The translations under genes were made by a program, and so were the position numbers. From the IMG/VR virus record IMGVR_UViG_3300032046_000001, positions 124,001 through 188,000 of that record: DNA of 64,000 nucleotides. One strand, written 5' to 3'. Shown here piece by piece: positions 1 to 64,000 of the stretch. The notes beneath the pieces were generated by a model. That model was not told the origin of the DNA. It ran no database searches and saw only the letters and a program-made list of their open reading frames with translations. Within the stretch, counting starts at the first letter, position 1. Each line of letters starts with the position of its first letter.

Positions 1-1
1 T

Positions 2-1075
2 CGACAGAAAACATATAAAGTTTTAGCCAATGCTCTTTATGGTATTTTAGGAACTAATATTTATAGATTCTTTAATCTTGATATGGCATCTTCGATTACA
101 CTATCAGGACAAGAAGTTATTAAAAATTCAATTTTACATGTTGATAAGTATATGGATAATTTAAAGAGAGGAATTAAAGAAGATGTTGATATCACAATAT
201 CAAAAGAAAATGTCTACACTGATTGGATGGATGTGAAATTGAAATATATCATTACAAGCGATACCGATTCGATATTAGCGACATTATCAAAATTTATAAA
301 AAGTAAAGATTATGAAACATCAATTCAAGAAATGACAGATATCTGTTCGAGTATTCAAAATTTTATAAACAATCAAGTTGTTTCAAGAATAATAAATAGA
401 CATAATGTTCCAATTGATAAAAATCGATTAAAAATTAAAAATGAATTGATGTGTTCGAGAGGTTTATTTGTTAGCAAGAAACACTACGCACTCTATGTAA
501 TATTTCAAGAGAATAAACGTGTTGATGAAATGACAATTACTGGATTAGAAATAAAACGTCGTGATTTTTCATCATATACAAAAGATTGTATGAAAGAACT
601 TCTTGATATTATTTTAAAATCTGAAAAAATATCATTTAATCAAATTATGTCATATGTCAAGGAGAAAGAATATGAATTCATTAAAAGAATTCGATGTGGT
701 GATAAAACTGTTGCAAGACCAAGTGGTTGGAAGAAAAAATTAGATGAATATAAAGTTATTCCTCAAGGAATTTACGCAATGATGAACTGGAACGATTTAT
801 TATATAATTCATTCGAATGTGGTGTTCGTGGATATTTATTTAAAATTAATGGCATAGATATTTCAAAGACACCAAAGAATGTTATTGAGAATTATAATAA
901 AATATTTGTATCTGGTGGTAAAACTTTAGAAACCATATGTGTACCGGATGAAGAATCCAGACTTCCTGAATATTTTATCCCAGATATGAAAGAGATGTTA
1001 AAGTTTCACTGGATTGATCGTTACAGTCAGTTATTAGCACCAATTATTAAACCAGTTGAATTAGTAAAAATTTAA
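2..1075 (+). CDS. Family B DNA polymerase, C-terminal part (5' truncated by window)
   Basis: Frame is open from nt 2 (RQKTYKVLANALYG = motif B KxxxNxxYG) into the 83..1075 ORF, with SDTDS (motif C), KKHYA and GLEIKR motifs. Confidence 0.93.
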   Translation, partial: RQKTYKVLANALYGILGTNIYRFFNLDMASSITLSGQEVIKNSILHVDKYMDNLKRGIKEDVDITISKENVYTDWMDVKLKYIITSDTDSILATLSKFIKSKDYETSIQEMTDICSSIQNFINNQVVSRIINRHNVPIDKNRLKIKNELMCSRGLFVSKKHYALYVIFQENKRVDEMTITGLEIKRRDFSSYTKDCMKELLDIILKSEKISFNQIMSYVKEKEYEFIKRIRCGDKTVARPSGWKKKLDEYKVIPQGIYAMMNWNDLLYNSFECGVRGYLFKINGIDISKTPKNVIENYNKIFVSGGKTLETICVPDEESRLPEYFIPDMKEMLKFHWIDRYSQLLAPIIKPVELVKI

Positions 1076-1117
1076 TTTGATATGGAATTATTTTATCATG
1101 GATGATAACAAAATATA

Positions 1118-1202
1118 AAAGAGAGATAGAGACTTAAGCTCGAAAAGAAGTATTCCGAAACTTCCTTCTCTCTTTATTATTCATTCGGAATGATTATCGG
1201 AG
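1118..1202 (+). ncRNA. Structured leader element, copy 1 (three-way junction plus pseudoknot)
   Basis: P1 1118-26/1167-75, P2 GAG/CTC, GAAAA linker, P3 GAAGT/ACTTC; loop ATTCCGAA is complementary to TTCGGAAT (1184-91) and TCGGA (1197-1201, over the SD). Confidence 0.75.
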
Positions 1203-1210
1203 ATTATAAA

Positions 1211-1816
1211 ATGAAAATTTATGAAAATTTAGATTTACAAGATTTAGATGTAGAAGTTTGGAGAACTATAAAAGAATACCCAGATTATTCTATTAGTAAT
1301 TTAGGAAGGGTTAAATCATTAAAATTTGGAAAAGAAAGAGTATTAAAACAAGGTAAAAATAGTAGAAAATATTTTTGTGTTGTTTTATCTAAAAATAAAA
1401 ATAAAAAAACAAAATTAGTTCATATACTTGTTTTTGAAATTTATAATAATTACAAATTAAAATCAAATGAGTGTATTCATCACAAAGATGGGAATAAAGA
1501 AAATAATTATTATAAAAATTTAGAAAGAATGACTAAATTAGATCACTTAAGTTTACACAACAAAGGAGAAAACAATCCTATGTTTGGAAAATATTTATCT
1601 ACAAAAACAAAAATGATGATAAGTAAAAATCATTTCGATAATAAAGGTGAAAATAATCCACATCATAAACTAACAGAAGAACAAGTTATCCAGATAAAAT
1701 TATTATTAAAAGAGGGAATATTAACTCAAGAAGAAATAGCTGATATATTTGGAGTTGGTAAAATGACAATTTCAAAAATAAAGAGAGGAAAATTATGGAA
1801 ACATGTGAAAATATGA
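1211..1816 (+). mobile_element. NUMOD4-HNH homing endonuclease with C-terminal HTH
   Basis: VWRTIKEYPDYSISNLGRVKS (NUMOD4), IHHKDGNKENN (HNH), KLTEEQVIQIKLLL...TQEEIADIFGV HTH; ATG 1211 follows GGAG (track ORF starts 1190). Confidence 0.88.
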
Positions 1817-2475
1817 AAAGTGATATGTCAATAAAAGCAATTGAGTGTTTTTCAACCTATCAAGGAGAAGGGTTATTTTCAGGAAAAAGAGTTGTATTAA
1901 TAAGATTCAAAGAATGTAATCGTGATTGTTGGTATTGTGATACAAAAAATAAAATGAAATATTATGAGGAAGGTGAATATAAATTAGAAGATATTCAAAA
2001 ATTGATAGATGTTGAATGTGCCAATCTTCTCATAACAGGTGGTGAAGTAACATTTGATAAAAATTTTCATCAAACAATATTATTATCAAATAAATTAAAA
2101 TATTCCGAGATGTATATTGAAACAAATGGTTATAAATTAGAGGAACTTTATCAATATGTAAAAAATAATAAAAATATTTATTTTGTCTATTCGCCAAAGA
2201 TCTTCAATGATAAAGATCTATTTAGTGACCCAACTGATGTCTTTATGAACTTGATTGGTAGAAATTTAATTATAAAAGTTTTATATGATGGAACTAATCC
2301 CTTTGTGGAAAAATATTTAAATAAGATTACTAAATACAGAGACAGTGTTTATTTACAACCTATGGGTTCAACCAAAGAAGATATTATTAAGAATATGAAA
2401 GTTGTTCTTGAGGCTGCGGATAAATATAAGTTTAATATTTCAAGTAGATTACATCTAATTCATGATTTCAGATAG
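1813..2475 (+). CDS. queE: 7-carboxy-7-deazaguanine synthase-like radical SAM protein
   Basis: FSTYQGEG, IRFKECNRDCWYCDT (CxxxCxxC), LITGGE, IETNG, SPK, YLQP, RLH; ATGA overlap with the upstream gene. Confidence 0.85.
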   Translation: MKSDMSIKAIECFSTYQGEGLFSGKRVVLIRFKECNRDCWYCDTKNKMKYYEEGEYKLEDIQKLIDVECANLLITGGEVTFDKNFHQTILLSNKLKYSEMYIETNGYKLEELYQYVKNNKNIYFVYSPKIFNDKDLFSDPTDVFMNLIGRNLIIKVLYDGTNPFVEKYLNKITKYRDSVYLQPMGSTKEDIIKNMKVVLEAADKYKFNISSRLHLIHDFR

Positions 2476-2484
2476 GAAAAGATT

Positions 2485-2676
2485 ATGTACAATGAACAAT
2501 CAGTATGCGACGGTTTGACTATTTATGAAAACTGTAAAGGTGAATGGCCGAATCCTCAGAAATTTAAAATTAAGATTGAATCAGGAATATGTGACATATG
2601 TAATGAAGAAAAAGAAATATTAGTATTTCTTGGAAATAATATATGTGTGGAGTGTATTAAAAAGGATAGTATATGA
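2485..2676 (+). CDS. Small Cys-rich hypothetical protein
   Basis: 63-aa ORF after GGAAAAG, two CxxC pairs, ATGA-coupled to the next frame. Confidence 0.55.
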   Translation: MYNEQSVCDGLTIYENCKGEWPNPQKFKIKIESGICDICNEEKEILVFLGNNICVECIKKDSI

Positions 2677-2829
2677 AATTTGAATTAACTTGTGATATAA
2701 ACTTTGAAGCTGATGATAAATACAACGCATTTTTTATTGAGTAATCATTTCAAATGTTTATATGAAGATGAAGACGATTTATATTTAGAATTTAATGGTG
2801 ATATAAATTTAAAACGGATTGATATATGA
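2673..2829 (+). pseudogene. Frameshifted small ORF
   Basis: ATG 2673 overlaps the previous stop. The frame stops after 23 codons, but a shift at the T6 run (2730-35) continues to TGA 2827-29, which overlaps the purM ATG. Confidence 0.5.
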
Positions 2830-3917
2830 ACTATAAAGATTCTGGTGTGGACACTAAATTAGAAACTATCGGATTAGACATTTTTATTGATAATATAAAA
2901 CAATCATTCAACAATATTCCATCAGGAGTTGGTAAAGTTTTTGATGATATTGGTTATTTCGCCAATGTCATCAATCTTACTAATGATATGAGTTTAGTTG
3001 TGTCAGCCGATGGAGTTGGAACTAAAGTTTTAATTGCCCAAATGATGAATAAATATGACACAATCGGAATTGATTGTATTGCCATGAATATAAATGATAT
3101 TATTTGTCTTGGTGCAAAACCTATCAGTTTTTTGGACTATATTGCCCTACAATCACCACAACTTGAGTTGATGGAACAACTATCTGAGGGACTATTAAAA
3201 GGTGCTCAGATGGTAGGTATAACGATTCCTGGTGGTGAAACAGCACAAGTACGAGATCTTATTAAAGGTGTTCGAAATAATTTTGGTTTTGATATAGCTG
3301 GTTTTGGTATTGGTATGGTTAATCCTGAGAAAATAATTAATGGAAGTGATATTAAAATTGGAGATTCTATAATCGGAATTGAAAGTAGCGGATTACATTC
3401 TAATGGTTATTCGTTAGCACGTAAAGTTTTACTCGACTCTAACAAATATACAGTAGATAGTTATATTCCAGAACTTCAAATGACTCTTGGTGAGGAACTT
3501 TTAAAACCAACAATTATATATTCATCAATGGTTAATGAAATATTACATGAAGATATTGATGTTAAGGCACTCATAAATATTACTGGTGATGGTATGATGA
3601 ATATGGTGAGAGTCAAGAGAGATAATATTCGATTTGCGATTGATTATCTACCAGATCCACCACCTATATTTAAATTAATTCAAAAGGAAGGAAATGTTTC
3701 AGATGCTGAGATGTATAATATTTTCAATATGGGAATTGGATTTGTAACAGTTGTTAGTCACGAAGATGAAGAAAAAATAAAAGACACTATAAGTCGATTT
3801 GACTTAAAGTGTTGGAAAATTGGAAGAATTGAAAAAGCGGATATAAAGAAAGTCAATATTTTCCCCAAAAGATTGATTGGATATCGAAGAGAATTAAATG
3901 AATGGGAAGATTTTTAA
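2826..3917 (+). CDS. purM: Phosphoribosylformylglycinamidine cyclo-ligase (AIR synthetase)
   Basis: YKDSGVD, SADGVGTK, IGIDCIAMNINDI, FLDYIA, GGETA, SSGLHSNGYSL, LLKPT, NITGDG, FNMGIG. Confidence 0.95.
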   Translation: MNYKDSGVDTKLETIGLDIFIDNIKQSFNNIPSGVGKVFDDIGYFANVINLTNDMSLVVSADGVGTKVLIAQMMNKYDTIGIDCIAMNINDIICLGAKPISFLDYIALQSPQLELMEQLSEGLLKGAQMVGITIPGGETAQVRDLIKGVRNNFGFDIAGFGIGMVNPEKIINGSDIKIGDSIIGIESSGLHSNGYSLARKVLLDSNKYTVDSYIPELQMTLGEELLKPTIIYSSMVNEILHEDIDVKALINITGDGMMNMVRVKRDNIRFAIDYLPDPPPIFKLIQKEGNVSDAEMYNIFNMGIGFVTVVSHEDEEKIKDTISRFDLKCWKIGRIEKADIKKVNIFPKRLIGYRRELNEWEDF

Positions 3918-3938
3918 AATTTAAAGGAGAAATAAAAA

Positions 3939-4226
3939 ATGAGAACATTAGAAGCAGTAAAAGACAAAATTATAGTAGAGTTGGACATCCCTCTTGAGAG
4001 TAAGACAGAATCTGGTCTTTTCATTCCAGAGACAGCAGTAAACGAACCACAGAAATATGGCAAGGTTGTCTCAATAGGTGAAGAGGTTTCTTATAGAGAC
4101 AAGTTGAATATTGGTGATATTATATCTTTTCATGGACGTGCTGGTCAGGATATAATCTTAAACCGTAAGATTTTCAAGGTGCTTCTTGAAGGTGAAGTTT
4201 ATGGAATCATAAAGGAAACTAATTAA
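3939..4226 (+). CDS. groES: Co-chaperonin GroES
   Basis: 95 aa; DKIIVE, KTESGLFIPETA mobile loop, G.VVSIGE, GDII.F; SD AAGGAG. Confidence 0.9.
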   Translation: MRTLEAVKDKIIVELDIPLESKTESGLFIPETAVNEPQKYGKVVSIGEEVSYRDKLNIGDIISFHGRAGQDIILNRKIFKVLLEGEVYGIIKETN

Positions 4227-4534
4227 TGAAAGAACTAACAACTGACAATTTTAATACAATTAAGTCAGGAGTTTCTATTGTAGATTTTTGGTCGGAGTTC
4301 TGTATGCAGTGTGTAGCACTGCAACGGACTCTCGATCAATTAGAAAAACAGTATACCCAAGTTAATTTTTATTCAGCTAATGTTGGACATTTATCTGACT
4401 TGGCTGGAGATTTAAATATAACAGCACTACCTACGATAATTTTCTTAAAAGATGGTGAAGAAAAACTACGAATTTTTGGAAACAGACCCCAAAAATATAT
4501 TGAAGATGAAATTAAAAAATTATTAGGAGAATAA
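4226..4534 (+). CDS. Thioredoxin
   Basis: VDFWSEFCMQC (CxxC), ITALPTIIFLKDGEE. Confidence 0.88.
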   Translation: MKELTTDNFNTIKSGVSIVDFWSEFCMQCVALQRTLDQLEKQYTQVNFYSANVGHLSDLAGDLNITALPTIIFLKDGEEKLRIFGNRPQKYIEDEIKKLLGE

Positions 4535-4535
4535 A

Positions 4536-5051
4536 ATGAGACGAACAATACTTATTAACGGTTCTGGTGGAACTGGAAAAGATGAACTTGTAAAGATGGC
4601 AAAAGATATTTTGGACATTCCTGTTTATAATATCTCATCTATTACACCTGTTATGGAAATGGCCAAACTTATGGGATGGGATGGAACAAAAGACGACAAG
4701 TCACGAAAACTTTTAAGTGATTTGAAAGATCTTTGGATCGAATTTAATAACGGTCCAATTAATAAACTGATTCAAACAATCGATGAAATTGATGATCAGT
4801 ACAATCCTCCAGATCCATATCTCATTTTCATTCATATTCGTGAACCATATGAAATTGAAAAGTTTAAGAGTAACTATCCAGATACAGCTACCGTTATGGT
4901 AAAAAGAAGTAAAACTACAAAATACAATAATGATAGTGATCAATTTGCAGATGAATACGCATATGACTATATAATTGAAAATGATGGGACACTAAACGAA
5001 CTGAAAGATGCAGTTGAAGTACTACTTAAAGATCTGAATATTTTAAAGTAG
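4536..5051 (+). CDS. P-loop kinase, dNMP-kinase-like
   Basis: INGSGGTGKD Walker A; C-terminal YDYIIENDGTLNELK typical of phage nucleotide kinases. Confidence 0.6.
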   Translation: MRRTILINGSGGTGKDELVKMAKDILDIPVYNISSITPVMEMAKLMGWDGTKDDKSRKLLSDLKDLWIEFNNGPINKLIQTIDEIDDQYNPPDPYLIFIHIREPYEIEKFKSNYPDTATVMVKRSKTTKYNNDSDQFADEYAYDYIIENDGTLNELKDAVEVLLKDLNILK

Positions 5052-6443
5052 TTGACGAAAGGACTACAATTGTCATCAGGTTATGTCGTGGCTGGATTTG
5101 AAGTCCTAACTACTATTATTGATAATTTCATTTTTAGTCCCAATTTCAATAATAATTTTACTCAACAAGACTTAATAAATTTTTTTGAAAATAGATGTAA
5201 TAAATTTCTGCATAGTTTTGGTTGTGATTTTAAAGGCAAGAAGAGATATGATAAGTTCATCAAGAAAAAAATATCTCTTCTTGATTATTGTAGAAATTCT
5301 GGTTTTTATGGTAATTCTGAATTTATATTAGATTCGGGTGGATTCCAGTTAAGTATTGGTATCCTCAATAAAGAAGAATCAACAGACTTACAGGATTTAT
5401 ATTATAACTTTCTAAATCAATACATTAATAAATATAATCGGGCATTTATTTTTGATATGCCTCCTGGTCCGGGTTGTACTGTCTTTAAAACATTCAAAGA
5501 TGTTTATGAAGGAAATAAACAATCATATCTTAGAGCTTCTGAATTCCCACAACATGTCAGAGACAAAATCATATATATTCATCATTTTAGGACACCAAAA
5601 TTATGGGATATATATACAAAAATTTTAGATGAAAATAATTTATTTGATAAATTTAAATATCATGGTACTGGCGGTATTGTTGCCAATCTATCGACTGATT
5701 TAGCTATTCCATGTATAATATATGTTTTACCTCTAATCACCCTTCTTAATAGAACTATAAAAACAAAAAGAAATTATTTAAACTTTCATGTATTGGGTGG
5801 TGCTGGTTTTCGAGATATTTTGTTTTATGAAATGTTCCGAATTCATATTAAAGAAAAACACAATATCGAACTAAATATAACTTACGACTCATCTGGTATT
5901 TTCAAGGCATTAATGATTGCTAAGTTTATTCACATAATAAAAGATGACTCTGTGTTTAAAGTAAATATTGGAACAATGAATCTTGAAAAAAGACATAAAA
6001 ATTCAAATATTCAGATTATCGATTTATATCGTGAGGGAATAAATAAATTCTCAGATGATAATAATTTCAAACGAATTAATTTAGAAAATATTTATGATTC
6101 GACCACAGGAACTTTCTATGAAGATATTCGTTTGTATAGTATGTTGTGTGTGTTGAATAATTACTCAGAAATAACACAATATTTTCAGAATATAGTCGAG
6201 GAATTATATACACTCTATAAGAACAAACAGTATGAAGGATTTAATGAAAAAATTGAATTAATAACCAGACGACTAAATAATGAAAAAATTACAAGAAAAC
6301 AAAATGCCAAATCTGCAAGTTTAATTAAGTCTCTCGACATGTTAACAGACTTAGATGAGGAGTATTGTAAATATCTGGTTGATAAATTTTTAATGAAAGA
6401 TGAATTTACAGAATTAGAGAAAAAGAAGTTATATACGATTTAA
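5052..6443 (+). CDS. tRNA-guanine transglycosylase fold protein (DpdA/TGT-like)
   Basis: ILDSGGFQ, FDMPP, GTGG, FHVLG, TYDSS motifs in TGT order; queE-like gene 2.6 kb upstream; TTG start. Confidence 0.7.
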   Translation: MTKGLQLSSGYVVAGFEVLTTIIDNFIFSPNFNNNFTQQDLINFFENRCNKFLHSFGCDFKGKKRYDKFIKKKISLLDYCRNSGFYGNSEFILDSGGFQLSIGILNKEESTDLQDLYYNFLNQYINKYNRAFIFDMPPGPGCTVFKTFKDVYEGNKQSYLRASEFPQHVRDKIIYIHHFRTPKLWDIYTKILDENNLFDKFKYHGTGGIVANLSTDLAIPCIIYVLPLITLLNRTIKTKRNYLNFHVLGGAGFRDILFYEMFRIHIKEKHNIELNITYDSSGIFKALMIAKFIHIIKDDSVFKVNIGTMNLEKRHKNSNIQIIDLYREGINKFSDDNNFKRINLENIYDSTTGTFYEDIRLYSMLCVLNNYSEITQYFQNIVEELYTLYKNKQYEGFNEKIELITRRLNNEKITRKQNAKSASLIKSLDMLTDLDEEYCKYLVDKFLMKDEFTELEKKKLYTI

Positions 6444-6486
6444 AAAGAATAGAATGATAACATATTAATAAAAAGGAGAAATATAT

Positions 6487-7947
6487 TTGATCACTGACTC
6501 TTTTTTAAATACTTGCTTCTCAGTCATTTTCTGTCAATCAAATATTAAAAAGAATAAATCGCTATATCGAGATATTGTAGAAATTTTAAATATTGATAGT
6601 ACGATGAAAAGTATTGATATCCCCATAAGTCTAAGAAATAAAATAGAGATTTTAAATAAGATTTGTGAGATGAAATTAAATGATAAAAATGATGATAATA
6701 TTATTGATAGTCTATCTTTTAGTAATAAATACTCCCAATTAATTCCAATTCTTGAATCAAAATTAAGTGAGTGTATAAATGATAGTGATATAGTAGATCA
6801 CGTTCATCAAATAAAATTAAGAAAGAAATTAAATTCGTTACTGACAAATCAAGATAAAATAAATAAAATTTTAAATAGCGTCAAGGAGTCATCTTTTGAT
6901 TCTATTGATGATTTAATTTGTGATTATGAAGATACCATAAAACTATTATACGTTGATATGATGAATAACAATAGAAGTGCTGGTATAGAGTCAATATCAT
7001 CAATTGATTTATGTAAAGATGATTATACTCCGGTGCTATCAAAAATAATTGAAAAGTATGATGAAGTTAACACAACACCAACTGGATATGACCTATTAGA
7101 CACTCAGATATTCTATGGTGGATTTGAAAAATCTAGATTATATATTTTTGCAGGTTGTGCTGGTTCTGGAAAATCAACACTATTGTGTAATTTGATATTG
7201 AGTTCAATCAGAAAAGAATCAACTGATATATCAAAACCAAAAGTTTATGTTTATATAACCTTAGAAAATATGATTGATGAATCATTTGTTAGAATCTATC
7301 AAGCTATGTTTGATAAAACAAAAGTTGAAGTTCTTAATGATATAAATCAGGGTGTTGATATTAGAGTCCGAATTTTAAATGAATTGGAAAAAACTAATTC
7401 AAATATAATAATGAAATATTTTACACCAGGAACTATCAGTACAACTGACGTAATGATGGTATTAGATGATGTTGCTGAAGAATATGGTAAAGAAAATATA
7501 TTAGGATTATATTTAGACTATTTAGATGTTTTGAGAAATGATATAAAATATGAACGACCAGATCTTGAAATTGGTCATATGGCTTTATCTCTTAAAGCAT
7601 TAGCGGTAAATTATAATCTTCCAGTTATAACAGTGACACATCTCAATAGTTCATCATATGGACAAGATGCGGTTAAGAATTTAAGTCTTGGTCAAATGTC
7701 AAAGTCAGTTCAAAAAATAGAACATGGTGATTTTATATGTCTAATGGTAAGAGATCCGATGAATGATACAATAATCCATATGAAGATTGGTAAAAATAGA
7801 TCAGGACAGGCTAATAATATATCAATTGATTTTAAAGTCGATTTGAGTAAATCAAAATTTATTGACTGTTTTTGGCCTAATAAAAGTAATAGCCAAAATT
7901 TTACAAATGATTCATTCATTGGATATGGGGAAAATAATCTTTTTTAA
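6487..7947 (+). CDS. Replicative helicase (DnaB/T4 gp41-like)
   Basis: TPTGYDLLD, GGFEKSRLYIFAGCAGSGKS (Walker A), YITLE, LDYLD (Walker B), IGKNRSG. Confidence 0.88.
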   Translation: MITDSFLNTCFSVIFCQSNIKKNKSLYRDIVEILNIDSTMKSIDIPISLRNKIEILNKICEMKLNDKNDDNIIDSLSFSNKYSQLIPILESKLSECINDSDIVDHVHQIKLRKKLNSLLTNQDKINKILNSVKESSFDSIDDLICDYEDTIKLLYVDMMNNNRSAGIESISSIDLCKDDYTPVLSKIIEKYDEVNTTPTGYDLLDTQIFYGGFEKSRLYIFAGCAGSGKSTLLCNLILSSIRKESTDISKPKVYVYITLENMIDESFVRIYQAMFDKTKVEVLNDINQGVDIRVRILNELEKTNSNIIMKYFTPGTISTTDVMMVLDDVAEEYGKENILGLYLDYLDVLRNDIKYERPDLEIGHMALSLKALAVNYNLPVITVTHLNSSSYGQDAVKNLSLGQMSKSVQKIEHGDFICLMVRDPMNDTIIHMKIGKNRSGQANNISIDFKVDLSKSKFIDCFWPNKSNSQNFTNDSFIGYGENNLF

Positions 7948-7988
7948 AAAGTAGTGGGTTTAATTTTTTTAAATATATAAATTATATC

Positions 7989-7998
7989 GGGAACAAAA
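7989..7998 (+). promoter_or_regulatory. GGGAACAAA motif, putative plus-strand (late) promoter
   Basis: One of 7 intergenic copies, each upstream of a plus-strand gene. Confidence 0.55.
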
Positions 7999-8071
7999 TA
8001 TAAAGGATTATGGGTAATTGTGAATCACAATTATTTTTTTTTTAATTTACTAAAATTCGGAGGTTTTTCTA

Positions 8072-8875
8072 ATGAAGAAAAATTATAAGGAACTATTAAA
8101 GGAATCTATTTTAAAAGAATTTGATGCAAGTAAGATTGTTGATGTAAAAGGTCCAATGTTGGATGCTATCTTGTCTTATAGTGGTGCTGGTGAATTACCT
8201 ACACATAAAGATGCTTCATCTATTTTAGAGAGATACTACTATGGTGAAAAGTTGGATAAGGGTGTAGAAATTCATGAATCTGAAAAAGTTGAAAATGAAA
8301 TTTCTGAAGTTCCAAAAGATAGTATTGAGGCTACAAAAAATGATATAGAAGATGAAGTTGGTGGTGACGAGACTGTTGATAAAAGGGAACTTGGTGGTGA
8401 TGCTATTGAGGAAGATATCGAAATTGAAAACACTGTCATTGAGAAATTGATTGCTGAAATGGATGATGATAGTGAAAAAAAAGATGAAGATGAAGATGAA
8501 GATGAAGATAAGGGTGATGAAGGAAAAGAATTAGATGTTGATAAAAAATTAAACGAGACTGGTTCTGGTGGCGGTGTTCCAGGATTTAAAACTTCAACTG
8601 GTCATAGATTAGGTACTGGTGGTAATGTGTCTACAGATCTTGAGGAAGCATTTCAACTCTTCCAAGAACAAGTTGAAGACGAGGACGATGAAGACGACGA
8701 TGATGATGAAAAGGAAGAGAATTTAAAAGAAGCTGAAGAAAAAGATGATGAAGATGAAGACGACGATGATGATGAAAAGGAAGAGAATTTAAAAGAAGCT
8801 GAAGAAAAAGATGATGAAGATGAAGACGATGATGATGATGATGATGATCTTGAAGAATGTAAATACATGAAGTAA
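8072..8875 (+). CDS. Highly acidic protein, possible prohead core or internal protein
   Basis: D/E-rich 267 aa, SD GGAGG, upstream of portal; the role is inferred from context. Confidence 0.6.
   Translation: MKKNYKELLKESILKEFDASKIVDVKGPMLDAILSYSGAGELPTHKDASSILERYYYGEKLDKGVEIHESEKVENEISEVPKDSIEATKNDIEDEVGGDETVDKRELGGDAIEEDIEIENTVIEKLIAEMDDDSEKKDEDEDEDEDKGDEGKELDVDKKLNETGSGGGVPGFKTSTGHRLGTGGNVSTDLEEAFQLFQEQVEDEDDEDDDDDEKEENLKEAEEKDDEDEDDDDDEKEENLKEAEEKDDEDEDDDDDDDDLEECKYMK
8687..8829 (+). repeat. 66-nt in-frame tandem repeat (2 full copies plus 11 nt)
   Basis: Units start 8687, 8753, 8819; each encodes DEDDDDDEKEENLKEAEEKDDE. Confidence 0.9.
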
Positions 8876-8999
8876 TTAAATACAACTGTTTGGAAAACAT
8901 CATTCTGAAGAAAAATGAAATGGTTCAATATGGGTTAACTATATTGTCATCTACCATGTGTAGAAAGAGTAACAATATCGTCTTAGATGATATTAGCAA

Positions 9000-9029
9000 A
9001 TATGGCAAGGGATTTTTCCCTTGCCATAT
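9000..9029. terminator. 13-bp stem-loop, putative terminator
   Basis: ATATGGCAAGGGA-TTTT-TCCCTTGCCATAT, intergenic. Confidence 0.6.
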
Positions 9030-9060
9030 ACTCCATCATAACAAATAATAAAAGGAGAAT

Positions 9061-9243
9061 TTGAAAATGACTGAAAAAAAATATTTATTTAAAATTAAAA
9101 GAGCGTTATCAGAATTTATAATTATTGATGGTAGGAGAGTTAGAACACCAGTAGAGTTTATTATCCCAAAATCACAACTGGCAAAATATGAAATAAAAAT
9201 GAGACAAGAATCTATTACAGAATATGAGATTATAGAACTTTAA
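9061..9243 (+). CDS. Hypothetical protein
   Basis: 60 aa, SD AAGGAG upstream. Confidence 0.55.
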   Translation: MKMTEKKYLFKIKRALSEFIIIDGRRVRTPVEFIIPKSQLAKYEIKMRQESITEYEIIEL

Positions 9244-9265
9244 TTTTATCAAAAATAAATTATCT

Positions 9266-9275
9266 GGGAACAAAA
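9266..9275 (+). promoter_or_regulatory. GGGAACAAA motif
   Basis: Intergenic, upstream of 9313. Confidence 0.55.
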
Positions 9276-9312
9276 ATTAAAGGAAGATAATGAATAGTTT
9301 AGAGGACCAATA

Positions 9313-9555
9313 GTGAAAATTATAAAAATTTTTCATGGAAAACAACCAATTGAATTGTATGATGATGATAAGGAGTCATTAGAAGAATGTGCTAAAACTT
9401 TCTGTAATTTAATGACTTCAAACAATATAAATATACTACAAACAACATCTGGCATTTTAATTATGAGGCCGTCTAAAATAGATGGGATTTTAATATCAGA
9501 AAAGGAGAAAAATGTGAATGATTCAGATGAAGATTTTATTAGAGACGAGGAATAA
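9313..9555 (+). CDS. Hypothetical protein
   Basis: 80 aa, GAGG upstream, tiles with the next ORF. Confidence 0.6.
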   Translation: MKIIKIFHGKQPIELYDDDKESLEECAKTFCNLMTSNNINILQTTSGILIMRPSKIDGILISEKEKNVNDSDEDFIRDEE

Positions 9556-9558
9556 TCT

Positions 9559-10008
9559 ATGTTACAAACAATAACTTCAACTATACTCATATTTGTACTT
9601 TTATTTTTATTTTTTCCACGTAGAAAGAAGGAATCATCCGTGAACTTGGATGTGATTAAAAGTTTTGACAATTATATCATTGTTCTTGAATATCATATGA
9701 AAAAGGCATATGATATAATTTTTAAAGATCAAATTATGATTTATTCATTAGAAGCAATGAAGTTAGATAATAGACAGTTAAAAGATGCCTCTAAAAAATT
9801 TGCCAAATTGGTTTTAAAACTAATAGGACCAAGACTACAAAAAGAATTTGAATATATTTACGGTGATCAAGAAACGTTATTATTCAATATAACTGAATAT
9901 TTTAACACTAAATTCGAAGATGATGAGGTTCGGCGTTGCGCCCAACAAAGAATGATGGATAATGATAAGGATAATTCAGATTTGAGTAGTATTTTTTCAA
10001 TGGAATAA
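9559..10008 (+). CDS. Hypothetical protein with N-terminal TM segment
   Basis: TILIFVLLFLFF followed by RRKK. Confidence 0.7.
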   Translation: MLQTITSTILIFVLLFLFFPRRKKESSVNLDVIKSFDNYIIVLEYHMKKAYDIIFKDQIMIYSLEAMKLDNRQLKDASKKFAKLVLKLIGPRLQKEFEYIYGDQETLLFNITEYFNTKFEDDEVRRCAQQRMMDNDKDNSDLSSIFSME

Positions 10009-10034
10009 TTAGTTAATTTAAAAAAAGGAATTTA

Positions 10035-11960
10035 TTGATGTCACTAAAAGACACTTTTACAAAATTAAAGACATCTATTGTCGGAACTAAGACTGTTTCC
10101 ATTGATACTAATCTCGACAATGCTATAAAAGATATATCTTCATTTAAAAATCAGACTGGACAACTTGGGTATATAGAACTCCTCAAAAGTTTAATATCAA
10201 AACAAAGTGATTTTAATCTTGGTAGTCAAAAATTCATGCAACATGGTGGGGCACCAAGTCCTGCTATGTATGGTCAAGCTAACCGATTGATGAGATATAA
10301 ATCATATAATGCCATATTTTCAAATATCTCATATTGTTATAGAGCATTGACAGTACTGGTAGACAATATTATTTCACCTGATGATATAACAAAACAATCA
10401 CTTGATATTAAACCAAAGTCATATTTAGAATCTGAAATAGAAACTGAATCAAAAACAGAATTGGTCAAAGAGGTTGTTAAGCAAACAAAACTTGAACAAA
10501 ATATTGATTTAATTGTCAAAAATGTTTTAGCTTATGGTGATTTCTTTGTTGAGATTGGTTCATCAAAAACTGCCTTGGTTAGCCGTGCGTATTTAATCGA
10601 ATCATATGGTAATGAGTATGCTCAGAATGAAGCCATTGATATACTAAATGTTAAAGATGATAATGAAAATAATCTCAGAATTATGATGGATTATACATCA
10701 TTCAATGAGTCTTCAAATGAGACTAAAGATGATAAAATGGACATCTCTGATATAAAATTAATGATGCATGATCCAAGGAATGTTATTAAATTACAGAGTG
10801 AGATGTTTCCGATATGTTTTGGTTATCTTGTATTTCCAAAATATATAATGAGTCATACAAATCAATTATCAGATCAAGCTATAAATGATATTTGTATATC
10901 GATATTAAAAAATCTGGAACAACGAATTCCAGACATGAAAGAATTTAGGGATAATAAAGAACTGCGAGATATTATCGCAACGATTGCTAGAGGAACAGAA
11001 TATGGTCTTGGGAGACAGGTTCAGATTAGATTTGTTCCAGCAGATAAGATGCAACACTTTAGAATTCCATCTACTAAATATTATCCCTATGGCGAATCTA
11101 TTATTGATTCGGTCACATTTCTTGGTAAGGTTTTAATCGCTCTTGAAACAGCTTTAACTATTCAAAGATTATCAAGATCAACTGAGAAATTTAAAATTGG
11201 TGTTGAGTTAGGGTTGCCAAGAGATGCTAGAAAAATTATTGATGGAATGCGCGAACAGTTCAAGAAAAGAAAAATAAGTATGGATTCTTTTGGTACTGTT
11301 GATACAATACCATCAATGATTACAACATTCGAGGATATATACATCCCTCAAAAAGATGGAAAACCATTTGTTGATATTGGAACCTTCAATGAAGGTCGTG
11401 TTGATATTAGAAGTAAAGTTGATGAACTTAAGTTTGTTCGGGATAGTTTAGTTGCTGCACTCGGTGTTCCACCTCCGCTTATTGGTATTGAAGAGAACGC
11501 ATCAATGAAAGCAACATTAGCAGAAGAGAATATACTGTTTGCAAGGACAATTGTTAGTCATCAAAAATATTTAACAAATCAAATAAACGATTTAATTAAA
11601 AAAATATTTCAATTAATTGATCCTGAAAGTTCATTAACATTATTGGATAATGTCTCAATAGCGTTTCCAACACCCAAATCTTTACAATTTGAACTTTTAT
11701 CTAGGAGAATGAACGACACAATTAATTTGATTGAAAGTTTAGAAAGAATTGGTATTCCAAAAGAATATTCAAAGAAGAAATATTTACAAGATATTGATTG
11801 GAACGATGTTGAAAATTTCCAAATTGATGGTGATATTGAAAAGAAATTGGGTATTGCTCCACCAGAAGACACTGGATTCGGTGGTGGTGGGTTTGCTATA
11901 GGAGGTGCTCAAGGTATGTCTGGAGTTCCTGGTACAGTTCCACCACAAACACAATATTAA
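10035..11960 (+). CDS. Portal protein (T4 gp20-like)
   Basis: YGDFFVE, YYPYGESII, LETALTIQRLSRSTE, EDIYIPQKDG, LVAALGVP; first gene of a portal-protease-capsid block. Confidence 0.85.
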   Translation: MMSLKDTFTKLKTSIVGTKTVSIDTNLDNAIKDISSFKNQTGQLGYIELLKSLISKQSDFNLGSQKFMQHGGAPSPAMYGQANRLMRYKSYNAIFSNISYCYRALTVLVDNIISPDDITKQSLDIKPKSYLESEIETESKTELVKEVVKQTKLEQNIDLIVKNVLAYGDFFVEIGSSKTALVSRAYLIESYGNEYAQNEAIDILNVKDDNENNLRIMMDYTSFNESSNETKDDKMDISDIKLMMHDPRNVIKLQSEMFPICFGYLVFPKYIMSHTNQLSDQAINDICISILKNLEQRIPDMKEFRDNKELRDIIATIARGTEYGLGRQVQIRFVPADKMQHFRIPSTKYYPYGESIIDSVTFLGKVLIALETALTIQRLSRSTEKFKIGVELGLPRDARKIIDGMREQFKKRKISMDSFGTVDTIPSMITTFEDIYIPQKDGKPFVDIGTFNEGRVDIRSKVDELKFVRDSLVAALGVPPPLIGIEENASMKATLAEENILFARTIVSHQKYLTNQINDLIKKIFQLIDPESSLTLLDNVSIAFPTPKSLQFELLSRRMNDTINLIESLERIGIPKEYSKKKYLQDIDWNDVENFQIDGDIEKKLGIAPPEDTGFGGGGFAIGGAQGMSGVPGTVPPQTQY

Positions 11961-11968
11961 AGTATAAT

Positions 11969-12059
11969 AGAGAGATAGAGAACGATCGCTCGAAAAGAAG
12001 TAATCCGAACTTCCTTCTCTCTTTAAATTTATCATTCGGAAAATAACCAAAAATCGGAG
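11969..12059 (+). ncRNA. Structured leader element, copy 2
   Basis: P1 11969-75/12016-22, P2 GAG/CTC, GAAAA, P3 GAAGT/ACTTC; loop TCCGA is complementary to TCGGA at 12036-40 and 12053-57 (over the SD GGAGG). Confidence 0.75.
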
Positions 12060-12067
12060 GTTATAAA

Positions 12068-12676
12068 ATGAAAATATTTGAAAATTTGGATTTAAAAGAT
12101 TTAGAAAATGAAATATGGAAAAATATTTTAGATTATGAAAATAATTATCAAATTAGTAATTCAGGACGAATTAAATCATTAAAATTTGGAAAAGAAAAAA
12201 TATTAAAACAGATCAAAGATAATTATAATTATTTTTTTATCAATTTGTGTAAAAATGGAAAATCTAAAATAAAATATATTCATCATCTTGTTTATGAAAC
12301 TTTCAAAGGAAAATTAGAAGAAGGTTATGATGCTCATCATATAAATGAAAATAAAGAAGATAATTTTGTTGGTAATTTAGAATCTAAACCACATAACGAA
12401 CATTCTAGTTTTCATAATAAAAATAAAATAGTTTCAGAAGAAACAAAAAAGAAAATATCTAAAAGTGGAAAAGGAAGAGCGGTTACAGAAGAAACAAGAA
12501 TTAAAATTAAAGGAAAAAATAATCCAAATTACAAAATAACAAATCAAAAAATTATTGATATCAGGATTGACATAGAAAAAAAATTAAGTCAAAGAAAAAT
12601 TGCTAATAAATACGATGTTAGTCAAACAACAGTTTCTAGTATAAAAACTGGAAAAGTTAGGGAGTTATATGAATAA
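12068..12676 (+). mobile_element. NUMOD4-HNH homing endonuclease
   Basis: IWKNILDYENNYQISNSGRIKS, AHHINENKEDN, C-terminal HTH (SQRKIANKYDVSQTTV). Confidence 0.88.
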
Positions 12677-13322
12677 ATTAATAGAAAATTTATTAGAAAA
12701 ATTATTTAGTACAGCATCTGATAATTTAACACCGAGATCAAATGATGATTATTCTGATGTTGAAAATCTATCAGCAGATTCAGATACATACACTACTAAT
12801 ATACCGTACTTTTCTACGGCGCAAGATTTTAATTATTTTAATACTATAGGTATGGCACGAGAACAAGCTGTTCCTCAAGATCCTGAAGAACAAGCTGCCG
12901 CTAAAGCGCAAACTCAGGTTGATCCCAATCAAACAGGACAATATCAAGATCCTAATATGACGCAACCACAAGTTGATCAATATGGACAACCCATACCCGG
13001 TACAGAAATGATTCCAGGACAAGAAGTTCAAGATCCAGAGTATTTAGGAAAAATATATGAACTAAAAAAAATATATTCAAGACTTGTTTCGATTGAATCA
13101 TTTTTAGATTCCGAGTCTGATCCTACACTATTAAAATTAAGAAATTATGTCTCATCTTCAATTGAGCTATTTCAAATGTTGATTAATAATATTTCAGTAT
13201 TTCGTGAAATGATTGATGAACTTATAGTTATTTATTATAAATTTTTATTAGAAGTTTATTCACTACTGAAAGAATATTATAAAAAAGAAAATGCTAAAGT
13301 GAAGAATGAACAAGAGGGATAA
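12669..13322 (+). CDS. Hypothetical head-module protein
   Basis: 217 aa with a Q/P-rich linker, between portal and protease. Confidence 0.7.
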   Translation: MNKLIENLLEKLFSTASDNLTPRSNDDYSDVENLSADSDTYTTNIPYFSTAQDFNYFNTIGMAREQAVPQDPEEQAAAKAQTQVDPNQTGQYQDPNMTQPQVDQYGQPIPGTEMIPGQEVQDPEYLGKIYELKKIYSRLVSIESFLDSESDPTLLKLRNYVSSSIELFQMLINNISVFREMIDELIVIYYKFLLEVYSLLKEYYKKENAKVKNEQEG

Positions 13323-13324
13323 TT

Positions 13325-13999
13325 ATGTCACATTTTATTATTGAGAGTGCAATATTCCAAGAAGCCAAACTTGTTAAAAATATTGGAAATAAAGCACGAT
13401 TTCGTATGATTATGCAAACAATGGATGAAAGTAACCAAAATAGAAGAATATATCCCAAAAATGTTTTAATGGAAGGCATGAAAGGTTGTGATGACAGAAT
13501 AAAATCAAGAAGTTTTGTGGGTGAAATGGATCATCCATTTCCTTCAGGCAATCACGATATTGATGCTGTAAGACAATCAACGGTTTCACTAAAAGAAGTT
13601 TCCCATTTAATCAATGAATATGGAGTTGATGGTAATAAATTGATGGGAGAACTTGAAACGCTTGATACCGATAATGGTAGAAAATTATTAGGATTATTAA
13701 AAGATCGTGTAGGCGCGGGGTTGTCTATGCGTGGAATGGCCGAACTCGAAAGAAATCGTGAGAATTATAATGTTGTTAAGGCACCATTAATGATAATCAC
13801 ATTTGATACTGTTTCAATGCCATCTCACAAAGCCGCTGTCGTTAACTTCAATGAATGTAGATTTGAATCAATGAGTCTTATTCAGGAAAGTTCATGTGGA
13901 ACTACAATATGTACACCCGATGGTAGATGTTACTTAGCAAATTATTTCGACAAATTAGTTGAAACTAAGATAATTCAATTTTCAAGTAACTGGGTTTAA
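13325..13999 (+). CDS. Prohead maturation protease (T4 gp21-like)
   Basis: NQNRRIYP, GEMDHP, VSH, GLSMRG, FDTVSMPS. Confidence 0.9.
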   Translation: MSHFIIESAIFQEAKLVKNIGNKARFRMIMQTMDESNQNRRIYPKNVLMEGMKGCDDRIKSRSFVGEMDHPFPSGNHDIDAVRQSTVSLKEVSHLINEYGVDGNKLMGELETLDTDNGRKLLGLLKDRVGAGLSMRGMAELERNRENYNVVKAPLMIITFDTVSMPSHKAAVVNFNECRFESMSLIQESSCGTTICTPDGRCYLANYFDKLVETKIIQFSSNWV

Positions 14000-14021
14000 A
14001 ATTTTTGTTTTTAAATTGTGC

Positions 14022-14031
14022 GGGAACAAAA
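14022..14031 (+). promoter_or_regulatory. GGGAACAAA motif
   Basis: Intergenic, upstream of 14053 and the capsid gene. Confidence 0.55.
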
Positions 14032-14052
14032 AAATAATATGTTTTAGGATAA

Positions 14053-14358
14053 ATGATGCAACTAATAAATGATGAATCGAAAAAGCAGTGGGAACATAAT
14101 TATGAAAAAGATTTTAAGTTTATGAAAAATATCATTGAGAAAATAATAACTATTGGTGAACTTGATAAAAAATTAAACTATAAAAATAATTTTGATGAAC
14201 AGATGAATATTTTACAAGAAAAAATAAATAAACAAAAAATGATACTGGAAAAATCAAAAGATCTTGAAGAGAAAATTAACAAAAAAATAGAAGAGTTAGA
14301 TGTTGAGAATTCAAATCAAAAAATTTCACTATTAGAATCTTTAGGTACTAAATTATGA
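14053..14358 (+). CDS. Coiled-coil hypothetical protein (possible scaffold)
   Basis: K/E-rich helical ORF between protease and MCP. Confidence 0.6.
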   Translation: MMQLINDESKKQWEHNYEKDFKFMKNIIEKIITIGELDKKLNYKNNFDEQMNILQEKINKQKMILEKSKDLEEKINKKIEELDVENSNQKISLLESLGTKL

Positions 14359-14768
14359 AAATAATTGATACTGAAATTCCTGACATAAATATGGATAATG
14401 TTGACGAACAAAAAGTTAATTTAATGAATCAAATAATTGAAGGAATTTATCCCTTATTAGAGAACTCAAATATATTAAAACAAAATCAAATTAAAAACCT
14501 GGAAGAAGAAATCAAAAAAAATAAGAAGTTAATTAAAAACTCAAAATTGATGTTGACTGAATTATTTAGTAGATACACCAAAAATAAAAAAATTAATCAA
14601 TTATATGAGTGTTTGAGTAAACTTGTTTCACATAACAATATAACCGATAAACATGAAACAATCATTTTATTAAGGGTTGTTGAAACTTTATCAAACGAGA
14701 AACTGGACTATCATTTATACGAAACAATAAAGTTAGTTAATAAGTATTGTACAGTATTGAGTGATTAA
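14355..14768 (+). CDS. Hypothetical protein
   Basis: 137 aa, ATGA-coupled. Confidence 0.6.
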   Translation: MKIIDTEIPDINMDNVDEQKVNLMNQIIEGIYPLLENSNILKQNQIKNLEEEIKKNKKLIKNSKLMLTELFSRYTKNKKINQLYECLSKLVSHNNITDKHETIILLRVVETLSNEKLDYHLYETIKLVNKYCTVLSD

Positions 14769-14810
14769 TTCATTTTTTTAATTTTAGATACTTAATTGGA
14801 GGTTTTTCAA

Positions 14811-16274
14811 ATGTCTAGTAATACAAAAGAGATGCTTACCGAAGCCTATAGAACCACGAAAAAAATGAGTGGTTTTGATCCTTCTAAACCGGGTAATATT
14901 AGAAATATTATTACCGATGATACTGCTTTTAACACATATGTAGAAAGTTTAGCTGAGTCTATCAAAGACAAGACTGATAAGGAAGCTTTTAAACTTTTGG
15001 CTGAGAATACTCGAATTAACCTGTTGGAAAATTCGATGTTTCAGATCAATCCTTATGAATCTTTGACTTTGCCTATTCTTAGAATATTCTATCCTAAGCT
15101 TGTAGCTAAAGAAGCCATTACGGTTGCTCCTATGGATAAACCTGAGACGATTAAAGCTTTTATTACTGCAACTTTTAGTCCTTCTAATAGTTCTACTAAG
15201 TATACCGCACCTGTTATCAATACAGATATTTCTGGTGGTCCTTCAGTTGGTACGCCTGTAACGGCTGCTATGACTGTTCCTCAGACTGCTTATGATGTAT
15301 TGAATGTTGCTGGTGTAACCAGTACACAAGCTCACTTAGAGAGAGATTTTCAGATTACCGCTGTAACTGATGGTACTTCTTGGGTTAATGTTAATATCGT
15401 TCCTGCTGTTGAAGGTCATTTCAGTTCTTCTGTTACGACTCCTGGTGGTACTGATGTTCTTTCTGGTCAAGTTGATTATTTGAATGGTACTGTTGCTATA
15501 TCTAGTGCCACTAGTATTGTAACTTCTATTCGTTATCAGGTTACAATGTCTCTGGAAGAGAACCGAATCAATCCTCAAGTTAACTTGAACATTGATAAGG
15601 TACGTCTCTATGCTAAAGACAGACAGATTTCAGCGGCTTGGACCATCAACATGGAACAGGATATGCGAGCATTGTTCGACATATCTATGCAAGCTGAAAT
15701 TGTAAATATTCTTGGTCAGCAGATTGCTCTTGATATCGATCGTGAGATTGTTAACGCCTTGATTACTGGTAATACCAGATTGAATCCTGGTGCAACTCAT
15801 ACTGGTACATTCAATAGGACTCCTCCCGGAACCTATACTTGGGGCGAAAAATACTGGCATGAAAACATTATACCTGTGTTGAACGAATTGTCAGCTCAGA
15901 TCTATAATGATACCCATTTAGAGTCAGGTAATACCATTTTGGCTAATCCACTTGATGTTGCTATTCTTGAAGATCTTCAGGGATTCAACTATACTGGTAC
16001 GTCTTATGCTGATGGTGAGTTAGGTTATCGTTCTGCTGTTGTTGCTGGTGGCAAATGGAGAGTATTGACTAGTGCTGTTGTTTCACAAGGTACTATGATT
16101 GTTATCTATAAGCCAGTTGAAGAGTTGAAATGTATATACTTATACTGTCCGTATGTTCCTGCAATTTTACACCCATATCCATTATCTTACACTCCTACGT
16201 TGACAGTTCTGTCAAGGTATGCTACGAGTCTTGTAAGACCTTTGGGTATTTGTACGCTGTCTATTGGTGCGTAA
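14811..16274 (+). CDS. Major capsid protein (T4 gp23-like)
   Basis: VAPMDKP and AKDRQISAAWTINMEQDMRALFDISMQAEIVNILGQQIALDIDREIV resemble the gp23 core; ATG 14811 follows GGAGG. Confidence 0.9.
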   Translation: MSSNTKEMLTEAYRTTKKMSGFDPSKPGNIRNIITDDTAFNTYVESLAESIKDKTDKEAFKLLAENTRINLLENSMFQINPYESLTLPILRIFYPKLVAKEAITVAPMDKPETIKAFITATFSPSNSSTKYTAPVINTDISGGPSVGTPVTAAMTVPQTAYDVLNVAGVTSTQAHLERDFQITAVTDGTSWVNVNIVPAVEGHFSSSVTTPGGTDVLSGQVDYLNGTVAISSATSIVTSIRYQVTMSLEENRINPQVNLNIDKVRLYAKDRQISAAWTINMEQDMRALFDISMQAEIVNILGQQIALDIDREIVNALITGNTRLNPGATHTGTFNRTPPGTYTWGEKYWHENIIPVLNELSAQIYNDTHLESGNTILANPLDVAILEDLQGFNYTGTSYADGELGYRSAVVAGGKWRVLTSAVVSQGTMIVIYKPVEELKCIYLYCPYVPAILHPYPLSYTPTLTVLSRYATSLVRPLGICTLSIGA

Positions 16275-16330
16275 TTAAAATAAAAAAAATAATTTTTTAT
16301 TTTTATATTTAAAAAAAAGAGGTGATTCCA

Positions 16331-16396
16331 ATGGCTGGTAAAGGCGGTGGAAAACCCAAGGGAAAACCGAAGGGCAAACCCAAGGGTGGAAAATAA
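16331..16396 (+). CDS. 21-aa basic micro-ORF MAGKGGGKPKGKPKGKPKGGK (not in ORF track)
   Basis: SD GAGGTGA at 16319-25, ATG 16331, TAA 16394-96; synonymous variation among the three GKPK units. Confidence 0.7.
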   Translation: MAGKGGGKPKGKPKGKPKGGK

Positions 16397-16404
16397 GTAA
16401 ATTA

Positions 16405-16436
16405 AACAGCTCCTATGAGAAATCATAGGAGCTGTT
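16405..16436. terminator. 14-bp GAAA-tetraloop hairpin between convergent units
   Basis: AACAGCTCCTATGA-GAAA-TCATAGGAGCTGTT. Confidence 0.8.
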
Positions 16437-16537
16437 CTCTCACTTTTTATCCCATTTCATCTTAATATAAATTGTTAATACTATTGAAAATATAGTTGTT
16501 ATACTCCCAATTAATATTCCAATCAACACATCATCCA

Positions 16538-16921
16538 TTAGTCAATGTCATTTTCTACATAAGACATAATTTGTTGTATCGTTATATTGTGTATCACCAT
16601 CATCTCCAATATCTCATCTTTATCTGGATGATCATATTGTAATGCACGTTTTAGTTGAGATGTATACTGAATATCCCAACATAGATCAAAATCATATGGA
16701 AGAAGTGGATCTGTTGGATTGGGAAAATCGTATAAATCATTTCTTAATTGCCAAGTACTAAATTCTTCAAGATTTACACAGCGACTATTTTTCAATGTTT
16801 CATCAACATATGAAACAGTTTTTTCAGTTCCATCCCAGTGGTATGTTCTGACGATACTCCCATCTGGTCGTTCATATAAAGCACCGAGAACAACACCACC
16901 AACTCTGACAGTAATAGACAT
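16538..16921 (-). CDS. Hypothetical protein
   Basis: 127 aa, SD AAGGAAG, overlaps the coaB-like stop by 1 nt. Confidence 0.65.
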   Translation of the reverse strand: MSITVRVGGVVLGALYERPDGSIVRTYHWDGTEKTVSYVDETLKNSRCVNLEEFSTWQLRNDLYDFPNPTDPLLPYDFDLCWDIQYTSQLKRALQYDHPDKDEILEMMVIHNITIQQIMSYVENDID

Positions 16922-17673
16922 TATTCTTCCTTTCTATGTAATAATTCTTGATTGATTAAGTCATACAGAGTAGAATTTAGAGTGTCTCTATTCACATCAG
17001 CAATAGAACCATTTTTTGAAATTATAACTGCTCTTTGACTATACCACTCAAGACAATTAGCAACAATAAAATCGGCATCCGATTGTCTCATACTTTTAAG
17101 AGCTATATCAATAAGTTGTTGATCTGATTTCTGACTTTCAAGTTTAAACTTAACAAGAATTCCTTTAAAACCCCATTCAGTTTTAATAAGATCAACAATC
17201 TTTGGAAGAGGAACTAATTTCAAATATAATTCTTTTCTTCCTGATTTAATCTTTGGTTCATTAATTGGCCACATCATTGGATTACCAGTATCATCATAAC
17301 CCATTTCATAAGCACCATCAACACCATAATCACTAACGGCTGCTGAATGAATTATAACATCATATTGAAATGGTGTTTCTCCGGTCATAACAGGTTGATC
17401 GGCCAATTCGCGTTGAATACTATCCTTTAATTCATCAAATGTTCTATATTGAATAACATTGATATCTATGTAATCCCATTCAAGTGATCGAATGCTTTCT
17501 TCTGCATATTCAATTAATGGTCTGGAATTTAAAAGAGTAACAACAGCACCCTGTTCAAGAAAGTATTTTGCAATCTTAGTACCAGACTTACCAGTGAATA
17601 TATTACTTATTCTTCTTACGTTGTCAATACGGGAACAAGTACTACCTCCCGTTATCAGCGTTCGTATTCTCAC
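16921..17673 (-). CDS. coaB: Phosphopantothenate-cysteine ligase (CoaB domain)
   Basis: LITGGST..IDNVRRISNIFTGKSG, HSAAVSDY, PKI, LVKFKLE, DFIVAN. Confidence 0.85.
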   Translation of the reverse strand: MRIRTLITGGSTCSRIDNVRRISNIFTGKSGTKIAKYFLEQGAVVTLLNSRPLIEYAEESIRSLEWDYIDINVIQYRTFDELKDSIQRELADQPVMTGETPFQYDVIIHSAAVSDYGVDGAYEMGYDDTGNPMMWPINEPKIKSGRKELYLKLVPLPKIVDLIKTEWGFKGILVKFKLESQKSDQQLIDIALKSMRQSDADFIVANCLEWYSQRAVIISKNGSIADVNRDTLNSTLYDLINQELLHRKEE

Positions 17674-17827
17674 TCATCTCACCCTCAATCTTCATATTAT
17701 ATCCGAAATCTTTACACCATTCTTCTATTGCCTCTCTTGCTGAATCGGTTGTGACATTAAAAAAACAATCATTAAATTGTTCGAGAGTACCATCAAATAA
17801 ATTACCATCATTAATGATTATTCTCAT
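17642..17827 (-). CDS. Hypothetical protein
   Basis: 61 aa, coupled to both neighbours. Confidence 0.5.
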   Translation of the reverse strand: MRIIINDGNLFDGTLEQFNDCFFNVTTDSAREAIEEWCKDFGYNMKIEGEMSENTNADNGR

Positions 17828-18474
17828 TTTGGTTTATCCCTCCAGATTCCGATTTCAGTATATTCTTTAGTATACTTACATGTTGACTGAAATAAACGCC
17901 GTTCAAATTCCTCTCTGGTAATTTTTTCTTTACACCAACTATAATCAAAATCACCTTGTCGATCCCAACCATCTGGATCATAAACTTCCATAGTACATAA
18001 CTTTTGCCATTCTTCACTAGTTCTATATTCAGGATCTTTTTTAGATTGGACTTCAATATCATCTTCAACTTCATTAACTAATTTAATAATTCCCCTTAGA
18101 GCATCTTCAGGAGTTTTAGCTAACCAACTTAAACTCGGATATTTTTCACATAGTCCAACATACTCATTGTCATCATCAGACCATGATATTTTATAATTAT
18201 ATTTATTCACTTGTTCTCTCTTTCTTTCATATTTATCTTCAATTTCTTTAAGTTTAGCAAGTAGTCTCGGTATATCTTTTTGTGCCTCTTCCTGCATTAT
18301 GGCAAATTGTCTTAAATTTTCTCTATTAGATTCTTTTTCTCTAGCGGCATCTATGATCTTATCAAAAGCTTCTCTTTTAGTTTTACCAAAAGAAGTTAAA
18401 CTAGGACATGGTTTATAAAAACCTATATAACCATCTACTTTTGATTTTTTAATATAAAAATCAGATTTCTTCAC
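17824..18474 (-). CDS. Protein with two HicB-like segments plus a C-terminal domain
   Basis: GYIGFYKPCPSLTSFGKTKREAF and YVGLCEKYPSLSWLAKTPEDAL; probable GTG start 18474 after GGAG (track ORF starts 18537). Confidence 0.55.
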   Translation of the reverse strand: MKKSDFYIKKSKVDGYIGFYKPCPSLTSFGKTKREAFDKIIDAAREKESNRENLRQFAIMQEEAQKDIPRLLAKLKEIEDKYERKREQVNKYNYKISWSDDDNEYVGLCEKYPSLSWLAKTPEDALRGIIKLVNEVEDDIEVQSKKDPEYRTSEEWQKLCTMEVYDPDGWDRQGDFDYSWCKEKITREEFERRLFQSTCKYTKEYTEIGIWRDKPK

Positions 18475-19195
18475 ACATGTCTCCGGTGATGAAAATAAAT
18501 CTACTATGATCAAGTGGATCAACAACAGCATAATCATTAGTGGGGAAAGTTACAAATTCATTAGAAATATTTGCATGACATTTTACAACATCAAATATTT
18601 CACCAACATGATTACTAAACCAAAATTGTGAATTTTTGGCTTCATCTTTGATTTTAACTTTAATACGACCCAATTCAAGTATTCGATCGACAACGGTAGA
18701 CACACTAGGTAATTTACCAACTCCATTAATACCACATGCAAGATTACCAACAACAGGTTTAACAATGTACCATTGATTTCTTATCAATACATCGATATTC
18801 TTTTGTGTAGCAATATTCAAATACATATTACTGTTCATTGCTGGAAATATAATTCGTGGAACATTCATTGGTGTTGCTAATATAGCAGATAAGGCCAAAC
18901 TACCAGCCATACCATGTGAAATTTTGGCTATTGTGTTTGCCGTTGCTGGAACAACAGCTAAAACATCAAGATCTTGAACAGAATCAATATGCGTTATTTT
19001 CTTACCAATCATACTGGTACTTAAATATTCATCAGCTCTTGTTTGAAGTACAGTAGGTGTTATAAAATCTAATGCTTTCTTTGTTGTCATTACTTTAATA
19101 TAAATATCAGGACATTTTTTTCTCAACATAGTCATAATGATTGGAATCTTGTAAGTTGCGATGCATCCAGTAACTATTAACAAAACTTTTTTCAT
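18461..19195 (-). CDS. coaC: Phosphopantothenoylcysteine decarboxylase (CoaC flavoprotein domain) with C-terminal extension
   Basis: VLLIVTGCIATYK, VVPATANTIAKISHG, PAMNSNM, GNLACGINGVGKL. Confidence 0.87.
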   Translation of the reverse strand: MKKVLLIVTGCIATYKIPIIMTMLRKKCPDIYIKVMTTKKALDFITPTVLQTRADEYLSTSMIGKKITHIDSVQDLDVLAVVPATANTIAKISHGMAGSLALSAILATPMNVPRIIFPAMNSNMYLNIATQKNIDVLIRNQWYIVKPVVGNLACGINGVGKLPSVSTVVDRILELGRIKVKIKDEAKNSQFWFSNHVGEIFDVVKCHANISNEFVTFPTNDYAVVDPLDHSRFIFITGDMCEEI

Positions 19196-19333
19196 TTTCT
19201 TATTCTTTCCTTAATTGATTTAAAAATTTCAACTAATATTAAACATGGAAAAAAACTAATGGAAATTATACCCATTATATTTCCAAGATAATATATAAAT
19301 GGAGAACAATTATAACGTATCATACAACACCTC

Positions 19334-19363
19334 AGATGGGAGGGAAATTGATCCCTCCCATCT
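19334..19363. terminator. 12-bp hairpin
   Basis: AGATGGGAGGGA-AATTGA-TCCCTCCCATCT, just past the 19371 stop. Confidence 0.6.
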
Positions 19364-19370
19364 TTAAGTT

Positions 19371-19559
19371 TTAATCTTTCATAAAATTGACATGTTCTTT
19401 GAGGAAGGAGAAGATCTTATTTTTTCCACCCTCTCTTATAGTGAATAAATAACTATGTCCGTTATCTTTGATTTCAACAATATCCTGTTGGAAAATTCGT
19501 TTTCCTCCATTTGAAATCTTAACATAATTCCAATCACTGCTTTTCGCCGGTATTTCCAT
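19371..19559 (-). CDS. Hypothetical protein
   Basis: 62-aa ORF in the minus-strand run. Confidence 0.45.
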   Translation of the reverse strand: MEIPAKSSDWNYVKISNGGKRIFQQDIVEIKDNGHSYLFTIREGGKNKIFSFLKEHVNFMKD

Positions 19560-19929
19560 TGTTATTTACCTCCGGTTTGTCATCATCTTTGATAAGATTT
19601 TCGATATAGTCATCGAGTAATTTCATTAAGTGTGATGGTAGTTGTTGAACTTTTTGATTATTAACAATCTTCGGAACAATATAAATAACAGCCATCTGTT
19701 TACTAGTTGGTATCATGGCTGTGAAAATTGTTGAGAATGTTAATATTATAGCACAAACTATAGGAAAAAACTTATATCTGACGATGTAATGAACATTATC
19801 CCCAAGTATCGCAATTACCCATACTACAAATGAAATAGCCAGACAAAAAATTGAGAATGTGACTGCTCCCTTACAACAATATTTAACATTATCTAATATT
19901 GTGATTAAGTATACATCAAATGCTGTCAT
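19534..19929 (-). CDS. Membrane protein (2 TM)
   Basis: Two hydrophobic segments and IPTSKQMAVIYIVPKI. Confidence 0.7.
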   Translation of the reverse strand: MTAFDVYLITILDNVKYCCKGAVTFSIFCLAISFVVWVIAILGDNVHYIVRYKFFPIVCAIILTFSTIFTAMIPTSKQMAVIYIVPKIVNNQKVQQLPSHLMKLLDDYIENLIKDDDKPEVNNNGNTGEKQ

Positions 19930-20420
19930 TGATATTTTCTCGCTGTCTTTTTAATTTTTTTGTGAAGTTGAGTATGGTTGCGACTAATATTTTTTAGATC
20001 ATATCTCAAACGGATATTTTCCAGTTGTGTATGAAGATTGAGATGCATCAAGTGAAGAAGATGTTTAGTAGCCGACGCGATTTCGACATTAATTGAAATA
20101 CTTAATTGACACAATTGAAAAATCTTTTCAGCCAATTCTTTACTTCTGAACGTAACTCCACCTTTGGTGATAAGATCAGGAAGCGTGATTATAATATCAC
20201 CCTCGGATGCTTGATATGCAAGACCATATCCAGTTGCTTGACTGAAAGGAATATGATCGGCAATCTCCCGATTACGATTGTATTTAGATACACCAAGATG
20301 ATAACCATTGTTGGTTGGAACCATAATGACCATTCCAACTTCACTTTTGACACCATCGATAACTTTGTATACAACTTCCCGAACAATAGAATCAACACCC
20401 TGAAAACCATTCTTTAACAT
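19926..20420 (-). CDS. Hypothetical protein, paralogue of 20465..21079
   Basis: Shares G.V.V....G...GVSK.N...E...F...TGY..A...I.TLPDLIT with its neighbour. Confidence 0.7.
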   Translation of the reverse strand: MLKNGFQGVDSIVREVVYKVIDGVKSEVGMVIMVPTNNGYHLGVSKYNRNREIADHIPFSQATGYGLAYQASEGDIIITLPDLITKGGVTFRSKELAEKIFQLCQLSISINVEIASATKHLLHLMHLNLHTQLENIRLRYDLKNISRNHTQLHKKIKKTARKYQ

Positions 20421-20464
20421 AATTAAATTCCTCCATTAATTTAAAATTTAGCCAATCGTCTTTA

Positions 20465-21079
20465 CTACCAAAGCCGACCGAGTTTTGTCACTTTCCGATT
20501 TAAACGGTACGTGGCATGTGTAATAGTTCTCAATCTCGACTTCAAAAGTTCATTTTCATCCGAAATTATTTTAAATTCTTTATTGAGTTTCATAAGATCA
20601 TATCTTAAGGATCTCATAGTTTCATTAAATCTGACATTTACTGGTGGTTTACCATTTTCTCTTGAACAGATATCAATTAAATCACCGACGATATTATGAT
20701 CCCTAATTATTGTTTTAATAAACTCACCACTAATAGTTATTAAATCCGGTAAAGTGACAATGAATAAACATACAGATGTTTCAACAGCGATATTATAACC
20801 AGTTCGTAGGTTAAAAGTATTACCGTGTTCAGTTTCTTTTTTGTGATTGAACTTAGAAACACCAACACGAAGTTTACCGTTTTCTTGTTGGACAAGCACA
20901 ATACAACCAACTGGTAACACGTCAGGGATCATAACGACTTGATCTTTTTTAGTACCTGGGGATAGAGAATTACAGTGAGTGGTAACATTTGATTCTTTTT
21001 TAACTAAACAACTATCTTTAATCCGAGTAACCACATGAACAAAATGATCAAACTTTTCCGGTGGGTTGATATTCTTCAT
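20465..21079 (-). CDS. Hypothetical protein, paralogue of 19926..20420
   Basis: As above, plus a C-terminal coiled coil. Confidence 0.7.
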   Translation of the reverse strand: MKNINPPEKFDHFVHVVTRIKDSCLVKKESNVTTHCNSLSPGTKKDQVVMIPDVLPVGCIVLVQQENGKLRVGVSKFNHKKETEHGNTFNLRTGYNIAVETSVCLFIVTLPDLITISGEFIKTIIRDHNIVGDLIDICSRENGKPPVNVRFNETMRSLRYDLMKLNKEFKIISDENELLKSRLRTITHATYRLNRKVTKLGRLW

Positions 21080-21417
21080 AATTTTTTCCGTAACGAATCA
21101 ATGAAACATTCTGTACTGGCATCACAGACTATCTCTCCATTTTTACCTTCACCTTCTCTGATGACTTTACCATTCTCCAGTATTTGCACAGAAACTTTAT
21201 CATCTTTTGATTGCCATTTGATACTAAACTTGGAACCAACTCGTGGACTAAAGGTATTTGAATAATAACCATCAACTTCAATTTTTTCATCATATCCATC
21301 AGAAGTAATGGTTACTGTTGAAGATCCTGTAATATTGACTATGGTATCAACCGTTCGTTCAGGGGTACTACATGAACATAAAACAAACAACATAATAAAT
21401 ATCAAAATTTTTTTCAT
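21076..21417 (-). CDS. Putative lipoprotein
   Basis: MKKILIFIMLFVLCSC signal peptide with lipobox; SD GGAGG. Confidence 0.7.
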   Translation of the reverse strand: MKKILIFIMLFVLCSCSTPERTVDTIVNITGSSTVTITSDGYDEKIEVDGYYSNTFSPRVGSKFSIKWQSKDDKVSVQILENGKVIREGEGKNGEIVCDASTECFIDSLRKKL

Positions 21418-21590
21418 AAATTTTCCTCCAGATTATGTGTAAAATCGACCATTTTTTCTGATATAATATAAATTACTCTTGGTATAATTATCAATATAGC
21501 ATAAAATAAATCAAGAAAAATAACAATCAACATTGTTATTATAATAACAAGTTTTAAAAACCACTTCATTTTAGATGTCTTCCTTTCTCT

Positions 21591-21600
21591 GGGAACAAAA
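21591..21600 (+). promoter_or_regulatory. GGGAACAAA motif
   Basis: Upstream of 21638 at a minus-to-plus switch. Confidence 0.55.
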
Positions 21601-21637
21601 ATTAAAGATAATTATTTTTAATTTGATAGGAGAATCT

Positions 21638-22267
21638 ATGAACAATTTTTATGATGAAGATGGAAAAGTTATTTGTCAAGTGTGTCAAAAATCATTTCAC
21701 TTTATTACACCTCGGCATTTAAATTTACATAATATAACATCTGATGAATATCAAGAGAAATATAATGCACCATTATTTAGAAAAGATTTTTATACTGAAG
21801 GTAAGAAAAGAGGAAGACCCTCTACTATAGAAAAACAGCCCGTGGAAATCATACTAAATAAACCTTTAATTGAAGAACTTGTTGAGTTTAAAGAAAACGA
21901 TGAGATAAAAGATCTATCAACAAATAAAGTTCAAAAAGTCAAGAATCATTTAGATCCTATGGAAGATAAGAATGATATTATTGATTTTTTAAAGACAATG
22001 TATAAGGGTATTGAAACTAATACTTTTATTACTAAATATGATAAGAACGGTTGTATTATTTATTCTTATATGACCGATATAATTGATAGAAAATCAAAAA
22101 CAATCTTTGATTTTCCAAATTCTTTTTGGCACAATGTTCAAACTGGTATTTCTAATCATGTTAAAAAAAGAATGCTTGAAAGTGATGGTTGGAAGTTTAT
22201 TGAAGTAACCGCGACTATGCCTCGTCTACATCATATCCGAGAAAAAATATCAAGTCTAAATTCATAG
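21638..22267 (+). CDS. Zinc-finger (Ros/MucR-like) protein with C-terminal domain
   Basis: KVICQVCQKSFHFITPRHLNLHNITSDEYQEKY; ATG 21638 follows AGGAG. Confidence 0.6.
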   Translation: MNNFYDEDGKVICQVCQKSFHFITPRHLNLHNITSDEYQEKYNAPLFRKDFYTEGKKRGRPSTIEKQPVEIILNKPLIEELVEFKENDEIKDLSTNKVQKVKNHLDPMEDKNDIIDFLKTMYKGIETNTFITKYDKNGCIIYSYMTDIIDRKSKTIFDFPNSFWHNVQTGISNHVKKRMLESDGWKFIEVTATMPRLHHIREKISSLNS

Positions 22268-22290
22268 AGGGAACAATTACCCTCTATGAA
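22261..22290. terminator. 11-bp hairpin between convergent genes
   Basis: TTCATAGAGGG-AACAATTA-CCCTCTATGAA. Confidence 0.7.
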
Positions 22291-22310
22291 TTTAGAAACC
22301 TGAACATAAA

Positions 22311-23018
22311 CTATTCTGGTTTGAAATACCGTGATGTAATCCAATCCAGATGGTCGATAAACTGATTGATAGTCAGCACACCTTCGGTACAATTCTTAAA
22401 CCATTCATCCGTTGTGGTTTTTAGTAATTCATTGAAATCAAATAAACTACAATCGATACCGGCCATCGAACACAAGCTGATCAGATAGTACTTATCCACA
22501 TTGAACAATGAGACATTCGATTTAACACGCAGGACGATGCTCTTTATTTCTTTCATGGCTTGTTCTTTGATAAACATATCCACATCACCGGCCAGTTGAA
22601 AATCAGGAATGAAATTGGTATATTGACAGTAATCATTCCAATTTTCAAATTTTTTGGTAAACGAAGTTTCACTGAGAATATCCAGAATATCCATACGAGT
22701 CTTCTTCGTTTTGTTTTCCGATTTTTCGAGTTCTGTAATGAGAGATAGGAACTTGGTTCGGATATCTGGCTGGAGGAGACCCCAGTTGGCAAATAGTTTT
22801 AACATGGAGAGTATTGAGATATGATTCATTGAATCAACAATGCCGGAGATTGTTTGGTTGTGTGCTGGTGAAAAGGTAATCGAAATGGCAGGAAGAGCTG
22901 TCAGTGCCTGACAAGAAAATAACTTTATGAAATAGATTTTTATCTGATTATAGGTTTCATCATACTTAACAATCTCACCAGTGAGTTCTTCAAGTAAAAT
23001 AAAAAGTTCTCGTAACAT
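22311..23018 (-). CDS. Hypothetical protein
   Basis: ATG 23018 follows AAAGGAG; the track ORF extends to 23060. Confidence 0.7.
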   Translation of the reverse strand: MLRELFILLEELTGEIVKYDETYNQIKIYFIKLFSCQALTALPAISITFSPAHNQTISGIVDSMNHISILSMLKLFANWGLLQPDIRTKFLSLITELEKSENKTKKTRMDILDILSETSFTKKFENWNDYCQYTNFIPDFQLAGDVDMFIKEQAMKEIKSIVLRVKSNVSLFNVDKYYLISLCSMAGIDCSLFDFNELLKTTTDEWFKNCTEGVLTINQFIDHLDWITSRYFKPE

Positions 23019-23074
23019 TGGTGCTCCTTTCTTATGAGGGTTAATAAAAAATTTAAACATTGTTTAATATCATA

Positions 23075-23088
23075 TATTAATATATATA
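23075..23088 (-). promoter_or_regulatory. TATATATATTAATA motif (minus strand), putative early promoter
   Basis: One of four exact intergenic 14-mers, each upstream of a minus-strand start. Confidence 0.5.
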
Positions 23089-23136
23089 GTTCATCGTTTC
23101 AAAAAAGGAATTAAAAAAAATTATAGGAAATCTAAA

Positions 23137-23934
23137 ATGATAGATAATTATTATATTTATATTTACTTAGATCCCAGAAAATCTGGACAATACTGTTATA
23201 AAGATTTTTGTTTTTTATCAGAACCGATGTATATTGGAAAAGGTAAGGGAAAAAGATATAAAGAAGTTGGTAGTAAGAAAAGAAGTCAACTATTTATTAA
23301 TAAAATAAATAAAATTAAACAATCTGGTTTAGAACCAATTGTTTTTAAATTATATGAAAATTTAAATGAGAATCAGTCATTTGAATTAGAAAAAAATTTA
23401 ATAAAAGAAATCGGAAGAATTGATTTAAACTTTGGTTCACTTCTTAATATGACAGATGGTGGAGAAGGTATAAGTGGATTTACATTCTCTAAATTTTCAA
23501 AAATAAAAATGTCAAATTCACAAAAAGGAAAATTTAAATCAGAAGAATCTGTAAATAAGAAAAAAATAAATTATCAAGAAATTAAAAATGAATTTAAAAA
23601 AAGAGGATATCAATTATTAATGGAAAAAAGTGAATATAAAAACTCTTTTACTAAATTAAATTATATTTGTCCAGAAGGTCACAAAGATTCTATGAATTGG
23701 AGTAATTTTAAACAAGGTCGAGATTGTCCAATTTGTTATAGTGAATTGTGTTCTGAAAATATAGGAGAAAAATCCCATAACCATAAACTAACAGAAGAAC
23801 AGGTTATTCAAATAAAATTATTATTAAAAGAAGGAAAATTAACTCAACAAGAAATAGCTGATATGTTTGGTGTTAATAGAACAACAATTTCAGCTATAAA
23901 AACAGAAAAAATATGGACAAATATTAAAATATAG
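23137..23934 (+). mobile_element. GIY-YIG homing endonuclease with zinc-ribbon and C-terminal HTH
   Basis: YYIYIYLDPRK...PMYIGKGKGKR, NMTDGGEG, CPEGH...CPIC, KLTEEQVIQIKLLL. Confidence 0.85.
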
Positions 23935-23941
23935 GAGAAAG

Positions 23942-25660
23942 TTGATGGCAAATATTTTTCCTCAACAAAGTCGCGCCATAGATCCTTATGCTAATTATGA
24001 TTCTAATGTGGTTAGTAGACTTACAAGAATGATAACCAGAAATATTGATAGTCTTCATTCTCCACATGCATGTGATGTAGAAATTGATAGTACATCACCT
24101 TTAACTTATATTATTGTAACTACTGGAACTCTATTCAAAGATGATGTTATAATAAGTGTTGATTCAGATTTTAGAGTTGACATGACAGACCAAGATTTTT
24201 ATACAGGAATTGCATGGAATGAGGAAGGATACTACTGGATTGTAGCACACTATAATTATGTTAAATCAAAACCTGCTCCACAAATGTCTATTCGGATATT
24301 TAAACCCAGTCAACATAATCTTTTAACAGAAAGTTATTTATTTTTAAAAGCTGTGAAAGTTAAACATAATTCTGTCACTGGTAAACAGGAAATAGAATCA
24401 CTTCATGATTATGATCCACTTGAACCAATAATTGGCAAAAGAACTTATACTCAAATATATCCTGGATTAGAGAATTCTGTTCCTTCAACATTCAATCTAA
24501 ATACAGATGAAGGTAGATTTATTTATGTTCGAAATAGAGCTGGTTTATATTTTGGTGTAGATGATTCATTCGAACCTGTTGATTCAGTACGTGATATAAT
24601 TGATACTACCAACTGTGAATTAGGTGATGTTTGTTATGTTGGAGATGATGGTAAGGCGTATCCTGCTATTGCCGATTCAACAGCAACAATTGGAACTGGG
24701 GTAGTTCTTCATGTTGGTTTAGCTGCTGATGGTACGGGTAGAGTTAAATTAGCTGGTCGTGTTGACCACGTTCCTGTTGAAACAGGATATCATATTCATG
24801 TAGGTGATTTAGTATATTTGTCAGGAAATGATCCTGGTACCGTTATAGATGGGGCACCGAATATTCCAAATCAAGTACAATTAATTGGTAGATCGTTAAC
24901 CGATTCAGCTACTGAAATTTCACTCTGGTTAATGCCTTCATTATTTAATGATGCAATATTAGGTCTACAGGGTGCATCTGGTGTGTCAGGTTTTTCTGGA
25001 TTTTCGGGTATTTCAGGTTATTCTGGACAAATTGGTCCATTAGGTTTTTCTGGATTATCGGGTTATTCTGGAGTTTCTGGATATAGTGGTGTTAGTGGAT
25101 ATAGTGGCGTTAGTGGATACAGTGGTATTAGTGGGTATAGTGGTGTTAGTGGACGATCTGGATATTCTGGTGTATCTGGATATTCAGGACAACGTGGTTT
25201 ATCGGGCTATGATTCACCTGTTTATTTCAGGGCATTTCAAGCTAACTTAACTTATTATTTAAATTCGGAAGATTCTGGAACAATATTATTTGGAAATGAA
25301 CAATATGATGTAACTGCTGGTGGTATTGGATGGAATGGTGTATCATATGCGCCATCAACATCAGGAATATATAATTTTCACTGTCAACTTGGAGGTAGTT
25401 ATCCATCAGGAGCAAGTGGTAATTTATATTTCGCCATGATTCATAATGGACAAACAATATCATCTCAGAATGTATTTTTAAATCAAACCAGTGGATATTT
25501 TTATGTACATATGTCAGCAGATGATTATATATATGGACCGTATGATTATGTTAAAATTACTTGGTTAAGTACTGGATTTGGAAGTAGCATAAAGATACTT
25601 AGTGGATCGGGTGCTACATATTTCTATGGACACAAGATTCCGTTTACAGGAGTATTATAA
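23942..25660 (+). CDS. Virion fibre-like protein with collagen-like G-X-S repeat and C1q-like C-terminus
   Basis: About 28 G-X-X triplets (approx. 24962-25210), then FRAF..ILFGNEQYDV..YAPSTSGIYNFHCQL. Confidence 0.65.
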   Translation: MMANIFPQQSRAIDPYANYDSNVVSRLTRMITRNIDSLHSPHACDVEIDSTSPLTYIIVTTGTLFKDDVIISVDSDFRVDMTDQDFYTGIAWNEEGYYWIVAHYNYVKSKPAPQMSIRIFKPSQHNLLTESYLFLKAVKVKHNSVTGKQEIESLHDYDPLEPIIGKRTYTQIYPGLENSVPSTFNLNTDEGRFIYVRNRAGLYFGVDDSFEPVDSVRDIIDTTNCELGDVCYVGDDGKAYPAIADSTATIGTGVVLHVGLAADGTGRVKLAGRVDHVPVETGYHIHVGDLVYLSGNDPGTVIDGAPNIPNQVQLIGRSLTDSATEISLWLMPSLFNDAILGLQGASGVSGFSGFSGISGYSGQIGPLGFSGLSGYSGVSGYSGVSGYSGVSGYSGISGYSGVSGRSGYSGVSGYSGQRGLSGYDSPVYFRAFQANLTYYLNSEDSGTILFGNEQYDVTAGGIGWNGVSYAPSTSGIYNFHCQLGGSYPSGASGNLYFAMIHNGQTISSQNVFLNQTSGYFYVHMSADDYIYGPYDYVKITWLSTGFGSSIKILSGSGATYFYGHKIPFTGVL

Positions 25661-27285
25661 TGGCTAATATATATCCGTCACAAAATAGGAGTATAGATCC
25701 TTTTAGTAATTATAACTCAAATATAGTTAGTAGACTAACTCAAATGATAACACGAGGGAATGATTGTCTTCATTCTCCTCATGCTCTTGATGTTATAATT
25801 GATTCAACATCACCCACAGACCATTTAGTTGTTACAGCAGGTGAATTATTTAAAGATGATATACTAATTAGAGTTGATACTGATTTTACTGTTGATATGA
25901 CAGAATCTGATTTCTATGTTTCTGGTACACCATTTAATGAAGCTGGTTATTACTGGATAGTTGCAAATTATGAATATGCAAAATCAATACCACCTCCCCA
26001 AATGAGTATTAAAATAATAAAACCAACAGATCATTCATTATTTGATTCTACAAAACATGTATTCTTGAAATCTGTGCGTGTTTTATTTAGCGGTTCATTT
26101 TATATTGATTCAGTTCATGATGTTGATCCATTAGAACCAACAATTGGTAAAAGAACTTATACTCAAATATATCCTGGATTAGAGAATTCTGTTCCTTCAA
26201 CATTTGATGTAAATAGTGATGAAGGTAGATTTGTCTATGTTAAAGATAAGGCCAGTTTATATTTTGGTACTCAAACAGAGTTTGAAGTAGTAGATTCAGT
26301 ACGTGATATAATCGACACGACCAATTGTACTATTGGTGATCTTTGTTATGTTGGTGCTGATGGTACTGTTTATCCAGCATTGGCTGATGATAGTACAACA
26401 TTAGCACAAGCTGTTGTTATTAGTGTTGGATTAGGATCAAATGGAACAGGAAAAATAAAAACATCTGGACGAGTTGATGGAGTTCGTCTTGAAACTGGTA
26501 TTGTGCCATCAATTGGTGATCTTCTTTATTTATCAGATACTGAAGCTGGAACAACAACCAATATTTCTCCTATAGCTCCAAATCAATCACAAGCAGTAGG
26601 TGTTTGTCTAAATATTGTTGGTACAACCGTATCGATATGGTTTAATGTACTGCATGTGGTAACTGGTACATCAGGATATAGTGGTTATTCTGGTATTTCA
26701 GGATATAGTGGTTATTCGGGAATTTCAGGATATAGTGGATATTCTGGTTATTCAGGAATATCGGGATATAGTGGTATTAGTGGATATTCTGGTTATTCAG
26801 GAATATCGGGATATAGTGGTATTAGTGGATATTCTGGTTATTCAGGAATATCGGGATATAGTGGTTCTGCTGGAACAATGTATGCATTTGGTGCAGATCC
26901 ATTAGATCCCACAATAATAAATGATGATAGTGATCATGTAATTATTTGGGATGAATCATATGATATCGGATCAATATTTAATTCATCTTCATTTATTGCT
27001 CCAACCGAAGGAGTATATCATTTTGATTGTATGATTAGATCTAGTGGTTATGCTAATCCAACTAGTGGTTTTTTTTCTCTTTATATAAATGACGTATCTG
27101 GATATAACGGTGTACTAGATGAAAGATATTTTACTGCTGGAATGTCAGCTATACATACCATGAATACATCAGCAGATTTTTATTTACTTTCTGGTGGTAC
27201 AGTACGCGCTACATTTCAAAATTATAGTGGAACTAGTTTTTTAATAGATACCTTGGGTTTATTTACTGGACATAAAGTAAATTAA
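25660..27285 (+). CDS. Paralogous fibre-like protein with collagen-like repeat and C1q-like C-terminus
   Basis: N-terminal ~330 aa aligns with 23942..25660; GYSGISGYS repeats 26665-26874; FIAPTEGVYHFDC. Confidence 0.65.
   Translation: MANIYPSQNRSIDPFSNYNSNIVSRLTQMITRGNDCLHSPHALDVIIDSTSPTDHLVVTAGELFKDDILIRVDTDFTVDMTESDFYVSGTPFNEAGYYWIVANYEYAKSIPPPQMSIKIIKPTDHSLFDSTKHVFLKSVRVLFSGSFYIDSVHDVDPLEPTIGKRTYTQIYPGLENSVPSTFDVNSDEGRFVYVKDKASLYFGTQTEFEVVDSVRDIIDTTNCTIGDLCYVGADGTVYPALADDSTTLAQAVVISVGLGSNGTGKIKTSGRVDGVRLETGIVPSIGDLLYLSDTEAGTTTNISPIAPNQSQAVGVCLNIVGTTVSIWFNVLHVVTGTSGYSGYSGISGYSGYSGISGYSGYSGYSGISGYSGISGYSGYSGISGYSGISGYSGYSGISGYSGSAGTMYAFGADPLDPTIINDDSDHVIIWDESYDIGSIFNSSSFIAPTEGVYHFDCMIRSSGYANPTSGFFSLYINDVSGYNGVLDERYFTAGMSAIHTMNTSADFYLLSGGTVRATFQNYSGTSFLIDTLGLFTGHKVN
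26737..26865 (+). repeat. 45-nt exact in-frame tandem repeat (about 2.9 copies)
   Basis: Units start 26737, 26782, 26827; each encodes GYSGYSGISGYSGIS. Confidence 0.9.
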
Positions 27286-27325
27286 TTTGTATTGAGTTTA
27301 TTTTTTTATATGAGTTAACATAATA

Positions 27326-27417
27326 TAAATAAGGGATAGAACTCATGATTCGAAAAGGATGACTTTCACATCTTTCCCTTATTTATTTTTTTGAAAGAAT
27401 AATCTTATGAAAGGAGG
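27326..27417 (+). ncRNA. Structured leader element, copy 3
   Basis: 11-bp P1 TAAATAAGGGA/TCCCTTATTTA, P2 GAA/TTC, GAAAA, P3 GATG/CATC; loop CTTTCA is complementary to TGAAAG at 27392-97 and 27408-13 (over the SD AGGAGG). Confidence 0.78.
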
Positions 27418-27425
27418 TTATAAAA

Positions 27426-27578
27426 ATGAAATGTGAAATTTGTGGAAGAGAGTTTGAGAATAAAAATAGGTTATCTATTCATTTATCAAGAACTCATAAA
27501 ATGACATCAAAAGAAGGTTATTGTCGTATCTGGGATTGTGGTAATTTAAAATTTAAAATTATAAATGAGGAAAAATAA
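27426..27578 (+). pseudogene. Internally deleted endonuclease remnant (50 aa, not in ORF track)
   Basis: MKCEICGREF...IHLSRTHK (C2H2 finger) joined directly to GYCRIWDCGNLKF, a C-terminal motif I recognise from phage endonuclease-like proteins. Confidence 0.6.
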
Positions 27579-29237
27579 ATGAGTGAAGAATTAAAAGAAG
27601 AACAAAAAGTAATCGATATTGAAATTGAAAAAGTTGTAGAAGTTAAGGAAGAACCTACCGAAATAACAGTTTATGAACCAGCAAAATTAAATGAACTTAA
27701 AAAACTTAATTTAGTAAAACCAGAAGATATCGAATTCATGTGTGAACACGCAGATAAGTTTCAAGAATGGTTCGCAAAACGTTCATTTTTTAGATCTGAA
27801 TTTGAAATGAGATATGGTGTTCTTTCTGAAAGCGAGCATCCAACACCAGACTCTAAGTACTGGCAAGCAATTGGAGAAGCATCTGTTCACATAGAAGAAT
27901 TTACAAATCTCGGTTTTCACTCTAAAAAATTATTAGCGGATATAGAACTAATCAAAATTCAAATTGAAGAAATGGAATATAAATTAGAATGTAATGATTT
28001 TATTAATGATTTTGAAAGAAGAAAAATAATAGTTAAACTAGATAAGAAAAATACTGAGTTACAAGAAAAACAATTTGGTTTGATTCAACAAAGAAAAACA
28101 GCCAAAGAAAGAATGAAAGAAATTAGAAATTGGGAAAAGATTATTGCCGAACTTGAACCACAAGTAAAACATGGTCTTGATGATTGGGAAGCTCATCATC
28201 CAGAACGTTATATGAAACGATATGGACAACGTTTATTACAAATGGATCTTTTAGATGCTGAAAATAAAGAACATGTCGTCAAGAATTTTATTTCATTTGC
28301 TCAGGCACCTGAAAACAAAGAGGTTGCAACACAGTATCTTCAGAATTATCAACAAAGAGCACTACAAAATAAACAACAAAATGTTTTACCACAGCCGAGT
28401 CAACAGGCATTACCAGAACCTGCAAATAAAGTTACAGAAGTTCAAAAACCAATTGAAACCAATCAAATCGATTATAAATCAAAAGATGAGATGATGGAAA
28501 AAGATCCAATAACTCAAAAATTTTTCAATCGAAAAGTTCGGAAGATATTGGTTGCAACACCACATCGAGTTGCTGAAGATAAGAATGTTACAAATTTTCA
28601 TAACATGCAAACTCCAGCGGCGTTCGACTGTAGTCTTGAAATGCCATATGGATTTAGTGTTCCAGATGCAAGAAATTTTATTGTTAATAAAGCCTTGAAA
28701 GAAGGTTATGATTATATTTTCTTTGTTGATGATGACGTTCTTATTCCTAAGAATGCTCTTGTTCAATTAATTGAACATAAGGCAGATATTGCTGGTGGTT
28801 TTTATTATCGTAAATATTTACCATTAGAATCTTGTGGAATGCATATGGATGAGGAAAGTGTGCCGATTCCAATTGAAAATTTTCAATTAAAGACTGATTT
28901 TCCAATTAATAGAAATGGAATAATTTATATCTCTAGTAATATTATTCACAACACATTAGTTCTTCCATCTGGATGTACATTAATTAAAACAAGTATTTTT
29001 AAAGAAATGGAATTTCCTTGGTATAGAACATGTACAGTTAATGATAGACCTGCTATAACTGAGGATACATATTTATGCCAAAAGATTAGAGATCTAGGCC
29101 ATGATATTATAACCGATCTTGGTATTCAATGTCTTCATATAGATAAAACAAATGGAATTTTTTATGGACATCCACAGATTGTTGATCTTGAAAATAATCA
29201 AGTTAGGATGGAATTTAGGAACTATTACGCAATATAA
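27579..29237 (+). CDS. Coiled-coil plus GT2-like glycosyltransferase domain
   Basis: C-terminal ILVATPH, DARNFIV, YIFFVDDDV, GCTLIK, EDTYLC, GIQCLHI. Confidence 0.7.
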   Translation: MSEELKEEQKVIDIEIEKVVEVKEEPTEITVYEPAKLNELKKLNLVKPEDIEFMCEHADKFQEWFAKRSFFRSEFEMRYGVLSESEHPTPDSKYWQAIGEASVHIEEFTNLGFHSKKLLADIELIKIQIEEMEYKLECNDFINDFERRKIIVKLDKKNTELQEKQFGLIQQRKTAKERMKEIRNWEKIIAELEPQVKHGLDDWEAHHPERYMKRYGQRLLQMDLLDAENKEHVVKNFISFAQAPENKEVATQYLQNYQQRALQNKQQNVLPQPSQQALPEPANKVTEVQKPIETNQIDYKSKDEMMEKDPITQKFFNRKVRKILVATPHRVAEDKNVTNFHNMQTPAAFDCSLEMPYGFSVPDARNFIVNKALKEGYDYIFFVDDDVLIPKNALVQLIEHKADIAGGFYYRKYLPLESCGMHMDEESVPIPIENFQLKTDFPINRNGIIYISSNIIHNTLVLPSGCTLIKTSIFKEMEFPWYRTCTVNDRPAITEDTYLCQKIRDLGHDIITDLGIQCLHIDKTNGIFYGHPQIVDLENNQVRMEFRNYYAI

Positions 29238-29251
29238 ATAGGAGATGTAAT

Positions 29252-29611
29252 ATGGCAACAGTATATGTAAAATTTCAATCTGATAATGATGTAGTGCAGT
29301 CAGATGACTGTACTACCCGATGGCCTAATGAAATAAGTTGTAATATTCCCATGTCAGGAATATATGAAGAAAAATATACTAATCTAATGATCATGACTGG
29401 TGATGAGGCTATTATAGACGAGTGGTTAGCTGATAATGTTGGAAAAGTTGTTGAGATGACTGAAGAGGAAGGTGATACTATTGGACAAACTATGGTTCCT
29501 GAAGGAACTACGAGTGTTCAAGAAACCATTGATGGTGAAATTATATTAGTTGCTGGTTTATTTACAATGGCCGGTGGACAAACTTGGACACCAGCAGAAG
29601 TGTCAGAATAA
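29252..29611 (+). CDS. Hypothetical protein
   Basis: 119 aa, SD AGGAG. Confidence 0.65.
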   Translation: MATVYVKFQSDNDVVQSDDCTTRWPNEISCNIPMSGIYEEKYTNLMIMTGDEAIIDEWLADNVGKVVEMTEEEGDTIGQTMVPEGTTSVQETIDGEIILVAGLFTMAGGQTWTPAEVSE

Positions 29612-29844
29612 TGATAGTTTCGACAGAATACTCAGGAAATATAAATAAAGTTGAAAAATATATTGAGAAATTAGGTATTGATCATACATCATATATTATT
29701 ATCGTAAAAGATGGTACATGGACACTCGATGTCTTTGGACAAACTAATGGTAGAAGAATTGAGGCATATGCCCCTAAGTGGTTATATTGGTGTCGAGATT
29801 TTGTAAATTCAAGAATTATATATCATTATTATAAAAAAAATTAA
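29611..29844 (+). CDS. Hypothetical protein
   Basis: TAATG coupling at 29609-13. Confidence 0.55.
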   Translation: MIVSTEYSGNINKVEKYIEKLGIDHTSYIIIVKDGTWTLDVFGQTNGRRIEAYAPKWLYWCRDFVNSRIIYHYYKKN

Positions 29845-29867
29845 ATTATAATTAAAATATTAAATCG

Positions 29868-29948
29868 AGAGAGAATAGGGTGCGCACCCGAAAAGATACC
29901 AACTCCAGTATTTTTCTCTCTTTATTTTTTTGGAAATTAACTAAGGAG
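29868..29948 (+). ncRNA. Structured leader element, copy 4
   Basis: P1 29868-75/29914-21, P2 GGGT/ACCC, GAAAA, P3 GATAC/GTATT; loop CTCCA is complementary to TGGA (29931-34) and the SD GGAG (29945-48). Confidence 0.7.
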
Positions 29949-29953
29949 AGTTA

Positions 29954-30487
29954 ATGATAAAAGATAATAATAATGAAATTTGGAAAACTATAGAAAATTT
30001 TTCAGATTATCAAGTCAGTAGTTTTGGTAGAGTAAAATCACTGAAGTTTAAAAAAGAAAAAATATTAAAATTAGGTAAAACTAAAAAAGGTTATTTTATA
30101 GTGGTTCTATGTAAAAATGGAATATATAAAACTAAAAATGTTCATGTATTGATTTATGAAACTTTCTACAATAATAAATTAAAATTAAATGAGTGTGTTC
30201 ATCATAAAGATGAGAATAAAGAAAATAATTATTATGAGAATTTAGAAAAAATAAGTGTATCAAAACATAGTAGCTTCCACAATAAAGAAAAAAGAAATCA
30301 TTTTTATAGAATAAAAAATTATGGAGAAAAAAACTCACATCATAAATTAACAGAAGAACAGGTAATTCAAATTAAATTATTATTGAAAGAAGGAAAATTG
30401 ACTCAACAAGAAATTGCCAATATATTCGGAATTTGTAGATCAACGATATCATTAATAAAAAATAGAAAAATTTGGAATTGTAATTAA
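29954..30487 (+). mobile_element. NUMOD4-HNH homing endonuclease with C-terminal HTH
   Basis: IWKTIENFSDYQVSSFGRVKS, VHHKDENKENN, KLTEEQVIQIKLLL. Confidence 0.88.
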
Positions 30488-30494
30488 ATAATAT

Positions 30495-30530
30495 AATGGG
30501 ATAAAGATAATTAATTATCTTTATCCCATT
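30495..30530. repeat. Perfect 36-bp palindrome
   Basis: AATGGGATAAAGATAATTAATTATCTTTATCCCATT is its own reverse complement. Confidence 0.85.
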
Positions 30531-30548
30531 TACTTTCAGGAATCTAAA

Positions 30549-30950
30549 ATGGACGAAATAGATATTGAAAATAAAAAGAATAAACAAAAAATAAAAAATA
30601 ACAAAAGAAGAGATAAGAATAGAAATTATGTGTTAGAATATTTAAGTGGGCATCCATGTGTTGATTGTGGTGAAACAGATCCAGTTGTTTTAGAATTTGA
30701 TCATGTGAGAGACAAAGATAAAAAGATATCAGATTTAATAAATTACTCCCATAACAGATTAAAAGAAGAAATTTTAAAATGTGAAGTACGATGTAGTAAT
30801 TGTCACAAACGAAAAACATCAAAAGAACAAAATTGGTACAAAGAGAGGTATGAAAAGAATAATGAAAAAATTGACAGTGGGAATACTGAACAAGGATCGG
30901 GGAATAGAAATTTGTTTACTATTACAATCTCTATTGAATCAGACTTATGA
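30549..30950 (+). CDS. Zinc-binding HNH endonuclease
   Basis: PCVDCGETDPVVLEFDHV...CEVRCSNCHKRKT. Confidence 0.8.
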   Translation: MDEIDIENKKNKQKIKNNKRRDKNRNYVLEYLSGHPCVDCGETDPVVLEFDHVRDKDKKISDLINYSHNRLKEEILKCEVRCSNCHKRKTSKEQNWYKERYEKNNEKIDSGNTEQGSGNRNLFTITISIESDL

Positions 30951-33072
30951 TGATTTTGATATTATCATATATGATGATAATTCAAATGATTTTTTACAGA
31001 GTAATTCTACATTTTTATCTCTTAAAAAATTACATGAAGGTTTGAACCATAATATTGAAATTATAAAAGGAGTCAATAGAGGTCCACAATTTGGTGGACA
31101 AAAAATATTTGAAAATTCAAAAACTGAATTTATTTTACGTTTAGATGATGACGTTACTCTCCAACCAGAGTGTATTGAAAATTTAATAAATTGTTTTAAT
31201 GATAACGTTGTTGCCGTTGGTCCTATTTATATCCTACCTTTTATTCCTATATCAGATCAAATCATAGATCTTGAAAAAATACCAGATTATGTTGGAACTT
31301 TGTTTGGAATTGATAGTGGTGTATATGTAAACGGTATCTTACAAATGAACGTACATTTAAACGCTGATTTAATTAAAAAATATCAAATTCAACATCTTCA
31401 TTCTGGTTTCATGTATAAGAAATCTGCACTTGAAAAAATAGGTGGTTATTTTCTTGGTTACTCAAAAGTAGGTCATAGAGAAGAAACAGATACGAGTTAT
31501 CGATTATTTTTAGATGGTGGAAAATTAAAAATCGCTCAAAATGCAGTTTGTTTTCACTTCCATCCTTCTACTGGTGGTATTCGAACAGATGGTGGAAAAC
31601 CAAATGATCCAATATTATGGGAACAGGATGAAAAAATTTTTATTGAACGATTTAAGAATAATTTTAAAAATGAAGTTATAATAGTTCCAATTCAGAAAGC
31701 CGATGAAGTAAATAAGAATATGCGTGTTTATCCAGCAAATGTTCTCGAAAAAGCTGTTAAAAATCCAATATCATTTGAAAAAAAATTAGTTAATGATCTT
31801 GCTGATATTGCAGCTAAACAAGTGGATGATGAAATAATGAATTCATATCAACCTAAAATTCATCTTGTGACCGTAACTCATGGTAATCATGAAAAATTAG
31901 AAAAATTAATTGAAAGTTTGTATAAATATACAACTACTGAATTTTCATGGACTATAGTTAATAATGATATTTCAGATGAATCATATTCAAGTTTGCTTGA
32001 ATTATTAGAACATCATCAAATGAATATTGCTCATATTCAAGTTGATAAAGAACTCTCTGTAAGTGAAGCCAGAAATCAAGGTGCTAAACTCAGACCAGAA
32101 GATACTGAATATATCTGTTTTATTGATGATGACGCTCTCGTACTTGGTAAATGGTCTGAAAAAGATTGGTTAAGAATGTTGTATGAACTCTTTATAAGTG
32201 AAACAGATATGGGAGTAGTTAGTCCAATATATACTTGGTTCGAACCGTTCCAGTCCTATGTAGCTTCAGTCGCTTGTTTATTTACATCGACTAAAGTTTG
32301 GGAACAGGTTGGCGGTTTTGATCCGATATTTGGAAATAAAGAGAAAGAATGTTGGGGATATGAGGACAACGACTGGTCTTATCGGGTTCAATCACTGGGT
32401 TATAAATTGAAGAGAATTAATGATGAGGGATTTCCATTTTATCATTGTGATACTACATTCAAACAGAAAGCTGAATGGCAAGAAAAAGGTTTGGTTAAAG
32501 CAAAAGAACTTTTATTATCAAAATATAATATAGAAGACATTAACAAATTTAGGAGAGTAGAATATCCATTTACTGATAATCAAATGAATTGTTTTGGTAA
32601 AAAATTAAATGTGGGTTGTTATCACATGAAACTTGATGGTTTTATTAATATTGATATTAATCCTGAATGTGAACCAGATATATTAAAAGATATTCGAGAA
32701 TTAGAATTTGATAATGAATCTATTGATTTAATATTAGCATCTCAAGTAATAGAGCATTTTGATTTGATAGATGTTAAATTTATATTATCAAAATTTTATA
32801 GATGGTTGAAAAAAGGTGGACAATTTATTGTAGAAGTTCCAGATGTTGGTTGTATACTTGATAAAGTTGAAAAGAATGAATGGAAAATAGAAGATTATTA
32901 TGGTGCGATCTATGGTAATAAAGAAATTATGGGGCAAAGTCATAAAAGTCAATTCGATATTATACTTCTAATAAACATGTTGAAAGAAGCTGGTTTTAAT
33001 AATACTATTAGAAATTTTAATACTTCAGATAATGACGAGATATCGCTTAGATATGATTGTATAAAGGAATAG
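30850..33072 (+). CDS. Multidomain protein: GT2 + GT2 + class I methyltransferase-like domain
   Basis: ILRLDDD...HREETD; ICFIDDD...WGYEDND; KLNVGC..LDGFINID..SQVIEH..LKKGG..VEVPD. Start 30850 or 30862 (track 30781). Confidence 0.8.
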   Translation: MKRIMKKLTVGILNKDRGIEICLLLQSLLNQTYDDFDIIIYDDNSNDFLQSNSTFLSLKKLHEGLNHNIEIIKGVNRGPQFGGQKIFENSKTEFILRLDDDVTLQPECIENLINCFNDNVVAVGPIYILPFIPISDQIIDLEKIPDYVGTLFGIDSGVYVNGILQMNVHLNADLIKKYQIQHLHSGFMYKKSALEKIGGYFLGYSKVGHREETDTSYRLFLDGGKLKIAQNAVCFHFHPSTGGIRTDGGKPNDPILWEQDEKIFIERFKNNFKNEVIIVPIQKADEVNKNMRVYPANVLEKAVKNPISFEKKLVNDLADIAAKQVDDEIMNSYQPKIHLVTVTHGNHEKLEKLIESLYKYTTTEFSWTIVNNDISDESYSSLLELLEHHQMNIAHIQVDKELSVSEARNQGAKLRPEDTEYICFIDDDALVLGKWSEKDWLRMLYELFISETDMGVVSPIYTWFEPFQSYVASVACLFTSTKVWEQVGGFDPIFGNKEKECWGYEDNDWSYRVQSLGYKLKRINDEGFPFYHCDTTFKQKAEWQEKGLVKAKELLLSKYNIEDINKFRRVEYPFTDNQMNCFGKKLNVGCYHMKLDGFINIDINPECEPDILKDIRELEFDNESIDLILASQVIEHFDLIDVKFILSKFYRWLKKGGQFIVEVPDVGCILDKVEKNEWKIEDYYGAIYGNKEIMGQSHKSQFDIILLINMLKEAGFNNTIRNFNTSDNDEISLRYDCIKE

Positions 33073-33075
33073 AAA

Positions 33076-33687
33076 GTGAATGATTTTTATATTTATATTT
33101 ATTTAGATCCAAGAAAACTTGGAAGATATTGTTATGAAAATATCTGTTTTTTATATAGTCCGCTTTATGTTGGAAAAGGAAAAGATAGAAGATGGAAAAA
33201 CATTAATGGAAGAAATCCACATTTTGAAAATAAAATAAATAAAATTAAAAAATTGGGATTAGAACCAATTGTTATAAAATTATTTGAAAATTTAAGTGAG
33301 AAAGAGTCTTTAGATAAAGAAATTGAATTAATAAAAGAAATAGGAAGATTTGATTTAAAAACTGGACCTATTGTTAATGAAACTATTGGCGGTGAAGGAA
33401 AAAGTGGAAATATTGTTTTAGAAGAAACAAGAAAAAAAATGAGTGAAAAAAAGAAAGGAATATCTAGATCGATAGAAACAAGAAATAAAATTAAAGAAAA
33501 TCATGCTAATTTTAAAGGAGAAAATAATTCAACTTCAAAATTAATAGAACAAGACGTTATCGAAATAAAAATGTTACTTATAGAAAAAAATTTCACACAA
33601 ACACAAATCGCTATTATTTTTGGAGTTAATCGAGCAGCAATTTCAAAAATAAAAACAGGTAGAACGTGGAATCATATAAAAATTTGA
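33076..33687 (+). mobile_element. GIY-YIG homing endonuclease with C-terminal HTH
   Basis: FYIYIYLDPRK...PLYVGKGKDRR, NETIGGEG, KLIEQDVIEIKMLL..TQTQIA. Confidence 0.85.
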
Positions 33688-33700
33688 AAAAGGAATAAAA

Positions 33701-33997
33701 ATGAATACAGAATTAATTAGAGAAATAAAAGAAAATGTTTATAAGATACTGGAATTATTTATTGGTACAGAATTAGTAGTAGGTGATTCATTAGATAATT
33801 ATTATATGACTTATAGAAAAGCCATCATGGATGAACTCTATAAATACAAAAATGAATTTAGTGAAACAACAAATGACGACTATATTGATTTTAAATATAA
33901 AATTGATTTTACTGTTGGTAAAAATAGAATTATAGAAGATATAACAGTAGTGTTTCAAGCACCGGAATGTATTGCTGATTATGAGGAGATTGAATAG
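33701..33997 (+). CDS. Hypothetical protein
   Basis: 98 aa, SD AAGGA. Confidence 0.6.
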   Translation: MNTELIREIKENVYKILELFIGTELVVGDSLDNYYMTYRKAIMDELYKYKNEFSETTNDDYIDFKYKIDFTVGKNRIIEDITVVFQAPECIADYEEIE

Positions 33998-34497
33998 TGA
34001 GTTTTGATGAAATCGTTGATAGAGTTGTAAAAACATTTGATATAAGACCACGAACCAGGGTTTTTCTTGGAGGAACTTGTGGTAATTCAACTTGGAGAAA
34101 TGAAATTATTCCAAAGTTACAAGTTGATTATTTTAATCCAGTTGTAGAAGACTGGACGCTTGAATGTCAAAAACAAGAAGAAGAAGAAAAAAAAATATGC
34201 AGTATTCATCTTTATATTATCACTAAAGAAATTACAGGCTATTATTCAATAGCCGAAATAGTTGATGCATCGAATAAATTTACTAACTGTGATTATGAAT
34301 CAAAATATCCATATAAAACAATTATATATTGTTTTCTTCCAGAAGGTATGACAAAACATCAAATTAAATCATTAGAATTAATTGGTGAAATGGTTGGAGG
34401 TAATGGAGCGATTTGGTTAAAAAATTTAGACGAGGTTGTTGATTATATCAATATATTTACCAATGGAGAATTTTATGAAAGGGATGATATATATTGA
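33997..34497 (+). CDS. Nucleoside 2-deoxyribosyltransferase-like protein
   Basis: VFLGGTCGNSTWR..YFNPVVEDW...YSIAEIVD pattern. Confidence 0.65.
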   Translation: MSFDEIVDRVVKTFDIRPRTRVFLGGTCGNSTWRNEIIPKLQVDYFNPVVEDWTLECQKQEEEEKKICSIHLYIITKEITGYYSIAEIVDASNKFTNCDYESKYPYKTIIYCFLPEGMTKHQIKSLELIGEMVGGNGAIWLKNLDEVVDYINIFTNGEFYERDDIY

Positions 34498-35558
34498 AAA
34501 TAATTTTTTTTAGTTCAAGAATGTCATTTGAAGCTGATAGTTTAGAAACAAGAGGACTCGGTGGTTCTGAGAGTGCAATGTTAAATATGGCATTTGCGCT
34601 TAAAATGACTTGTCCTACAGATGAAATTATAGTTTATAATAATAATTCTGGAAAATATAAAGAATATAAAGAAGTCATATTCAAAACAATAACTGATTTT
34701 TATAATGATGTTAAAAATTTCGATGCCGATGTTCTTATTTCAATTCGCCAACCAGAAATATTTTATACGATTCCATATATCGATTCAAAATTAAAAATTT
34801 TGTGGAGTCAAGATATTTGTAATGAAACTGAATTAGAAAATTTACAAAAAAATAAATATGGTATTAAAAATATTGATATCATACTTGCTAATAGTAGATT
34901 CTCACATGATAATATAAAAGAAAATTTTCCAGATTCTCATATTAGAATTTTGAGAAATGGATATAATTCTGAATGGTCGTCAGATACTAAGAAAGAAAAT
35001 ATTGCAGTATATACAAGTACTCCATTTAGGGGTTTGAATTTACTTGCTGATTACTGGGTAGAAATATATCAAAAATGTAGAAAATATTATGATATTAATC
35101 CAAAATTAAAAATATTTGGTGGAATGGATCTTTATAATCAATCCAATCATTATTTTAAAGATCTTTATGATAAATTATCTAATCTACCAAATGTAGAAGT
35201 TTTTGGAAGTGTATGTCAGAGAAGTTTATATTATCATTTAAACTCAGCTAAAGTAATGTTGTATCCATGTACTTATATAGAAACAAGTTGTATGAGCGTG
35301 TTAGAGGCTTTAGCCAATAAATTATGGATTATAACAACAAAGAGTGGTGCATTATCAGAACAAGTGATCGATGATAATAATGGCAACCTAATAGAATATA
35401 GTGAACTTAATAATTCAAATAAATATCGAGAATTATTTATTCAATCTGCAATAGATTCATTTAGAAATAGTGAAAAAATACAAGAAATACCATATACCGT
35501 ATCCTCATGGGATAAACAGTCTAAATTATTGAAATGTTTAATAAGAGAGAAATTATGA
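34494..35558 (+). CDS. Glycosyltransferase family 4 (GT-B)
   Basis: GLGGSESA, YTSTPFRGL, YPCTYIETSCMSVLEA, SGALSE. Confidence 0.85.
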   Translation: MKIIFFSSRMSFEADSLETRGLGGSESAMLNMAFALKMTCPTDEIIVYNNNSGKYKEYKEVIFKTITDFYNDVKNFDADVLISIRQPEIFYTIPYIDSKLKILWSQDICNETELENLQKNKYGIKNIDIILANSRFSHDNIKENFPDSHIRILRNGYNSEWSSDTKKENIAVYTSTPFRGLNLLADYWVEIYQKCRKYYDINPKLKIFGGMDLYNQSNHYFKDLYDKLSNLPNVEVFGSVCQRSLYYHLNSAKVMLYPCTYIETSCMSVLEALANKLWIITTKSGALSEQVIDDNNGNLIEYSELNNSNKYRELFIQSAIDSFRNSEKIQEIPYTVSSWDKQSKLLKCLIREKL

Positions 35559-35851
35559 AAGTATATAAAACAGTTCCAGTACCTGCGAGAACAAGAGAAG
35601 TAATAATGTCAAAAGTCTGTGATATTTGTAAAAAAATATATAGTGTTAATGATAAAGATTCATGGACTGATGAGAATTATGATATTTTAAATACTGAAAT
35701 TTATATGGAAGAAGGCAGAGATTATTATCATGAAGGTGGTAATAAAGAAATTACAGAAGTTGATATCTGTCCTGATTGTTTTAAAAATCATTTAATTCCG
35801 TGGTTAGAATCTATAGGAGCTATCATTAAAAAGACGGAAGTGGATTGGTAA
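35555..35851 (+). CDS. Hypothetical zinc-binding protein
   Basis: CDICK...DICPDCF; ATGA-coupled. Confidence 0.6.
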   Translation: MKVYKTVPVPARTREVIMSKVCDICKKIYSVNDKDSWTDENYDILNTEIYMEEGRDYYHEGGNKEITEVDICPDCFKNHLIPWLESIGAIIKKTEVDW

Positions 35852-36633
35852 TGAAGACACCATATATACTTGTTTCAATTCCATTTTATAATAAATCAGA
35901 TCTCACAATATCTTGTTTAGATAGTTTATTCAAATCATATATAAGCGGTTTTAATTGGCAAGTTATTCTTTGGGATGATGGTTCTTCTAAAGAAGAATTA
36001 AATAGATTAAAAAATTCTATAGATAGTCATGTTGGAATTATTTGTAATGAAAAAAATATCGGTTATACTCAAACTTGTATTAATGCAGTTAATTATGCCA
36101 AACATGAAAATTTTGATTATTTATTTTTATTAAATAATGATACTATATTATTTCCAGATGCCTTCACCAATCTTGTAAAACGAATATTAACAAACAATAA
36201 TATTGCAGCGGTTAGTGGTAAAGTTATCCACTGGAATGAAAATATAATTATTCATACAGGAACTCGAATTAAAAATAATAAAATATCAGATCCTTATTGT
36301 GGAATGGAAATAAATAACCCAATCACAAATCATGTTGAAAGAAGATTATGGATAAATGGTTGTTATTGTTTATATAATCTTGATATTTTAAGAAAAGAAA
36401 ATTTAAATTTTAATCCTGATTTTGGTCCGGCTTATTTTGAAGAGTCTGATTTAATGACTGAATTGAATATGAGGGGATATTCTGTTATATATGAACCAAA
36501 AGCAAGAGTGAGACATCTTGTTAATGGAACAACCAGAGATTATAATTTTGGAAAAATATTTGATGATAACTGGAATAAATATTTAAATAAATGGGAAAAG
36601 TACTTTAGTTCTAAAAATTTATATTTCCAATAA
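35851..36633 (+). CDS. Glycosyltransferase family 2
   Basis: WDDGS, NIGY, LLNNDT, YFEESDL. Confidence 0.85.
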   Translation: MKTPYILVSIPFYNKSDLTISCLDSLFKSYISGFNWQVILWDDGSSKEELNRLKNSIDSHVGIICNEKNIGYTQTCINAVNYAKHENFDYLFLLNNDTILFPDAFTNLVKRILTNNNIAAVSGKVIHWNENIIIHTGTRIKNNKISDPYCGMEINNPITNHVERRLWINGCYCLYNLDILRKENLNFNPDFGPAYFEESDLMTELNMRGYSVIYEPKARVRHLVNGTTRDYNFGKIFDDNWNKYLNKWEKYFSSKNLYFQ

Positions 36634-36642
36634 ATTGACAAA

Positions 36643-36684
36643 AAAAATATAACGGAGAGATAAAAGCTTCTCCGTTATATTTTT
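36643..36684. terminator. 16-bp hairpin between convergent genes
   Basis: AAAAATATAACGGAGA...TCTCCGTTATATTTTT, with A/T tails on both sides. Confidence 0.8.
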
Positions 36685-36689
36685 CATAT

Positions 36690-37061
36690 TTATTGAATTA
36701 ATGACTGAAGATTATTAATCTCTGCGGAACACAAATTGATCAACACATCCATAAATTCAGCCAATGTTTGTTGTGATATATTTTTACCACCTTGCTGAAC
36801 CAAAACAATTCCGGTAATCATTGGTGATCTTGATTTCATCACGATATCAATGATATCTATATGAAAAGTTTCACCACCCATGTCTCGATATCTATAGAAT
36901 TCGATTTCAGTTTGTGGAAGAATTACTACATTATTTTTAACAATATTAGAAATCAAGGCAAGAAAAACCAGTGGTGATAATGTTTCAATATTAAAATAGA
37001 ATGTGGATGTGCGATAATTGATAGTACAAAAATTTTTCATGTGGTTCCTCCAATCAGGCAA
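36690..37061 (-). CDS. Hypothetical protein
   Basis: 123-aa ORF. Confidence 0.6.
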   Translation of the reverse strand: MPDWRNHMKNFCTINYRTSTFYFNIETLSPLVFLALISNIVKNNVVILPQTEIEFYRYRDMGGETFHIDIIDIVMKSRSPMITGIVLVQQGGKNISQQTLAEFMDVLINLCSAEINNLQSLIQ

Positions 37062-37422
37062 TAGTGTTCAACATATCGTAAAGATCACGGGTCGCATCCT
37101 GAATCAGATCATCCATATAAGCATGAAGAGGTGATGTTGAGGTTTTTTCACCATTTTCAATCTTACAAACTATACCAGAGTACTTCAGACTTCCAGGTTT
37201 TGGTTCTCCAATGTAACCAACACCCATTATATCAATACATTCGATGATCCCACCACTTGCTTGGTGTGCTTGATGTTGACGAAAACAATTACACCTATTA
37301 TCAGTGATTTTAATCTCATCGTCAATGATACCAATGATGAGATTAAGAAGATCCAGTTGTGAATAAGCAATCACAGCACAAACAACAGTTTTGAAACTGA
37401 TCAACGCATAGATTTTTTTCAT
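37054..37422 (-). CDS. Hypothetical protein
   Basis: 122 aa, SD AAGGAG. Confidence 0.65.
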   Translation of the reverse strand: MKKIYALISFKTVVCAVIAYSQLDLLNLIIGIIDDEIKITDNRCNCFRQHQAHQASGGIIECIDIMGVGYIGEPKPGSLKYSGIVCKIENGEKTSTSPLHAYMDDLIQDATRDLYDMLNTIA

Positions 37423-37480
37423 GATGCGGATCTCCTTATAAAAATGTGAAAGATTGAAAAAATATATTTAAATAATCACC

Positions 37481-37494
37481 TATTAATATATATA
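37481..37494 (-). promoter_or_regulatory. TATATATATTAATA motif (minus strand)
   Basis: Exact copy upstream of the 37422 start. Confidence 0.5.
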
Positions 37495-37510
37495 ACTCGA
37501 AAGGAAAATA

Positions 37511-38593
37511 ATGAATAATTTAATCGAAAAAATGATCGAGAATGATAAAAAGAGAATTCAATATACAGAAGATTTATCAAAAAAATTAGATGACGTAAAA
37601 GACAATTTAACAACCATAGATGAAGTAATGGGAAAACCTAAACCATCAGATGATCATGTTGTTATTATTCAAGATGGTGGTATTGGTGATTGTATTTGTG
37701 CAACACCAATGTTAGAATCAGCAAGAAAAATATTTAAAGACAAAAAAATAATTTTTTCAAGTTTTTATCCAGAAATTTTTTTCAATAATCCAAATATTGA
37801 TAAATTATATAGTGCTCGTTCACCAGAAGATATATATGAAACTTGGGTAAAACCTCTGAGGGATTTCAGAAGTATTATTAAATGTGACATGTATAATTTA
37901 CCAATCTACAGATTATTTCCCGGTAAATTAAGTCAGGCATTTTGTTATGCATATAAACTTCCATATCCGGGTGATAATATCAAGGTTTATATAACTAAAG
38001 AAGAAGATCAAGAAGCTCAAAAATTTCTTTCATCATTTCCAAGACCAGTTATATTAATACAACCTTATGGCGGTAGAATGAATTTTAATGAGAGAGATAT
38101 TTTGACTGATAATAAGAATTGGTTTAAAGAGGAATGGGAAGAATTAGTAAAAGGACTCAATGAAACATTTGATACAGTTCAAGTTGGAGGAATTAAGGAA
38201 GAACCAATTAAAGGTATAACAACGTATTTAATAGGTATTACTAATATTAGACAAACTATGGCATTAGTTAAAAACTCATTAACTTTTGTTACAGTTGATA
38301 GTTTCTTAAATCATGTTGGACCTGCGGTTGATAAGTCTGGTGTTGTTTTATTTGGTAGGAGTAATCCATACATTTATGGTCACGATTTAAATAAAAATAT
38401 CTGGATTGAAGATTCATGTGATAATATTGGATGTGGACGACCTGAATCATATTATGGTGATATAAGAATGTTTAAAGGGATAATTGGAAATTGGGAATGT
38501 CCGAATAAGAAATGTATGAAAGCCATAACTCCTGAGATGGTAGTTAGGAAAGTATATGAAGCTGTTGAAATAAATACAAGAGAAAAAAAATAA
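37511..38593 (+). CDS. Glycosyltransferase family 9 (heptosyltransferase-like)
   Basis: GGIGDCIC..P, LIQPYGG, K.W..E.W..L, VTVDSFLNH, VVLFG. Confidence 0.8.
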   Translation: MNNLIEKMIENDKKRIQYTEDLSKKLDDVKDNLTTIDEVMGKPKPSDDHVVIIQDGGIGDCICATPMLESARKIFKDKKIIFSSFYPEIFFNNPNIDKLYSARSPEDIYETWVKPLRDFRSIIKCDMYNLPIYRLFPGKLSQAFCYAYKLPYPGDNIKVYITKEEDQEAQKFLSSFPRPVILIQPYGGRMNFNERDILTDNKNWFKEEWEELVKGLNETFDTVQVGGIKEEPIKGITTYLIGITNIRQTMALVKNSLTFVTVDSFLNHVGPAVDKSGVVLFGRSNPYIYGHDLNKNIWIEDSCDNIGCGRPESYYGDIRMFKGIIGNWECPNKKCMKAITPEMVVRKVYEAVEINTREKK

Positions 38594-38605
38594 AAAATAA
38601 ATTTG

Positions 38606-38640
38606 TGGAAGACTGATTGAGAAATCAAATCAGTCTTCCA
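38606..38640. terminator. GAAA-loop hairpin between convergent genes
   Basis: TGGAAGACTGATT-GA-GAAA-TC-A-AATCAGTCTTCCA. Confidence 0.75.
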
Positions 38641-38681
38641 TTGTTAATTATAAACTGGTTCATATAAAAAACATTGATATA

Positions 38682-38846
38682 CTACTGGACGTTGGTTTCG
38701 ATGATCCGCAAATCTCTACTTTTCAGGTGCCGCAGGGAAGCCACAGCATCATCATACTCTTCAGCGGATTTACGAATTACTTGTATGTTCCCATATCCGT
38801 CCTCATACTTGATATACCAATTTACACAATTTTCAGATGTTGACAT
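38682..38846 (-). CDS. 54-aa hypothetical protein (not in ORF track)
   Basis: SD AAGGAG, ATG 38846, MSTSENCVNWYIKYEDGYG...ETNVQ, TAG at 38684-82. Confidence 0.6.
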   Translation of the reverse strand: MSTSENCVNWYIKYEDGYGNIQVIRKSAEEYDDAVASLRHLKSRDLRIIETNVQ

Positions 38847-38906
38847 GATTTATTCTCCTTGTGAAAATAATTAAAATTTGACCAAAAACCCATTACAAAT
38901 ATCACA

Positions 38907-38920
38907 TATTAATATATATA
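38907..38920 (-). promoter_or_regulatory. TATATATATTAATA motif (minus strand)
   Basis: Exact copy; only a minus-strand start (38846) lies nearby, which fixes the orientation. Confidence 0.5.
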
Positions 38921-38927
38921 ATATGAT

Positions 38928-39659
38928 CTATTTATGTCCAACAACCTTATCATAATCTACCCGTTTTTGATAGATACAATCAAGTTCCTTGATCAGTATC
39001 TCTTTGATTATTTTCAAATCACCTAATCTTAAATAAACATCATCAAATTGGCCATCATTTAATAAATGGTCAATAGTTGAGTTTATAATAATAACTGGAT
39101 CTAAATTCTCAGGTTGAGACTGTGATATCGATCTCGATTTTGCTTCAGTGATATCACACATCATTAAAATCGCAGCCTCAAGACTTTGAGGTTTCATCAT
39201 CTTATATCTAAAAGTAGAACTATCAGTTGTTTGTGATTTATCAAAAAAATATTTAACAATTGTCGATCCATGATGTTGTGAGACAATATCGATAATATCA
39301 CGAGAAAAATTTCTATTGTTTAAGAGTATTAAAGCACCATCTGATACATGCCTTGTTATTATTTGATAACTAATAGTTGGTTCTAATGTATCATGAATAT
39401 TTTCACCTTCCGCTTGATTCTCACTGAAGTATTTTGGATTAAATAATTTTCCAATATCGTGATATAAAGCGCAAACTTTCATGAATATTGCGTGTAGTCC
39501 TAAACTAGATCCAACACTTTCAACCATTGTCATTACAGCTTGGGAATGTTTAAATGATCCAGGACAAGCCTCTTTAAACATAGTTAATAAACGATTTTGT
39601 GGATCTAATAATGAACTCAAATCAGATTCAGATTGTTGAATTTTCAAATATTTAAACAT
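38928..39659 (-). CDS. HD-domain phosphohydrolase resembling the cytoplasmic domain of PgpH/YqfF
   Basis: PGSFKHS, ALYHDIGKLFNPKYFSENQ, QIITRHV, VSQHHGSTIVKYFF, FRY...P.S.EAAILMMCD; no TM region. Confidence 0.8.
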   Translation of the reverse strand: MFKYLKIQQSESDLSSLLDPQNRLLTMFKEACPGSFKHSQAVMTMVESVGSSLGLHAIFMKVCALYHDIGKLFNPKYFSENQAEGENIHDTLEPTISYQIITRHVSDGALILLNNRNFSRDIIDIVSQHHGSTIVKYFFDKSQTTDSSTFRYKMMKPQSLEAAILMMCDITEAKSRSISQSQPENLDPVIIINSTIDHLLNDGQFDDVYLRLGDLKIIKEILIKELDCIYQKRVDYDKVVGHK

Positions 39660-39668
39660 ATAACCTTT

Positions 39669-41918
39669 CTAATGACTAAAGGTATCAAGTTCAGGAACTT
39701 TACCTTCAGCTAAAAGTTTATCTTCCATCTTGCCCTTGAATACTAAATATTCATCACTAATATATTTGAGTATTTTTCTACCCAATTTAGGATGAAATTG
39801 TTCGGTTGTGGATTTGATAATAACTCCCTCTCTTATGTGATCACCAATGGTTGATTTACCAGATGATAGTTCGATAACTTTTTCTATACTAAATGGACCT
39901 TCATATAATATAGGAACTATAGGAAGTTTTTTTCTTTCACAAAAGTTTTTAAACCAATACCAGTTTAAATATTGGTTATCAATGATCACATCAAAGAATC
40001 TTACAGTTTGAGTAAATGGTGAATCATAAGGAAAAAATTTCTGAATTCCATATCCATAAATCTCACCAAATACTTCTTCACCCAAATTCAATTTGTTTTT
40101 CAATTCATACTTCTCTGCCATTCTCCAATATACATTCAAAAACTTATCTTTCTGTGTTCTCTTCAAGTTAGTACGATGTGTACCAACAACAAAGAATCCT
40201 GGGTTTTTAACACCTAAATATTTAGTTAGTAATAATCTCATTTTTAACATCAATGGAATATATTTCCAATTGATATTAAAAGGATCTACATTACCAGTCC
40301 TAAGATTAGAATTATGTACTAATACTCCATTTGCAAAATAATTATGTGTTTCTGTTTCAATATCATAACGAGTTTTTAAATATTTATATCTGTCAGTTGG
40401 TATGTAATCATCAATTGAAATTATAGTTTGTTCAGTTAAAAGTGGAATATTTTTAAATTTTATTTTGGTAATAATAGGATTAATATTTAATCTATAATTT
40501 TCTGGTAATTTGTATTGCATACACTTTGGAATATATGGTGAAATCAAAACAAATAATTTATTTGCATCTTCATGATTAAGTCTTATTCTCCAATATTCAT
40601 CACTTTTATATTTAGTAGAATTTATATCTAAATATTTTAACGCACTAATTAAATTATCAATAGATTCTTCATTAAATCCGCATGTTGCAAATAATGCTCT
40701 ATCTTTCTGGTCTTCGTTATGAGATAATGAACCATCATCCATATACCAAAATGCTAATGATATTGGTGATAATTTTCCTATTATAGATTTTGGAACTTCT
40801 TTTTTGGAATCAATAAACCAATATGAAAATAATTTTTTTATTGATTTATCTGATACAGTTCTTGCTCGACACATTTCAGTTCCGTAACCACTAATTATAT
40901 TTTTTTGTTTATTTCCAGAAATGTCATTTAGTAATTCTAATGTATAATCAATATATTCTTCATGTTCTTTTTTATGTCCAAATTGAATAGAATTATCAGA
41001 TAAACAACCATCTCCTAACATTTTTCCTATAAGTACTTGTTCTTGAATATATGAAAGTTCTTTTTGATAATTATTAATTAAAATTTTATCATCTTTTTTT
41101 AAATCAGAACATTTAATATATTTATTTAAATCTGGATTAAATATTTCATGATTTTCAGTTATTATTAATATACCATAATGATTACCAGATATCCCATTTC
41201 TAGTAAATTTTATTTTTTTCCATTTTTCTGAAATTCCATTATTAAACCAATTTAATATTTTGGATGAAACTATATTATTATTTTCATCTACACCTTTAAC
41301 TTCTAAATTTAATTTATCATTTACTATTTTTCCAATTTTTTCTTTTTTGTCATTAAATAGATCTATTTCACATTCATAATTCAAACAACCATGAATTTTT
41401 TCAAGAATAACTACTTCTTCATCTTCTTCAAATATATCAGGAAAATTCTTGAAATTTTCAATGTTGGTATATTGTGGAAAACCAGTAAATTCAGGATATT
41501 GAGTAAATCCTTTTGATTTTAAAGCACAACCACCATCACCTGTTTCTGGTGGTTCATACTTTTCGATCTTCAGTATTTCTCTAACATCATCTCCAAGTTT
41601 CCATTCTGGTTCTTTATCAATAATCAAACCTTGAGATAATATACCTCTAAGTTTAACTGTTTTAACACGACCAGCTATGATATTACCCTGTGTATCTTTT
41701 ATTTTATTGGTAAGATATCCAGTTATTCCCAACTTTTCAGATAACTCGAATGGAATGAGGCTGTCTATAGGAATATAGACAGCCTCATCTCCAACCTTAT
41801 ATTTACCTTTAGAAGAAATACAACTCCATCCTTTAACCTGAATAATTTCTAATCTATCCGCATTATCATGAGGTGTAATATTTTTAATTTTTACAACCTC
41901 ACATATTAATGAACTCAT
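39669..41918 (-). CDS. RNA ligase (DRB0094/Rnl5-like) interrupted by an intein
   Basis: HDNADRLE, EKIHG|SN (motif I split), FGEIYG, FFDV, VPILYEG, REGVII, LK; ATG 41918 follows AGGAGGTG. Confidence 0.85.
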   Translation of the reverse strand: MSSLICEVVKIKNITPHDNADRLEIIQVKGWSCISSKGKYKVGDEAVYIPIDSLIPFELSEKLGITGYLTNKIKDTQGNIIAGRVKTVKLRGILSQGLIIDKEPEWKLGDDVREILKIEKYEPPETGDGGCALKSKGFTQYPEFTGFPQYTNIENFKNFPDIFEEDEEVVILEKIHGCLNYECEIDLFNDKKEKIGKIVNDKLNLEVKGVDENNNIVSSKILNWFNNGISEKWKKIKFTRNGISGNHYGILIITENHEIFNPDLNKYIKCSDLKKDDKILINNYQKELSYIQEQVLIGKMLGDGCLSDNSIQFGHKKEHEEYIDYTLELLNDISGNKQKNIISGYGTEMCRARTVSDKSIKKLFSYWFIDSKKEVPKSIIGKLSPISLAFWYMDDGSLSHNEDQKDRALFATCGFNEESIDNLISALKYLDINSTKYKSDEYWRIRLNHEDANKLFVLISPYIPKCMQYKLPENYRLNINPIITKIKFKNIPLLTEQTIISIDDYIPTDRYKYLKTRYDIETETHNYFANGVLVHNSNLRTGNVDPFNINWKYIPLMLKMRLLLTKYLGVKNPGFFVVGTHRTNLKRTQKDKFLNVYWRMAEKYELKNKLNLGEEVFGEIYGYGIQKFFPYDSPFTQTVRFFDVIIDNQYLNWYWFKNFCERKKLPIVPILYEGPFSIEKVIELSSGKSTIGDHIREGVIIKSTTEQFHPKLGRKILKYISDEYLVFKGKMEDKLLAEGKVPELDTFSH
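40311..41387 (-). mobile_element. 359-aa intein with LAGLIDADG endonuclease
   Basis: Starts CLNYECEI, ends YDIETETHNYFANGVLVHN, +1 Ser; LIGKMLGDG and FWYMDDG blocks. Confidence 0.93.
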
Positions 41919-41933
41919 TTTTAAGTCCACCTC

Positions 41934-43559
41934 CTAATCAGAATTTTCATGCCATTGTAGATCATCCAAAATTGCGTCAGCCACATTTTTTAGATGATCT
42001 CCTATTTTTTCAAAATTGTTAACTATATCAATAAATATAATACCAGCAAGTACATCACACTGACCTTGCTTTAATCTATTAATATGGTCACTTTTAAGTT
42101 TAGTTCTAAGTTCATTAATCATTTGTTCCTTAATTACGATACACTGAGCATCCTCAACTTTATTAGATTGAAGTGAAAAAATACTACTTTCAATCATGTC
42201 TAAAAGTTCCTTATACATTGTCATTAACCCTTGTGTTGCATCGTCTGATAATGACAATTTATTTTCTATTTTCTGTTTAATGAGATTTCTAAGATTCATT
42301 GCATGATCACCAATTCTTTCGACATCATTAACAATATGAATCAGTGCAGGAATTTTTGTGGACTCTTCATGTGATAAATTTTCTTCCATCAACCGAACTA
42401 AATAACTTGTTATAGAATACCGTCTAGTATCTACAATTTCCTCTTTTTGTTCAATGTTTTCAAGAAATTTAAGATCATTTTTTGAAAATGCGTTTATGAC
42501 AGACTGTATCATAATTTTTGACAACTCTAATGTTTTAACAATCTCTTTTGTCGCTGCTTCTATTGCTATAGATGGAGTATGCAATAAATGATTTTCAAGA
42601 TATTTAGTATCCGCATAATCATCACTATCAGTGTGTTTTTCTTTTACTAATTTGATTATGAATTTACTATATAGTTTTGTAAATGGTAAAATAAGTAATG
42701 TACATGTGACATTGAATATCGTATGTGCGTTCGCACACTGTCGAGCAAGATCAATAGATGTTAATTGAATCAAGTGAGTAAATGGATGTATAAATGGTAG
42801 AAAAATAAGTGTGCCAAAAACGTTAAAGAAAAGGTGTGCAACTGCCGTTCTCTTGGCATTTGTTGACGTTCCAATACATGCCAATAATGCCGTTGCACAT
42901 GTGCCAATATTACATCCTAAAATTAGAGGTACTGCACCACTTAGGGTTATGAGATTAAGAGATGCTAAAGTTAATACTATGCCTGTTGTGACACTACTAC
43001 TTTGAATAATGGCTGTTACAATAGCACCTGCAATGACAGCTAAAATAGGGTTTGTATTAAATCTTATAAAAATATTTTTAAATATTATACTATCAGCTAA
43101 TGGTTTTACACCAATAGTCATAATATTTAATCCCAGAAATAGAACACCAAAACCAAGCAATGACAGTCCGAAATATTTCCAGGATTTATTTTTACAAATA
43201 AGATATAAACATAAACCAATTGCCAGCACGGGTAGCGCATATTCCGTCAGTTTGAATGCTATAATCTGTGCTGTCATCGTTGTGCCTATATTGGCACCAA
43301 ATATTATACCCAACGTTTGATAGAAACTGAGAAGTCCGGCATTTACAAAACCTACAGCAAGAACCGTAGTTGCCGAGCTTGATTGAATGATAGATGTAAT
43401 TATTGCGCCAACAATAGTTCCTTTTAATGGACTGCTTGTTAATTTTCCTAAGATAGTTCTTATCTTGTTAGAAGCCACTTTTTCGAGTCCATCACCCATT
43501 AAATGGATACCATAAATAAATAATGCCAGACCGCCAATTAAATTAAATATAACATTCAT
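41934..43559 (-). CDS. Na+/phosphate cotransporter family protein with PhoU-like domain
   Basis: Two QSSS repeats, GANIGTT and GCNIGT, C-terminal ERIGDH and EKIGDH. Confidence 0.9.
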   Translation of the reverse strand: MNVIFNLIGGLALFIYGIHLMGDGLEKVASNKIRTILGKLTSSPLKGTIVGAIITSIIQSSSATTVLAVGFVNAGLLSFYQTLGIIFGANIGTTMTAQIIAFKLTEYALPVLAIGLCLYLICKNKSWKYFGLSLLGFGVLFLGLNIMTIGVKPLADSIIFKNIFIRFNTNPILAVIAGAIVTAIIQSSSVTTGIVLTLASLNLITLSGAVPLILGCNIGTCATALLACIGTSTNAKRTAVAHLFFNVFGTLIFLPFIHPFTHLIQLTSIDLARQCANAHTIFNVTCTLLILPFTKLYSKFIIKLVKEKHTDSDDYADTKYLENHLLHTPSIAIEAATKEIVKTLELSKIMIQSVINAFSKNDLKFLENIEQKEEIVDTRRYSITSYLVRLMEENLSHEESTKIPALIHIVNDVERIGDHAMNLRNLIKQKIENKLSLSDDATQGLMTMYKELLDMIESSIFSLQSNKVEDAQCIVIKEQMINELRTKLKSDHINRLKQGQCDVLAGIIFIDIVNNFEKIGDHLKNVADAILDDLQWHENSD

Positions 43560-43583
43560 TTGGTGCTCCTTAACATAAGTTTG

Positions 43584-43847
43584 TTAAAATTCTTCAGATA
43601 AACATGTAAATCTAAAGTTAAATTCAAAGGTACTACACAAACTTAATAACCTATCTTCAGCCATCAATTTCTGTTTTGAATCTGAGCATGTATATTCTCC
43701 TGTCGATTCTCGTGTCGGTATCTCGTTTTCTTTCAGTTTTTGAATTAGAACTTTAGCCATCTCTTCGGAAAGATTATTTATTCGTTTTCTATATTCATTA
43801 TATATCTCATCACATATATCATAAATCTTTTCAACTTGATCAGGCAT
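43584..43847 (-). CDS. Hypothetical protein
   Basis: 87 aa, tiled in the minus-strand run. Confidence 0.55.
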   Translation of the reverse strand: MPDQVEKIYDICDEIYNEYRKRINNLSEEMAKVLIQKLKENEIPTRESTGEYTCSDSKQKLMAEDRLLSLCSTFEFNFRFTCLSEEF

Positions 43848-44487
43848 ACTTTAATTCCAACCTTTCAATCTCTTGGATTATTTCTTCTCTAATATCCACT
43901 TCTTTGGTAACACTGTTTAATTTTTGAAAATCGAATAACTTTAATTTAGATATGATTTTAATTTTAGGAAGATCATCAACTATTTTAATATCAAATATAA
44001 TATCATCATAAATATTAAATCTGACATCATCCAAATATATCTCTCTTTTAAAAGTTCTTTTTTCTGGATTGAATGAATTTTCTCTGATTTGTTTTATTAG
44101 TGAATATACTTTAACTTCATCAATATAAATGTGAAAAATTTCTTCAAATATTTTAATAAATTTGAATTCAATTTCTTGTTTATATAATTCTCCATAAAAT
44201 TTATCACATTGATTTCTATAGTCATTTTCAAATTTGTCAAGAATTGCGACTAAGTAATCAATATTTTTATCGAGTGTTTTATACCAGCAATTAGCCCACT
44301 CTTCAGAGAATGATTTTGCGAATTTTATAAACGAGATCTTATCTTTTTCATCGGGATTATATAAATCAGGTTTGAAAGAATCAAGAAAGTACTGAAGATA
44401 TAAAATCATTCTTCCAATGCTTTCTTGACTGTAAGTCCACAATCTATCAAAGTTTTTTGTAATATTATTATTCTCTATAATGTTCAT
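43840..44487 (-). CDS. Hypothetical protein
   Basis: 215 aa. Confidence 0.7.
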   Translation of the reverse strand: MNIIENNNITKNFDRLWTYSQESIGRMILYLQYFLDSFKPDLYNPDEKDKISFIKFAKSFSEEWANCWYKTLDKNIDYLVAILDKFENDYRNQCDKFYGELYKQEIEFKFIKIFEEIFHIYIDEVKVYSLIKQIRENSFNPEKRTFKREIYLDDVRFNIYDDIIFDIKIVDDLPKIKIISKLKLFDFQKLNSVTKEVDIREEIIQEIERLELKYA

Positions 44488-44488
44488 A

Positions 44489-44683
44489 CTACATCAGTCC
44501 CATTTTCTTTAAACATCGTATTCTCCATTCTTTCAATTCATCTGGTTTTTCTTTCATATTTTTTACAATCTCAAGAGCTTCCCACAACATATCAAAATTA
44601 ATTTCATTTGTTTCTTTCCAATGATCAATTTCTTTTTGAAGCTCATTAAACGCTCTACTTACTAAATCAGTAATTTCACCCAT
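44489..44683 (-). CDS. Hypothetical protein
   Basis: 64 aa. Confidence 0.55.
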   Translation of the reverse strand: MGEITDLVSRAFNELQKEIDHWKETNEINFDMLWEALEIVKNMKEKPDELKEWRIRCLKKMGLM

Positions 44684-44686
44684 TAT

Positions 44687-45256
44687 TTATACTTCTTTTA
44701 TTATATTATGAATTAGTAATTGATATTCTTTTTGACATACCGGACATTTACCGATTTTAAATCGGAAATCTATTTTATTACCACACTCACATACCCATCC
44801 AATAATCTTGGCTGGATTCCCCACAACTAATGCGAAGTCTGGTATGTCTTTTGTTACAACCGAACCAGCACCAACAAACGCATATGACCCGATGGTATGT
44901 CCACAAACTATAGTAGCGTTTGCTCCAATACTCGCTCCTTTTTTAATAAGTGTTGGTCGCGTCTCATTCATTCGATTTATAAATGCCCTTGGATTGTTTA
45001 CGTTCGTAAAAACAACCGATGGACCGATAAATACATCATCTTCTAACGTCACATTATAATAAACTGATACGTTATTTTGAATTTTACAACCATTACCAAT
45101 TTTGACATCTGGACCTATCATACAATTCTGTCCAATGACACAGCTCTTTCCTACAATAGTACCACTTAATATATGTGAAAAATGCCAAATATTTGTATTC
45201 TCTCCAATAACACAGTTATTATCAACTATAGAAGTTTTATCAATAAAATTATTCAT
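44687..45256 (-). CDS. Hexapeptide-repeat sugar N-acetyltransferase (WbpD/WlbB-like)
   Basis: [51 protein letters not shown]. Confidence 0.88.
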
Positions 45257-45290
45257 ATCATTTCCTTTTAAAAAATTAGAAAAGGGAAGA

Positions 45291-45530
45291 TTATATCTTC
45301 CCTTTTCTCTTTAGTATTCTTTGTATCATTAAGAATATGCCGACAATAAGATTAGCCGATGCATAACCAGCAATATGATCAAATTTTAATAAACGTGCAA
45401 ATCCAAAAACAGCTCCAGCAGATATAAATAAGAATGATACATCTTTTCGTCGAACTGATTCTGGATCACAGATTAAAATTCCTGAGTAAATACTAACAAT
45501 TATAATTATTAATAATAAAATATAAAACAA
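45291..45530 (-). CDS. Small membrane protein
   Basis: Three hydrophobic segments. Confidence 0.6.
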
Positions 45531-45534
45531 TAAA

Positions 45535-45927
45535 TCACCTCAAATGTTGATATAATGGTTGAATATCCAACACGTCAATCTCTTTACAACAGATTGTTCC
45601 ATCGGGAATAGGAGAGTACCCATAATCACCACTCCTATAAAAATCATCAATATACTGTTCACGGGCAACACAACTACAAAGTTCATTAGGAACTACTTCA
45701 TCACCAATGGTATCAATCTCAGCAACAAAAAACTTTGATGGGTAGTTAGTTTCTTGATGTTTACAAAGCATTTGAACAAAACTGATAAGATTCTTTATGG
45801 TGTCAAATAGAATAAAACCGAGGGTTTCGTCATCACAAACCATTGATCCAATACTATAAATTTTTTCATATCGACCAACAACAGCAAGACTTCTATTTCC
45901 TGGTTGTAATAATTTAAATCGTTTCAT
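45535..45927 (-). CDS. Hypothetical protein
   Basis: 130 aa, SD AAGGAG. Confidence 0.65.
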   Translation of the reverse strand: MKRFKLLQPGNRSLAVVGRYEKIYSIGSMVCDDETLGFILFDTIKNLISFVQMLCKHQETNYPSKFFVAEIDTIGDEVVPNELCSCVAREQYIDDFYRSGDYGYSPIPDGTICCKEIDVLDIQPLYQHLR

Positions 45928-45948
45928 ATTCTTCTCCTTTTGAATTTT

Positions 45949-46206
45949 TTAATCTGGACATGGACCAATATCCATTTCTGGAATAAGAAATACATCACTT
46001 TTAAAATTGTCCATATTTCGCCAACTTTCACCATCAGGAACTAAATATGCCTCTCCTCTACAAAAATCAGATATATTATGAACAGGATTAAATTCACCGA
46101 AATGGCCAATAACACCTATAGGTAAATTATCATCTATTTTAGATAATAGTTCTTTTAATTGACCGACTGTAACAGCGGTATATGTCTTATCCTTCTTTTT
46201 TCCCAT
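45949..46206 (-). CDS. Hypothetical protein
   Basis: 85 aa, TVGQLKELL start. Confidence 0.6.
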   Translation of the reverse strand: MGKKKDKTYTAVTVGQLKELLSKIDDNLPIGVIGHFGEFNPVHNISDFCRGEAYLVPDGESWRNMDNFKSDVFLIPEMDIGPCPD

Positions 46207-46393
46207 TTCTTTTATTGTTCAAATCGTGAAACGATTTTCCCCTCCTTTTATCAATTTTTCTATTAGATTGTCTAAACGGATTTGATTCCTTTGACTTTTT
46301 AAATTTTTTATTTTTAGGTTCAAATGAATCACATAACTCTGCAAAATATTCATTCTTTTTTTGAATTTTAGTTGGTTTACTCACTGTAATCAA
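46187..46393 (-). CDS. Basic hypothetical protein
   Basis: 68 aa, K-rich. Confidence 0.5.
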   Translation of the reverse strand: MITVSKPTKIQKKNEYFAELCDSFEPKNKKFKKSKESNPFRQSNRKIDKRRGKSFHDLNNKRNGKKEG

Positions 46394-46598
46394 TCCCGAA
46401 TTTAATAAATAAAAATCTCAAGAATAAAATAAATCCTCCAAGGATTCCTAAAACTTTTTCACAATCACAAATGATTGTTATTCGACTATTAATATCTATA
46501 CAATCAAAGCATCTTAATGAAATTATAATTGGAAAATAAATCATGAATAATATTACAAAATCCCAGAAATGATCATGCAATTTGAATTTTTCTGACAT
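46377..46598 (-). CDS. Small membrane protein
   Basis: Two hydrophobic segments. Confidence 0.5.
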   Translation of the reverse strand: MSEKFKLHDHFWDFVILFMIYFPIIISLRCFDCIDINSRITIICDCEKVLGILGGFILFLRFLFIKFGIDYSE

Positions 46599-46612
46599 TC
46601 AGAATCTCCAAC

Positions 46613-46861
46613 CTATTTAGTTTTTATTATTCCATATTTATCTCGGCGGTAATTATAATCATCATATAATTCTTTTTTTGTCACATCTAAATCGATTTCG
46701 ATATAATCTGGTGGTTGATCTAAATTATGATAACCTACTTTCATATAATCAAAACCACCATCAATATAACACTCTCCGCAATTACAAGATCTAAAATCAT
46801 GTCTGGCGCGTGAAAATATAATATCACCACATGTTGGACATTTGATTGCATTAATCTTCAA
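46613..46861 (-). CDS. Zinc-ribbon hypothetical protein
   Basis: CPTCGDII.S..RHDFRSCNCG...IDGG. Confidence 0.7.
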   Translation of the reverse strand: MKINAIKCPTCGDIIFSRARHDFRSCNCGECYIDGGFDYMKVGYHNLDQPPDYIEIDLDVTKKELYDDYNYRRDKYGIIKTK

Positions 46862-47177
46862 ATTCTCTCCACTCCTCTACATAACAATTGAATATATCAT
46901 ATACTGTACTATCAAGTACCAAGTCTTCTTGAATTAGATCAGTTAATACGTCAAGAGTTTCAGCATTATAATGATATAATTCTTCACCGTTTTCTTCTCT
47001 TCTTGTTAACCAAATTTCATCTAATTCATTCCAAATACATTCATATTCACTCTCTGGCCAAAAGATACCATCTGTTTCTCTATAATCAATACCGAGTGCA
47101 AATCTGATAATGGCTTTCCCATCTAATCGAAATTCGTCTTCATTTTTTTCCCATCGAGGGATTGCTGGTACAATCAT
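46851..47177 (-). CDS. Hypothetical protein
   Basis: 108 aa, coupled. Confidence 0.6.
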   Translation of the reverse strand: MIVPAIPRWEKNEDEFRLDGKAIIRFALGIDYRETDGIFWPESEYECIWNELDEIWLTRREENGEELYHYNAETLDVLTDLIQEDLVLDSTVYDIFNCYVEEWREFED

Positions 47178-47500
47178 GTTTTAGATCTCTTTTTAGGAAC
47201 AACATCCATTCCATTCCATTCATATCTATCTCGATATTTATTTAAAAATTTTTCAATTTTTCTTTTCACTCGATCTATTTGATAGAAACTATTAGCTGTA
47301 AAAAATATATGAGGTCCAAACATACCATCAAAATCAATATCATAAGCTCCAGATTTTTCTAATTCAGTAAAAATAATTGAATCATCTTGTCGTTCATTTC
47401 GTTTCTTCCAGAAAGTATTAGAAAGTTTGTCGAATAATAAGAAATCTTCTTTGGATAAGGTCACACAAACATTATAACCAGTAATATCATGTTTTAACAT
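47174..47500 (-). CDS. Hypothetical protein
   Basis: 108 aa, coupled. Confidence 0.6.
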   Translation of the reverse strand: MLKHDITGYNVCVTLSKEDFLLFDKLSNTFWKKRNERQDDSIIFTELEKSGAYDIDFDGMFGPHIFFTANSFYQIDRVKRKIEKFLNKYRDRYEWNGMDVVPKKRSKT

Positions 47501-47750
47501 ACTCAGATTCTACCCTTTCAATGTATTTATAAAATTCATCATCAGCTTTGAGATGATTCAATTCTCCTCTTTCATATTTTTCATAACATTCATGACAGAC
47601 TGCTTGACCAGCCCAATTATCTGTTTTTTCTGGATCAACGATCTTGTCTTCATAGAACGGAAGATATTCATCCATATAATGAAGTTTCCAACAAATTTGA
47701 CAATTCACCTCTTTTGGCCATAGTTCAATTATTCGAATACTATTTTTCAT
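47487..47750 (-). CDS. Hypothetical protein
   Basis: 87 aa, CQIC..CHEC. Confidence 0.6.
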   Translation of the reverse strand: MKNSIRIIELWPKEVNCQICWKLHYMDEYLPFYEDKIVDPEKTDNWAGQAVCHECYEKYERGELNHLKADDEFYKYIERVESEYVKT

Positions 47751-47944
47751 TTTAATCGATTTGTGAAATCAGAAATTATTCTTCCAGCAAAATATATTTT
47801 AATGTCATGATTCTTTTCACACCACTCTATAAGTGATTCATCAGTCGTAAAAAATCTTTTTATTACATCGGTGGAAGAATCACTATAAATTAATAAATAT
47901 TCTGCACTATTATCGAATTTATATCTGTTTCTAAGTCTTCCCAT
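47747..47944 (-). CDS. Hypothetical protein
   Basis: 65 aa, SD GGAGG. Confidence 0.6.
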   Translation of the reverse strand: MGRLRNRYKFDNSAEYLLIYSDSSTDVIKRFFTTDESLIEWCEKNHDIKIYFAGRIISDFTNRLK

Positions 47945-47959
47945 TTTTCCTCCTTGATA

Positions 47960-48184
47960 TTATTTTCTCCAGTTATTTTTTTCAGCAAACCATATTTTAA
48001 AATCTTCAGGAGAACTAAATCCATCACTATACCACTTAAAAAAATCCTGTTGAGTTTTAAATTCTTGATTTAATTCAGGATCATGACTTCCTCCTTCTGG
48101 AGTCATATCAACAAAAAATCTCTTATCTTTATCATCAACCCAACCTTCAGACATCCAATCATAATATATCATTCTTCGATCCAC
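47960..48184 (-). CDS. Hypothetical protein
   Basis: 74 aa. Confidence 0.55.
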   Translation of the reverse strand: MDRRMIYYDWMSEGWVDDKDKRFFVDMTPEGGSHDPELNQEFKTQQDFFKWYSDGFSSPEDFKIWFAEKNNWRK

Positions 48185-48519
48185 CTTCCATCTATTACTA
48201 CTTCAATTTTTAGATTTTCTTCTTTCATTTCACGATCAACTTTTCTTTCAATTTCTTTTTCGTCGTGGTCAATTTCAAATATTTTCTTTTGTAACCATAA
48301 TTTAAATATTTTTGATTCTGTCAATCTTTTAAACGCATTTTTTTTATTTTGACCTTGTGATCTTTCTTCACGGGATTCACCAACGGCACCGGAGTCCCTA
48401 TGTACTATACGAACGCCAGAATTTACTTTATTTACATTTTGTCCTCCAGCACCTGAACACCTAAATGTTTGTACTTCAAAATCTTTTTTTGTTACTGAAA
48501 ATAATAATTCTTTAGACAA
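48169..48519 (-). CDS. Stand-alone class I release-factor GGQ domain (ArfB/PrfH-like peptidyl-tRNA hydrolase)
   Basis: FRCSGAGGQNVNKVNSGVRIVH...ERSQGQNKKNAFKRL. Confidence 0.88.
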   Translation of the reverse strand: MSKELLFSVTKKDFEVQTFRCSGAGGQNVNKVNSGVRIVHRDSGAVGESREERSQGQNKKNAFKRLTESKIFKLWLQKKIFEIDHDEKEIERKVDREMKEENLKIEVVIDGRWIEE

Positions 48520-48542
48520 ATTAAAAACCTACCTTTCTTAAT

Positions 48543-48551
48543 GGGAACAAA
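48543..48551 (+). promoter_or_regulatory. GGGAACAAA motif
   Basis: Directly abuts leader copy 5. Confidence 0.55.
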
Positions 48552-48637
48552 TAATTGAGAGATAGAACCCATGATTCGAAAAGAGAAAACCTTGATTCTC
48601 CTGCTCTCAGTTACTATCAAGGAATAACAACAAGGAG
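48552..48637 (+). ncRNA. Structured leader element, copy 5
   Basis: P1 48552-61/48604-13, P2 GAA/TTC, GAAAA, P3 GAGAA/TTCTC; loop CCTTGA is complementary to TCAAGG (48617-22) and CAAGG (48631-35, over the SD AAGGAG). Confidence 0.78.
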
Positions 48638-48647
48638 TTATTAAAAA

Positions 48648-49241
48648 ATGAAAATTTATAAAAATTTAAATTTACAGGATTTAAATGGTGAAATCTGGAA
48701 AGTTATAGAAAATTTTCCAGATTATCAAGTTAGTAGTTATGGAAGAGTTAAATCACTAAAATGTAGAAAAGAATTAATAATTAAACAACATATAGATTCT
48801 AAAGGATATTTGCGTACATCTATATATAAAAAAGGTAAAAAAGTTCATAGACTAGTTTATGAAACATTTAAAGAAAAATTAAATATAGATTATGATATCC
48901 ATCATATAAATGAAAATAAAGAAGATAATAATATTAATAATTTGGAGAAAAAATCTCATATTTTACATTCAATTAATCACAATCCTAAAGGCAATAATCA
49001 TAAAAATTATGGCAAACATCATTCTGAAGAATCAAAGATTAAAATAGGTAAAAATCATGTTGATATTCGTGGAATTAATAATCCAAGTAGTATATTATTA
49101 ATTCAAGAAATTATTCAAATTAAATTATTATTAAAAGAAAAAATATTATCTCAAAAAGAAATAGCAGAAATATTTGAAGTTCATCCAATGACTATATCAT
49201 CTATTAAAAATAAAAGAACTTGGTCATATATAATAATATAA
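48648..49241 (+). mobile_element. NUMOD4-HNH homing endonuclease inserted against the local strand
   Basis: IWKVIENFPDYQVSSYGRVKS, IHHINENKEDNNINNL, C-terminal HTH. Confidence 0.88.
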
Positions 49242-49248
49242 TATCATA

Positions 49249-49284
49249 AAAGAAACACCATCATTAATCTGATGGTGTTTCTTT
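49249..49284. terminator. 15-bp hairpin at convergent junction
   Basis: AAAGAAACACCATCA-TTAATC-TGATGGTGTTTCTTT. Confidence 0.7.
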
Positions 49285-50334
49285 CTCTTTAACTTCTTTC
49301 ATTTCAACAATATCACCAATTATTTCAATACGTTTTTCATCTCGCTCTTCAGGAGTACCAAACCAAGTCAGCTCCCAGAAAATTGCCTTCATCGTTTCCA
49401 AAACTTTAAATTGTTTGTTTCCAAAATACTGTTTATCATGAAAATCATCAGAAGAGTAAATTTTGAAAACATTTTTCAATCTTAATTTCAATGTTTTCAA
49501 ATAATTATTTGGAGTGAAACTTATACCATAGTAAATAAGACCATTCAGTCCCTCTGGGAGATAATCATCTTCACATGGTTCACCAATAGCATGAAAAGAT
49601 GGCCATGATGTCAAAGTTTCATATTCAGCATCATGTTCAACATCCCAATATATTTCGAGATATTTCAATTCTCCAGAACCACTGAATTCTTTTTTAGATT
49701 CTTCTATTATCGGTTTGATTCTTTCACCAGTAATAATCTCCCAAAGATCAATATTGTTTTCAACAATATCAAATATTCTTCCAAGAGTAACATCATCATT
49801 TAATCTTACATTCTCCCATATGAAATGAATCAACTTATCAGGAGCAATAATTTGTTCTTGTCTGCCTGCTTTCCAATAAGAACGAATTATTGAATTATTG
49901 GTTATTATGATACCTTCAAAATCATCTTCCTCTTCTTTCTCTGAAAAGATATGATATTTTTCATTTAAGCGTTTATCGAGTTCGGTTTTCCACTCTTTCT
50001 CAGTCCATCCATGATCAAGAAGAGTCTCATTCCACTTTCTCCACTGTTTTTTAGGTTGTTTAAAATCAGGACATAGAAGAATCATTTCCGATAACTCATC
50101 AAATATATTAGAAATCTCTTCATATGGTGTACGGACTTCTATACTATCTTTTGGTGGTATTTTAATAGAAACTGGAAATTCAAATGCCTCACCAAAAACA
50201 AGATCATTAACAGCTTTAAATTGAACTGACTTATTATATTGATTTCCCAAAAATTTTAAAATTCCATCATAATCATCGTGTGCAAAATGTATAACATACT
50301 CGCCATTTGGGTCATATATTTTGGTAAAAATCAT
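49264..50334 (-). CDS. Hypothetical protein
   Basis: 356-aa ORF, no motif recognised. Confidence 0.75.
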   Translation of the reverse strand: MIFTKIYDPNGEYVIHFAHDDYDGILKFLGNQYNKSVQFKAVNDLVFGEAFEFPVSIKIPPKDSIEVRTPYEEISNIFDELSEMILLCPDFKQPKKQWRKWNETLLDHGWTEKEWKTELDKRLNEKYHIFSEKEEEDDFEGIIITNNSIIRSYWKAGRQEQIIAPDKLIHFIWENVRLNDDVTLGRIFDIVENNIDLWEIITGERIKPIIEESKKEFSGSGELKYLEIYWDVEHDAEYETLTSWPSFHAIGEPCEDDYLPEGLNGLIYYGISFTPNNYLKTLKLRLKNVFKIYSSDDFHDKQYFGNKQFKVLETMKAIFWELTWFGTPEERDEKRIEIIGDIVEMKEVKEKETPSD

Positions 50335-50338
50335 TTTA

Positions 50339-50539
50339 TTATTTCTCCTTTATTATATCAGGAGATACTTCTATACCATACCATTCAATACAACTCGGAC
50401 AAACAAGAATATGATTTTTATCCGAATAAGTTAAATCACTTTCATCTCCAACCCAACCACATTCAGGACATTTATATTTTCCAGAACATATCTCATCATC
50501 ATCAAAATCATTATAATGGTGATTTCCAAATAATGCCAT
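50339..50539 (-). CDS. Small zinc-ribbon protein
   Basis: CPECGW...CPSC; SD GAGG. Confidence 0.6.
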   Translation of the reverse strand: MALFGNHHYNDFDDDEICSGKYKCPECGWVGDESDLTYSDKNHILVCPSCIEWYGIEVSPDIIKEK

Positions 50540-50556
50540 ATTTTAATTCCTCTTTC

Positions 50557-52002
50557 TTAAACTAAATGGTGACATTCTTTTTTAGACATAATAATTTTCA
50601 GTTCTTCATACGATACTGGTTTGAAATTATTATTATCAACTCCAACATCGTAGGACTTTCCTAATGACGGAAGTTCTCCATGTGAATTGCCCACTATTAT
50701 ATGTTTTCCATTTCTTCTAATAACTATAGTTTTATTTTTAACCTTAACACACCAAAAATGTTCATTATTTACAGTCTCAATAAAAACTTTATTTTTTAAA
50801 TTATCGTGTGTTCTACACGATCGTTTAGTTACTACCAATTCATAATTAATTTTTTTTGCAAAACCACCGCGTCGTTCAGAAATATTACACATGTATTCAT
50901 TTCTTATACATGCTGTTTGTATTAAATCTGCTTCTATTTTTTTAGATGTGTATATTAAAATTGAAGTTTTATTTTTATAACCATCTGTATGAGTATATTC
51001 TTCTAATATTATATCTAATTGATTTTGATTTGAATCAATAATTATATCACTAATAGGTTTTAATCTAATATTATAAAAATAATCTGGTTTATGAAAATTA
51101 AAACAAATTGAATCATCTTTCTGTTTATTTCTGCTATAATTAATATTCAATTTTTTTAATAAATTTTCTATTCTGTTAATTTTTCTTGTTTTAAAAACTC
51201 TAATTCTTATTAAATCAGTATTACATAAATTACCATCTGCCGCTATCCAAACTAATAACTTAATTTGGTCATTGTTTAAATTAATTCCAGTTTGATTGCC
51301 AATTGCAGATTTTTTAAATTTTCTTTTATTGATTTTAAAAATTTCATCCGTATAAAATTTTCTAAATTCCTCTTTTTTTCTTCCTATTAAAATATCAATC
51401 AATATATGATTTGGTGTTAATCTTAAATCTAACCCCTTTGATTTTATATTATACACATCACCTGTATGATTATAATCTATAATTTCGTCTATTTCATTAT
51501 ATTCTAATTTTTTATTTTCAATATTTAAAGTTAATATTTTATGACCATATAATAATTCACTTCTTTTTTTCCAACCGTTATCTGTTAAAATTTCTGTTTC
51601 ATCATCTAAACAATGGGCATATAGTTCCCATGCTCCATGATGAGAACAATTCCAAACTCTCATCGCATAATGACACAGAGTTATTTTTTGTTGTCCAATC
51701 CTAATATCATGAAGATTGTGAACTTCTTTACAATATTCTTTAATTGTATTTATAAATCGAAAATCATGATTCCCAAGGATGAATATTTTTTGACCATTCA
51801 TTTTACTAAGTGCAGTTATTGCACCTTCCTTGGTCATCGCAATATCACCTAAATAATAAACAGTGTCTTTTGTCCTAACGATTGAATTATGGTTATCCAA
51901 AAGACACTGTTGTTGTTCGTACTCATTTTTAAAAGGCCGATTGCAGTACCTCAATATATTATAATGAAGATTGTGCCAATCAGCAGTAAAGAAAATATTC
52001 AT
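50557..52002 (-). CDS. Calcineurin-like metallophosphoesterase interrupted by an intein
   Basis: DWH, LGD, GNHD, HY, AH|SH motifs; spliced product about 172 aa. Confidence 0.88.
   Translation of the reverse strand: MNIFFTADWHNLHYNILRYCNRPFKNEYEQQQCLLDNHNSIVRTKDTVYYLGDIAMTKEGAITALSKMNGQKIFILGNHDFRFINTIKEYCKEVHNLHDIRIGQQKITLCHYAMRVWNCSHHGAWELYAHCLDDETEILTDNGWKKRSELLYGHKILTLNIENKKLEYNEIDEIIDYNHTGDVYNIKSKGLDLRLTPNHILIDILIGRKKEEFRKFYTDEIFKINKRKFKKSAIGNQTGINLNNDQIKLLVWIAADGNLCNTDLIRIRVFKTRKINRIENLLKKLNINYSRNKQKDDSICFNFHKPDYFYNIRLKPISDIIIDSNQNQLDIILEEYTHTDGYKNKTSILIYTSKKIEADLIQTACIRNEYMCNISERRGGFAKKINYELVVTKRSCRTHDNLKNKVFIETVNNEHFWCVKVKNKTIVIRRNGKHIIVGNSHGELPSLGKSYDVGVDNNNFKPVSYEELKIIMSKKECHHLV
50686..51612 (-). 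mobile_element. 309-aa intein with LAGLIDADG-like domain, ending Gly-Asn
   Basis: Starts CLDDETEILTDNGWK; LTPNH block B; WIAADG and THTDG; ends FWCVKV..RRNGKHIIVGN, +1 Ser. Confidence 0.9.
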
Positions 52003-52012
52003 TTTATCTTAT

Positions 52013-52318
52013 CTACACCTTCTTATTTTTAATATCACGTAATGTAAATCCAAGTATATTAACAATCTTAACAACTCTTGGTTCAAGTTTTGATTGTTCA
52101 TCAAAAAACCCGAAATCTTTTCCACATTTTAAACATGTATACGAAACAGGATAATTAACATCTGTTCGTTCGAATGGTTCTGCAACAAATTTTGATAATT
52201 CTGGATGATTACAAGATTCTTGAACTTTCTCTTTTGCCTTCAGTAATTTTCTTTTACACTCTTTTTTAAGATCCTTAAATTCTTTTACAGCCATATCAAA
52301 TTTATTTGTGTCTAACAT
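52013..52318 (-). CDS. Hypothetical protein
   Basis: 101 aa, CNH...CLKC. Confidence 0.6.
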   Translation of the reverse strand: MLDTNKFDMAVKEFKDLKKECKRKLLKAKEKVQESCNHPELSKFVAEPFERTDVNYPVSYTCLKCGKDFGFFDEQSKLEPRVVKIVNILGFTLRDIKNKKV

Positions 52319-52948
52319 TCATTCCTCCACTGGACGAAAATGTCCGTCATGTTTTTTAATATATCTAAAAGTATCGAGTGGTACACCAACAATATTCTCA
52401 CCATTATTGTATTGTTTTCGATATTTCAAACGATAATAAAACGTACTCATAATTTTCGCCATTTTATCAGATAAATATCTTTTACTAACTATTATATCAT
52501 CAATATAACCAAAAGTTACACCAATCAAATCAACGATACATTCATTGGCGACAAATATATCTGATCTATTATTAATCGAATCAAACGGAATAAAGAATGG
52601 TGCCTTTTTTAACAACAAATGGCAAAGTTCGTGAACAACATTACCTCTCAATTCCTGATCGGTTGCTTTTTCCCATATATCGGCATTGTAGAAGATATGA
52701 ATTTTATCATCTACTATGGAATTACAAATGGCCGAGATATCCACCTTAATGGGTCTTCCATGAATAGTAAATTTTTTACTGATATTAGGTGTATTGTGAA
52801 ATCTGAAAATGATAAGTTTAAACTCTTCTTCTATATAAAGTGAAGACATAACCGCTGGAATTATTTTTAATAATCGTTGTTTGAGATTCAATTTAACATC
52901 CCTTTCTGAAAGAAAATTTTTATAATATAAAAATGACATCTCTGTCAT
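52319..52948 (-). CDS. Hypothetical protein with HExxH motif
   Basis: NVVHELCH; possible zincin-like metalloprotease. Confidence 0.55.
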   Translation of the reverse strand: MTEMSFLYYKNFLSERDVKLNLKQRLLKIIPAVMSSLYIEEEFKLIIFRFHNTPNISKKFTIHGRPIKVDISAICNSIVDDKIHIFYNADIWEKATDQELRGNVVHELCHLLLKKAPFFIPFDSINNRSDIFVANECIVDLIGVTFGYIDDIIVSKRYLSDKMAKIMSTFYYRLKYRKQYNNGENIVGVPLDTFRYIKKHDGHFRPVEE

Positions 52949-52951
52949 AAC

Positions 52952-53134
52952 GAAAATAGAAAAGGAGAAAATTCAAGTCATCACAAATTGACAGAACGAG
53001 ATGTTATTCAAATAAAATTATTATTAAAAGAAGGAAAGTTAACTCAAAAAGAAATAGCCGATATGTTTGGGGTTTCAGTATATACGATTTCAGATATAAA
53101 AAGAGAAATAACTTGGTATCATATAAAAATTTAA
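52952..53134 (+). pseudogene. Orphan C-terminal HTH of a homing endonuclease (not in ORF track)
   Basis: KGENSSHHKLTERDVIQIKLLLKEGKLTQKEIADMFGV...TWYHIKI*; in-frame stop at 52934-36, no nuclease domain upstream. Confidence 0.75.
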
Positions 53135-54330
53135 TTACCTACTATAACACCTATTGGAAATAATTTAACCACTGGTTCTATTAAATCAGATTGATCTTCA
53201 ATTACTTTATCAATATTTTTATATACTGCCGGAGCTTCGTCGAGTGGAATCTGATTTGTCCAAATTCTCTCCATTGATTTTTCCACTAATTCTCTATTTA
53301 AAGTTTTATTAGCCTCTCTTCTTCCTAATACTCTACCAGCACCATGCGATGATGTTTCAAAACTCTCTTTATTTCCCAGTCCACGCACGATATAACTTGC
53401 TGTTCCCATAGACCCTGGTATAACACTTAGTTGATCTTTTCGAGCTGCTGTCGCTCCCTTACGATGCACAACAACATCCTTTCCAAAATGCCTTTCAAAT
53501 GCTACATAGTTATGATGAATATTAATCTCTTGTTGAACTGAACAAGCTAACATTCCACAAGTAATAGACGTAAATATATTCATCATTCTTCTTCTATTTT
53601 CAAAGGCAAATTTTAAAGCGAAATTCATCAATTCATAATACGCCTTACCTTCTTTAGTTTCAATTGGTAAATATGCCAAATTTGGATCTGGTAACTGAAT
53701 ATGATATATATTCATTAAGTGTGTTGCTTGATGATGAAATTCATTACATATTTGATAACCAAGATTACGACTACCGGAATGAATCATCAACCATATATAA
53801 CCATCTTCACCTTTTAACATTTCAATAAAATGGTTTCCAGACCCTAAAGTTCCTAATTGATATCTTGATTCATTCAATGCTGACTGAATATAAGTTGGAA
53901 ATTCTGGGTGATCTTCAAAACCGTCCCATGTTTGTGGAAGAGTATGACCAATTCCTTTGCCATGTGGAACAACCCGACATGTTTCACTCATGATTCTATC
54001 AATCTGTTCTGATATGATATTTTCTGATTTGAAATCGGTTTGAACTGCAATTATACCACATGCTATATCACTACCAACTCCATAAGGAAATATAATATTC
54101 TCAGTGGCTGCAACACCACCGATGGGAAAACCATAACCACAGTGTGCATCCGCTGATAAAACTCCCCATTTATAAATAAATGGAAAACTACAGATATTAC
54201 CCATCTGCTGTAGTGCTGAATTCTCAACATCTTCACACCAAGACTTGATTGGAACATGAAGATTTTGTGCAATCTCTCTTTCCGCAATTCCTCTAAATAA
54301 ACTTGACTCTTTAGATAATACCCATTTCAT
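53131..54330 (-). CDS. rtcB: RNA 3'-phosphate ligase RtcB
   Basis: DAHCGYGFPIG, DIACG, GTLGSGNHFIE, HSGSR, HHNY, HRKGAT, PGSMGT, SHGAGR, DEAPAVYK. Confidence 0.95.
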   Translation of the reverse strand: MKWVLSKESSLFRGIAEREIAQNLHVPIKSWCEDVENSALQQMGNICSFPFIYKWGVLSADAHCGYGFPIGGVAATENIIFPYGVGSDIACGIIAVQTDFKSENIISEQIDRIMSETCRVVPHGKGIGHTLPQTWDGFEDHPEFPTYIQSALNESRYQLGTLGSGNHFIEMLKGEDGYIWLMIHSGSRNLGYQICNEFHHQATHLMNIYHIQLPDPNLAYLPIETKEGKAYYELMNFALKFAFENRRRMMNIFTSITCGMLACSVQQEINIHHNYVAFERHFGKDVVVHRKGATAARKDQLSVIPGSMGTASYIVRGLGNKESFETSSHGAGRVLGRREANKTLNRELVEKSMERIWTNQIPLDEAPAVYKNIDKVIEDQSDLIEPVVKLFPIGVIVGN

Positions 54331-54902
54331 ATATGTCCCTCAATTTTCATTGTAGTCAATTTAACATTTTTGGCATGATAGTAATATTCTGGTGAAATAA
54401 AACCTCTTGATTTTTGTATATCGATGTATATATGTTTGTTAATAAATTCTGAACCATAATCATCAATTTTATCTCCATCAATATTTTTTATTTTTAATTT
54501 CTTCTTTCCCTGAGATAAAATATGATCTTCTGTAGCTTGAAAAATCTCATCTTTTCTATAATCTTGTTCCATCAAATCTATTAAATAACACGCCCTTAAA
54601 ATATAAATTTTATTTTTCTGTATAATAGGAAATGCGTCTCTAACATCACACAGCCATATTTCATATCTAATTCTCCCTGGAAATTTATATCTCCATGATG
54701 TTAAAACGTGTCTAAGTTCGACTTCAATATTATACAAGTCTTCTTCACGATCAATTTTATAAATGAAAGCTGGTCTTTTTGACCACTTATTTGGTTCATA
54801 TATTTGACACAATTGGTGTCCGAGAGGTAATACAGATGATGTTCTTCTATCACCTTTTATAGAATCATCATATTCGAGAACAACTGCTTTAATAAACATC
54901 AT
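54327..54902 (-). CDS. Hypothetical protein
   Basis: 191 aa, coupled on both sides. Confidence 0.65.
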   Translation of the reverse strand: MMFIKAVVLEYDDSIKGDRRTSSVLPLGHQLCQIYEPNKWSKRPAFIYKIDREEDLYNIEVELRHVLTSWRYKFPGRIRYEIWLCDVRDAFPIIQKNKIYILRACYLIDLMEQDYRKDEIFQATEDHILSQGKKKLKIKNIDGDKIDDYGSEFINKHIYIDIQKSRGFISPEYYYHAKNVKLTTMKIEGHI

Positions 54903-55936
54903 GACCTCCTAAATATTCCGATATCACCATAAAGTGATTCAAACTCTTCTCTTGTATATAGAGATTTTTTATCCAATCCAAAAAAATCAAATCGGATATT
55001 TAGTCTATTCTCAATACAATTAATATACTCAAATGTTTCTTCAGAAACTTCTCTGTCGATATAATCAACATGATTCATTACAAATCTTGTTGGTCTATTT
55101 ACTATAATCGATTTTCTAGCAACTCCATAATCAAAACATCCAGCAATTCTTCTAATCCTATTAGTAACAGACGTATATTCAATAACTTGTCTTGATAACT
55201 GTTTTGATAACTCATCCCATGTTGTTTCTAAAAATAGTGGACCTGAATTACCACCAACTCTTATAGGATATGATCTGAAAACCATTACTATATCATCAAC
55301 ATCGAGTGGGCTTAAACCAGCTTCAGACACAAAACCAGCCGCTGAAGTATCACGAGAAGTAACAAACGGATAATGTTGTGAATGAAGAAGTGATAATCCG
55401 AATCCTTGGGTTCCCTCAATAATAATTCTATTTCCCATATCGAGTTGTATTCTCATGAAACGTTGAGATTCTCGAATATAATCATATAATAAAGGTTCAT
55501 CTCCAGCTAAACGTACTTTATCACGACCAATACGTCTAATCACAGCTTCACCAGTTCCACTACAAGTAGAACCTATTTTGCAACCTAATAATTTTTCTTT
55601 TTCATTATTGACATCTTCATCAGATATTAACATGGCATTTGGATCTATTATTAATCGATTTATTGAAATACCTGTTAATTCAATTTCTTTGAATAATAAT
55701 TTTAAATTGATATAACTTCCAGCAGGTAATACACAATTAATACGAGAAGTAATAGCAGATACGGGAAGTTGTCTCAATATAATAGATTCACCAGAATTAT
55801 TAATTATTGTATGTCCAGAATTTGGACCACCAACTCTAACAACAGTAGAGACGTTCTTGTCAAATGATAAATAGTAAGTTACTTTGCCTTTGCCTTCAGA
55901 ACCATATTGACCACCAACTATAACTGTAACTGGCAT
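54899..55936 (-). CDS. Adenylosuccinate-synthetase-family protein with PurZ/PurZ0 signature
   Basis: GGQYGSEGKG (Ser13 where PurA has Asp13), GPNSGHT, EGTQGF, YPFVTSRD, PIRVGGNSG, SVTNRIRR, NHVD. Confidence 0.75.
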   Translation of the reverse strand: MPVTVIVGGQYGSEGKGKVTYYLSFDKNVSTVVRVGGPNSGHTIINNSGESIILRQLPVSAITSRINCVLPAGSYINLKLLFKEIELTGISINRLIIDPNAMLISDEDVNNEKEKLLGCKIGSTCSGTGEAVIRRIGRDKVRLAGDEPLLYDYIRESQRFMRIQLDMGNRIIIEGTQGFGLSLLHSQHYPFVTSRDTSAAGFVSEAGLSPLDVDDIVMVFRSYPIRVGGNSGPLFLETTWDELSKQLSRQVIEYTSVTNRIRRIAGCFDYGVARKSIIVNRPTRFVMNHVDYIDREVSEETFEYINCIENRLNIRFDFFGLDKKSLYTREEFESLYGDIGIFRRS

Positions 55937-56226
55937 TTATTTTTTCCTCTATTTCTAAGTTTATTATTATAATTTTCAACATCATTTTTGATTTTTTCAA
56001 CTAGAAATTCTATAAAAGTATCTTTATCAAATTGTGTCATTTCTTCATCAGATATTTTAAATGTACGCGTGAGTGTACCTGAATATGTTTTCATACCTTC
56101 AATAAAAAATACTGAAATTTCTATCTGATTATCAAAAATATCAAAAGATAAGGTATTACTGTAAGGTAATTTTTGTGAGACTGTGTATAATAAATTTTTT
56201 GTCTCTAAAAGAAAAGTCAGTGGCAT
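55918..56226 (-). CDS. Hypothetical protein
   Basis: 102 aa. Confidence 0.55.
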   Translation of the reverse strand: MPLTFLLETKNLLYTVSQKLPYSNTLSFDIFDNQIEISVFFIEGMKTYSGTLTRTFKISDEEMTQFDKDTFIEFLVEKIKNDVENYNNKLRNRGKNKCQLQL

Positions 56227-56247
56227 ACAATGTTCTCCATTTGTTTT

Positions 56248-56697
56248 TCAATCTTCATGATTTTCTTCTAAAATTTTTTTCATTATTTCTATGGCATCTT
56301 GTTTAGCATGTTCTTCATCAGTGGCAAATAAATAAACTCCTCGATGATGAATATAACCTATATACTGCATAAACGTTTCTGGTGATTCATACACATAATC
56401 TTTTTCAACAACTTTAATTTCTTTTATTTTTAGATTCTTAGAATCATATTTTGAAGGTTTCGGATAGTTTGCAAAGTTTGATCTAATATCAGGTTCAAAA
56501 ATAATACAAAAATAACTTAAGTTGTGTGTGTTTGTTTTTTCAACATTTTCTACTTCGTGTTCTTCAATATAAAAATCATTTTCATCTGGAAAATTTTTCT
56601 TAAACTCTTCAAGATTTGGATTATTCATTACGGTTATTATTGGGCGATAATTATCATCTCTATCTTCATCATTTTTAAAAAAAATATAAATTTTCAT
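56248..56697 (-). CDS. Hypothetical protein, probable paralogue of 56694..57104
   Basis: Both start MK(I/V)Y and end with (F/Y)A.DE.HA...A..IM. Confidence 0.65.
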   Translation of the reverse strand: MKIYIFFKNDEDRDDNYRPIITVMNNPNLEEFKKNFPDENDFYIEEHEVENVEKTNTHNLSYFCIIFEPDIRSNFANYPKPSKYDSKNLKIKEIKVVEKDYVYESPETFMQYIGYIHHRGVYLFATDEEHAKQDAIEIMKKILEENHED

Positions 56698-57104
56698 ATC
56701 TTCTCTTTCTCCTTATCTAAAAAATCAATCATTATTTTTACAGCCTCAAATCTGGCATGATCTTCATCTTCAGCATACACACATGTACTGTATTGATTTT
56801 CAGCAGGTACTGAATAATTACGATTGATTCGATTTAACCCTTTTAAATGATATATATTTTTTTTCCATTTTCTAACAGATAAAATAACTGTAGATTTCCC
56901 TTTAAAATTTATAATATATAAATCCCTATCATCAAATGGTTCTGTATCATCAATATGAATTCCATTTAAATTTCCCAATTCAAATGGTTTTATATATACC
57001 TCTTCCATTCTTGAAAATTTTCTCAAAAATTCATCTCTTTGTTCTTCTGTTAATATCCCGACAGTTGTATCATCTTCTTCGTCGATTATAGCGTATACTT
57101 TCAC
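56694..57104 (-). CDS. Hypothetical protein, probable paralogue of 56248..56697
   Basis: As above. Confidence 0.65.
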   Translation of the reverse strand: MKVYAIIDEEDDTTVGILTEEQRDEFLRKFSRMEEVYIKPFELGNLNGIHIDDTEPFDDRDLYIINFKGKSTVILSVRKWKKNIYHLKGLNRINRNYSVPAENQYSTCVYAEDEDHARFEAVKIMIDFLDKEKEKI

Positions 57105-57106
57105 AA

Positions 57107-57295
57107 TTATCCTCCTAAAATTTCTATTAGATCATTTAAAAATGACAAGATTTCATTTTTATTTTTTGATTCTGTTATTTCATCTTTATAATTTGAAAAA
57201 TAATGTATGATGATATTTCTAATATCTTTTAATATTAGAATATCAACCTTAATAAACTCAATTCTATCGCTAGAAAAAAATGGATGAATATACAT
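57107..57295 (-). CDS. Hypothetical protein
   Basis: 62 aa, SD AAGGAG. Confidence 0.6.
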   Translation of the reverse strand: MYIHPFFSSDRIEFIKVDILILKDIRNIIIHYFSNYKDEITESKNKNEILSFLNDLIEILGG

Positions 57296-57357
57296 GTTTT
57301 ATTTATTCTCCTTTAATTTTTTTATAAAAAAAATATAATGTTTATTTTATATTCACT

Positions 57358-57371
57358 TATTAATATATATA
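57358..57371 (-). promoter_or_regulatory. TATATATATTAATA motif (minus strand)
   Basis: Exact copy at the head of the long minus-strand block. Confidence 0.5.
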
Positions 57372-57395
57372 GTTTTCTGACTATTAAATTAAACA

Positions 57396-57405
57396 GGGAA
57401 CAAAA
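57396..57405 (+). promoter_or_regulatory. GGGAACAAA motif
   Basis: Lies 5 nt before leader copy 6. Confidence 0.55.
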
Positions 57406-57410
57406 TATTA

Positions 57411-57495
57411 AGAGGGATAGAACTCATGATTCGAAAAGAAGTAGTCCCTAACTTCCTTCTCTCTCTTTATTATATTTAGGGAAAATTTAAGGGAG
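57411..57495 (+). ncRNA. Structured leader element, copy 6
   Basis: P1 57411-17/57458-64, P2 GAA/TTC, GAAAA, P3 GAAGT/ACTTC; loop TCCCTA is complementary to TAGGGA (57477-82) and AGGGA (57490-94, over the SD). Confidence 0.78.
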
Positions 57496-57502
57496 AATTA
57501 AA

Positions 57503-58123
57503 ATGAAAATATTTGAAAATTTAGAAAATGAATTGTGGAAAGTTATAATAGAATTTCCAGATTATTCTGTTAGTAATATTGGTAGAATTAAGTCATTAAA
57601 ATTTGGAAAAGAAAAAATATTAAAACAATGTAAAGATGGTAAAGGTTATTTTTGTATTAATTTATATAAAAATGGAAAATGTAAGTTAAGAAAAATTCAT
57701 ATATTATTATACGAAACTTTTAATAATTATAAATTAAAAAATAATGAATGTATTCATCATAAAGATGAAAATAAAGAAAATAATAATTTTGATAATTTTA
57801 AGTTGATGACAAAATCTAAACATAGATATTATCACATGAAATATGATAATAATCTAAGAAGTATGTTAGGAAAACATCATACTAATAATACCAAAAATAT
57901 CATAAGTAAAACGATGAAAGAAAAATTTAAAAATAAAGAATTAAATTTAAAAGGTGAAAATCATCCAAGACACAAACTAACAGAAGAACAAGTAATTCAA
58001 ATTAAATTATTATTAAAAGAAGGTATATTAACTCAACAAGAAATAGCTGATATGTTTTGTGTTAGTCAAATGACAATTTCATATATAAAAAGAGGAAAAC
58101 ATTGGAACCATATAAAAATTTAA
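57503..58123 (+). mobile_element. NUMOD4-HNH homing endonuclease with C-terminal HTH
   Basis: LWKVIIEFPDYSVSNIGRIKS, IHHKDENKENN, KLTEEQVIQIKLLL. Confidence 0.88.
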
Positions 58124-58138
58124 AAGGGAATATAAAAA

Positions 58139-58621
58139 ATGAGAAATTTGAATGAAAAAATAACAGAAAACTTCACATTTAGAGAATTTATTTATTCAGA
58201 TGTAGCCACCAGACATAATATAGATAATACTCCAAAAGATGATATAATTTGGAAAAATTTAGAAAAATTGATTATTGATTGCCTCCAACCAATTAGAAAT
58301 GAGTTTGGTCCTATTAGAATCTTATCGGGATTTCGATGCCAAGAATTAAATAGAGTAGTTGGTGGTTCTAAAACATCATCTCATTGTTTTGGATTTGCAT
58401 CCGACTTTGAACCAATCGATATAAGTATTAAATTAATTGATATTGTTAATTGGATATATAATAATCTTAAATGGAAGGAGCTTATTGCTGAATATTTTCC
58501 TGGAGGATGGATACATCTATCATATGTAAAAAATCTTTATACAACAGATATAAAGTTAAAGGACGAGAATCATAATTATAAAGTTGTAAGTTTGAACTAT
58601 TTAAATAAATTATATAAATAA
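58139..58621 (+). CDS. Peptidase M15A family endolysin
   Basis: NFTFREF..S, SGFRC..LN..VGGSKTSSH.FG.A.D, GWIHLSY. Confidence 0.88.
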   Translation: MRNLNEKITENFTFREFIYSDVATRHNIDNTPKDDIIWKNLEKLIIDCLQPIRNEFGPIRILSGFRCQELNRVVGGSKTSSHCFGFASDFEPIDISIKLIDIVNWIYNNLKWKELIAEYFPGGWIHLSYVKNLYTTDIKLKDENHNYKVVSLNYLNKLYK

Positions 58622-58640
58622 GGAATGAAAAGAAAAATGA

Positions 58641-59078
58641 ATGTCGGCTATTCCAGCACCTTTAAGGTTAATTCAAAAAAACGGGATTATATATTTTTAT
58701 GATAGGAGTAGATCAAAGTGGTTGAGTATTACCAGGGAATTTATTTTTTTTAATATTAATCATAATAATTTACAAACAAGTCAATGGATGATCCATAATG
58801 GGATCAGATCTAATATACAAGGGTATTTCATTTCTAAAAATTCAACTATAATATCAGCATCATTCCTTAGTAATAATGATTCCAACTCTAAAATTAAACT
58901 TTATAATAATGATTTGAATATTTTAAATATTTCTATATCAAATCAAAATAAAAAAATAATAGAAGATTTAAATCTTGATATAGATAAAAATCAAACTATC
59001 AAAACATTATTGGAAATTAAAAATGATATTATAAATTTTCCAACATTGAAATTAGAATTGTGTTGGAGAAAGGATTAA
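58641..59078 (+). CDS. Putative virion protein, paralogous to the C-terminal half of 59081..59953
   Basis: KNGIIYFYDRSRSKWLS vs KNGIVFIYDGTRSKWLS. Confidence 0.6.
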   Translation: MSAIPAPLRLIQKNGIIYFYDRSRSKWLSITREFIFFNINHNNLQTSQWMIHNGIRSNIQGYFISKNSTIISASFLSNNDSNSKIKLYNNDLNILNISISNQNKKIIEDLNLDIDKNQTIKTLLEIKNDIINFPTLKLELCWRKD

Positions 59079-59080
59079 CA

Positions 59081-59953
59081 ATGTCGCAGTGGAATATAAT
59101 AGTTAAAAATATAAGTGGTATACCTCAAACTGTTGAAGATCTTGGTATAATCGTTGATTCAACTGCTGAACTCAACCTTGATGAAATTTTTACATATGAG
59201 GAAATCGCTGAATCTAATGATCTTAAAAATTTTATTATCAATAATGATTTTTCAATTAGTGATGGTACTAGTGACCTCACTATAACTCAGGCAATTGATT
59301 ATTTAACAACTGATAATCTTTATTATTTAAAAGAAAATTATTATAATAAAGATTATATTGACAATCAATTACTTGATAAGAATACATTAGATGAGGCATA
59401 CGACGAAGGTGGTTCAGGTGCAGGAAGAATAATAAATGCCACAGACGGCGCAGTTAAAATTGATACTGGTGTTGCAACCAACGCACCACTCGAATTAACA
59501 GAAAAAAGTTCTCTTCCAACAACCGAATTATCATCTGGTCAATTGGCTGTCAAAAATGGAATAGTTTTTATTTATGATGGAACGAGATCAAAATGGTTAA
59601 GCGTCACAAGAATGTTTTTGGTTTTTGGAAAATCTGGTAATACAAAAAATCAATATTTGTATTTCTATGCCGGATCATTACCATCGAATAATAGCGGATT
59701 ACGACTATCAAGAAACGCAACTATTGTTTCCTTATCTGGACAATTTGATGATGTTGATACTGGAACATTTGAAATTAGAAAAAATGATGGTGTGCTTGGT
59801 ATAACCAGTTTAACTGTCACATCGGCAATTGGAAATCATGATAATACTATAAATATTGATTTAAACGAAGGTGATTATTTACAATCATATTTTTCGTCAA
59901 ATGAAAAAATTCCAGATCCAATGATAATCGTTGAAATAGCGTGGAGAGGATAA
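59081..59953 (+). CDS. Putative virion protein (two modules)
   Basis: ATG 59081; N- and C-terminal halves match the two flanking genes. Confidence 0.65.
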   Translation: MSQWNIIVKNISGIPQTVEDLGIIVDSTAELNLDEIFTYEEIAESNDLKNFIINNDFSISDGTSDLTITQAIDYLTTDNLYYLKENYYNKDYIDNQLLDKNTLDEAYDEGGSGAGRIINATDGAVKIDTGVATNAPLELTEKSSLPTTELSSGQLAVKNGIVFIYDGTRSKWLSVTRMFLVFGKSGNTKNQYLYFYAGSLPSNNSGLRLSRNATIVSLSGQFDDVDTGTFEIRKNDGVLGITSLTVTSAIGNHDNTINIDLNEGDYLQSYFSSNEKIPDPMIIVEIAWRG

Positions 59954-59954
59954 C

Positions 59955-60185
59955 TTGATTATAAATGTCAAAAATAATACAAATACTCCCATAATGATTA
60001 ACAATCTGGGAATCGAAGTTCCTACTAATGAAATAATTAATTTATCTGATTTATTTTTTATTTTTGAGATTCTCAATTCTCAAGATTTAAAGGATAAAAT
60101 CATTAGTGGTGAATTAATTATAAATAATGGAGAATATGATCTAAATATCTCAGATAGTCTGGAATATTTAAATTTTTATATATGA
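59955..60185 (+). CDS. Putative virion protein, paralogous to the N-terminus of 59081..59953
   Basis: VKN......I..LGI.V....NL..F..EI..S.DLK..I..G pattern is shared. Confidence 0.55.
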   Translation: MIINVKNNTNTPIMINNLGIEVPTNEIINLSDLFFIFEILNSQDLKDKIISGELIINNGEYDLNISDSLEYLNFYI

Positions 60186-60212
60186 CAATTTTTTTCAGTT
60201 AAAATATTTAAC

Positions 60213-60222
60213 GGGAACAAAA
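60213..60222 (+). promoter_or_regulatory. GGGAACAAA motif
   Basis: Intergenic, upstream of 60241. Confidence 0.55.
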
Positions 60223-60240
60223 TAGAAAAGGAAAAATAAT

Positions 60241-60717
60241 ATGTCAGTTGCAACTTTAATTAACGCTCTTTCAGTAGAATATACCGATCAATTTATGATT
60301 TGCGAATATGCTGCTGAAGAAATCGGAGCGGATTCTACAGGTTTAATAGAATTAGTATTACCAGGAAAAGATTTAGATCAAAAAAGCTATCGACATATTC
60401 CAGATGTTACGACAACTGGAAAAAGTTATGCTATTGAATTTATCAACATGTCTATATCCTGTAATTCGAGAAATTTTGATGCACATGTATTTAATAGAAA
60501 CGGTGCTAACTCTCTAAATACAATATACGAAGTTATTAATTATTTAAATCAAAACATGCTGATCCTTGATAAACAAAATGAACCTTTTGTTGTTAGAAAT
60601 CGTGATACAACTTTAACCAATAAATTATATCTTTTTATAAATAATAATGATTCTATTTCAACAGGAATAATCAGAGTTGAATTAGTCTACATACCAATTC
60701 AAAATAGAGAGTTTTAA
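60241..60717 (+). CDS. Hypothetical protein
   Basis: 158 aa. Confidence 0.7.
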   Translation: MSVATLINALSVEYTDQFMICEYAAEEIGADSTGLIELVLPGKDLDQKSYRHIPDVTTTGKSYAIEFINMSISCNSRNFDAHVFNRNGANSLNTIYEVINYLNQNMLILDKQNEPFVVRNRDTTLTNKLYLFINNNDSISTGIIRVELVYIPIQNREF

Positions 60718-60719
60718 TC

Positions 60720-61019
60720 ATGAATACAAAAGAAAAAATTATTAATCTTTTAGAATGTTATTATAAAGAAGATAAAAATTCAATTAAAACCGTTTCCGAA
60801 ATAGGTGGTCTTGGTGCTGGCATTGGTGGAACCCCAGTTGTACAACAGACTAAAATGCCAATGCCTGAACCTCAACTCAAAAAAACTCCAGGTCTTGAAA
60901 AAATTCTTGATTTGGTCCAAACCGAAGATTCAGAATTACCAGTTAAGACTCAAATGAAGAAATTAAAAAAAATAATAACGTCTGGTAAGAAAAAAATTAA
61001 TAAAAAATCTCAATTTTAA
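60720..61019 (+). CDS. Hypothetical protein
   Basis: 99 aa, Gly-rich core. Confidence 0.6.
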   Translation: MNTKEKIINLLECYYKEDKNSIKTVSEIGGLGAGIGGTPVVQQTKMPMPEPQLKKTPGLEKILDLVQTEDSELPVKTQMKKLKKIITSGKKKINKKSQF

Positions 61020-61030
61020 TAAATATCGCA

Positions 61031-61273
61031 ATGAATATATATGATATAAATAAAGAGACGATTAAATCAATTTCAAATAAAGAATTGATATCACTTCATT
61101 ATCGTATTCATCAATTATACGGAAATTATAAAAGTAAAAAAAGTCCAAAAATTAATGAATTGAAAAAAATTTTAAAAAATGCACATAAATTAATAATAAA
61201 AGAAATGGAGTATAGAAATTTACATCATAAATCAATAATTAAAAGTTATCTAAAAAAAATCAATGATGATTAA
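61031..61273 (+). CDS. Basic hypothetical protein
   Basis: 80 aa. Confidence 0.55.
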   Translation: MNIYDINKETIKSISNKELISLHYRIHQLYGNYKSKKSPKINELKKILKNAHKLIIKEMEYRNLHHKSIIKSYLKKINDD

Positions 61274-61598
61274 TCAAATTGAATGTGAGACAATTATGTC
61301 TAATTTTTTTAAAAAAATACCAGCTCCTATAATAGTTTTAATAGTAACATTAATTATTTCCTGGACAACATGGGTAACAGCTCAATCATATACATCACAA
61401 CAAACAAAAATAACAGTAGAAAATCATATAGTAGAAGTACAAAAACAACAGAATTATATTGTTGATCAATTAGATAAAATTAAAAATCAAATGACTAAAG
61501 AAAATGAAAAATTATCGGATAAAATTAGTCAAAATAATAAAGAAATGTACCAACTTTTATTAGACATTCAAAAACAAATGGGAGGTAAAAATGGCTAA
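61263..61598 (+). CDS. Single-TM coiled-coil protein (possible lysis accessory)
   Basis: PIIVLIVTLIISWTTWV followed by a coiled coil. Confidence 0.6.
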   Translation: MMINQIECETIMSNFFKKIPAPIIVLIVTLIISWTTWVTAQSYTSQQTKITVENHIVEVQKQQNYIVDQLDKIKNQMTKENEKLSDKISQNNKEMYQLLLDIQKQMGGKNG

Positions 61599-62178
61599 GA
61601 AAAATGACGAAGTTGATTTACTTATAAACAAAAAGCCCAAAGTAGATGACGAAAAAGAAACTGAAAATGAAGCTATGTACACAGCTCTTCCTGGACAGAG
61701 AAAACCAACACAGTTACCCAGACAAACTGCTAATGCTGCTTTAGCCTCCGCAAAGAGTCCAGCAGCTCAGAGATTGTATAGTCCACAACAAACCAAAATT
61801 CCTCTAAGAACTCCCACTAAATTAGCTACTGAAGATATTGAAGTTGAGGCACAGAAAATAGTCGAGGCGTTTAAAGCTTTCTATGGCATTAATTATGATG
61901 TAGTTACTGAAGCTGATGAACCAAAAGTTAAGATTCCTGTTGAACCAGGAGGTATGGAGTTAAAAAAAGGACAAGATGTTGAAGATACCAGTGTAGAACA
62001 TTTTAAGAAACTTATTCAAAAAGATGGTTGGGACACTGTATCAAAACGAATCATCACTTTAAAAGTTTTCAATAAAAATAAAAATCCAAACTTAAGTTCT
62101 CGGATGGATTCATTGCAGGCAAAACTGGCAAAATGGGTTGAAGATAAAAGGAAAAGTGATCCTGGTTTTGGTAAATAA
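61591..62178 (+). CDS. Hypothetical protein
   Basis: 195 aa, SD GGAGG. Confidence 0.7.
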   Translation: MAKKNDEVDLLINKKPKVDDEKETENEAMYTALPGQRKPTQLPRQTANAALASAKSPAAQRLYSPQQTKIPLRTPTKLATEDIEVEAQKIVEAFKAFYGINYDVVTEADEPKVKIPVEPGGMELKKGQDVEDTSVEHFKKLIQKDGWDTVSKRIITLKVFNKNKNPNLSSRMDSLQAKLAKWVEDKRKSDPGFGK

Positions 62179-62240
62179 TTTAACGTTGATATTTACGTCA
62201 TTATATTAACTGATCCGAATTTTTATATGAGGAAAACAAT

Positions 62241-62789
62241 ATGGCTGATTTATGGAATAAAATTAAGAATGTAGTGGGAATATCTGCACCAGTATTAGGA
62301 AATGCGATTGTTCCAGGAATAGGTGGTGCGGCTGGATCTTTAATAGCAAAAGCATTGGGATGTGAACCAAAACCAGAAGCAATAGAGACAGCTATTTCAA
62401 AAGATCCTCAAGCAGCATTAAAATTAAAAGAACTTGAAACAAAGCATTCTGAATTTCTTATCAGTGCTGCACATGAGAATGATAAGATGTATTTGACCGA
62501 TGTTCAAAGTGCCAGACAACGAGAGATTGAAGTTACCAGATCAACTGGCAAAATAAATTGGCCAATGTACCTGATTGCTCTTGTAATATTTTTGGGATTT
62601 TTTATAGTTTTAGGTTTGTTATTTAAAATTCCATTAATTATGGCAAATAAAGATATTATTGTATATACCGTTGGTGGATTACAAACAGCATTCATTACTG
62701 TAGTTGCTTACTTCTTTGGATCTTCTAAAGGTTCTTCAGAAAAAAATGATATTTTATCAAAAACCGCAACCAAAGGGGATACAAAATAA
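62241..62789 (+). CDS. Holin-like protein (3-TM GTA-holin type)
   Basis: GGAAGSLIAKALG, DVQSARQRE, two TM segments, AYFFGSS.GS. Confidence 0.7.
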   Translation: MADLWNKIKNVVGISAPVLGNAIVPGIGGAAGSLIAKALGCEPKPEAIETAISKDPQAALKLKELETKHSEFLISAAHENDKMYLTDVQSARQREIEVTRSTGKINWPMYLIALVIFLGFFIVLGLLFKIPLIMANKDIIVYTVGGLQTAFITVVAYFFGSSKGSSEKNDILSKTATKGDTK

Positions 62790-63464
62790 ATGGATGATAC
62801 GCAAAAACAAAATTTTCAAATCGAGATATTTGAACAATACGGAGAACATTGTTTAAAAGACTGTCTTGGTTTAGTTGAAACTTCAGATCGAAAACCCAAG
62901 GGTTATGTAGAAATATATGAAATGACTCCTGAAGGTGAAAAGAAATTAGTTGGTAAATCTAATCTTGTACTTTATACAGGACGAGAATTTGTAGCACAAT
63001 CTATTTTTGGTGTTGACAATCCCGCCGTAACATCATCATATAATGATCATATTTTTTGGTTTGGTGTTGGTGATGGTGGTGCTCCGATATTAGATCCATT
63101 GACACCAACTGCACCTACAAATACAGATACAGGTTTGGGAAATGATGTTGTAATAAGTTCTGATAGTACAAATGCTGATTATCGGATAACTCCAGTTGCT
63201 GGTTATTATAAGAAACCAATTTATTCAGTTGAATATCAACAAGATGTTTATAATAACAATTCATATTTAATAGCAAAAGTTACTATGATATTAGATGCTG
63301 GTGATTCAGATGGTTATAATATAAGTGAAGCTGGATTATTTGCCTCACCTTCATCCGCAGGTGGATCTTCTGGACCGTTTACATGTTACGCTAGGGTAAC
63401 TTTTCCATCTATTGTCAAAACTACAGCAAGAATTTTAACTATTATTTGGTATGTATTTTGTTGA
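62790..63464 (+). CDS. Putative tail/baseplate structural protein
   Basis: NLVLYTGRE, FGVGDGG, ISEAGLF, ARVTFPSIVK, similar to tail-fibre/baseplate N-terminal domains. Confidence 0.55.
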   Translation: MDDTQKQNFQIEIFEQYGEHCLKDCLGLVETSDRKPKGYVEIYEMTPEGEKKLVGKSNLVLYTGREFVAQSIFGVDNPAVTSSYNDHIFWFGVGDGGAPILDPLTPTAPTNTDTGLGNDVVISSDSTNADYRITPVAGYYKKPIYSVEYQQDVYNNNSYLIAKVTMILDAGDSDGYNISEAGLFASPSSAGGSSGPFTCYARVTFPSIVKTTARILTIIWYVFC

Positions 63465-63472
63465 AAAAAATT

Positions 63473-64000
63473 ATGAATAGTTTTTATATCTATATTTATT
63501 TAGATCCAAGAAAATCTGGACAATATTGTTATGGTGATTTTTGTTTTTTATTTGAACCAATCTATGTTGGAAAAGGAAAGAATGAAAGATGGAAAGATAT
63601 ATATCACAGAACAAAATATTTTAAAAATATACTAAATAAAATTAAAAATTCTGGGTTAGAACATATTGTTTTTAAATTATATGAAAATTTGAATGAAGGA
63701 CAATCTTTTGAAAAAGAAATTGAATTAATAGAAGAAATTGGAAGAAAAAATATAAAAACTGGATTTCTTGTTAATGAAACTATTGGTGGAGACGGATGTA
63801 GTGGATGTAAACGTAATAAAGAATCTATAAAACTAAGTTCTGAAAAACGAAGAAAAAATTTTCAAGAGATTAAAAATGAATTTGAAAATAGAGAATATAT
63901 TTTATTAACAACAGAAATAGAATATAAAAACGCACACCAAAAATTGAAATATATTTGTTCAAAAGGACATAATGGTTCTATTAGATGGAATGATTTTCAA
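63473..64000 (+). mobile_element. GIY-YIG homing endonuclease (3' truncated by window; not in ORF track)
   Basis: MNSFYIYIYLDPRKSGQYCYGDFCFLFEPIYVGKGK; close paralogue of 23137..23934; open to the window end. Confidence 0.85.

What the first reader, a model, noticed from the sequence alone, without database searches (positions are those of the whole stretch)
1118..57495. Six-copy covarying leader RNA with a switchable pseudoknot over the SD of HNH endonuclease genes
Seen: six elements (1118, 11969, 27326, 29868, 48552, 57411) share the architecture P1-UA-P2-GAAAA-P3-(C/U)U-P1. The junction residues are fixed while the stems covary (P2 GAG/CTC, GAA/TTC, GGGT/ACCC; P3 GAAGT/ACTTC, GATG/CATC, GATAC/GTATT, GAGAA/TTCTC). 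The P3 loop changes among copies (TTCCGA, TCCGA, CTTTCA, CTCCA, CCTTGA, TCCCTA). In every copy its complement appears twice downstream: once 3' of P1 and again overlapping the SD, 5-12 nt before the ATG. Every copy precedes a NUMOD4-HNH gene or an endonuclease remnant; none precedes the three GIY-YIG genes. Inference: a cis-acting translational switch (loop pairs with decoy, SD free; loop pairs with SD site, repressed), possibly controlled by the downstream protein or a ligand. A ribozyme or ssDNA role is not excluded. I cannot match it to a named Rfam family from memory.
Basis: partly seen in the sequence, partly recalled or inferred. Interest (0 to 1): 0.92.

Follow-up and report, generated by a model that had tools for sequence, protein, structure and literature searches.

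The report
int-alpA-type leader RNA before homing endonucleases
The six repeats are real, structured RNA leaders in front of phage homing-endonuclease genes, but they are AT-rich relatives of an already catalogued orphan RNA motif (Rfam int-alpA), whose layout suggests it gates ribosome access to the gene behind it.

Summary
Six + strand elements share P1-UA-P2-GAAAA-P3-(C/U)U-P1. Each has a P3 loop whose complement occurs twice downstream, the second time at the Shine-Dalgarno (SD) sequence. Five precede NUMOD4-HNH genes and one a 50-aa zinc-finger ORF. The window is part of a 312-kb phage contig that holds at least nine copies.

The element is not unnamed. Relatives in other phage contigs match both a covariance model built only from the window copies and Rfam RF02996 (int-alpA RNA) above its gathering score. 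The window model also finds canonical proteobacterial int-alpA loci. The window copies themselves escape Rfam.

Across 26 sequences, 14 of 17 pairs show compensatory changes. Loop-swap permutations show that both downstream sites covary with the loop (0/5000). The two pairings are isoenergetic (-7.2 vs -7.1 kcal/mol), and only the second site is a good SD, displayed in a fourth, covarying hairpin.

In phages the leader precedes several unrelated nuclease families: HNH types, GIY-YIG and endonuclease VII. In bacteria it precedes variable ORFs, several just downstream of an integrase gene.

The best reading is a portable cis-acting translational gate with two alternative loop pairings. The trigger is unknown. 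Autoregulation by the encoded protein is unlikely.

The parts
1118..1175 (+). copy c1, three-way junction core: P1 1118-1126/1167-1175, UA 1127-1128, P2 1129-1141, GAAAA 1142-1146, P3 1147-1151/1160-1164 with loop 1152-1159, CU 1165-1166
   Evidence: (98.1 bits)
1184..1213 (+). c1 expression platform: site 1 TTCGGAAT 1184-1191, weak P4, site 2/SD TCGGAG 1197-1202, ATG 1211
1211..1816 (+). NUMOD4-HNH_3-NUMOD3-HTH endonuclease gene
11969..12022 (+). copy c2 core; loop 12002-12008; begins 8 nt after the stop of the portal-like gene (10035-11960)
   Evidence: (81.6 bits)
12036..12070 (+). c2 platform: site 1 TCGGA 12036-12040, P4 12043-12048/12059-12064, site 2 TCGGA 12054-12058 in the P4 loop, ATG 12068
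12068..12676 (+). NUMOD4-HNH_3 endonuclease gene
27325..27386 (+). copy c3 core; loop 27362-27368 (ACTTTCA)
   Evidence: (79.7 bits)
27392..27428 (+). c3 platform: site 1 TGAAAG 27392-27397, P4 27399-27406/27414-27421, site 2 TGAAAG 27408-27413 just 5' of GGAGG, ATG 27426
27426..27578 (+). 50-aa zinc-finger-like ORF; not demonstrably an endonuclease remnant
29867..29922 (+). copy c4 core; P2 GGGT/ACCC; loop 29900-29907 (CAACTCCA)
   Evidence: (68.5 bits)
29931..29956 (+). c4 platform: site 1 TGGA 29931-29934 (weak), P4 29936-29942/29949-29955, site 2 GGAG/GAGTT 29945-29952, ATG 29954
29954..30487 (+). NUMOD4-HNH_3-HTH endonuclease gene
48552..48613 (+). copy c5 core; loop 48588-48595 (AACCTTGA); preceded by GGGAACAAA box at 48543-48551; neighbouring genes are on the other strand
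   Evidence: (94 bits)
48617..48650 (+). c5 platform: site 1 TCAAGG 48617-48622, P4 48623-48628/48637-48642, site 2 CAAGG 48631-48635, ATG 48648
48648..49241 (+). NUMOD4-HNH_3-NUMOD3 endonuclease gene
57411..57464 (+). copy c6 core; loop 57443-57450 (AGTCCCTA); preceded by GGGAACAAA box at 57396-57404
   Evidence: (87.8 bits)
57477..57505 (+). c6 platform: site 1 TAGGGA 57477-57482, P4 57484-57488/57495-57499, site 2 AGGGA 57490-57494, ATG 57503
57503..58123 (+). NUMOD4-HNH_3-HTH endonuclease gene

Best explanation
The six elements are AT-rich, phage-borne members of the int-alpA RNA class (Rfam RF02996). Each travels with a free-standing homing-endonuclease gene as its 5' leader.

The RNA folds into a three-way junction whose junction letters (UA / GAAAA / CU) are fixed. 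The 7-8 nt P3 loop resembles the ribosome's anti-SD sequence and carries copy-specific flanks. It can pair with either of two equally good partners:
- Site 1 lies in the single-stranded linker 3-13 nt after P1. It is a poor ribosome-binding site and would form a pseudoknot with the loop.
- Site 2 overlaps the SD sequence, which is displayed in the loop of a fourth hairpin (P4) 4-12 nt before the start codon. Loop-loop pairing there would block the 30S subunit.

The partition between the two states sets how much nuclease is translated, independently of the flanking phage genes.

Shown: the structure, its family relationship, covariation of both sites with the loop, equal pairing energies, fixed spacing to the start codon, and association with unrelated nuclease genes. 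Inferred: that the pairings form in vivo, that site 2 pairing represses translation, and that something shifts the balance. That something is unknown. It could be a factor or ligand bound at the conserved junction, folding kinetics, or ribosomes terminating just upstream of P1. It is unlikely to be the encoded protein.

My confidence differs by layer: about 0.9 that these belong to the int-alpA class, about 0.7 that the RNA acts in cis on translation, and about 0.45 that it works as a true two-state switch.
For: Reality of the repeats: six hits against 0.23 expected. A covariance model built from them scores 68-98 bits on them.

Family link:
- The window-only model finds relatives in other viral contigs.
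- Of these, L129, L366, L350, L162, L341 and L322 score 36.6-44.4 bits on RF02996 (gathering score 35.8). L150 scores 35.7.
- The window-only model also hits canonical loci: L278 at 36.1 bits (E 2e-4), L256 and L219.
- The Rfam consensus shows the same P1-UA-P2-GAAAA-P3-CU-P1 order plus a tail complementary to the loop.

Structure: 93.9% of cells paired against 67.9% in shuffles. 14 of 17 pairs are compensatory. The covariation score is 0.673 against 0.18, with 0/500 shuffles reaching it, and slid controls give 0.10-0.15. G-U cells outnumber A-C cells 22 to 4.

Both sites covary with the loop: own loop against own leader gives 10.79, against 8.57 for permuted loops (0/5000, n=28). The shorter of the two complementary sites averages 4.96 against 3.86 nt (0/5000). 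A one-base loop insertion (UCCGA to UCCUGA in c7, c8 and L186) is matched by an inserted A in both sites.

Energies: loop:site 1 is -7.23 and loop:site 2 is -7.13 kcal/mol. The 16S anti-SD prefers region 2 in 62 of 69 elements.

P4 hairpin: present with at least 4 bp in 93% of elements, with the SD site in its loop.

Spacing: the start codon lies 28-45 nt after P1 in the 69 of 72 parsed elements where a downstream ORF was called, apart from one miscalled start corrected by hand.

Downstream genes: NUMOD4-HNH_3, HNH, HNH_4, GIY-YIG and endonuclease VII.

Precedent: T4-type homing endonuclease mRNAs are translationally held by RNA structures that sequester the ribosome-binding site (PMC2988022).
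Against: There are no experimental data.
- Single-sequence folding is not unusually stable (z from +0.6 to -1.5), and the junction is the minimum-energy fold in only some copies.
- c4 and L183 have only 3-5 nt of loop/site complementarity.
- P4 alone partly masks the SD, so the loop pairing might be dispensable.
- No trigger is identified.
- Rfam lists the family as a candidate sRNA gene, not a cis-regulator.
- The window copies themselves fail the Rfam threshold, so family membership rests on transitive evidence.
Confidence: 0.58

Rival explanations
1. Trans-acting small RNA, as Rfam classifies int-alpA. The three-way junction is released as a roughly 60-70 nt RNA, and its P3 loop pairs in trans with SD regions of target mRNAs, including its own family.
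For: Rfam type is 'Gene; sRNA'. The linker after P1 is U/pyrimidine-rich. c1, c2 and c9 share one loop/site sequence and c7 and c8 share another, so cross-talk within the genome is possible.
Against: A start codon with an SD follows at a fixed 28-45 nt in 69 of 72 parsed elements. Each loop matches its own leader better than other leaders. No terminator-like site was found after c5. Canonical linkers lack a proper U-tract.
Confidence: 0.12
2. Static module without switching. The junction is a 5' stabiliser or insulator and the loop:site 1 pseudoknot is constitutive. Site 2 resembles site 1 only because both are SD-like. Translation is set by P4 alone.
For: The Rfam model ends at site 1. P4 is conserved. 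Loops carry an anti-SD-like CCU/UCC core.
Against: Non-SD flanking letters of site 2 covary with the loop: UC in c1, UGAAA in c3, GAC in L350. Permuted loops fit worse at the weaker of the two sites (0/5000). The equal energies of the two pairings would be a coincidence.
Confidence: 0.17
3. DNA-level operator sites. The three short repeats (one inverted, two direct) are bound by the endonuclease's own HTH domain for transcriptional autorepression, as I-TevI does at its late promoter.
For: There is precedent for I-TevI autorepression (PMC2988022). All five HNH proteins align across a conserved C-terminal HTH-like region, and four of them give Pfam HTH hits.
Against: c1, c4 and c6 have nearly identical HTH regions but different repeats: TCGGA, GGAG and AGGGA. 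The same arrangement precedes proteins of unrelated folds and bacterial ORFs. Stems show compensatory changes and a G-U strand bias.
Confidence: 0.03
4. Ligand-sensing riboswitch or self-cleaving ribozyme. The invariant junction (UA, GAAAA, CU) is a binding pocket or active site, and the loop pairings are the read-out.
For: Junction letters are invariant from 25% to 61% GC hosts, while every stem varies. This is compatible with the two-state model above and may be its trigger.
Against: No match to any ribozyme or riboswitch family in Rfam. The junction lacks the hammerhead CUGAUGA core. Downstream genes share no metabolic theme. My retrieval patterns required the junction letters, so invariance in my own set is partly by construction.
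Confidence: 0.1

Closest known systems
int-alpA RNA motif (Rfam RF02996; from Weinberg et al. 2017, NAR 45:10811, PMC5737381. That attribution and what the authors wrote about the motif are from my memory, because the supplement is not held)
   Same: Same helix order and the same junction letters (UA, GAAAA, CU). Same P3-loop complement a few bases after P1. The same further layout (P4 hairpin, SD site, start codon about 30-45 nt after P1) is present in canonical members. Intermediates match both models.
   Different: The window copies are about 30% GC and fall below the Rfam threshold. They sit in a lytic-type 312-kb phage in at least nine copies, in front of homing-endonuclease genes. Canonical members mostly follow a same-strand gene whose stop lies 5-33 nt before P1, including integrases in E. 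coli and several other loci. Rfam lists the family as an sRNA candidate with no function.
RNA hairpins that sequester the ribosome-binding site of T-even phage homing endonucleases (I-TevI, I-TevII, I-TevIII, segB, Aeh1 mobE; PMC2988022)
   Same: Translational restraint of a homing endonuclease by RNA structure over the SD. The structure belongs to the mobile cassette.
   Different: Those are simple, gene-specific hairpins relieved by a late promoter inside the hairpin. Here there is a conserved three-way junction with two alternative loop partners, shared across unrelated phages and bacteria. Where clear extended -10 boxes exist (L101, L337, L341), the predicted start is at the 5' end of P1, so the whole structure is transcribed. 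TATAAATA is not enriched in the window.
SD-sequestering pseudoknot riboswitches (preQ1-II and SAM-II types; from my own knowledge)
   Same: A loop/tail pseudoknot decides whether the SD is free.
   Different: No ligand is known. There is no sequence or model match. Here a decoy site competes with the SD for the same loop.
HEARO / IscB omega RNA (HNH endonuclease-associated RNA and ORF)
   Same: A structured RNA next to an HNH nuclease gene in mobile DNA.
   Different: HEARO is several hundred nucleotides long and serves as a guide RNA (from my own knowledge). No Rfam hit in the window. The nucleases here are I-HmuI-like NUMOD4-HNH proteins, not IscB.

Membership tests
int-alpA RNA (RF02996) | Three helices in the order P1-P2-P3 closing a three-way junction, supported by covariation | tested here: met
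   14 of 17 pairs with compensatory changes, 93.9% of cells paired, 0/500 shuffles reach the score. The Rfam consensus structure is shown.
int-alpA RNA (RF02996) | Conserved junction letters: UA between P1 and P2, G...C closing P2, GAAAA between P2 and P3, CU between P3 and P1 | tested here: met
   for the window. for the Rfam consensus (CUAG...CGAAAAG...CCUG). One same-genome copy has GAAAAA. c3 and c4 have UU or U instead of CU.
int-alpA RNA (RF02996) | P3 loop complementary to a site a few bases 3' of P1 (model positions 67-71, AgGG) | tested here: met
   Searches show the model's end aligned to site 1. Searches show the complement and its covariation in the window and its relatives.
int-alpA RNA (RF02996) | Score at or above Rfam's gathering score (35.8 bits). 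This is an operational criterion, not a structural one. | tested here: not met
   No hit in the window at gathering. c1 is not listed even at E<=10. The criterion is met by six phage relatives (36.6-44.4 bits) that the window-only model also finds. The window-only model also finds canonical loci. I therefore file the window copies as divergent members on structural and transitive evidence, not by Rfam's cut-off.
int-alpA RNA (RF02996) | Genomic setting that gave the name: between an integrase gene and an alpA-type regulator in proteobacterial islands | tested here: not met
   Window: phage structural and replication genes and HNH genes. E. coli canonical copy: integrase, then RNA (57.6 bits), then a variable ORF, then an HTH regulator.
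Hammerhead ribozyme | CUGANGA between stems I and II, GAAA between II and III, cleavage-site UH | tested here: not met
   Only UA lies between P1 and P2. No Rfam hit.
HEARO / omega RNA | Match to the Rfam model and an adjacent IscB-type gene | tested here: not met
   (no hit). (NUMOD4-HNH_3 proteins of 177-206 aa).
T4-type promoter-in-hairpin translational control | A late promoter inside the inhibitory structure, so that late transcripts lack its 5' arm | tested here: inconclusive
   TATAAATA is not enriched in the window: 23 against 18.7 expected. In L101, L337 and L341 an extended -10 box places the start at the first bases of P1. The start sites of the window copies are unknown.

The most novel reading that the evidence does not exclude
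int-alpA-type leaders are a widespread, portable two-state translational gate that mobile elements carry with potentially harmful cargo: homing endonucleases in phages, and variable ORFs next to int in satellites and islands. The invariant junction senses a still unknown common signal, such as a host factor, an ion or a metabolite. That would make the family an orphan riboswitch-like class rather than an sRNA.
Probability: 0.25. Interest if true: 0.75.

Novelty: new member of a known kind. Interest (0 to 1): 0.5.

Why it matters
It assigns an unannotated, six-fold repeat in a jumbo phage to a catalogued but functionless RNA family. It also shows that the family's model misses AT-rich phage members.

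The comparison gives the family a concrete, testable role that, as far as I could find, the literature held here does not state. The RNA sits at a fixed distance before a start codon, and its loop has two equal partners, only one of which is the ribosome-binding site. In phages it accompanies unrelated homing-endonuclease families. This would be a shared, transferable answer to how selfish nucleases keep their expression in check. Until now that was known only as gene-specific hairpins in T-even phages.

Tried and rejected
- **Close relatives in GenBank phages:** none by DNA. The HNH proteins are under 40% identical to any, and a large neighbouring protein has one weak hit.
- **tRNAs:** none.
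- **Rfam on the window:** nothing at gathering. For c1 at E<=10, only chance microRNA-type matches.
- **Seventh copy at 36646:** it is a terminator hairpin.
- **Leaderless relatives:** homologs L003 and L004 and the window's GIY-YIG genes have no leader and are translationally coupled or have plain SDs.
- **Operator hypothesis:** rejected on HTH identity against differing repeats.
- **Upstream small ORF driven by site 1:** no consistent start codon at a workable distance (read).
- **T4 late-promoter arrangement:** not supported.
- **Terminator after P1:** none found for c5.
- **Canonical downstream ORFs:** no Pfam, PADLOC or NCBIfam family beyond one weak hit.
- **Literature:** only two papers in the library use the term int-alpA. 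One merely lists the RNA in a table; the other uses the phrase for the int-alpA-pri gene module of phage satellites. The supplement of the 2017 discovery paper is not held, and its main text does not discuss the motif.
- **c3's 50-aa ORF:** no similarity to other window ORFs.
- **Row limits:** Counts of family members are therefore lower bounds.
- **Not used:** the metagenome scan, the large protein searches and structure prediction.

Full report
**1. The observation**

A pattern made only of the junction letters (ATAG, 6-16 bases, CGAAAAG) hits these six sites and nothing else in 64 kb, against 0.23 expected.

Five copies are followed by NUMOD4-HNH_3 genes, most with NUMOD3 and a C-terminal HTH. 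The third copy is followed by a 50-codon zinc-finger-like ORF that I could not link to any endonuclease.

Single-sequence folding is unremarkable, with z-scores from +0.6 to -1.5. The case for structure therefore rests on comparison. A weaker model hit at 36646 is a terminator between convergent genes.

**2. Where the window comes from, and further copies**

The window has no close relative among GenBank phages. It is about 29% GC. It encodes a T4-like portal, a prohead protease and a family B polymerase fragment.

Protein-guided and pattern-guided scans of viral contigs show that it is part of IMGVR_UViG_3300032046_000001 (312,420 bp), about positions 124001-188000. That genome holds at least three more copies:
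- L001:5904-5959 and L194:750-805, each before a NUMOD4-HNH gene.
- L001:3388-3444, with GAAAAA in the junction. It precedes a 17-codon ORF that runs into a 5'-3' exonuclease gene.

Other HNH homologs (L003, L004) and two GIY-YIG genes in the window have no leader. They are translationally coupled to the gene before them or have plain SDs.

**3. It is a known family**

I built a covariance model from the six window copies alone (R1). It finds relatives in unrelated viral contigs of 25-61% GC.

Rfam does not report the window copies. For c1 it reports nothing relevant even at E<=10. It does report the GC-richer relatives as RF02996, int-alpA RNA, at or above the gathering score of 35.8 bits:

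| Locus | RF02996 score (bits) |
|---|---|
| L366 | 44.4 |
| L350 | 42.2 |
| L162 | 41.9 |
| L129 | 41.2 |
| L341 | 37.7 |
| L322 | 36.6 |
| L150 | 35.7 (just below) |

The Rfam consensus reads P1-UA-P2(G...C)-GAAAA-P3-CU-P1, followed by a tail ending in a complement of the P3 loop. In the other direction, R1 hits canonical proteobacterial int-alpA loci at the right place: L278 at 36.1 bits (E 2e-4), L256 and L219. An E. coli copy scores 57.6 bits.

I therefore treat the window elements as divergent, AT-rich members of this family. By Rfam's own cut-off they would not be annotated.

**4. Strength of the structure**

On 26 sequences aligned to R1, 93.9% of cells form standard pairs, against 67.9% in shuffles. 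14 of 17 pairs show changes on both sides. The covariation score is 0.673 against 0.18 (0/500 shuffles), and sliding the partners gives 0.10-0.15. The alignment is fitted to the model, which favours the structure somewhat. However, the pairs can also be read directly from fixed distances to the invariant junction letters.

G-U cells outnumber A-C cells 22 to 4, so the folding strand is the sense strand.

One caution applies. My retrieval patterns required the junction letters, so their invariance in my own set is partly by construction. The independent evidence for it is the Rfam consensus.

**5. The part beyond the Rfam model**

I parsed 72 non-redundant elements (28 phage-type, the rest canonical). 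In 69 of them an ORF with an SD could be called, and it starts 28-45 nt after P1, apart from one miscalled start corrected by hand.

The P3 loop has two non-overlapping complements in that short leader. Site 1 lies 3-13 nt after P1. Site 2 ends 4-12 nt before the start codon in nearly all elements.

Swapping loops among elements lowers the fit. The summed length of the two complements is 10.79 for own loops and 8.57 for permuted loops (0/5000, phage-type set). For the shorter of the two complementary sites the values are 4.96 and 3.86 nt (0/5000). For the six window copies only about the identity permutations reach the observed value. The canonical set gives the same result, more weakly because most of its loops are alike.

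There is also a natural compensatory example. Loops UCCGA (c1, c2, L194, L156) and UCCUGA (two L001 copies, L186) differ by one inserted U, and both downstream sites carry the matching inserted A.

Site 2 lies in the loop of a fourth hairpin, P4. Its stem covaries, for example AAUAAC/GUUAUU, UUAACU/AGUUAA, GCGC/GCGC and UGCAC/GUGCA. It has at least 4 bp in 93% of elements.

Predicted duplex energies of the loop with the two sites are equal: -7.23 and -7.13 kcal/mol (n=69). The 16S anti-SD prefers the second region in 62 of 69 elements, at -8.6 against -4.8 kcal/mol. So site 1 is tuned to the loop and site 2 to both the loop and the ribosome.

**6. What follows the leader**

| Setting | Gene after the leader |
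|---|---|
| Window phage, L156, L354; truncated in L143, L186 | NUMOD4-HNH_3 |
| L101, L337 | Classical HNH with a treble-clef domain |
| L345 | HNH_4 |
| L150 | GIY-YIG with NUMOD3 |
| L183, and four identical leader copies in other contigs (downstream ORFs not scanned) | Endonuclease VII |
| L168 | AP2-domain protein |
| L341 (locus also carries group I introns) | CapR/DUF4379 protein |
| A few other phage contigs | Non-nuclease ORFs |
| Bacteria | Diverse ORFs without known domains |

In 33 of 41 canonical loci a same-strand ORF ends 5-33 nt before P1. Several of these look, from their C-terminal sequences, like tyrosine integrases or HigA-type antitoxins; I did not confirm this with a domain search. 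In E. coli the order is integrase, RNA, variable ORF, HTH regulator, antirepressor, in a satellite-like island.

Because one RNA class precedes so many unrelated proteins, feedback by the encoded protein is unlikely. The nearly identical HTH regions of c1, c4 and c6, set against their different loop/site sequences, also argue against a DNA operator reading.

**7. Mechanism**

The most economical reading is a cis-acting translational gate. The junction has short strands on two sides and five bases on the third. From general knowledge of three-way junctions (Lescoute and Westhof's family C), that geometry folds P3 back along P1. I infer that this holds the P3 loop near the 3' tail.

There the loop can pair either with the decoy site (SD left in P4, accessible) or with the SD site (a loop-loop complex, 30S excluded). 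The pairings use the same loop bases, so they exclude each other. Their equal strength means a small input could shift the balance.

What that input is remains open. The candidates are:
- a factor or ligand at the invariant junction;
- folding order during transcription;
- in polycistronic settings, ribosomes terminating a few bases before P1. This would apply to c2, 8 nt after the portal gene's stop, and to most canonical copies.

Precedent for translational restraint of homing endonucleases by RNA structure exists in T-even phages, but as simple gene-specific hairpins coupled to an internal late promoter (PMC2988022). Here, clear extended -10 boxes in L101, L337 and L341 place the start at the first bases of P1. 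TATAAATA is not enriched in the window.

**8. Verdict**

The claim of an unnamed RNA does not hold, because this is the int-alpA class.

What is new is threefold:
- the membership of AT-rich phage copies that the family model misses;
- the multi-copy link to homing endonucleases of several families;
- the family-wide evidence that the RNA is a leader with two alternative loop partners, one at the SD.

The function is inferred, not shown.

Noticed in passing
window 7989, 9266, 14022, 21591, 48543, 57396, 60213 (all + strand): The exact 9-mer GGGAACAAA occurs seven times, always on the + strand and mostly in intergenic DNA just before + strand genes, including directly before leaders c5 and c6. 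Degenerate forms precede c1 and c3, and similar boxes precede leaders in other contigs (L143, L186, L150). It is a candidate phage promoter or regulatory box that would start transcripts at P1.
   Followed up: partly
IMGVR_UViG_3300032046_000001; L001:3388-3444, L001:5904-5959, L194:750-805: The window is part of a 312-kb viral contig that carries at least three more leader copies outside the window. One has GAAAAA in the junction and is followed only by a 17-codon ORF that runs into a 5'-3' exonuclease gene.
   Followed up: partly
window 27426-27578: The ORF behind copy c3 is only 50 codons, with a zinc-finger-like N-terminus (weak Pfam hits below cut-off). It has no similarity to other window ORFs. 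The next gene starts right at its stop.
   Followed up: partly
window 23137-23934 and 33076-33687: Two GIY-YIG (LEM-3-like) endonuclease genes lack the leader. The second is translationally coupled to the glycosyltransferase/methyltransferase gene before it.
   Followed up: yes
window 36640-36690: A strong hairpin with A-run and T-run flanks lies between convergent genes. It is probably a bidirectional terminator, and it gave a weak false hit to the leader model.
   Followed up: yes
L341:6014-7494 (IMGVR_UViG_3300025697_001371): Two group I introns (Rfam 77 and 74 bits) and weaker intron-like hits lie 2-3 kb upstream of that contig's int-alpA-type leader.
   Followed up: no
L372:3999-4065 (E. 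coli NZ_CP061754.1) and L373: The canonical int-alpA RNA fills the 91-nt gap between a tyrosine integrase gene and a variable ORF (DUF6387 or hypothetical) in a satellite-like island. The ORFs behind canonical copies match no Pfam, defence or NCBIfam family.
   Followed up: partly
window 83-1075: This ORF matches only the middle part of family B DNA polymerases. The polymerase gene may be split or fragmented near the first HNH cassette.
   Followed up: no

What the first reader, a model, noticed from the sequence alone, without database searches (positions are those of the whole stretch)
1813..55936. Possible co-occurrence of adenine (PurZ-like) and guanine (DpdA/QueE) modification pathways in one genome
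Seen: both gene sets occur in this window, together with PurM, a dNMP-kinase-like protein and a deoxyribosyltransferase-like protein. Inference: both purines might be modified, which I do not recall being demonstrated in a single phage. The two pathways could also interact because PurZ consumes dGMP.
Basis: inference. Interest (0 to 1): 0.7.

Follow-up and report, generated by a model that had tools for sequence, protein, structure and literature searches.

The report
PurZ-like gene, but no DpdA
This 312-kb sediment jumbo phage carries an unusual PurZ-type enzyme that could make the adenine substitute 2-aminoadenine, but it lacks the enzyme needed to put modified guanine into DNA, so modification of both purines is not supported.

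Summary
The window is bases 124001-188000 of a complete 312,420-bp jumbo myophage with terminal repeats (28.6% GC, sediment or soil).

**Adenine side: real but atypical.**
- The PurA-family gene at 54899-55936(-) has Ser in place of the catalytic Asp13. [quoted passage not shown]
- The rest of the catalytic set is intact, and the gene is under purifying selection.
- It belongs to neither the PurZ nor the PurZ0 clade. It nests inside a large, apparently undescribed bacterial family of short Ser/Gly-type PurA paralogues (at least 580 species).
- In bacteria this paralogue sits in a conserved operon with a dCTP-deaminase/dUTPase-fold protein, an exonuclease-kinase fusion and often a deoxynucleoside-kinase-like protein.
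- The phage has none of those partners, and no DatZ, MazZ, DutZ/DmtZ, PolA/DpoZ or PurB.

**Guanine side: fails.**
- The radical-SAM gene at 1795-2475(+) is a full-length QueE homologue with its key residues intact.
- A leave-one-out-controlled DpdA profile finds nothing in the whole genome. QueC, QueD and FolE are absent too.

PurM, a dNMP-kinase-like protein and a deoxyribosyltransferase-like protein are present.

**Verdict:** Dual purine modification is not supported. Synthesis of 2-aminoadenine nucleotides is plausible but unproven.

The parts
54899..55936 (-). PurZ-like (Ser-type) adenylosuccinate-synthetase homologue, 345 aa
   Evidence: Pfam PF00709. The N-terminus reads GGQYGSEGKGK, with Ser13 at the PurA Asp13 site. 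Y11, S13 and T255 match PurZ F12, S14 and T262. dN/dS 0.18-0.19. AF2 model pLDDT 84 with the PurA/PurZ fold.
1795..2475 (+). QueE-like radical-SAM protein, 226 aa
   Evidence: phrog_2076 1.7e-29. Own phage-QueE HMM 4.2e-21. The EcQueE residues Q13, E15, R27, C31, C35, C38 and T40 are conserved as Q23, E25, R37, C41, C45, C48 and T50 (alignment; residue roles from PMC11142719). dN/dS 0.12.
2826..3917 (+). PurM (AIR synthetase), 363 aa
   Evidence: TIGR00878 342.4 bits, cut-off 236. Its position next to the QueE-like gene is conserved in relatives L011 and L012.
4536..5051 (+). dNMP-kinase-like P-loop protein, 171 aa
   Evidence: phrog_139 'deoxynucleoside monophosphate kinase' 2.5e-11. Weak Pfam Guanylate_kin hit, E 0.001.
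33997..34497 (+). Nucleoside 2-deoxyribosyltransferase-like protein, 166 aa, inside a glycosyltransferase cluster
   Evidence: PF15891 6.5e-08. Atlas viral PF15891 clusters, TM 0.75. No similarity to the DmtZ half of a PurZ0-phage fusion protein.
38928..39659 (-). HD (HDIG-type) phosphohydrolase, 243 aa; not a DatZ homologue
   Evidence: Pfam HD 7.3e-13 and TIGR00277 HDIG. No hit to phiVC8 or S-2L DatZ.
54327..54902 (-). 191-aa ORF of unknown function; its start overlaps the end of the PurZ-like gene
   Evidence: No family hits. The order PurZ-like, 190-aa ORF, RtcB is kept in relative L101 but not in L013.
53131..54330 (-). RtcB RNA ligase (a neighbour, probably unrelated to purine chemistry)
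   Evidence: Pfam RtcB 2.9e-103.
56248..57104 (-). Two paralogous small ORFs (149 and 136 aa) upstream of the PurZ-like gene
   Evidence: No family hits. Equivalent 134-148-aa ORF pairs precede the gene in L013 and L101.
2..1075 (+). C-terminal part of the family-B DNA polymerase, the only replicative polymerase found
   Evidence: Pfam DNA_pol_B 4.9e-20. No PolA/DpoZ in the genome. The full ORF at genome 121812-125072 aligns over its whole length with a relative's UDG-PolB fusion.

Best explanation
The phage encodes one purine-altering enzyme, not two pathways.

**PurZ-like enzyme (54899-55936, minus strand)**
- It is a catalytically intact, Ser-type PurA paralogue that a jumbo-phage lineage captured from a widespread bacterial Ser/Gly-type family.
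- By analogy with PurZ and PurZ0, it most likely condenses aspartate with a guanine nucleotide rather than with IMP. The substrate is probably dGMP, but this was not shown.
- The phosphate donor is probably GTP, because the PurA Asp333 equivalent is retained. The product would be N6-succino-2-amino-(d)AMP.
- Host PurB would then release 2-amino-(d)AMP. The phage dNMP-kinase-like protein, or host kinases, would raise it to the triphosphate. The phage family-B polymerase could then incorporate it.
- No dATP- or dGTP-clearing enzyme is present, so substitution of A by Z would be partial, unless unknown analogues of those enzymes exist.

**QueE-like gene (1795-2475)**
- It is a separate, conserved gene of the replication module. 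It probably still acts on a CPH4-like pterin.
- Without DpdA, QueC, QueD and FolE it cannot modify the guanine of DNA by any known route.

**What is shown and what is inferred**
- Shown: family membership, signature residues, phylogenetic position, absence of partner genes and purifying selection.
- Inferred: the substrate, the product, and any Z in virion DNA.
For: **Signature residues**
- Ser13, Tyr11 and Thr255 align with PurZ S14, F12 and T262; E. coli PurA has D, W and G there. The roles of these residues come from bioRxiv 10.1101/2025.10.22.683976.
- Ser replaces Asp13 in 100% of 147 phage PurZ/PurZ0 sequences, and Asp13 is 99% conserved in PurA (PMC12884076).
- The catalytic residues K16, N38, H41, T129, R143, Q224 and R305 are retained.

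**Selection and conservation**
- dN/dS is 0.18-0.19.
- The gene is conserved at 68-98% identity in related contigs.

**Origin in a bacterial family**
- In the tree, the window protein and six relatives form a 100/100 clade inside the bacterial Ser/Gly family.
- In bacteria the paralogue sits beside deoxynucleotide enzymes: a DCD/dUTPase-fold protein in 76 of 80 loci, an exonuclease-kinase fusion in 68 of 80, and a dNK-like protein in 37 of 80.
- All five bacterial genomes tested also carry a canonical PurA elsewhere.

**Solo copies in other large phages**
- Solo Ser-type copies occur in other large phage records that lack DatZ and MazZ.

**QueE-like gene**
- Its functional residues are conserved.
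- DpdA, QueC, QueD and FolE are absent by controlled searches.
Against: - No biochemical or DNA-composition data exist. Only assembled contigs are available, so the reads carry no modification signal.
- The enzyme scores below NCBIfam's PurZ cut-off (227.8 against 300) and slightly higher on an archaeal-type PurA model.
- Its nearest solved relatives by sequence and fold are P. horikoshii PurA and PurZ0, about equally.
- DatZ, MazZ, DutZ, DmtZ, DpoZ and PurB are all absent. The genome's Dut looks ordinary.
- In E. coli, an incomplete Z-cluster gave lower substitution (PMC8342488).
- The function of the bacterial parent family is unknown.
- Whether the substrate is the deoxy or the ribo form is not resolved. 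The window enzyme keeps the R303 equivalent, which by my recollection contacts the 2'-OH of IMP in PurA.
Confidence: 0.5

Rival explanations
1. Dual modification. PurZ-like chemistry replaces A with Z, and a DpdA/QueE pathway replaces G with a 7-deazaguanine in the same genome.
For: - A QueE homologue with intact substrate-binding, cluster and Mg residues lies in the replication module.
- A distant syntenic relative also carries a genuine QueC.
Against: - No DpdA is found with a nine-member profile. That profile finds every left-out DpdA at E <= 3e-21, but its best genome hit is E = 0.53.
- No QueC, QueD or FolE is found in a genome with terminal repeats rated 100% complete.
Confidence: 0.04
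2. The PurZ-like enzyme manipulates nucleotide pools or counters a host defence, rather than building Z-DNA. It could drain or divert (d)GMP. Alternatively it could mimic or interfere with the host's Ser/Gly-type PurA operon, if that operon is an antiviral system.
For: - The gene was acquired from the bacterial family without any of its operon partners.
- The bacterial operon has variable flanks and a phylogeny that does not follow taxonomy, as mobile defence modules do.
- Its first gene weakly resembles the kinase part of the anti-phage dCTP deaminase.
- PurA enzymes are dimers that share R143 across subunits (my knowledge). Mixed dimers are therefore conceivable.
Against: - Nothing tested here shows that the bacterial operon is a defence system. 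PADLOC and NCBIfam have no model for it.
- The phage enzyme keeps all catalytic residues, so it is more likely an enzyme than a decoy.
Confidence: 0.2
3. It is an ordinary auxiliary PurA that boosts AMP synthesis together with PurM.
For: - A genuine PurM is encoded.
- The best NCBIfam hit is an archaeal-type PurA model, and the best solved match by sequence and fold is P. horikoshii PurA.
- The guanine-specific Asp333 equivalent is retained.
Against: - The catalytic base Asp13, 99% conserved in PurA, is Ser.
- All PurA equivalog cut-offs are missed.
- All 75 bacterial relatives that could be scored carry Ser or Gly at that site. All five host genomes tested keep a separate canonical PurA.
Confidence: 0.1
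4. The QueE-like and PurZ-like genes belong to one pre-replicative 7-deazapurine nucleotide route, following the logic of toyocamycin biosynthesis. In that route a Ser-type PurA homologue would aminate a 2-amino-7-deazapurine nucleotide.
For: - In another T4-like phage of about 235 kb, FolE, a weak QueE-like gene and a Ser-type PurA homologue lie in one co-directional gene array.
- The window's genome also encodes a phosphoribosyltransferase.
- That toyocamycin clusters combine FolE/QueD/QueE/QueC with PurA- and PurB-like enzymes is my own knowledge, not tested here.
Against: - The window's genome lacks FolE, QueD and QueC.
- The two genes lie 52 kb apart, on opposite strands.
- Three complete or near-complete phage records with Ser-type PurA homologues have no QueE-like gene.
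- The other phage's array also holds unrelated genes: dCMP deaminase, a 5'-3' exonuclease and Acb1.
Confidence: 0.05

Closest known systems
PurZ0 of actinophages (e.g. Gordonia phage Archimedes, PDB 7VF6; Arthrobacter phage Beethoven gp48)
   Same: - Compact PurA fold (TM 0.81).
- Ser at the Asp13 site and F/Y at the preceding aromatic position.
- Thr at the T262 site, and a T-x-(R/K)-(I/V)-R-R aspartate loop.

   Different: - Only 37-41% identity, and a separate clade.
- PurZ0 phages always carry DutZ and usually DmtZ (PMC12884076). Here the Dut is closer to E. coli Dut and the NDT-like protein is unrelated to DmtZ.
- There is no DpoZ-type PolA.
- The host phage is a 312-kb myophage, not a siphophage of about 44 kb.
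PurZ of phiVC8 and S-2L (PDB 6FM1, 7ODX; NCBIfam NF038379)
   Same: [quoted passage not shown]
   Different: - It scores under the family cut-off (227.8 against 300).
- The ATP-stacking F295 is His, and the PurA-like Asp (D333 equivalent) is kept where PurZ has N or Q.
- There is no DatZ or MazZ.
Archaeal-type short PurA (Pyrococcus horikoshii, PDB 5K7X/2D7U; NF003295)
   Same: Best sequence and fold match (2.4e-46; TM 0.84), the same compact architecture, and the GTP-type Asp retained.
   Different: PurA has GDEGKG and G-T-V-T-G-R-R-R-R. The window protein has GSEGKG and T-S-V-T-N-R-I-R-R. It scores under the family cut-off (255.7 against 368).
Phage 7-deazaguanine DNA-modification clusters (Queuovirinae, Vid5, Nipunavirus: FolE-QueD-QueE-QueC-DpdA)
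   Same: A full-length QueE homologue is present.
   Different: Those clusters are contiguous and include DpdA. This genome has QueE only.
Bacterial Ser/Gly-type PurA paralogue operon (no name found in Pfam, NCBIfam, PADLOC or the paper library)
   Same: This is the window enzyme's true family: 45-57% identity, and 474 bits on a family HMM. The Ser/Gly signature is shared.
   Different: Bacterial members sit in a three- to four-gene operon with an exonuclease-kinase fusion, a DCD/dUTPase-fold protein and a dNK-like protein. The phage copy stands alone.

Membership tests
PurZ / PurZ0 (2-amino-deoxyadenylosuccinate synthase) | PurA-family fold and catalytic core (K16, N38, H41, Q224, R305 equivalents) | tested here: met
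   Pfam PF00709; residue map; AF2 model with Foldseek TM 0.80-0.84.
PurZ / PurZ0 (2-amino-deoxyadenylosuccinate synthase) | Asp13 replaced by Ser, plus the F12 and T262 equivalents that accommodate the 2-amino group | tested here: met
   Window S13, Y11 and T255 against E. coli D, W and G. Criteria taken.
PurZ / PurZ0 (2-amino-deoxyadenylosuccinate synthase) | Scores above the curated NCBIfam PurZ cut-off (NF038379, 300 bits) | tested here: not met
   227.8 bits.
PurZ / PurZ0 (2-amino-deoxyadenylosuccinate synthase) | Falls inside the PurZ or PurZ0 clade | tested here: not met
   It nests in the bacterial Ser/Gly family; PurZ and PurZ0 lie on separate long branches. No archaeal Asp-type outgroup was available, so the deep branching is unresolved.
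PurZ / PurZ0 (2-amino-deoxyadenylosuccinate synthase) | Accompanied by DatZ + MazZ/DUF550 (PurZ) or by DutZ +/- DmtZ (PurZ0), and by a DpoZ-type PolA | tested here: not met
   - PF04447 and PF12917: no hit. The PF04447 search does find S-2L MazZ as a positive control.
- phmmer with DatZ, MazZ and DmtZ-DutZ finds only a Dut, and that Dut is closer to E. coli Dut.
- No PolA.
PurZ / PurZ0 (2-amino-deoxyadenylosuccinate synthase) | Uses dGMP + Asp to make dSMP; Z present in virion DNA | not testable with these tools
   Only assembled contigs of sediment and soil metagenomes hold the sequence.
Housekeeping PurA | Catalytic Asp13; scores above the PurA equivalog cut-offs | tested here: not met
   Ser13. 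TIGR00184 185.7 against 395.6; NF003295 255.7 against 368.
Phage DpdA 7-deazaguanine DNA-modification system | DpdA (DNA guanine transglycosylase) encoded | tested here: not met
   Wide DpdA HMM: leave-one-out recovery at E <= 3e-21, best genome hit E = 0.53. The negative Pfam TGT and PDB searches are uninformative, because both miss known phage DpdAs.
Phage DpdA 7-deazaguanine DNA-modification system | preQ0 synthesis genes FolE, QueD, QueE, QueC | tested here: not met
   Only QueE is found. The weak QueC hit is NadE, Pfam NAD_synthase 197 bits.
QueE (7-carboxy-7-deazaguanine synthase) | CxxxCxxC cluster; substrate residues Q13, E15, R27; Mg-binding T40 (EcQueE numbering) | tested here: met
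   Q23, E25, R37, C41, C45, C48 and T50 in the alignment to E. coli QueE 6NHL. Residue roles from PMC11142719.
QueE (7-carboxy-7-deazaguanine synthase) | Scores above the NCBIfam QueE equivalog cut-offs; C-terminal SAM-binding residues | tested here: not met
   The best hit, TIGR03963, scores 54.9 against 260. The C-terminal residues G94, S136 and Q189 were not aligned.
PurM (AIR synthetase) | Scores above the TIGR00878 cut-off, with both AIRS domains | tested here: met
   342.4 against 236.35; AIRS and AIRS_C.
DmtZ (NDT-like dAMP hydrolase/transferase of PurZ0 phages) | Homology to the DmtZ domain | tested here: not met
   No significant blastp or phmmer match between the window's NDT-like protein and the Beethoven DmtZ-DutZ fusion. 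It is a generic PF15891 member.

The most novel reading that the evidence does not exclude
The Ser/Gly-type short PurA paralogues form an undescribed third branch of 2-aminoadenine-type nucleotide chemistry.
- In at least 580 bacterial species they sit in a mobile operon with a DCD/dUTPase-fold protein, an exonuclease-kinase fusion and a dNK-like protein. That operon may make, or deplete, guanine-derived deoxynucleotides, possibly as an antiviral system.
- Several lineages of large phages, including this 312-kb one, captured the synthetase alone.
- Those phages may use it to put Z into DNA made by a T4-type family-B polymerase, without DatZ, MazZ or DpoZ.
Probability: 0.25. Interest if true: 0.8.

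Novelty: new variant of a known kind. Interest (0 to 1): 0.5.

Why it matters
All characterised Z-genome phages are small siphophages or podophages. They carry PurZ or PurZ0 together with dedicated dATP/dGTP-clearing enzymes, and usually a Z-selective PolA.

A PurZ-signature enzyme standing alone in jumbo myophages with a family-B polymerase raises two possibilities:
- a minimal or partial route to 2-aminoadenine, or
- a different use of the same chemistry.

The enzyme's parent family, which is far more widespread, sits in a conserved bacterial deoxynucleotide operon. That operon is directly testable as a possible new nucleotide-based defence or modification system.

For the scan itself, the result is a correction. 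The suggested first case of a phage modifying both purines is not there.

Tried and rejected
**Searches that found nothing**
- Megablast of 50000-56000 against phage genomes: no match.
- The search for related loci with the single PurZ-like protein in viral contigs: nothing. An alignment query worked.
- PADLOC and NCBIfam: no model for the PurZ-like protein or its bacterial operon partners.
- Literature searches for a bacterial PurA-like defence system, or for co-occurrence of PurZ and deazaguanine: nothing relevant.

**DpdA searches that proved uninformative**
- The Pfam TGT (PF01702) search of the genome was negative. I reject it as evidence, because the same search misses the known DpdAs of Seurat, Vid5 and PaMx25.
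- phmmer against PDB sequences also misses Seurat DpdA.
- A C-x-C-x-x-C zinc-motif scan was dropped, because those DpdAs lack the motif. The three genome ORFs that carry it have no TGT-like PDB match.
- Enlarging the DpdA profile with the search for homologous proteins gave only close relatives. I fetched diverse phage DpdAs by tblastn instead.

**Candidates ruled out**
- The weak QueC hit at genome 266 kb is NadE.
- The Atlas search of the unannotated 356-aa ORF at 49264-50334 gave no usable hit, and its model is poor.
- The HD protein as DatZ, the NDT-like protein as DmtZ, and the Dut as DutZ: none is supported.
- The ORFs next to the PurZ-like gene show no similarity to the bacterial operon partners.

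- The fold search does not separate PurA, PurZ0 and PurZ.
- Read laying was not used. Every run that holds the sequence is kept as assembled contigs only, which cannot show base modification.

Full report
**Setting.** The window is G000:C1:124001-188000 of a 312,420-bp virus record with direct terminal repeats, rated 100% complete. Its G+C content is 28.6%.
- It encodes a T4-type portal, prohead protease and gp23-like capsid protein, a DnaB helicase and a family-B polymerase.
- The capsid protein's nearest cultured relatives are the AR9/PBS1 jumbo phages, at only 24% identity.
- Near-identical sequence is held by sediment and soil metagenome runs, all kept as assembled contigs. No read-level sign of base modification can therefore be obtained.

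**Checking the observation.** Five of the six named components are present.
- The PurA homologue is at 54899-55936(-).
- The QueE-like radical-SAM gene is at 1795-2475(+).
- PurM is at 2826-3917 and scores above its equivalog cut-off.
- A dNMP-kinase-like protein is at 4536-5051.
- A PF15891 deoxyribosyltransferase-like protein is at 33997-34497.
- DpdA is not present.

**The DpdA negative needed care.**
- The Pfam TGT search of the genome was empty. As a control I ran the same search on three phages with known DpdA genes, and it was empty there too.
- A PDB sequence search also misses phage DpdA. I therefore discard both negatives.
- I built profiles from phage genes instead. A three-member Queuovirinae set of DpdA, QueC, QueD, FolE and QueE, searched with all filters off against every six-frame ORF of the genome, recovered only QueE (4.2e-21).
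- I then widened the DpdA profile to nine sequences from coliphage, Pantoea, Pseudomonas (two types), Rhizobium, Mycobacterium (two types), Microbacterium and Cellulophaga phages.
- In leave-one-out tests at the same database size, each distant member was recovered at E <= 3e-21. The best hit in the genome was E = 0.53, on a homing-endonuclease ORF.
- The one weak 'QueC' signal is an NAD synthase.
- The genome therefore has QueE but no DpdA, QueC, QueD or FolE. A transglycosylase unrelated to all known DpdA types cannot be excluded by sequence.

**The QueE-like gene is real and maintained.**
- It aligns with phage QueE proteins over 94-95% of its length.
- It keeps the E. coli QueE substrate residues Q13, E15 and R27, the three cluster cysteines and the Mg-binding Thr (alignment; residue roles from PMC11142719).
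- Its dN/dS against a relative is 0.12.
- It sits just downstream of the polymerase gene, separated from it here and in L011 by a homing endonuclease. This holds in close relatives and in a distant syntenic relative at 44% identity.
- That distant relative also carries a genuine QueC (105 bits), which the window's genome lacks.
- The lineage may once have had more of the pathway, or QueE may serve another purpose here. One possibility is to feed or perturb the host's queuosine pathway. I did not resolve this.

**The PurA homologue carries the PurZ signature.**
- Its P-loop reads GSEGKG where PurA has GDEGKG.
- Mapped on phiVC8 PurZ and E. coli PurA, it has Y11, S13 and T255 where PurZ has F12, S14 and T262, and where PurA has W, D and G. 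[quoted passage not shown]
- Ser at this site is universal in 147 phage PurZ/PurZ0 sequences, and Asp is 99% conserved in PurA.
- The remaining catalytic residues are intact, dN/dS is 0.18-0.19, and the AlphaFold model is confident.
- Unlike PurZ, it keeps the Asp that recognises guanine in PurA, and it has His where PurZ has its ATP-stacking Phe. This suggests GTP as the phosphate donor, which is an inference.

**It is neither PurZ nor PurZ0.**
- Known phage homologues are only 37-41% identical.
- Thousands of proteins from bacterial genomes are closer, at 45-57% identity.
- All 75 bacterial relatives that could be scored carry Ser (64) or Gly (11) at the Asp13 site.
- In a maximum-likelihood tree, the window protein and six relatives from related phage contigs form a 100/100 clade nested within this bacterial family. 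PurZ and PurZ0 lie on long separate branches.
- Across 80 bacterial loci the gene is flanked upstream by a protein of about 680 aa (68 of 80) and downstream by one of about 340 aa (76 of 80). A P-loop protein of about 200 aa, dNK-like, often follows (37 of 80). DNA beyond this core is not conserved.
- The upstream protein combines an MrfB-like exonuclease with an adenylate-kinase-like domain. The N-terminal half of the downstream protein is a dCTP-deaminase/dUTPase-superfamily domain.
- Five of five genomes tested also have a canonical full-length PurA elsewhere, so the Ser/Gly form is an accessory paralogue.
- I found no name for this operon in Pfam, NCBIfam, PADLOC or the paper library.
- Its company of deoxynucleotide enzymes recalls the PurZ0-DutZ pairing. 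This supports a deoxynucleotide-level role for the family, but it is circumstantial.

**The phage copy stands alone.**
- None of the bacterial partners is in the genome.
- Also absent are MazZ/DUF550 and YfbR-type DatZ by Pfam (PF04447 control), DatZ or MazZ by direct comparison, PolA, PurB and a class I/II ribonucleotide reductase.
- The genome's dUTPase resembles E. coli Dut more than DutZ.
- The NDT-like protein and the HD protein are unrelated to DmtZ and DatZ.
- A scan of IMG/VR found Ser in 79 of 80 viral PurA-like hits. Of these, 49 are PurZ0-like with a Dut/DmtZ neighbour. About 17 resemble the bacterial family and stand alone, several of them on contigs of 95-250 kb.
- Five such records have no DatZ- or MazZ-type gene, and their Pfam TGT search was also empty, which is uninformative for DpdA.
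- A further large phage also has a solo copy. Solo Ser-type synthetases in large phages are therefore a recurring arrangement.

**Are the two genes linked?**
- In one other phage of about 235 kb, FolE, a weak QueE-like gene and a Ser-type PurA homologue share one co-directional array.
- That array also holds unrelated genes.
- Three complete or near-complete phage records with the synthetase have no QueE-like gene.
- In this window the two genes are 52 kb apart, on opposite strands.
- I rate a single shared pathway as unlikely.

**Conclusion.**
- The finding's headline, two purine-modification pathways in one genome, does not hold.
- What remains is a PurZ-signature enzyme from a new, bacterially derived clade, standing alone in a jumbo myophage.
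- Its most likely product is a 2-aminoadenine nucleotide. Because partial Z-clusters gave lower substitution in E. coli, any A-to-Z replacement would probably be incomplete. Alternatively, the enzyme may serve to manipulate nucleotide pools.
- None of this is shown biochemically.

Noticed in passing
Bacterial loci L005-L007 and L020-L099 (outside the window): A conserved, apparently unnamed operon is found in at least 580 bacterial species: an MrfB-like exonuclease fused to an AdkA-like kinase (~680 aa), the Ser/Gly-type short PurA paralogue (~347 aa), a DCD/dUTPase-fold protein (~340 aa), and often a dNK-like protein (~200 aa). Its flanks vary, its phylogeny does not follow taxonomy, and a canonical PurA is present elsewhere in the five genomes tested.
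   Followed up: partly
window 39669-41930(-) and 50557-52002(-): Two intein-bearing genes. One is an RNA ligase with an OB domain, interrupted by a LAGLIDADG intein. The other is a metallophosphoesterase with a weak intein-splicing hit.
   Followed up: no
window 1190-1816, 12068-12676, 29954-30487, 48648-49241, 57503-58123 (HNH/NUMOD); 23137-23934, 33076-33687, 63446-64000 (GIY-YIG-like): There are at least eight free-standing homing-endonuclease genes in 64 kb. One lies between the polymerase gene and the QueE-like gene.
   Followed up: no
genome 121812-125072 (window 2-1075 is its C-terminal part); relatives L011:515-5128 and L102:6738-9974: In relatives, the family-B DNA polymerase carries an N-terminal Pfam UDG-superfamily domain. 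The window genome's 1087-aa ORF aligns with such a fusion over its full length (46% identity). I did not run Pfam on the window's own N-terminus.
   Followed up: partly
window 27579-38593: A cluster of glycosyltransferase genes (GT2, GT1 and GT9 types, and a 763-aa GT2-methyltransferase fusion) surrounds the NDT-like gene. It could glycosylate a surface structure or DNA; which one is unknown.
   Followed up: no
window 41934-43559(-): A Na/Pi cotransporter with PhoU domains (Pfam 4.3e-66), an unusual auxiliary phosphate-uptake gene for a phage.
   Followed up: no
window 16921-17673(-) and 18461-19195(-): The two halves of Dfp/CoaBC (the DFP domain and the Flavoprotein domain) are encoded as separate genes with another ORF between them. 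This suggests phage-encoded steps of coenzyme A biosynthesis.
   Followed up: no
window 23942-25660 and 25660-27285: Two adjacent proteins of 572 and 541 aa carry collagen triple-helix repeats. They are probably fibre proteins.
   Followed up: no
window 3939-4534: Cpn10 (GroES-like) and thioredoxin genes lie between PurM and the dNMP-kinase-like gene. The order is conserved in relatives L011 and L102.
   Followed up: no
genome 265673-266440(-), 307882-308439(-), 115559-116362(+), 286060-287040(-): Outside the window the genome encodes an NAD synthase (197 bits), a type-I phosphoribosyltransferase, a 268-aa ORF matching a relative's weakly NDT-like protein (no Pfam hit of its own), and a second radical-SAM protein (327 aa).
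   Followed up: partly
L104:9421-9999 and L104:11015-11392 (distant syntenic relative): A relative with the same order of polymerase, QueE-like gene and Cpn10 carries a true QueC, a dCMP deaminase and an NDT-like gene upstream. No TGT hit is on record for the 20 kb seen, which says little because Pfam TGT misses phage DpdA. The window's genome has lost, or never had, that QueC.
   Followed up: partly
L190:2705-12544 (a T4-like phage contig of about 235 kb): A co-directional array holds FolE, two oxidoreductases, a dCMP deaminase, a weak QueE-like ORF, a 5'-3' exonuclease, a Ser-type PurA homologue and Acb1.
   Followed up: partly

What the first reader, a model, noticed from the sequence alone, without database searches (positions are those of the whole stretch)
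1813..6443. QueE plus TGT/DpdA-like protein embedded in the replication module
Seen: a QueE-like radical SAM gene and a 463-aa TGT-fold protein lie between PolB and the helicase. Established: phage QueE/DpdA pairs insert 7-deazaguanine derivatives into DNA against restriction. Inference: deazaguanine DNA modification by a long, divergent DpdA. FolE, QueD and QueC are not in this window, and tRNA targeting cannot be excluded.
Basis: partly seen in the sequence, partly recalled or inferred. Interest (0 to 1): 0.6.

Follow-up and report, generated by a model that had tools for sequence, protein, structure and literature searches.

The report
Jumbo phage QueE plus new DpdA-like enzyme
A 312-kb soil or sediment phage carries, between its DNA polymerase and helicase genes, a real QueE gene and an unnamed enzyme that looks like the phage proteins known to swap guanine in DNA for a 7-deazaguanine base, but it has lost the other pathway genes that its relatives keep.

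Summary
Window 1795-2475 encodes a genuine QueE. It keeps the QGEG, CX3CX2C-DT and GGE motifs, and its model matches the three solved QueE structures best (Z 16-18). Window 5052-6443 (likely start 5070) encodes a TGT-superfamily TIM barrel. Its top structural matches are ArcTGT, bacterial TGT, DpdA, QTRT2 and Cap10 (Z 13.6-18.2).

Pfam, NCBIfam and PADLOC do not recognise the TGT-like protein, and its own PHROGs scan gives only a partial match. It belongs to a large unnamed viral family of at least 330 clusters at 50% identity. Across 107 representatives D94, H246 and D279 are invariant and D135 is kept in 106; no cysteine is conserved.

A deep profile of the family matches phage DpdA2 best (hhalign 94%, P 1e-7), with four motifs in register. 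It matches DpdA1 next and does not match DpdA3.

The order PolB, QueE, GroES, TGT-like, DnaB holds in 36 of 38 related loci. Related genomes also carry FolE2, QueD and QueC, but no QueF or ArcS. This complete genome lacks all three at collinear sites.

The best reading is a new DpdA2-like DNA 7-deazaguanine transglycosylase with a host-dependent, reduced pathway. Neither the DNA target nor the inserted base has been tested.

The parts
1795..2475 (+). QueE (7-carboxy-7-deazaguanine synthase), 226 aa; an alternative start is at 1813
   Evidence: phrog_2076 E 1.7e-29. About 28% identity over 94-95% of its length to QueE of Queuovirinae phages. The only PDB sequence hit is E. coli QueE 6nhl. Invariant in 31 homologues: Q23 G24 E25, R37, C41/C45/C48-D49-T50, G82 G83 (E84 in at least 90%), E109/N111/G112, R218. 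AF2 model pLDDT 92.5; top matches are QueE 4njg Z 17.9, 5tgs Z 17.9 and 6nhl Z 15.9, above PFL-AE at 14.4. NCBIfam QueE models score far below their cut-offs (55 bits against 200-300), so it is a divergent member.
5052..6443 (+). DpdA-like TGT-superfamily transglycosylase, 463-aa ORF; the likely start is TTG 5070, giving 457 aa
   Evidence: No Pfam, NCBIfam or PADLOC hit. AF2 model pLDDT 89.8. Foldseek: the top 50 matches are all TGT. VIA Z: ArcTGT 18.2, bacterial TGT 16.3, DpdA 7ui4 14.3, QTRT2 14.1, Cap10 13.6, generic TIM barrels 12 or less. phrog_887, the family of Seurat DpdA1, hits residues about 87-182 at E 6.4e-7 and hits 19 of 40 family members. D94, H246 and D279 are invariant and D135 is kept in 106 of 107 representatives. 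hhalign to DpdA2: 94%, P 1e-7.
2..1075 (+). Context: C-terminal part of family B DNA polymerase (1077-aa ORF that starts before the window)
   Evidence: Pfam DNA_pol_B 4.9e-20. Conserved upstream of QueE in 36 of 38 related loci.
1190..1816 (+). Context: HNH/NUMOD homing endonuclease inserted between PolB and QueE
   Evidence: NUMOD4, HNH_3 and NUMOD3 domains. No counterpart in any of the 38 related loci.
2826..3917 (+). Context, not a conserved part: PurM (AIR synthetase)
   Evidence: TIGR00878 342 bits, above the cut-off. Absent at this place in all 38 related loci.
3939..4226 (+). Context: GroES-like co-chaperonin, the conserved neighbour of QueE
   Evidence: Cpn10 1.3e-12. Present in 35 of 38 loci.
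4536..5051 (+). Context, not conserved: dNMP-kinase-like protein that ends one base before the DpdA-like ORF
   Evidence: phrog_139 2.5e-11. No counterpart in related loci.
6487..7947 (+). Context: DnaB-like replicative helicase downstream of the DpdA-like gene
   Evidence: DnaB_C 2.5e-18 and phrog_19 1.2e-42. Present in 35 of 38 loci.

Best explanation
The 463-aa protein is a DNA guanine transglycosylase of the DpdA kind. It belongs to a previously unnamed subfamily that is remotely related to DpdA2 of T4-like vibriophages.

Inferred by analogy with TGT and DpdA: D279 attacks C1' of a guanine nucleotide flipped out of phage DNA. D94 acts as general acid/base. D135, with H246 or H178, reads the base edge. 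The guanine is then exchanged for a 7-deazaguanine base.

QueE supplies 7-carboxy-7-deazaguanine (CDG) from CPH4. Relatives make CPH4 themselves with FolE2 and QueD, and process CDG further with a QueC. This genome has lost those three genes. It must therefore take CPH4 from the host's queuosine pathway. It then either lets host QueC finish preQ0 or inserts CDG itself.

The expected result is phage DNA shielded from restriction and other DNA-targeting defences.

Shown here: gene identities, fold, conserved residues, profile similarity and gene linkage. Inferred: DNA as the target, the identity of the base, the extent of replacement, and the protective role.
For: 1. QueE is genuine.

2. The TGT-like protein has the TGT-superfamily fold. 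The five best PDB representatives are all TGT-family proteins (Z 13.6-18.2), above generic TIM barrels.

3. The three aspartates reported as invariant in TGT and DpdA (PMC10164549) have conserved counterparts. D94 and D279 are invariant and D135 is kept in 106 of 107 diverse representatives.

4. The motifs DSGGFQ, FD, FHxLG and YDSS align in register with DSGGLQ, FDE, VHMLG and YDSS of nt-1 DpdA2 (hhalign 94%, P 1e-7, 179 columns). That enzyme inserts dPreQ0 into plasmid DNA when expressed alone in E. coli (PMC10516641). The match to DpdA1 is 76%, P 2e-5. phrog_887, the DpdA1 family, also hits the protein.

5. The architecture resembles DpdA and not tRNA TGT. The model's N-terminus aligns to residue 2 of DpdA 7ui4 but to residue 36-39 of Z. 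mobilis TGT and eukaryotic QTRT1 (30-31 in the archaeal enzyme), so the N-terminal lid is missing. After the nucleophile come a short helix, a beta-hairpin and a helical bundle, as described for Ins8 of DpdA.

6. Linkage: the order PolB, QueE, GroES, TGT-like, DnaB holds in 36 of 38 loci. Among 18 related records, 9 carry FolE2, 12 carry QueD and 13 carry QueC. None carries QueF above cut-off or ArcS. A pathway that ends at preQ0, ADG or CDG fits DNA-type enzymes and does not fit bacterial tRNA queuosine, which needs preQ1.

7. QueE is under purifying selection in the window's own sublineage.
Against: - There is no biochemical or mass-spectrometric evidence.
- The runs that hold this DNA are kept as contigs only, so no modification signal can be read.
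- This genome lacks FolE2, QueD and QueC, so substrate supply rests on an unknown host.
- Structural Z is higher to tRNA enzymes (16-18) than to bacterial DpdA (14.3).
- HMM-level similarity to DpdA1 and DpdA2 is weak: 9-25 bits, measured on small databases.
- The Zn site CXCX2CX22H of TGT and bacterial DpdA is absent. It is also absent from the phage DpdA1 and DpdA2 sequences I read.
- The phage has tRNA-His(GTG) and tRNA-Asp(GTC), which are classical TGT substrates.
Confidence: 0.65

Rival explanations
1. The enzyme is a tRNA-guanine transglycosylase. It acts on host tRNAs or on the phage's own GUN-anticodon tRNAs, and QueE boosts the queuosine precursor supply to tune translation.
For: Best structural Z is to ArcTGT and bacterial TGT. 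The genome encodes tRNA-His(GTG) and tRNA-Asp(GTC). Hutinet et al. 2019 raise this role for phages that carry pathway genes without DpdA.
Against: There is no Pfam TGT hit. The N-terminal lid and the Zn site are absent. The nucleophile motif YDSS is that of phage DpdA1 and DpdA2. The relatives lack QueF, so no preQ1 is made for a bacterial-type TGT. They also lack ArcS. The gene is a core gene of the replication module.
Confidence: 0.12
2. In this particular genome the pair is a remnant. After FolE2, QueD and QueC were lost, little or no deazaguanine is made and the DNA is unmodified or only sparsely modified.
For: All three genes are missing at collinear positions compared with the complete relative G011.
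Against: Both proteins keep every invariant residue of their families. QueE shows 24 of 32 listed differences at third codon positions and only 5 residue changes against a 95%-identical strain. Many known phages carry DpdA alone and are thought to use host preQ0.
Confidence: 0.12
3. The enzyme uses the TGT fold on another acceptor. One possibility is a protein, as with Cap10 deazaguanylation in type IV CBASS. Another is free deoxynucleotides, so that a modified dGTP analogue is incorporated by PolB during replication.
For: Cap10 is among the five best structural matches at Z 13.6. Protein deazaguanylation by Cap9 and Cap10 is documented (bioRxiv 10.1101/2025.04.06.647259). The gene sits beside a dNMP-kinase-like gene in this genome and between the polymerase and helicase genes.
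Against: No PADLOC Cap10 or DpdA model hits any of 40 family members. The dNMP-kinase neighbour is not conserved. The profile similarity points to DpdA2 and DpdA1. Hutinet et al. 2023 argue for post-replicative insertion in all phages known to be modified.
Confidence: 0.08

Closest known systems
DpdA2 of Vibrio phage nt-1 and KVP40-like phages (Hutinet et al. 2019, 2023)
   Same: Nearly the same length (464 and 459 aa against 463). Found in T4-like large phages. The motifs DSGG[FL]Q, FD, [FV]HxLG and YDSS are collinear. No CXCX2C zinc motif. Not found by the Pfam TGT model. hhalign 94%, P 1e-7. A KVP40-like DpdA2 aligns to the family's top representative at 25.6% identity over 312 residues.
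   Different: BLAST, tblastn and the family HMM do not link the window's protein to nt-1 DpdA2. In nt-1 the gene sits inside a FolE-DpdA2-QueC cluster. Here it sits between the dNMP-kinase-like and DnaB genes of the replication module, and the other pathway genes are scattered in relatives or absent here.
DpdA1 of Queuovirinae (phage 9g, CAjan, Seurat; phrog_887)
   Same: DSG[GA]F and DSS motifs and a shared profile match. The QueE proteins are about 28% identical over their full length.
   Different: DpdA1 has about 306 aa and lacks the C-terminal helical domain. Those phages carry FolE type I, QueD, QueE and QueC in one cluster.
DpdA3 of Cellulophaga phage phiST, Campylobacter phage CP220 and Flavobacterium phage immuto
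   Same: A TGT-like gene close to the polymerase gene in phages with partial pathways that stop at CDG. These are the reported cases of complete guanine replacement.
   Different: DpdA3 has 259 aa and the motifs DNGAG and DSC. I found no detectable profile similarity (hhalign 1.4%) and it belongs to other PHROGs.
Bacterial DpdA (Salmonella Montevideo, PDB 7ui4)
   Same: TIM barrel without an N-terminal lid, the same three aspartates at similar positions (D95/D130/D256 against D94/D135/D279), and an insertion with a beta-hairpin and helical bundle after the nucleophile.
   Different: Z is only 14.3. Bacterial DpdA has the Zn site and needs the DpdB ATPase. No PADLOC model, DpdA or otherwise, matches.
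tRNA-guanine transglycosylases (bacterial TGT, archaeal ArcTGT, eukaryotic QTRT1; PF01702)
   Same: The best structural matches (Z 16-19 over 300-330 residues) and the DSGGFQ motif.
   Different: No PF01702 hit. The first 30-39 residues that the TGT structures carry ahead of the barrel are missing. There is no Zn site and the nucleophile motif differs.

Membership tests
QueE (7-carboxy-7-deazaguanine synthase) | Radical SAM cluster motif followed by D-T (Mg site), and the N-terminal QGEG substrate-binding motif | tested here: met
   C41-x3-C45-x2-C48-D49-T50 and Q23-G24-E25 are invariant in 31 homologues. The same stretch aligns to E. coli QueE 6nhl. The functional assignment of these residues comes from my knowledge of the B. 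multivorans QueE structure.
QueE (7-carboxy-7-deazaguanine synthase) | QueE fold, closer to QueE than to other small radical SAM enzymes | tested here: met
   VIA Z 17.9 (4njg, rmsd 2.6 over 184 residues), 17.9 (5tgs) and 15.9 (6nhl), against 14.4 for PFL-AE and 13.3 for viperin.
QueE (7-carboxy-7-deazaguanine synthase) | Score above the curated NCBIfam equivalog cut-offs | tested here: not met
   The best score is 54.9 bits against a cut-off of 260. I take this as divergence, because phage QueE proteins align over the full length.
TGT superfamily | (beta/alpha)8 barrel of the TGT type | tested here: met
   The top 50 Foldseek matches are all TGT. In the search not guided by Foldseek, the five best representatives are ArcTGT, TGT, DpdA, QTRT2 and Cap10.
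TGT superfamily | Three invariant active-site aspartates: general acid/base, base recognition and nucleophile | tested here: met
   D94 107/107, D135 106/107 and D279 107/107. Their equivalence to the catalytic residues comes from the hhalign register with DpdA2 and from motif positions, not from a residue-level superposition.
TGT superfamily | Structural Zn site CXCX2CX22H | tested here: not met
   There is no CXCX2C motif and no cysteine conserved across 107 representatives. The motif is also missing from Seurat DpdA1 and from all 10 DpdA2-type sequences.
tRNA-specific TGT (PF01702) | [quoted passage not shown] | tested here: not met
   No PF01702 match to the protein or in six frames of the genome, while 14 of 14 control genomes ring. 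Model residue 5-10 aligns to residue 36-41 of bacterial TGT.
Phage DpdA (DNA 7-deazaguanine transglycosylase) | Sequence or profile similarity to validated DpdA subfamilies | tested here: met
   hhalign gives DpdA2 94%, P 1e-7, and DpdA1 76%, P 2e-5. The known subfamilies score only P 0.007-0.11 among themselves with the same shallow profiles. phrog_887 hits 19 of 40 family members.
Phage DpdA (DNA 7-deazaguanine transglycosylase) | Genomic association with preQ0/CDG synthesis genes | tested here: met
   QueE lies within a few kb in 36 of 38 loci. Among 18 related records, FolE2 is in 9, QueD in 12 and QueC in 13. In this genome only QueE is present.
Phage DpdA (DNA 7-deazaguanine transglycosylase) | Exchange of guanine in DNA for a 7-deazaguanine base | not testable with these tools
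   This needs LC-MS/MS or raw long-read signal. All runs that hold this DNA are kept as contigs.
DpdA2 subfamily in the strict sense | Retrievable from nt-1 DpdA2 by BLAST- or HMM-level similarity | tested here: not met
   tblastn of the protein against 50,697 phage records gives no match even at E 10. The family HMM does not find nt-1 DpdA2 in six frames. The wide HMM gives it only 9 bits.
Cap10 (type IV CBASS deazaguanylation) | Match to the PADLOC Cap10 model, with Cap9 and CD-NTase neighbours | tested here: not met
   No PADLOC model of a TGT-family protein matches any of 40 members. The neighbours are replication genes.

The most novel reading that the evidence does not exclude
This protein family could be a fifth phage DpdA subfamily. 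It would act as a core replisome-associated enzyme, as conserved as PolB and DnaB in a whole clade of uncultivated T4-like jumbo phages, and would replace guanine extensively. In this genome the system would be reduced to two genes, QueE and DpdA-like, that turn host CPH4 into CDG and insert CDG itself into DNA. That would give a genetic explanation for dCDG in DNA, whose source is still open for Sulfolobus virus STSV-2 (PMC10516641).
Probability: 0.15. Interest if true: 0.75.

Novelty: new variant of a known kind. Interest (0 to 1): 0.58.

Why it matters
7-deazaguanine DNA modifications protect phages from restriction enzymes and, in vitro, from Cas9. Hutinet et al. 2023 treat DpdA as the signature gene for such modification.

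This family escapes Pfam, NCBIfam, PADLOC and BLAST, and the PHROGs scan gives it only a partial match. Yet it has hundreds of 50%-identity clusters in viral metagenomes and sits in the replication core of large soil and sediment phages. Surveys based on the known subfamilies DpdA1-4 would therefore probably miss a large share of modified phage genomes.

The clade also uses FolE2 in place of FolE type I. Most of its QueC proteins are short and lack the cysteine cluster. One complete genome keeps only QueE. This gives a natural series for asking which steps a phage must encode itself and which base the enzyme accepts.

Tried and rejected
Searches that found nothing for the 463-aa protein:
- megablast of the locus and tblastn of the protein against 50,697 phage records gave no match, even at E 10.
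- Pfam and NCBIfam scans of the protein found nothing, and PHROGs nothing below E 0.001. PADLOC on the protein and its family found nothing relevant.
- A profile search of PDB sequences found nothing.
- The family HMM searched in six frames on nt-1, phiST and Seurat found nothing.

Profile comparisons that were too shallow:
- hhalign of the shallow 40-sequence profile against single DpdA sequences or small DpdA alignments gave only P 8e-4 to 0.9.
- Only the deeper profile, built after the full HMM search, gave a clear answer. I ran that large search only after the word search and the family scans had left the protein open.

Leads that were rejected:
- A weak QueC hit in the genome (15 bits) turned out to be NAD synthase NadE.
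- I looked for non-orthologous replacements at the places where G011 has QueC, QueD and FolE2. I found only small ORFs, a GmrSD_N-like ORF, an epimerase, a CoaE/PPAT fusion and a second radical SAM protein.

Limits of the read data:
- DNA modification cannot be read from the sequencing data, because every run that holds the stretch is kept as contigs.
- Read laying was given 4649 letters. No genetic code other than table 11 was used.

Full report
**What is there**

The window is bases 124,001-188,000 of a 312,420-base virus record with direct terminal repeats. The record is rated complete and has 28.6% G+C. The finding's stretch holds, all on the + strand:

- the end of a 1077-aa family B polymerase
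- an HNH/NUMOD homing endonuclease
- a 226-aa radical SAM protein
- a 63-aa ORF
- PurM
- GroES
- a thioredoxin
- a dNMP-kinase-like protein
- a 463-aa ORF
- a DnaB-like helicase

The 463-aa ORF most likely starts at TTG 5070, behind an AAAGGA ribosome-binding site. That start gives the 457-aa protein on record. QueE may start at 1795, which has an AGAGGA ribosome-binding site. It may instead start at 1813, which overlaps the HNH stop codon.

**QueE**

- The radical SAM protein matches phrog_2076, "QueE-like" (1.7e-29).
- It aligns over 94-95% of its length, at about 28% identity, with the QueE proteins of Queuovirinae and related phages.
- Its only sequence match in the PDB is E. coli QueE, over the motif that carries QGEG and the cluster cysteines.
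- In 31 homologues from related phages, QGE, R37, C-x3-C-x2-C-D-T, the two glycines of GGE, E-x-N-G, S-P-K and R218 are invariant. E84 and H220 are kept in at least 90%.
- The AlphaFold model (pLDDT 92.5) matches the three solved QueE structures best (Z 17.9, 17.9 and 15.9). PFL-activating enzyme and viperin follow at 14.4 and 13.3.
- It fails the NCBIfam equivalog cut-offs by a wide margin, so it is a divergent QueE.
- A soil contig about 95% identical, from another study, differs at 32 listed positions in the gene. Of these, 24 are third codon positions and only 5 change a residue. The gene is under purifying selection.

**The 463-aa protein**

Pfam, NCBIfam and PADLOC do not recognise it, and a PHROGs scan of the protein finds nothing below E 0.001. 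tblastn against 50,697 phage genomes is empty. Yet it has 589 word-search homologues, all unnamed. A full HMM search found 330 representative clusters at E 1e-3 or better, and 221 at 1e-10 or better. Most are 420-480 aa long.

The AlphaFold model is confident (pLDDT 89.8, pTM 0.89).

- In Foldseek the first 50 PDB matches are all tRNA-guanine transglycosylases.
- In the aligner that does not lean on Foldseek, the five best of 48,161 representatives are all TGT-family proteins:

| Match | Z |
|---|---|
| ArcTGT | 18.2 |
| bacterial TGT | 16.3 |
| DNA preQ0 insertase DpdA (7ui4) | 14.3 |
| QTRT2 | 14.1 |
| Cap10 | 13.6 |
| unrelated TIM barrels | 12 or less |

- Among viral models, the matches include nt-1 R9TGF0 and several phage "queuine tRNA-ribosyltransferases".
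- The ESM Atlas neighbours are viral clusters, one of which is tagged TGT-like.

Across 107 full-length representatives D94 (in DSGGFQ), H246 (in FHxLG) and D279 (in YDSS) are invariant, and D135 (in FDxPP) is kept in 106. No cysteine is conserved. TGTs and bacterial DpdA share three invariant aspartates: a general acid/base, a base reader and a nucleophile. In Salmonella DpdA these are D95, D130 and D256 (PMC10164549). The positions here nearly coincide.

**Which kind of TGT**

Established phage DpdAs also escape the Pfam TGT model. In a six-frame search, neither Seurat (DpdA1), phiST (DpdA3) nor nt-1 (DpdA2) gives a hit, although all 14 control genomes do. The lack of a Pfam hit therefore says nothing against a DpdA role.

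- phrog_887 is the family of Seurat DpdA1. It matches 19 of the 40 aligned family members (best 3e-7). It also matches residues about 87-182 of the window's protein (6.4e-7).
- I located nt-1 DpdA2 as the 464-aa ORF between FolE and QueC.
- A family profile built from the 107 representatives aligns to a DpdA2 profile at 94% probability and P 1e-7 over 179 columns. The DpdA2 profile came from nt-1, two KVP40-like phages and seven more distant sequences.
- In that alignment DSGGFQ matches DSGGLQ, FD matches FDE, FHxLG matches VHMLG, and ITYDSS matches ISYDSS.
- The match to DpdA1 is 76%, P 2e-5. The match to DpdA3 is 1.4%.
- With the same shallow profiles, the recognised subfamilies score only P 0.007-0.11 against each other. 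This family is therefore at least as close to DpdA2 and DpdA1 as those are to one another.
- It is not DpdA2 in the strict sense, because BLAST and plain HMM searches do not connect them.

Two architectural points also favour a DpdA-like enzyme over a tRNA enzyme:

- The model starts the barrel at about residue 11. It aligns from residue 2 of DpdA 7ui4 but from residue 36-39 of Z. mobilis TGT and QTRT1 (30-31 in ArcTGT), so the N-terminal lid is missing.
- After the nucleophile strand come a short helix, a beta-hairpin and a helical bundle. This is the layout described for Ins8 of DpdA.

The zinc motif of TGT and bacterial DpdA is absent. It is equally absent from the phage DpdA1 and DpdA2 sequences I read.

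**Context in relatives**

In 38 related loci (37 from IMG/VR and one NCBI assembly, with the TGT-like protein at 42-55% identity), the order PolB, QueE, GroES, TGT-like, DnaB holds in 36. One exception, L025, has too little upstream sequence to judge.

QueE and the TGT-like gene are as widely kept as PolB, DnaB, the T4-type portal and the prohead protease. PurM, the thioredoxin, the dNMP kinase, the HNH gene and the 63-aa ORF are peculiar to this genome.

Searching 18 whole records gave these counts:

| Family | Records with a hit (of 18) |
|---|---|
| QueD (with the CxxxHGH motif) | 12 |
| QueC | 13 |
| FolE2, PF02649 (196-224 bits) | 9 |
| FolE type I | 0 |
| QueF above cut-off | 0 |
| ArcS core domain | 0 |

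Among the eight records rated at least 70% complete, all but the window's genome have FolE2 and QueD, and six have QueC. The complete relative G011 (277 kb) has all of them.

The family is thus tied to a pathway that ends at preQ0, ADG or CDG. That is the pattern of Hutinet's second group of DpdA phages.

**The window's own genome is different**

It has none of FolE2, QueD or QueC.

- The Pfam six-frame searches are empty, apart from a 15-bit hit that is NadE.
- The relatives' own QueD and QueC proteins find nothing by phmmer or tblastn.
- The genes that flank QueC and QueD in G011 have collinear counterparts here, and those around FolE2 less clearly, but the three genes themselves are missing.
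- Nothing with a related fold signature sits in their place.

This phage therefore keeps only QueE and the transglycosylase.

**How it most likely works**

Shown here: a real QueE, a TGT-fold enzyme with the catalytic constellation, its profile kinship to validated DNA transglycosylases, and its linkage to deazaguanine synthesis.

Inferred:
- The enzyme exchanges guanine in phage DNA for a 7-deazaguanine base.
- CPH4 comes from the host's FolE and QueD.
- QueE makes CDG. Then either host QueC completes preQ0, or CDG (or ADG) is inserted directly.
- The modification protects against restriction.

I put 0.65 on the DNA-transglycosylase reading. The rivals are:

| Rival | Confidence | Main point for | Main point against |
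|---|---|---|---|
| tRNA enzyme | 0.12 | The phage has tRNA-His(GTG) and tRNA-Asp(GTC) | The lid, the zinc site and QueF are missing |
| Remnant pathway in this genome | 0.12 | FolE2, QueD and QueC are lost | Conservation and purifying selection |
| Another acceptor: protein as with Cap10, or free nucleotides | 0.08 | Cap10 is a structural match; a dNMP-kinase-like gene is adjacent | See |

**Novelty**

The kind of system is known. The family is not. No library names it, no isolate genome in the phage collection holds it, and no paper in the searched library names a DpdA subfamily beyond DpdA4.

The new points are its size and its placement in the replication core of uncultivated T4-like jumbo phages from soil and sediment. 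The clade's use of FolE2 and this genome's reduction to QueE alone are also new. I rate it a new variant of a known kind.

**Limits**

- I could not superpose coordinates residue by residue. The residue equivalences rest on profile alignment and motif positions.
- The DpdA1, DpdA2 and DpdA3 profiles were shallow (3-10 sequences).
- DpdA4 and bacterial DpdA were compared only through PADLOC, which found nothing, and through structure.
- E-values from my small local databases are flattering, and the bit scores are modest.
- The host is unknown.

Noticed in passing
window 1190-1816 (+); also L002:1739-2404 (-) = G000 about 266,430-267,095: HNH/NUMOD4/NUMOD3 homing endonucleases. One is wedged between PolB and QueE and overlaps the start of QueE. 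It has no counterpart in 38 related loci. A second, similar one lies next to NadE.
   Followed up: partly
window 2826-3917 (+): A PurM gene that passes the NCBIfam equivalog cut-off (342 bits) sits between QueE and GroES. Relatives have no PurM at this place. It may be a purine-supply auxiliary gene rather than part of the pathway.
   Followed up: partly
window 2485-2676 (+): The 63-aa ORF has no family hit and no homologue in related loci. In a 95%-identical soil strain, the stretch 2475-2825 is replaced by 63 other letters.
   Followed up: partly
L086:1495-2046, L087:1489-2043, L088:1468-2046 (relatives G003, G002, G014): The QueC proteins of most relatives have only 183-192 aa. They end before the C-terminal cysteine cluster that Seurat QueC and the QueC of L085 carry. 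They might stop at the amide (ADG), as proposed for QueC* of Campylobacter phages.
   Followed up: partly
G002-G006, G008, G011-G013 (for example L090, L091): The clade uses GTP cyclohydrolase IB (FolE2, PF02649, 196-224 bits) and never FolE type I. Hutinet et al.'s phage surveys list FolE type I (EC 3.5.4.16).
   Followed up: yes
L096:40-486 (-) = G000 about 299,739-300,185: A 148-aa ORF with a GmrSD_N (DUF262) domain, next to an NAD-dependent epimerase/dehydratase, lies where the relative G011 has QueD. GmrSD-type enzymes cut modified DNA, so a fragment of one in a phage is odd.
   Followed up: no
L097:3420-4412 (-) = G000 about 260,219-261,211; L097:1166-2332 (-): A second radical SAM protein of 330 aa with unknown role, and a fused cytidylyltransferase-like/CoaE (dephospho-CoA kinase) protein of 388 aa.
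   Followed up: no
L003:16824-18569 (+) and 20636-21380 (+): In a 252-kb relative, proteins with a DUF7487 domain flank the portal and protease genes, and one of them also has a Mom domain. They are candidates for a further DNA modification.
   Followed up: no
G000 246,518-250,052 (-), outside the window: A cluster of eight tRNA genes: Ser-TGA, His-GTG, Lys-TTT, Asp-GTC, Leu-CAA, Trp-CCA, Ile-TAT and Glu-TTC. Two of them have GUN anticodons.
   Followed up: partly
L002:979-1749 (-) = G000 about 265,670-266,440: A phage-encoded NAD synthase NadE (197 bits). It caused the false weak QueC signal.
   Followed up: yes
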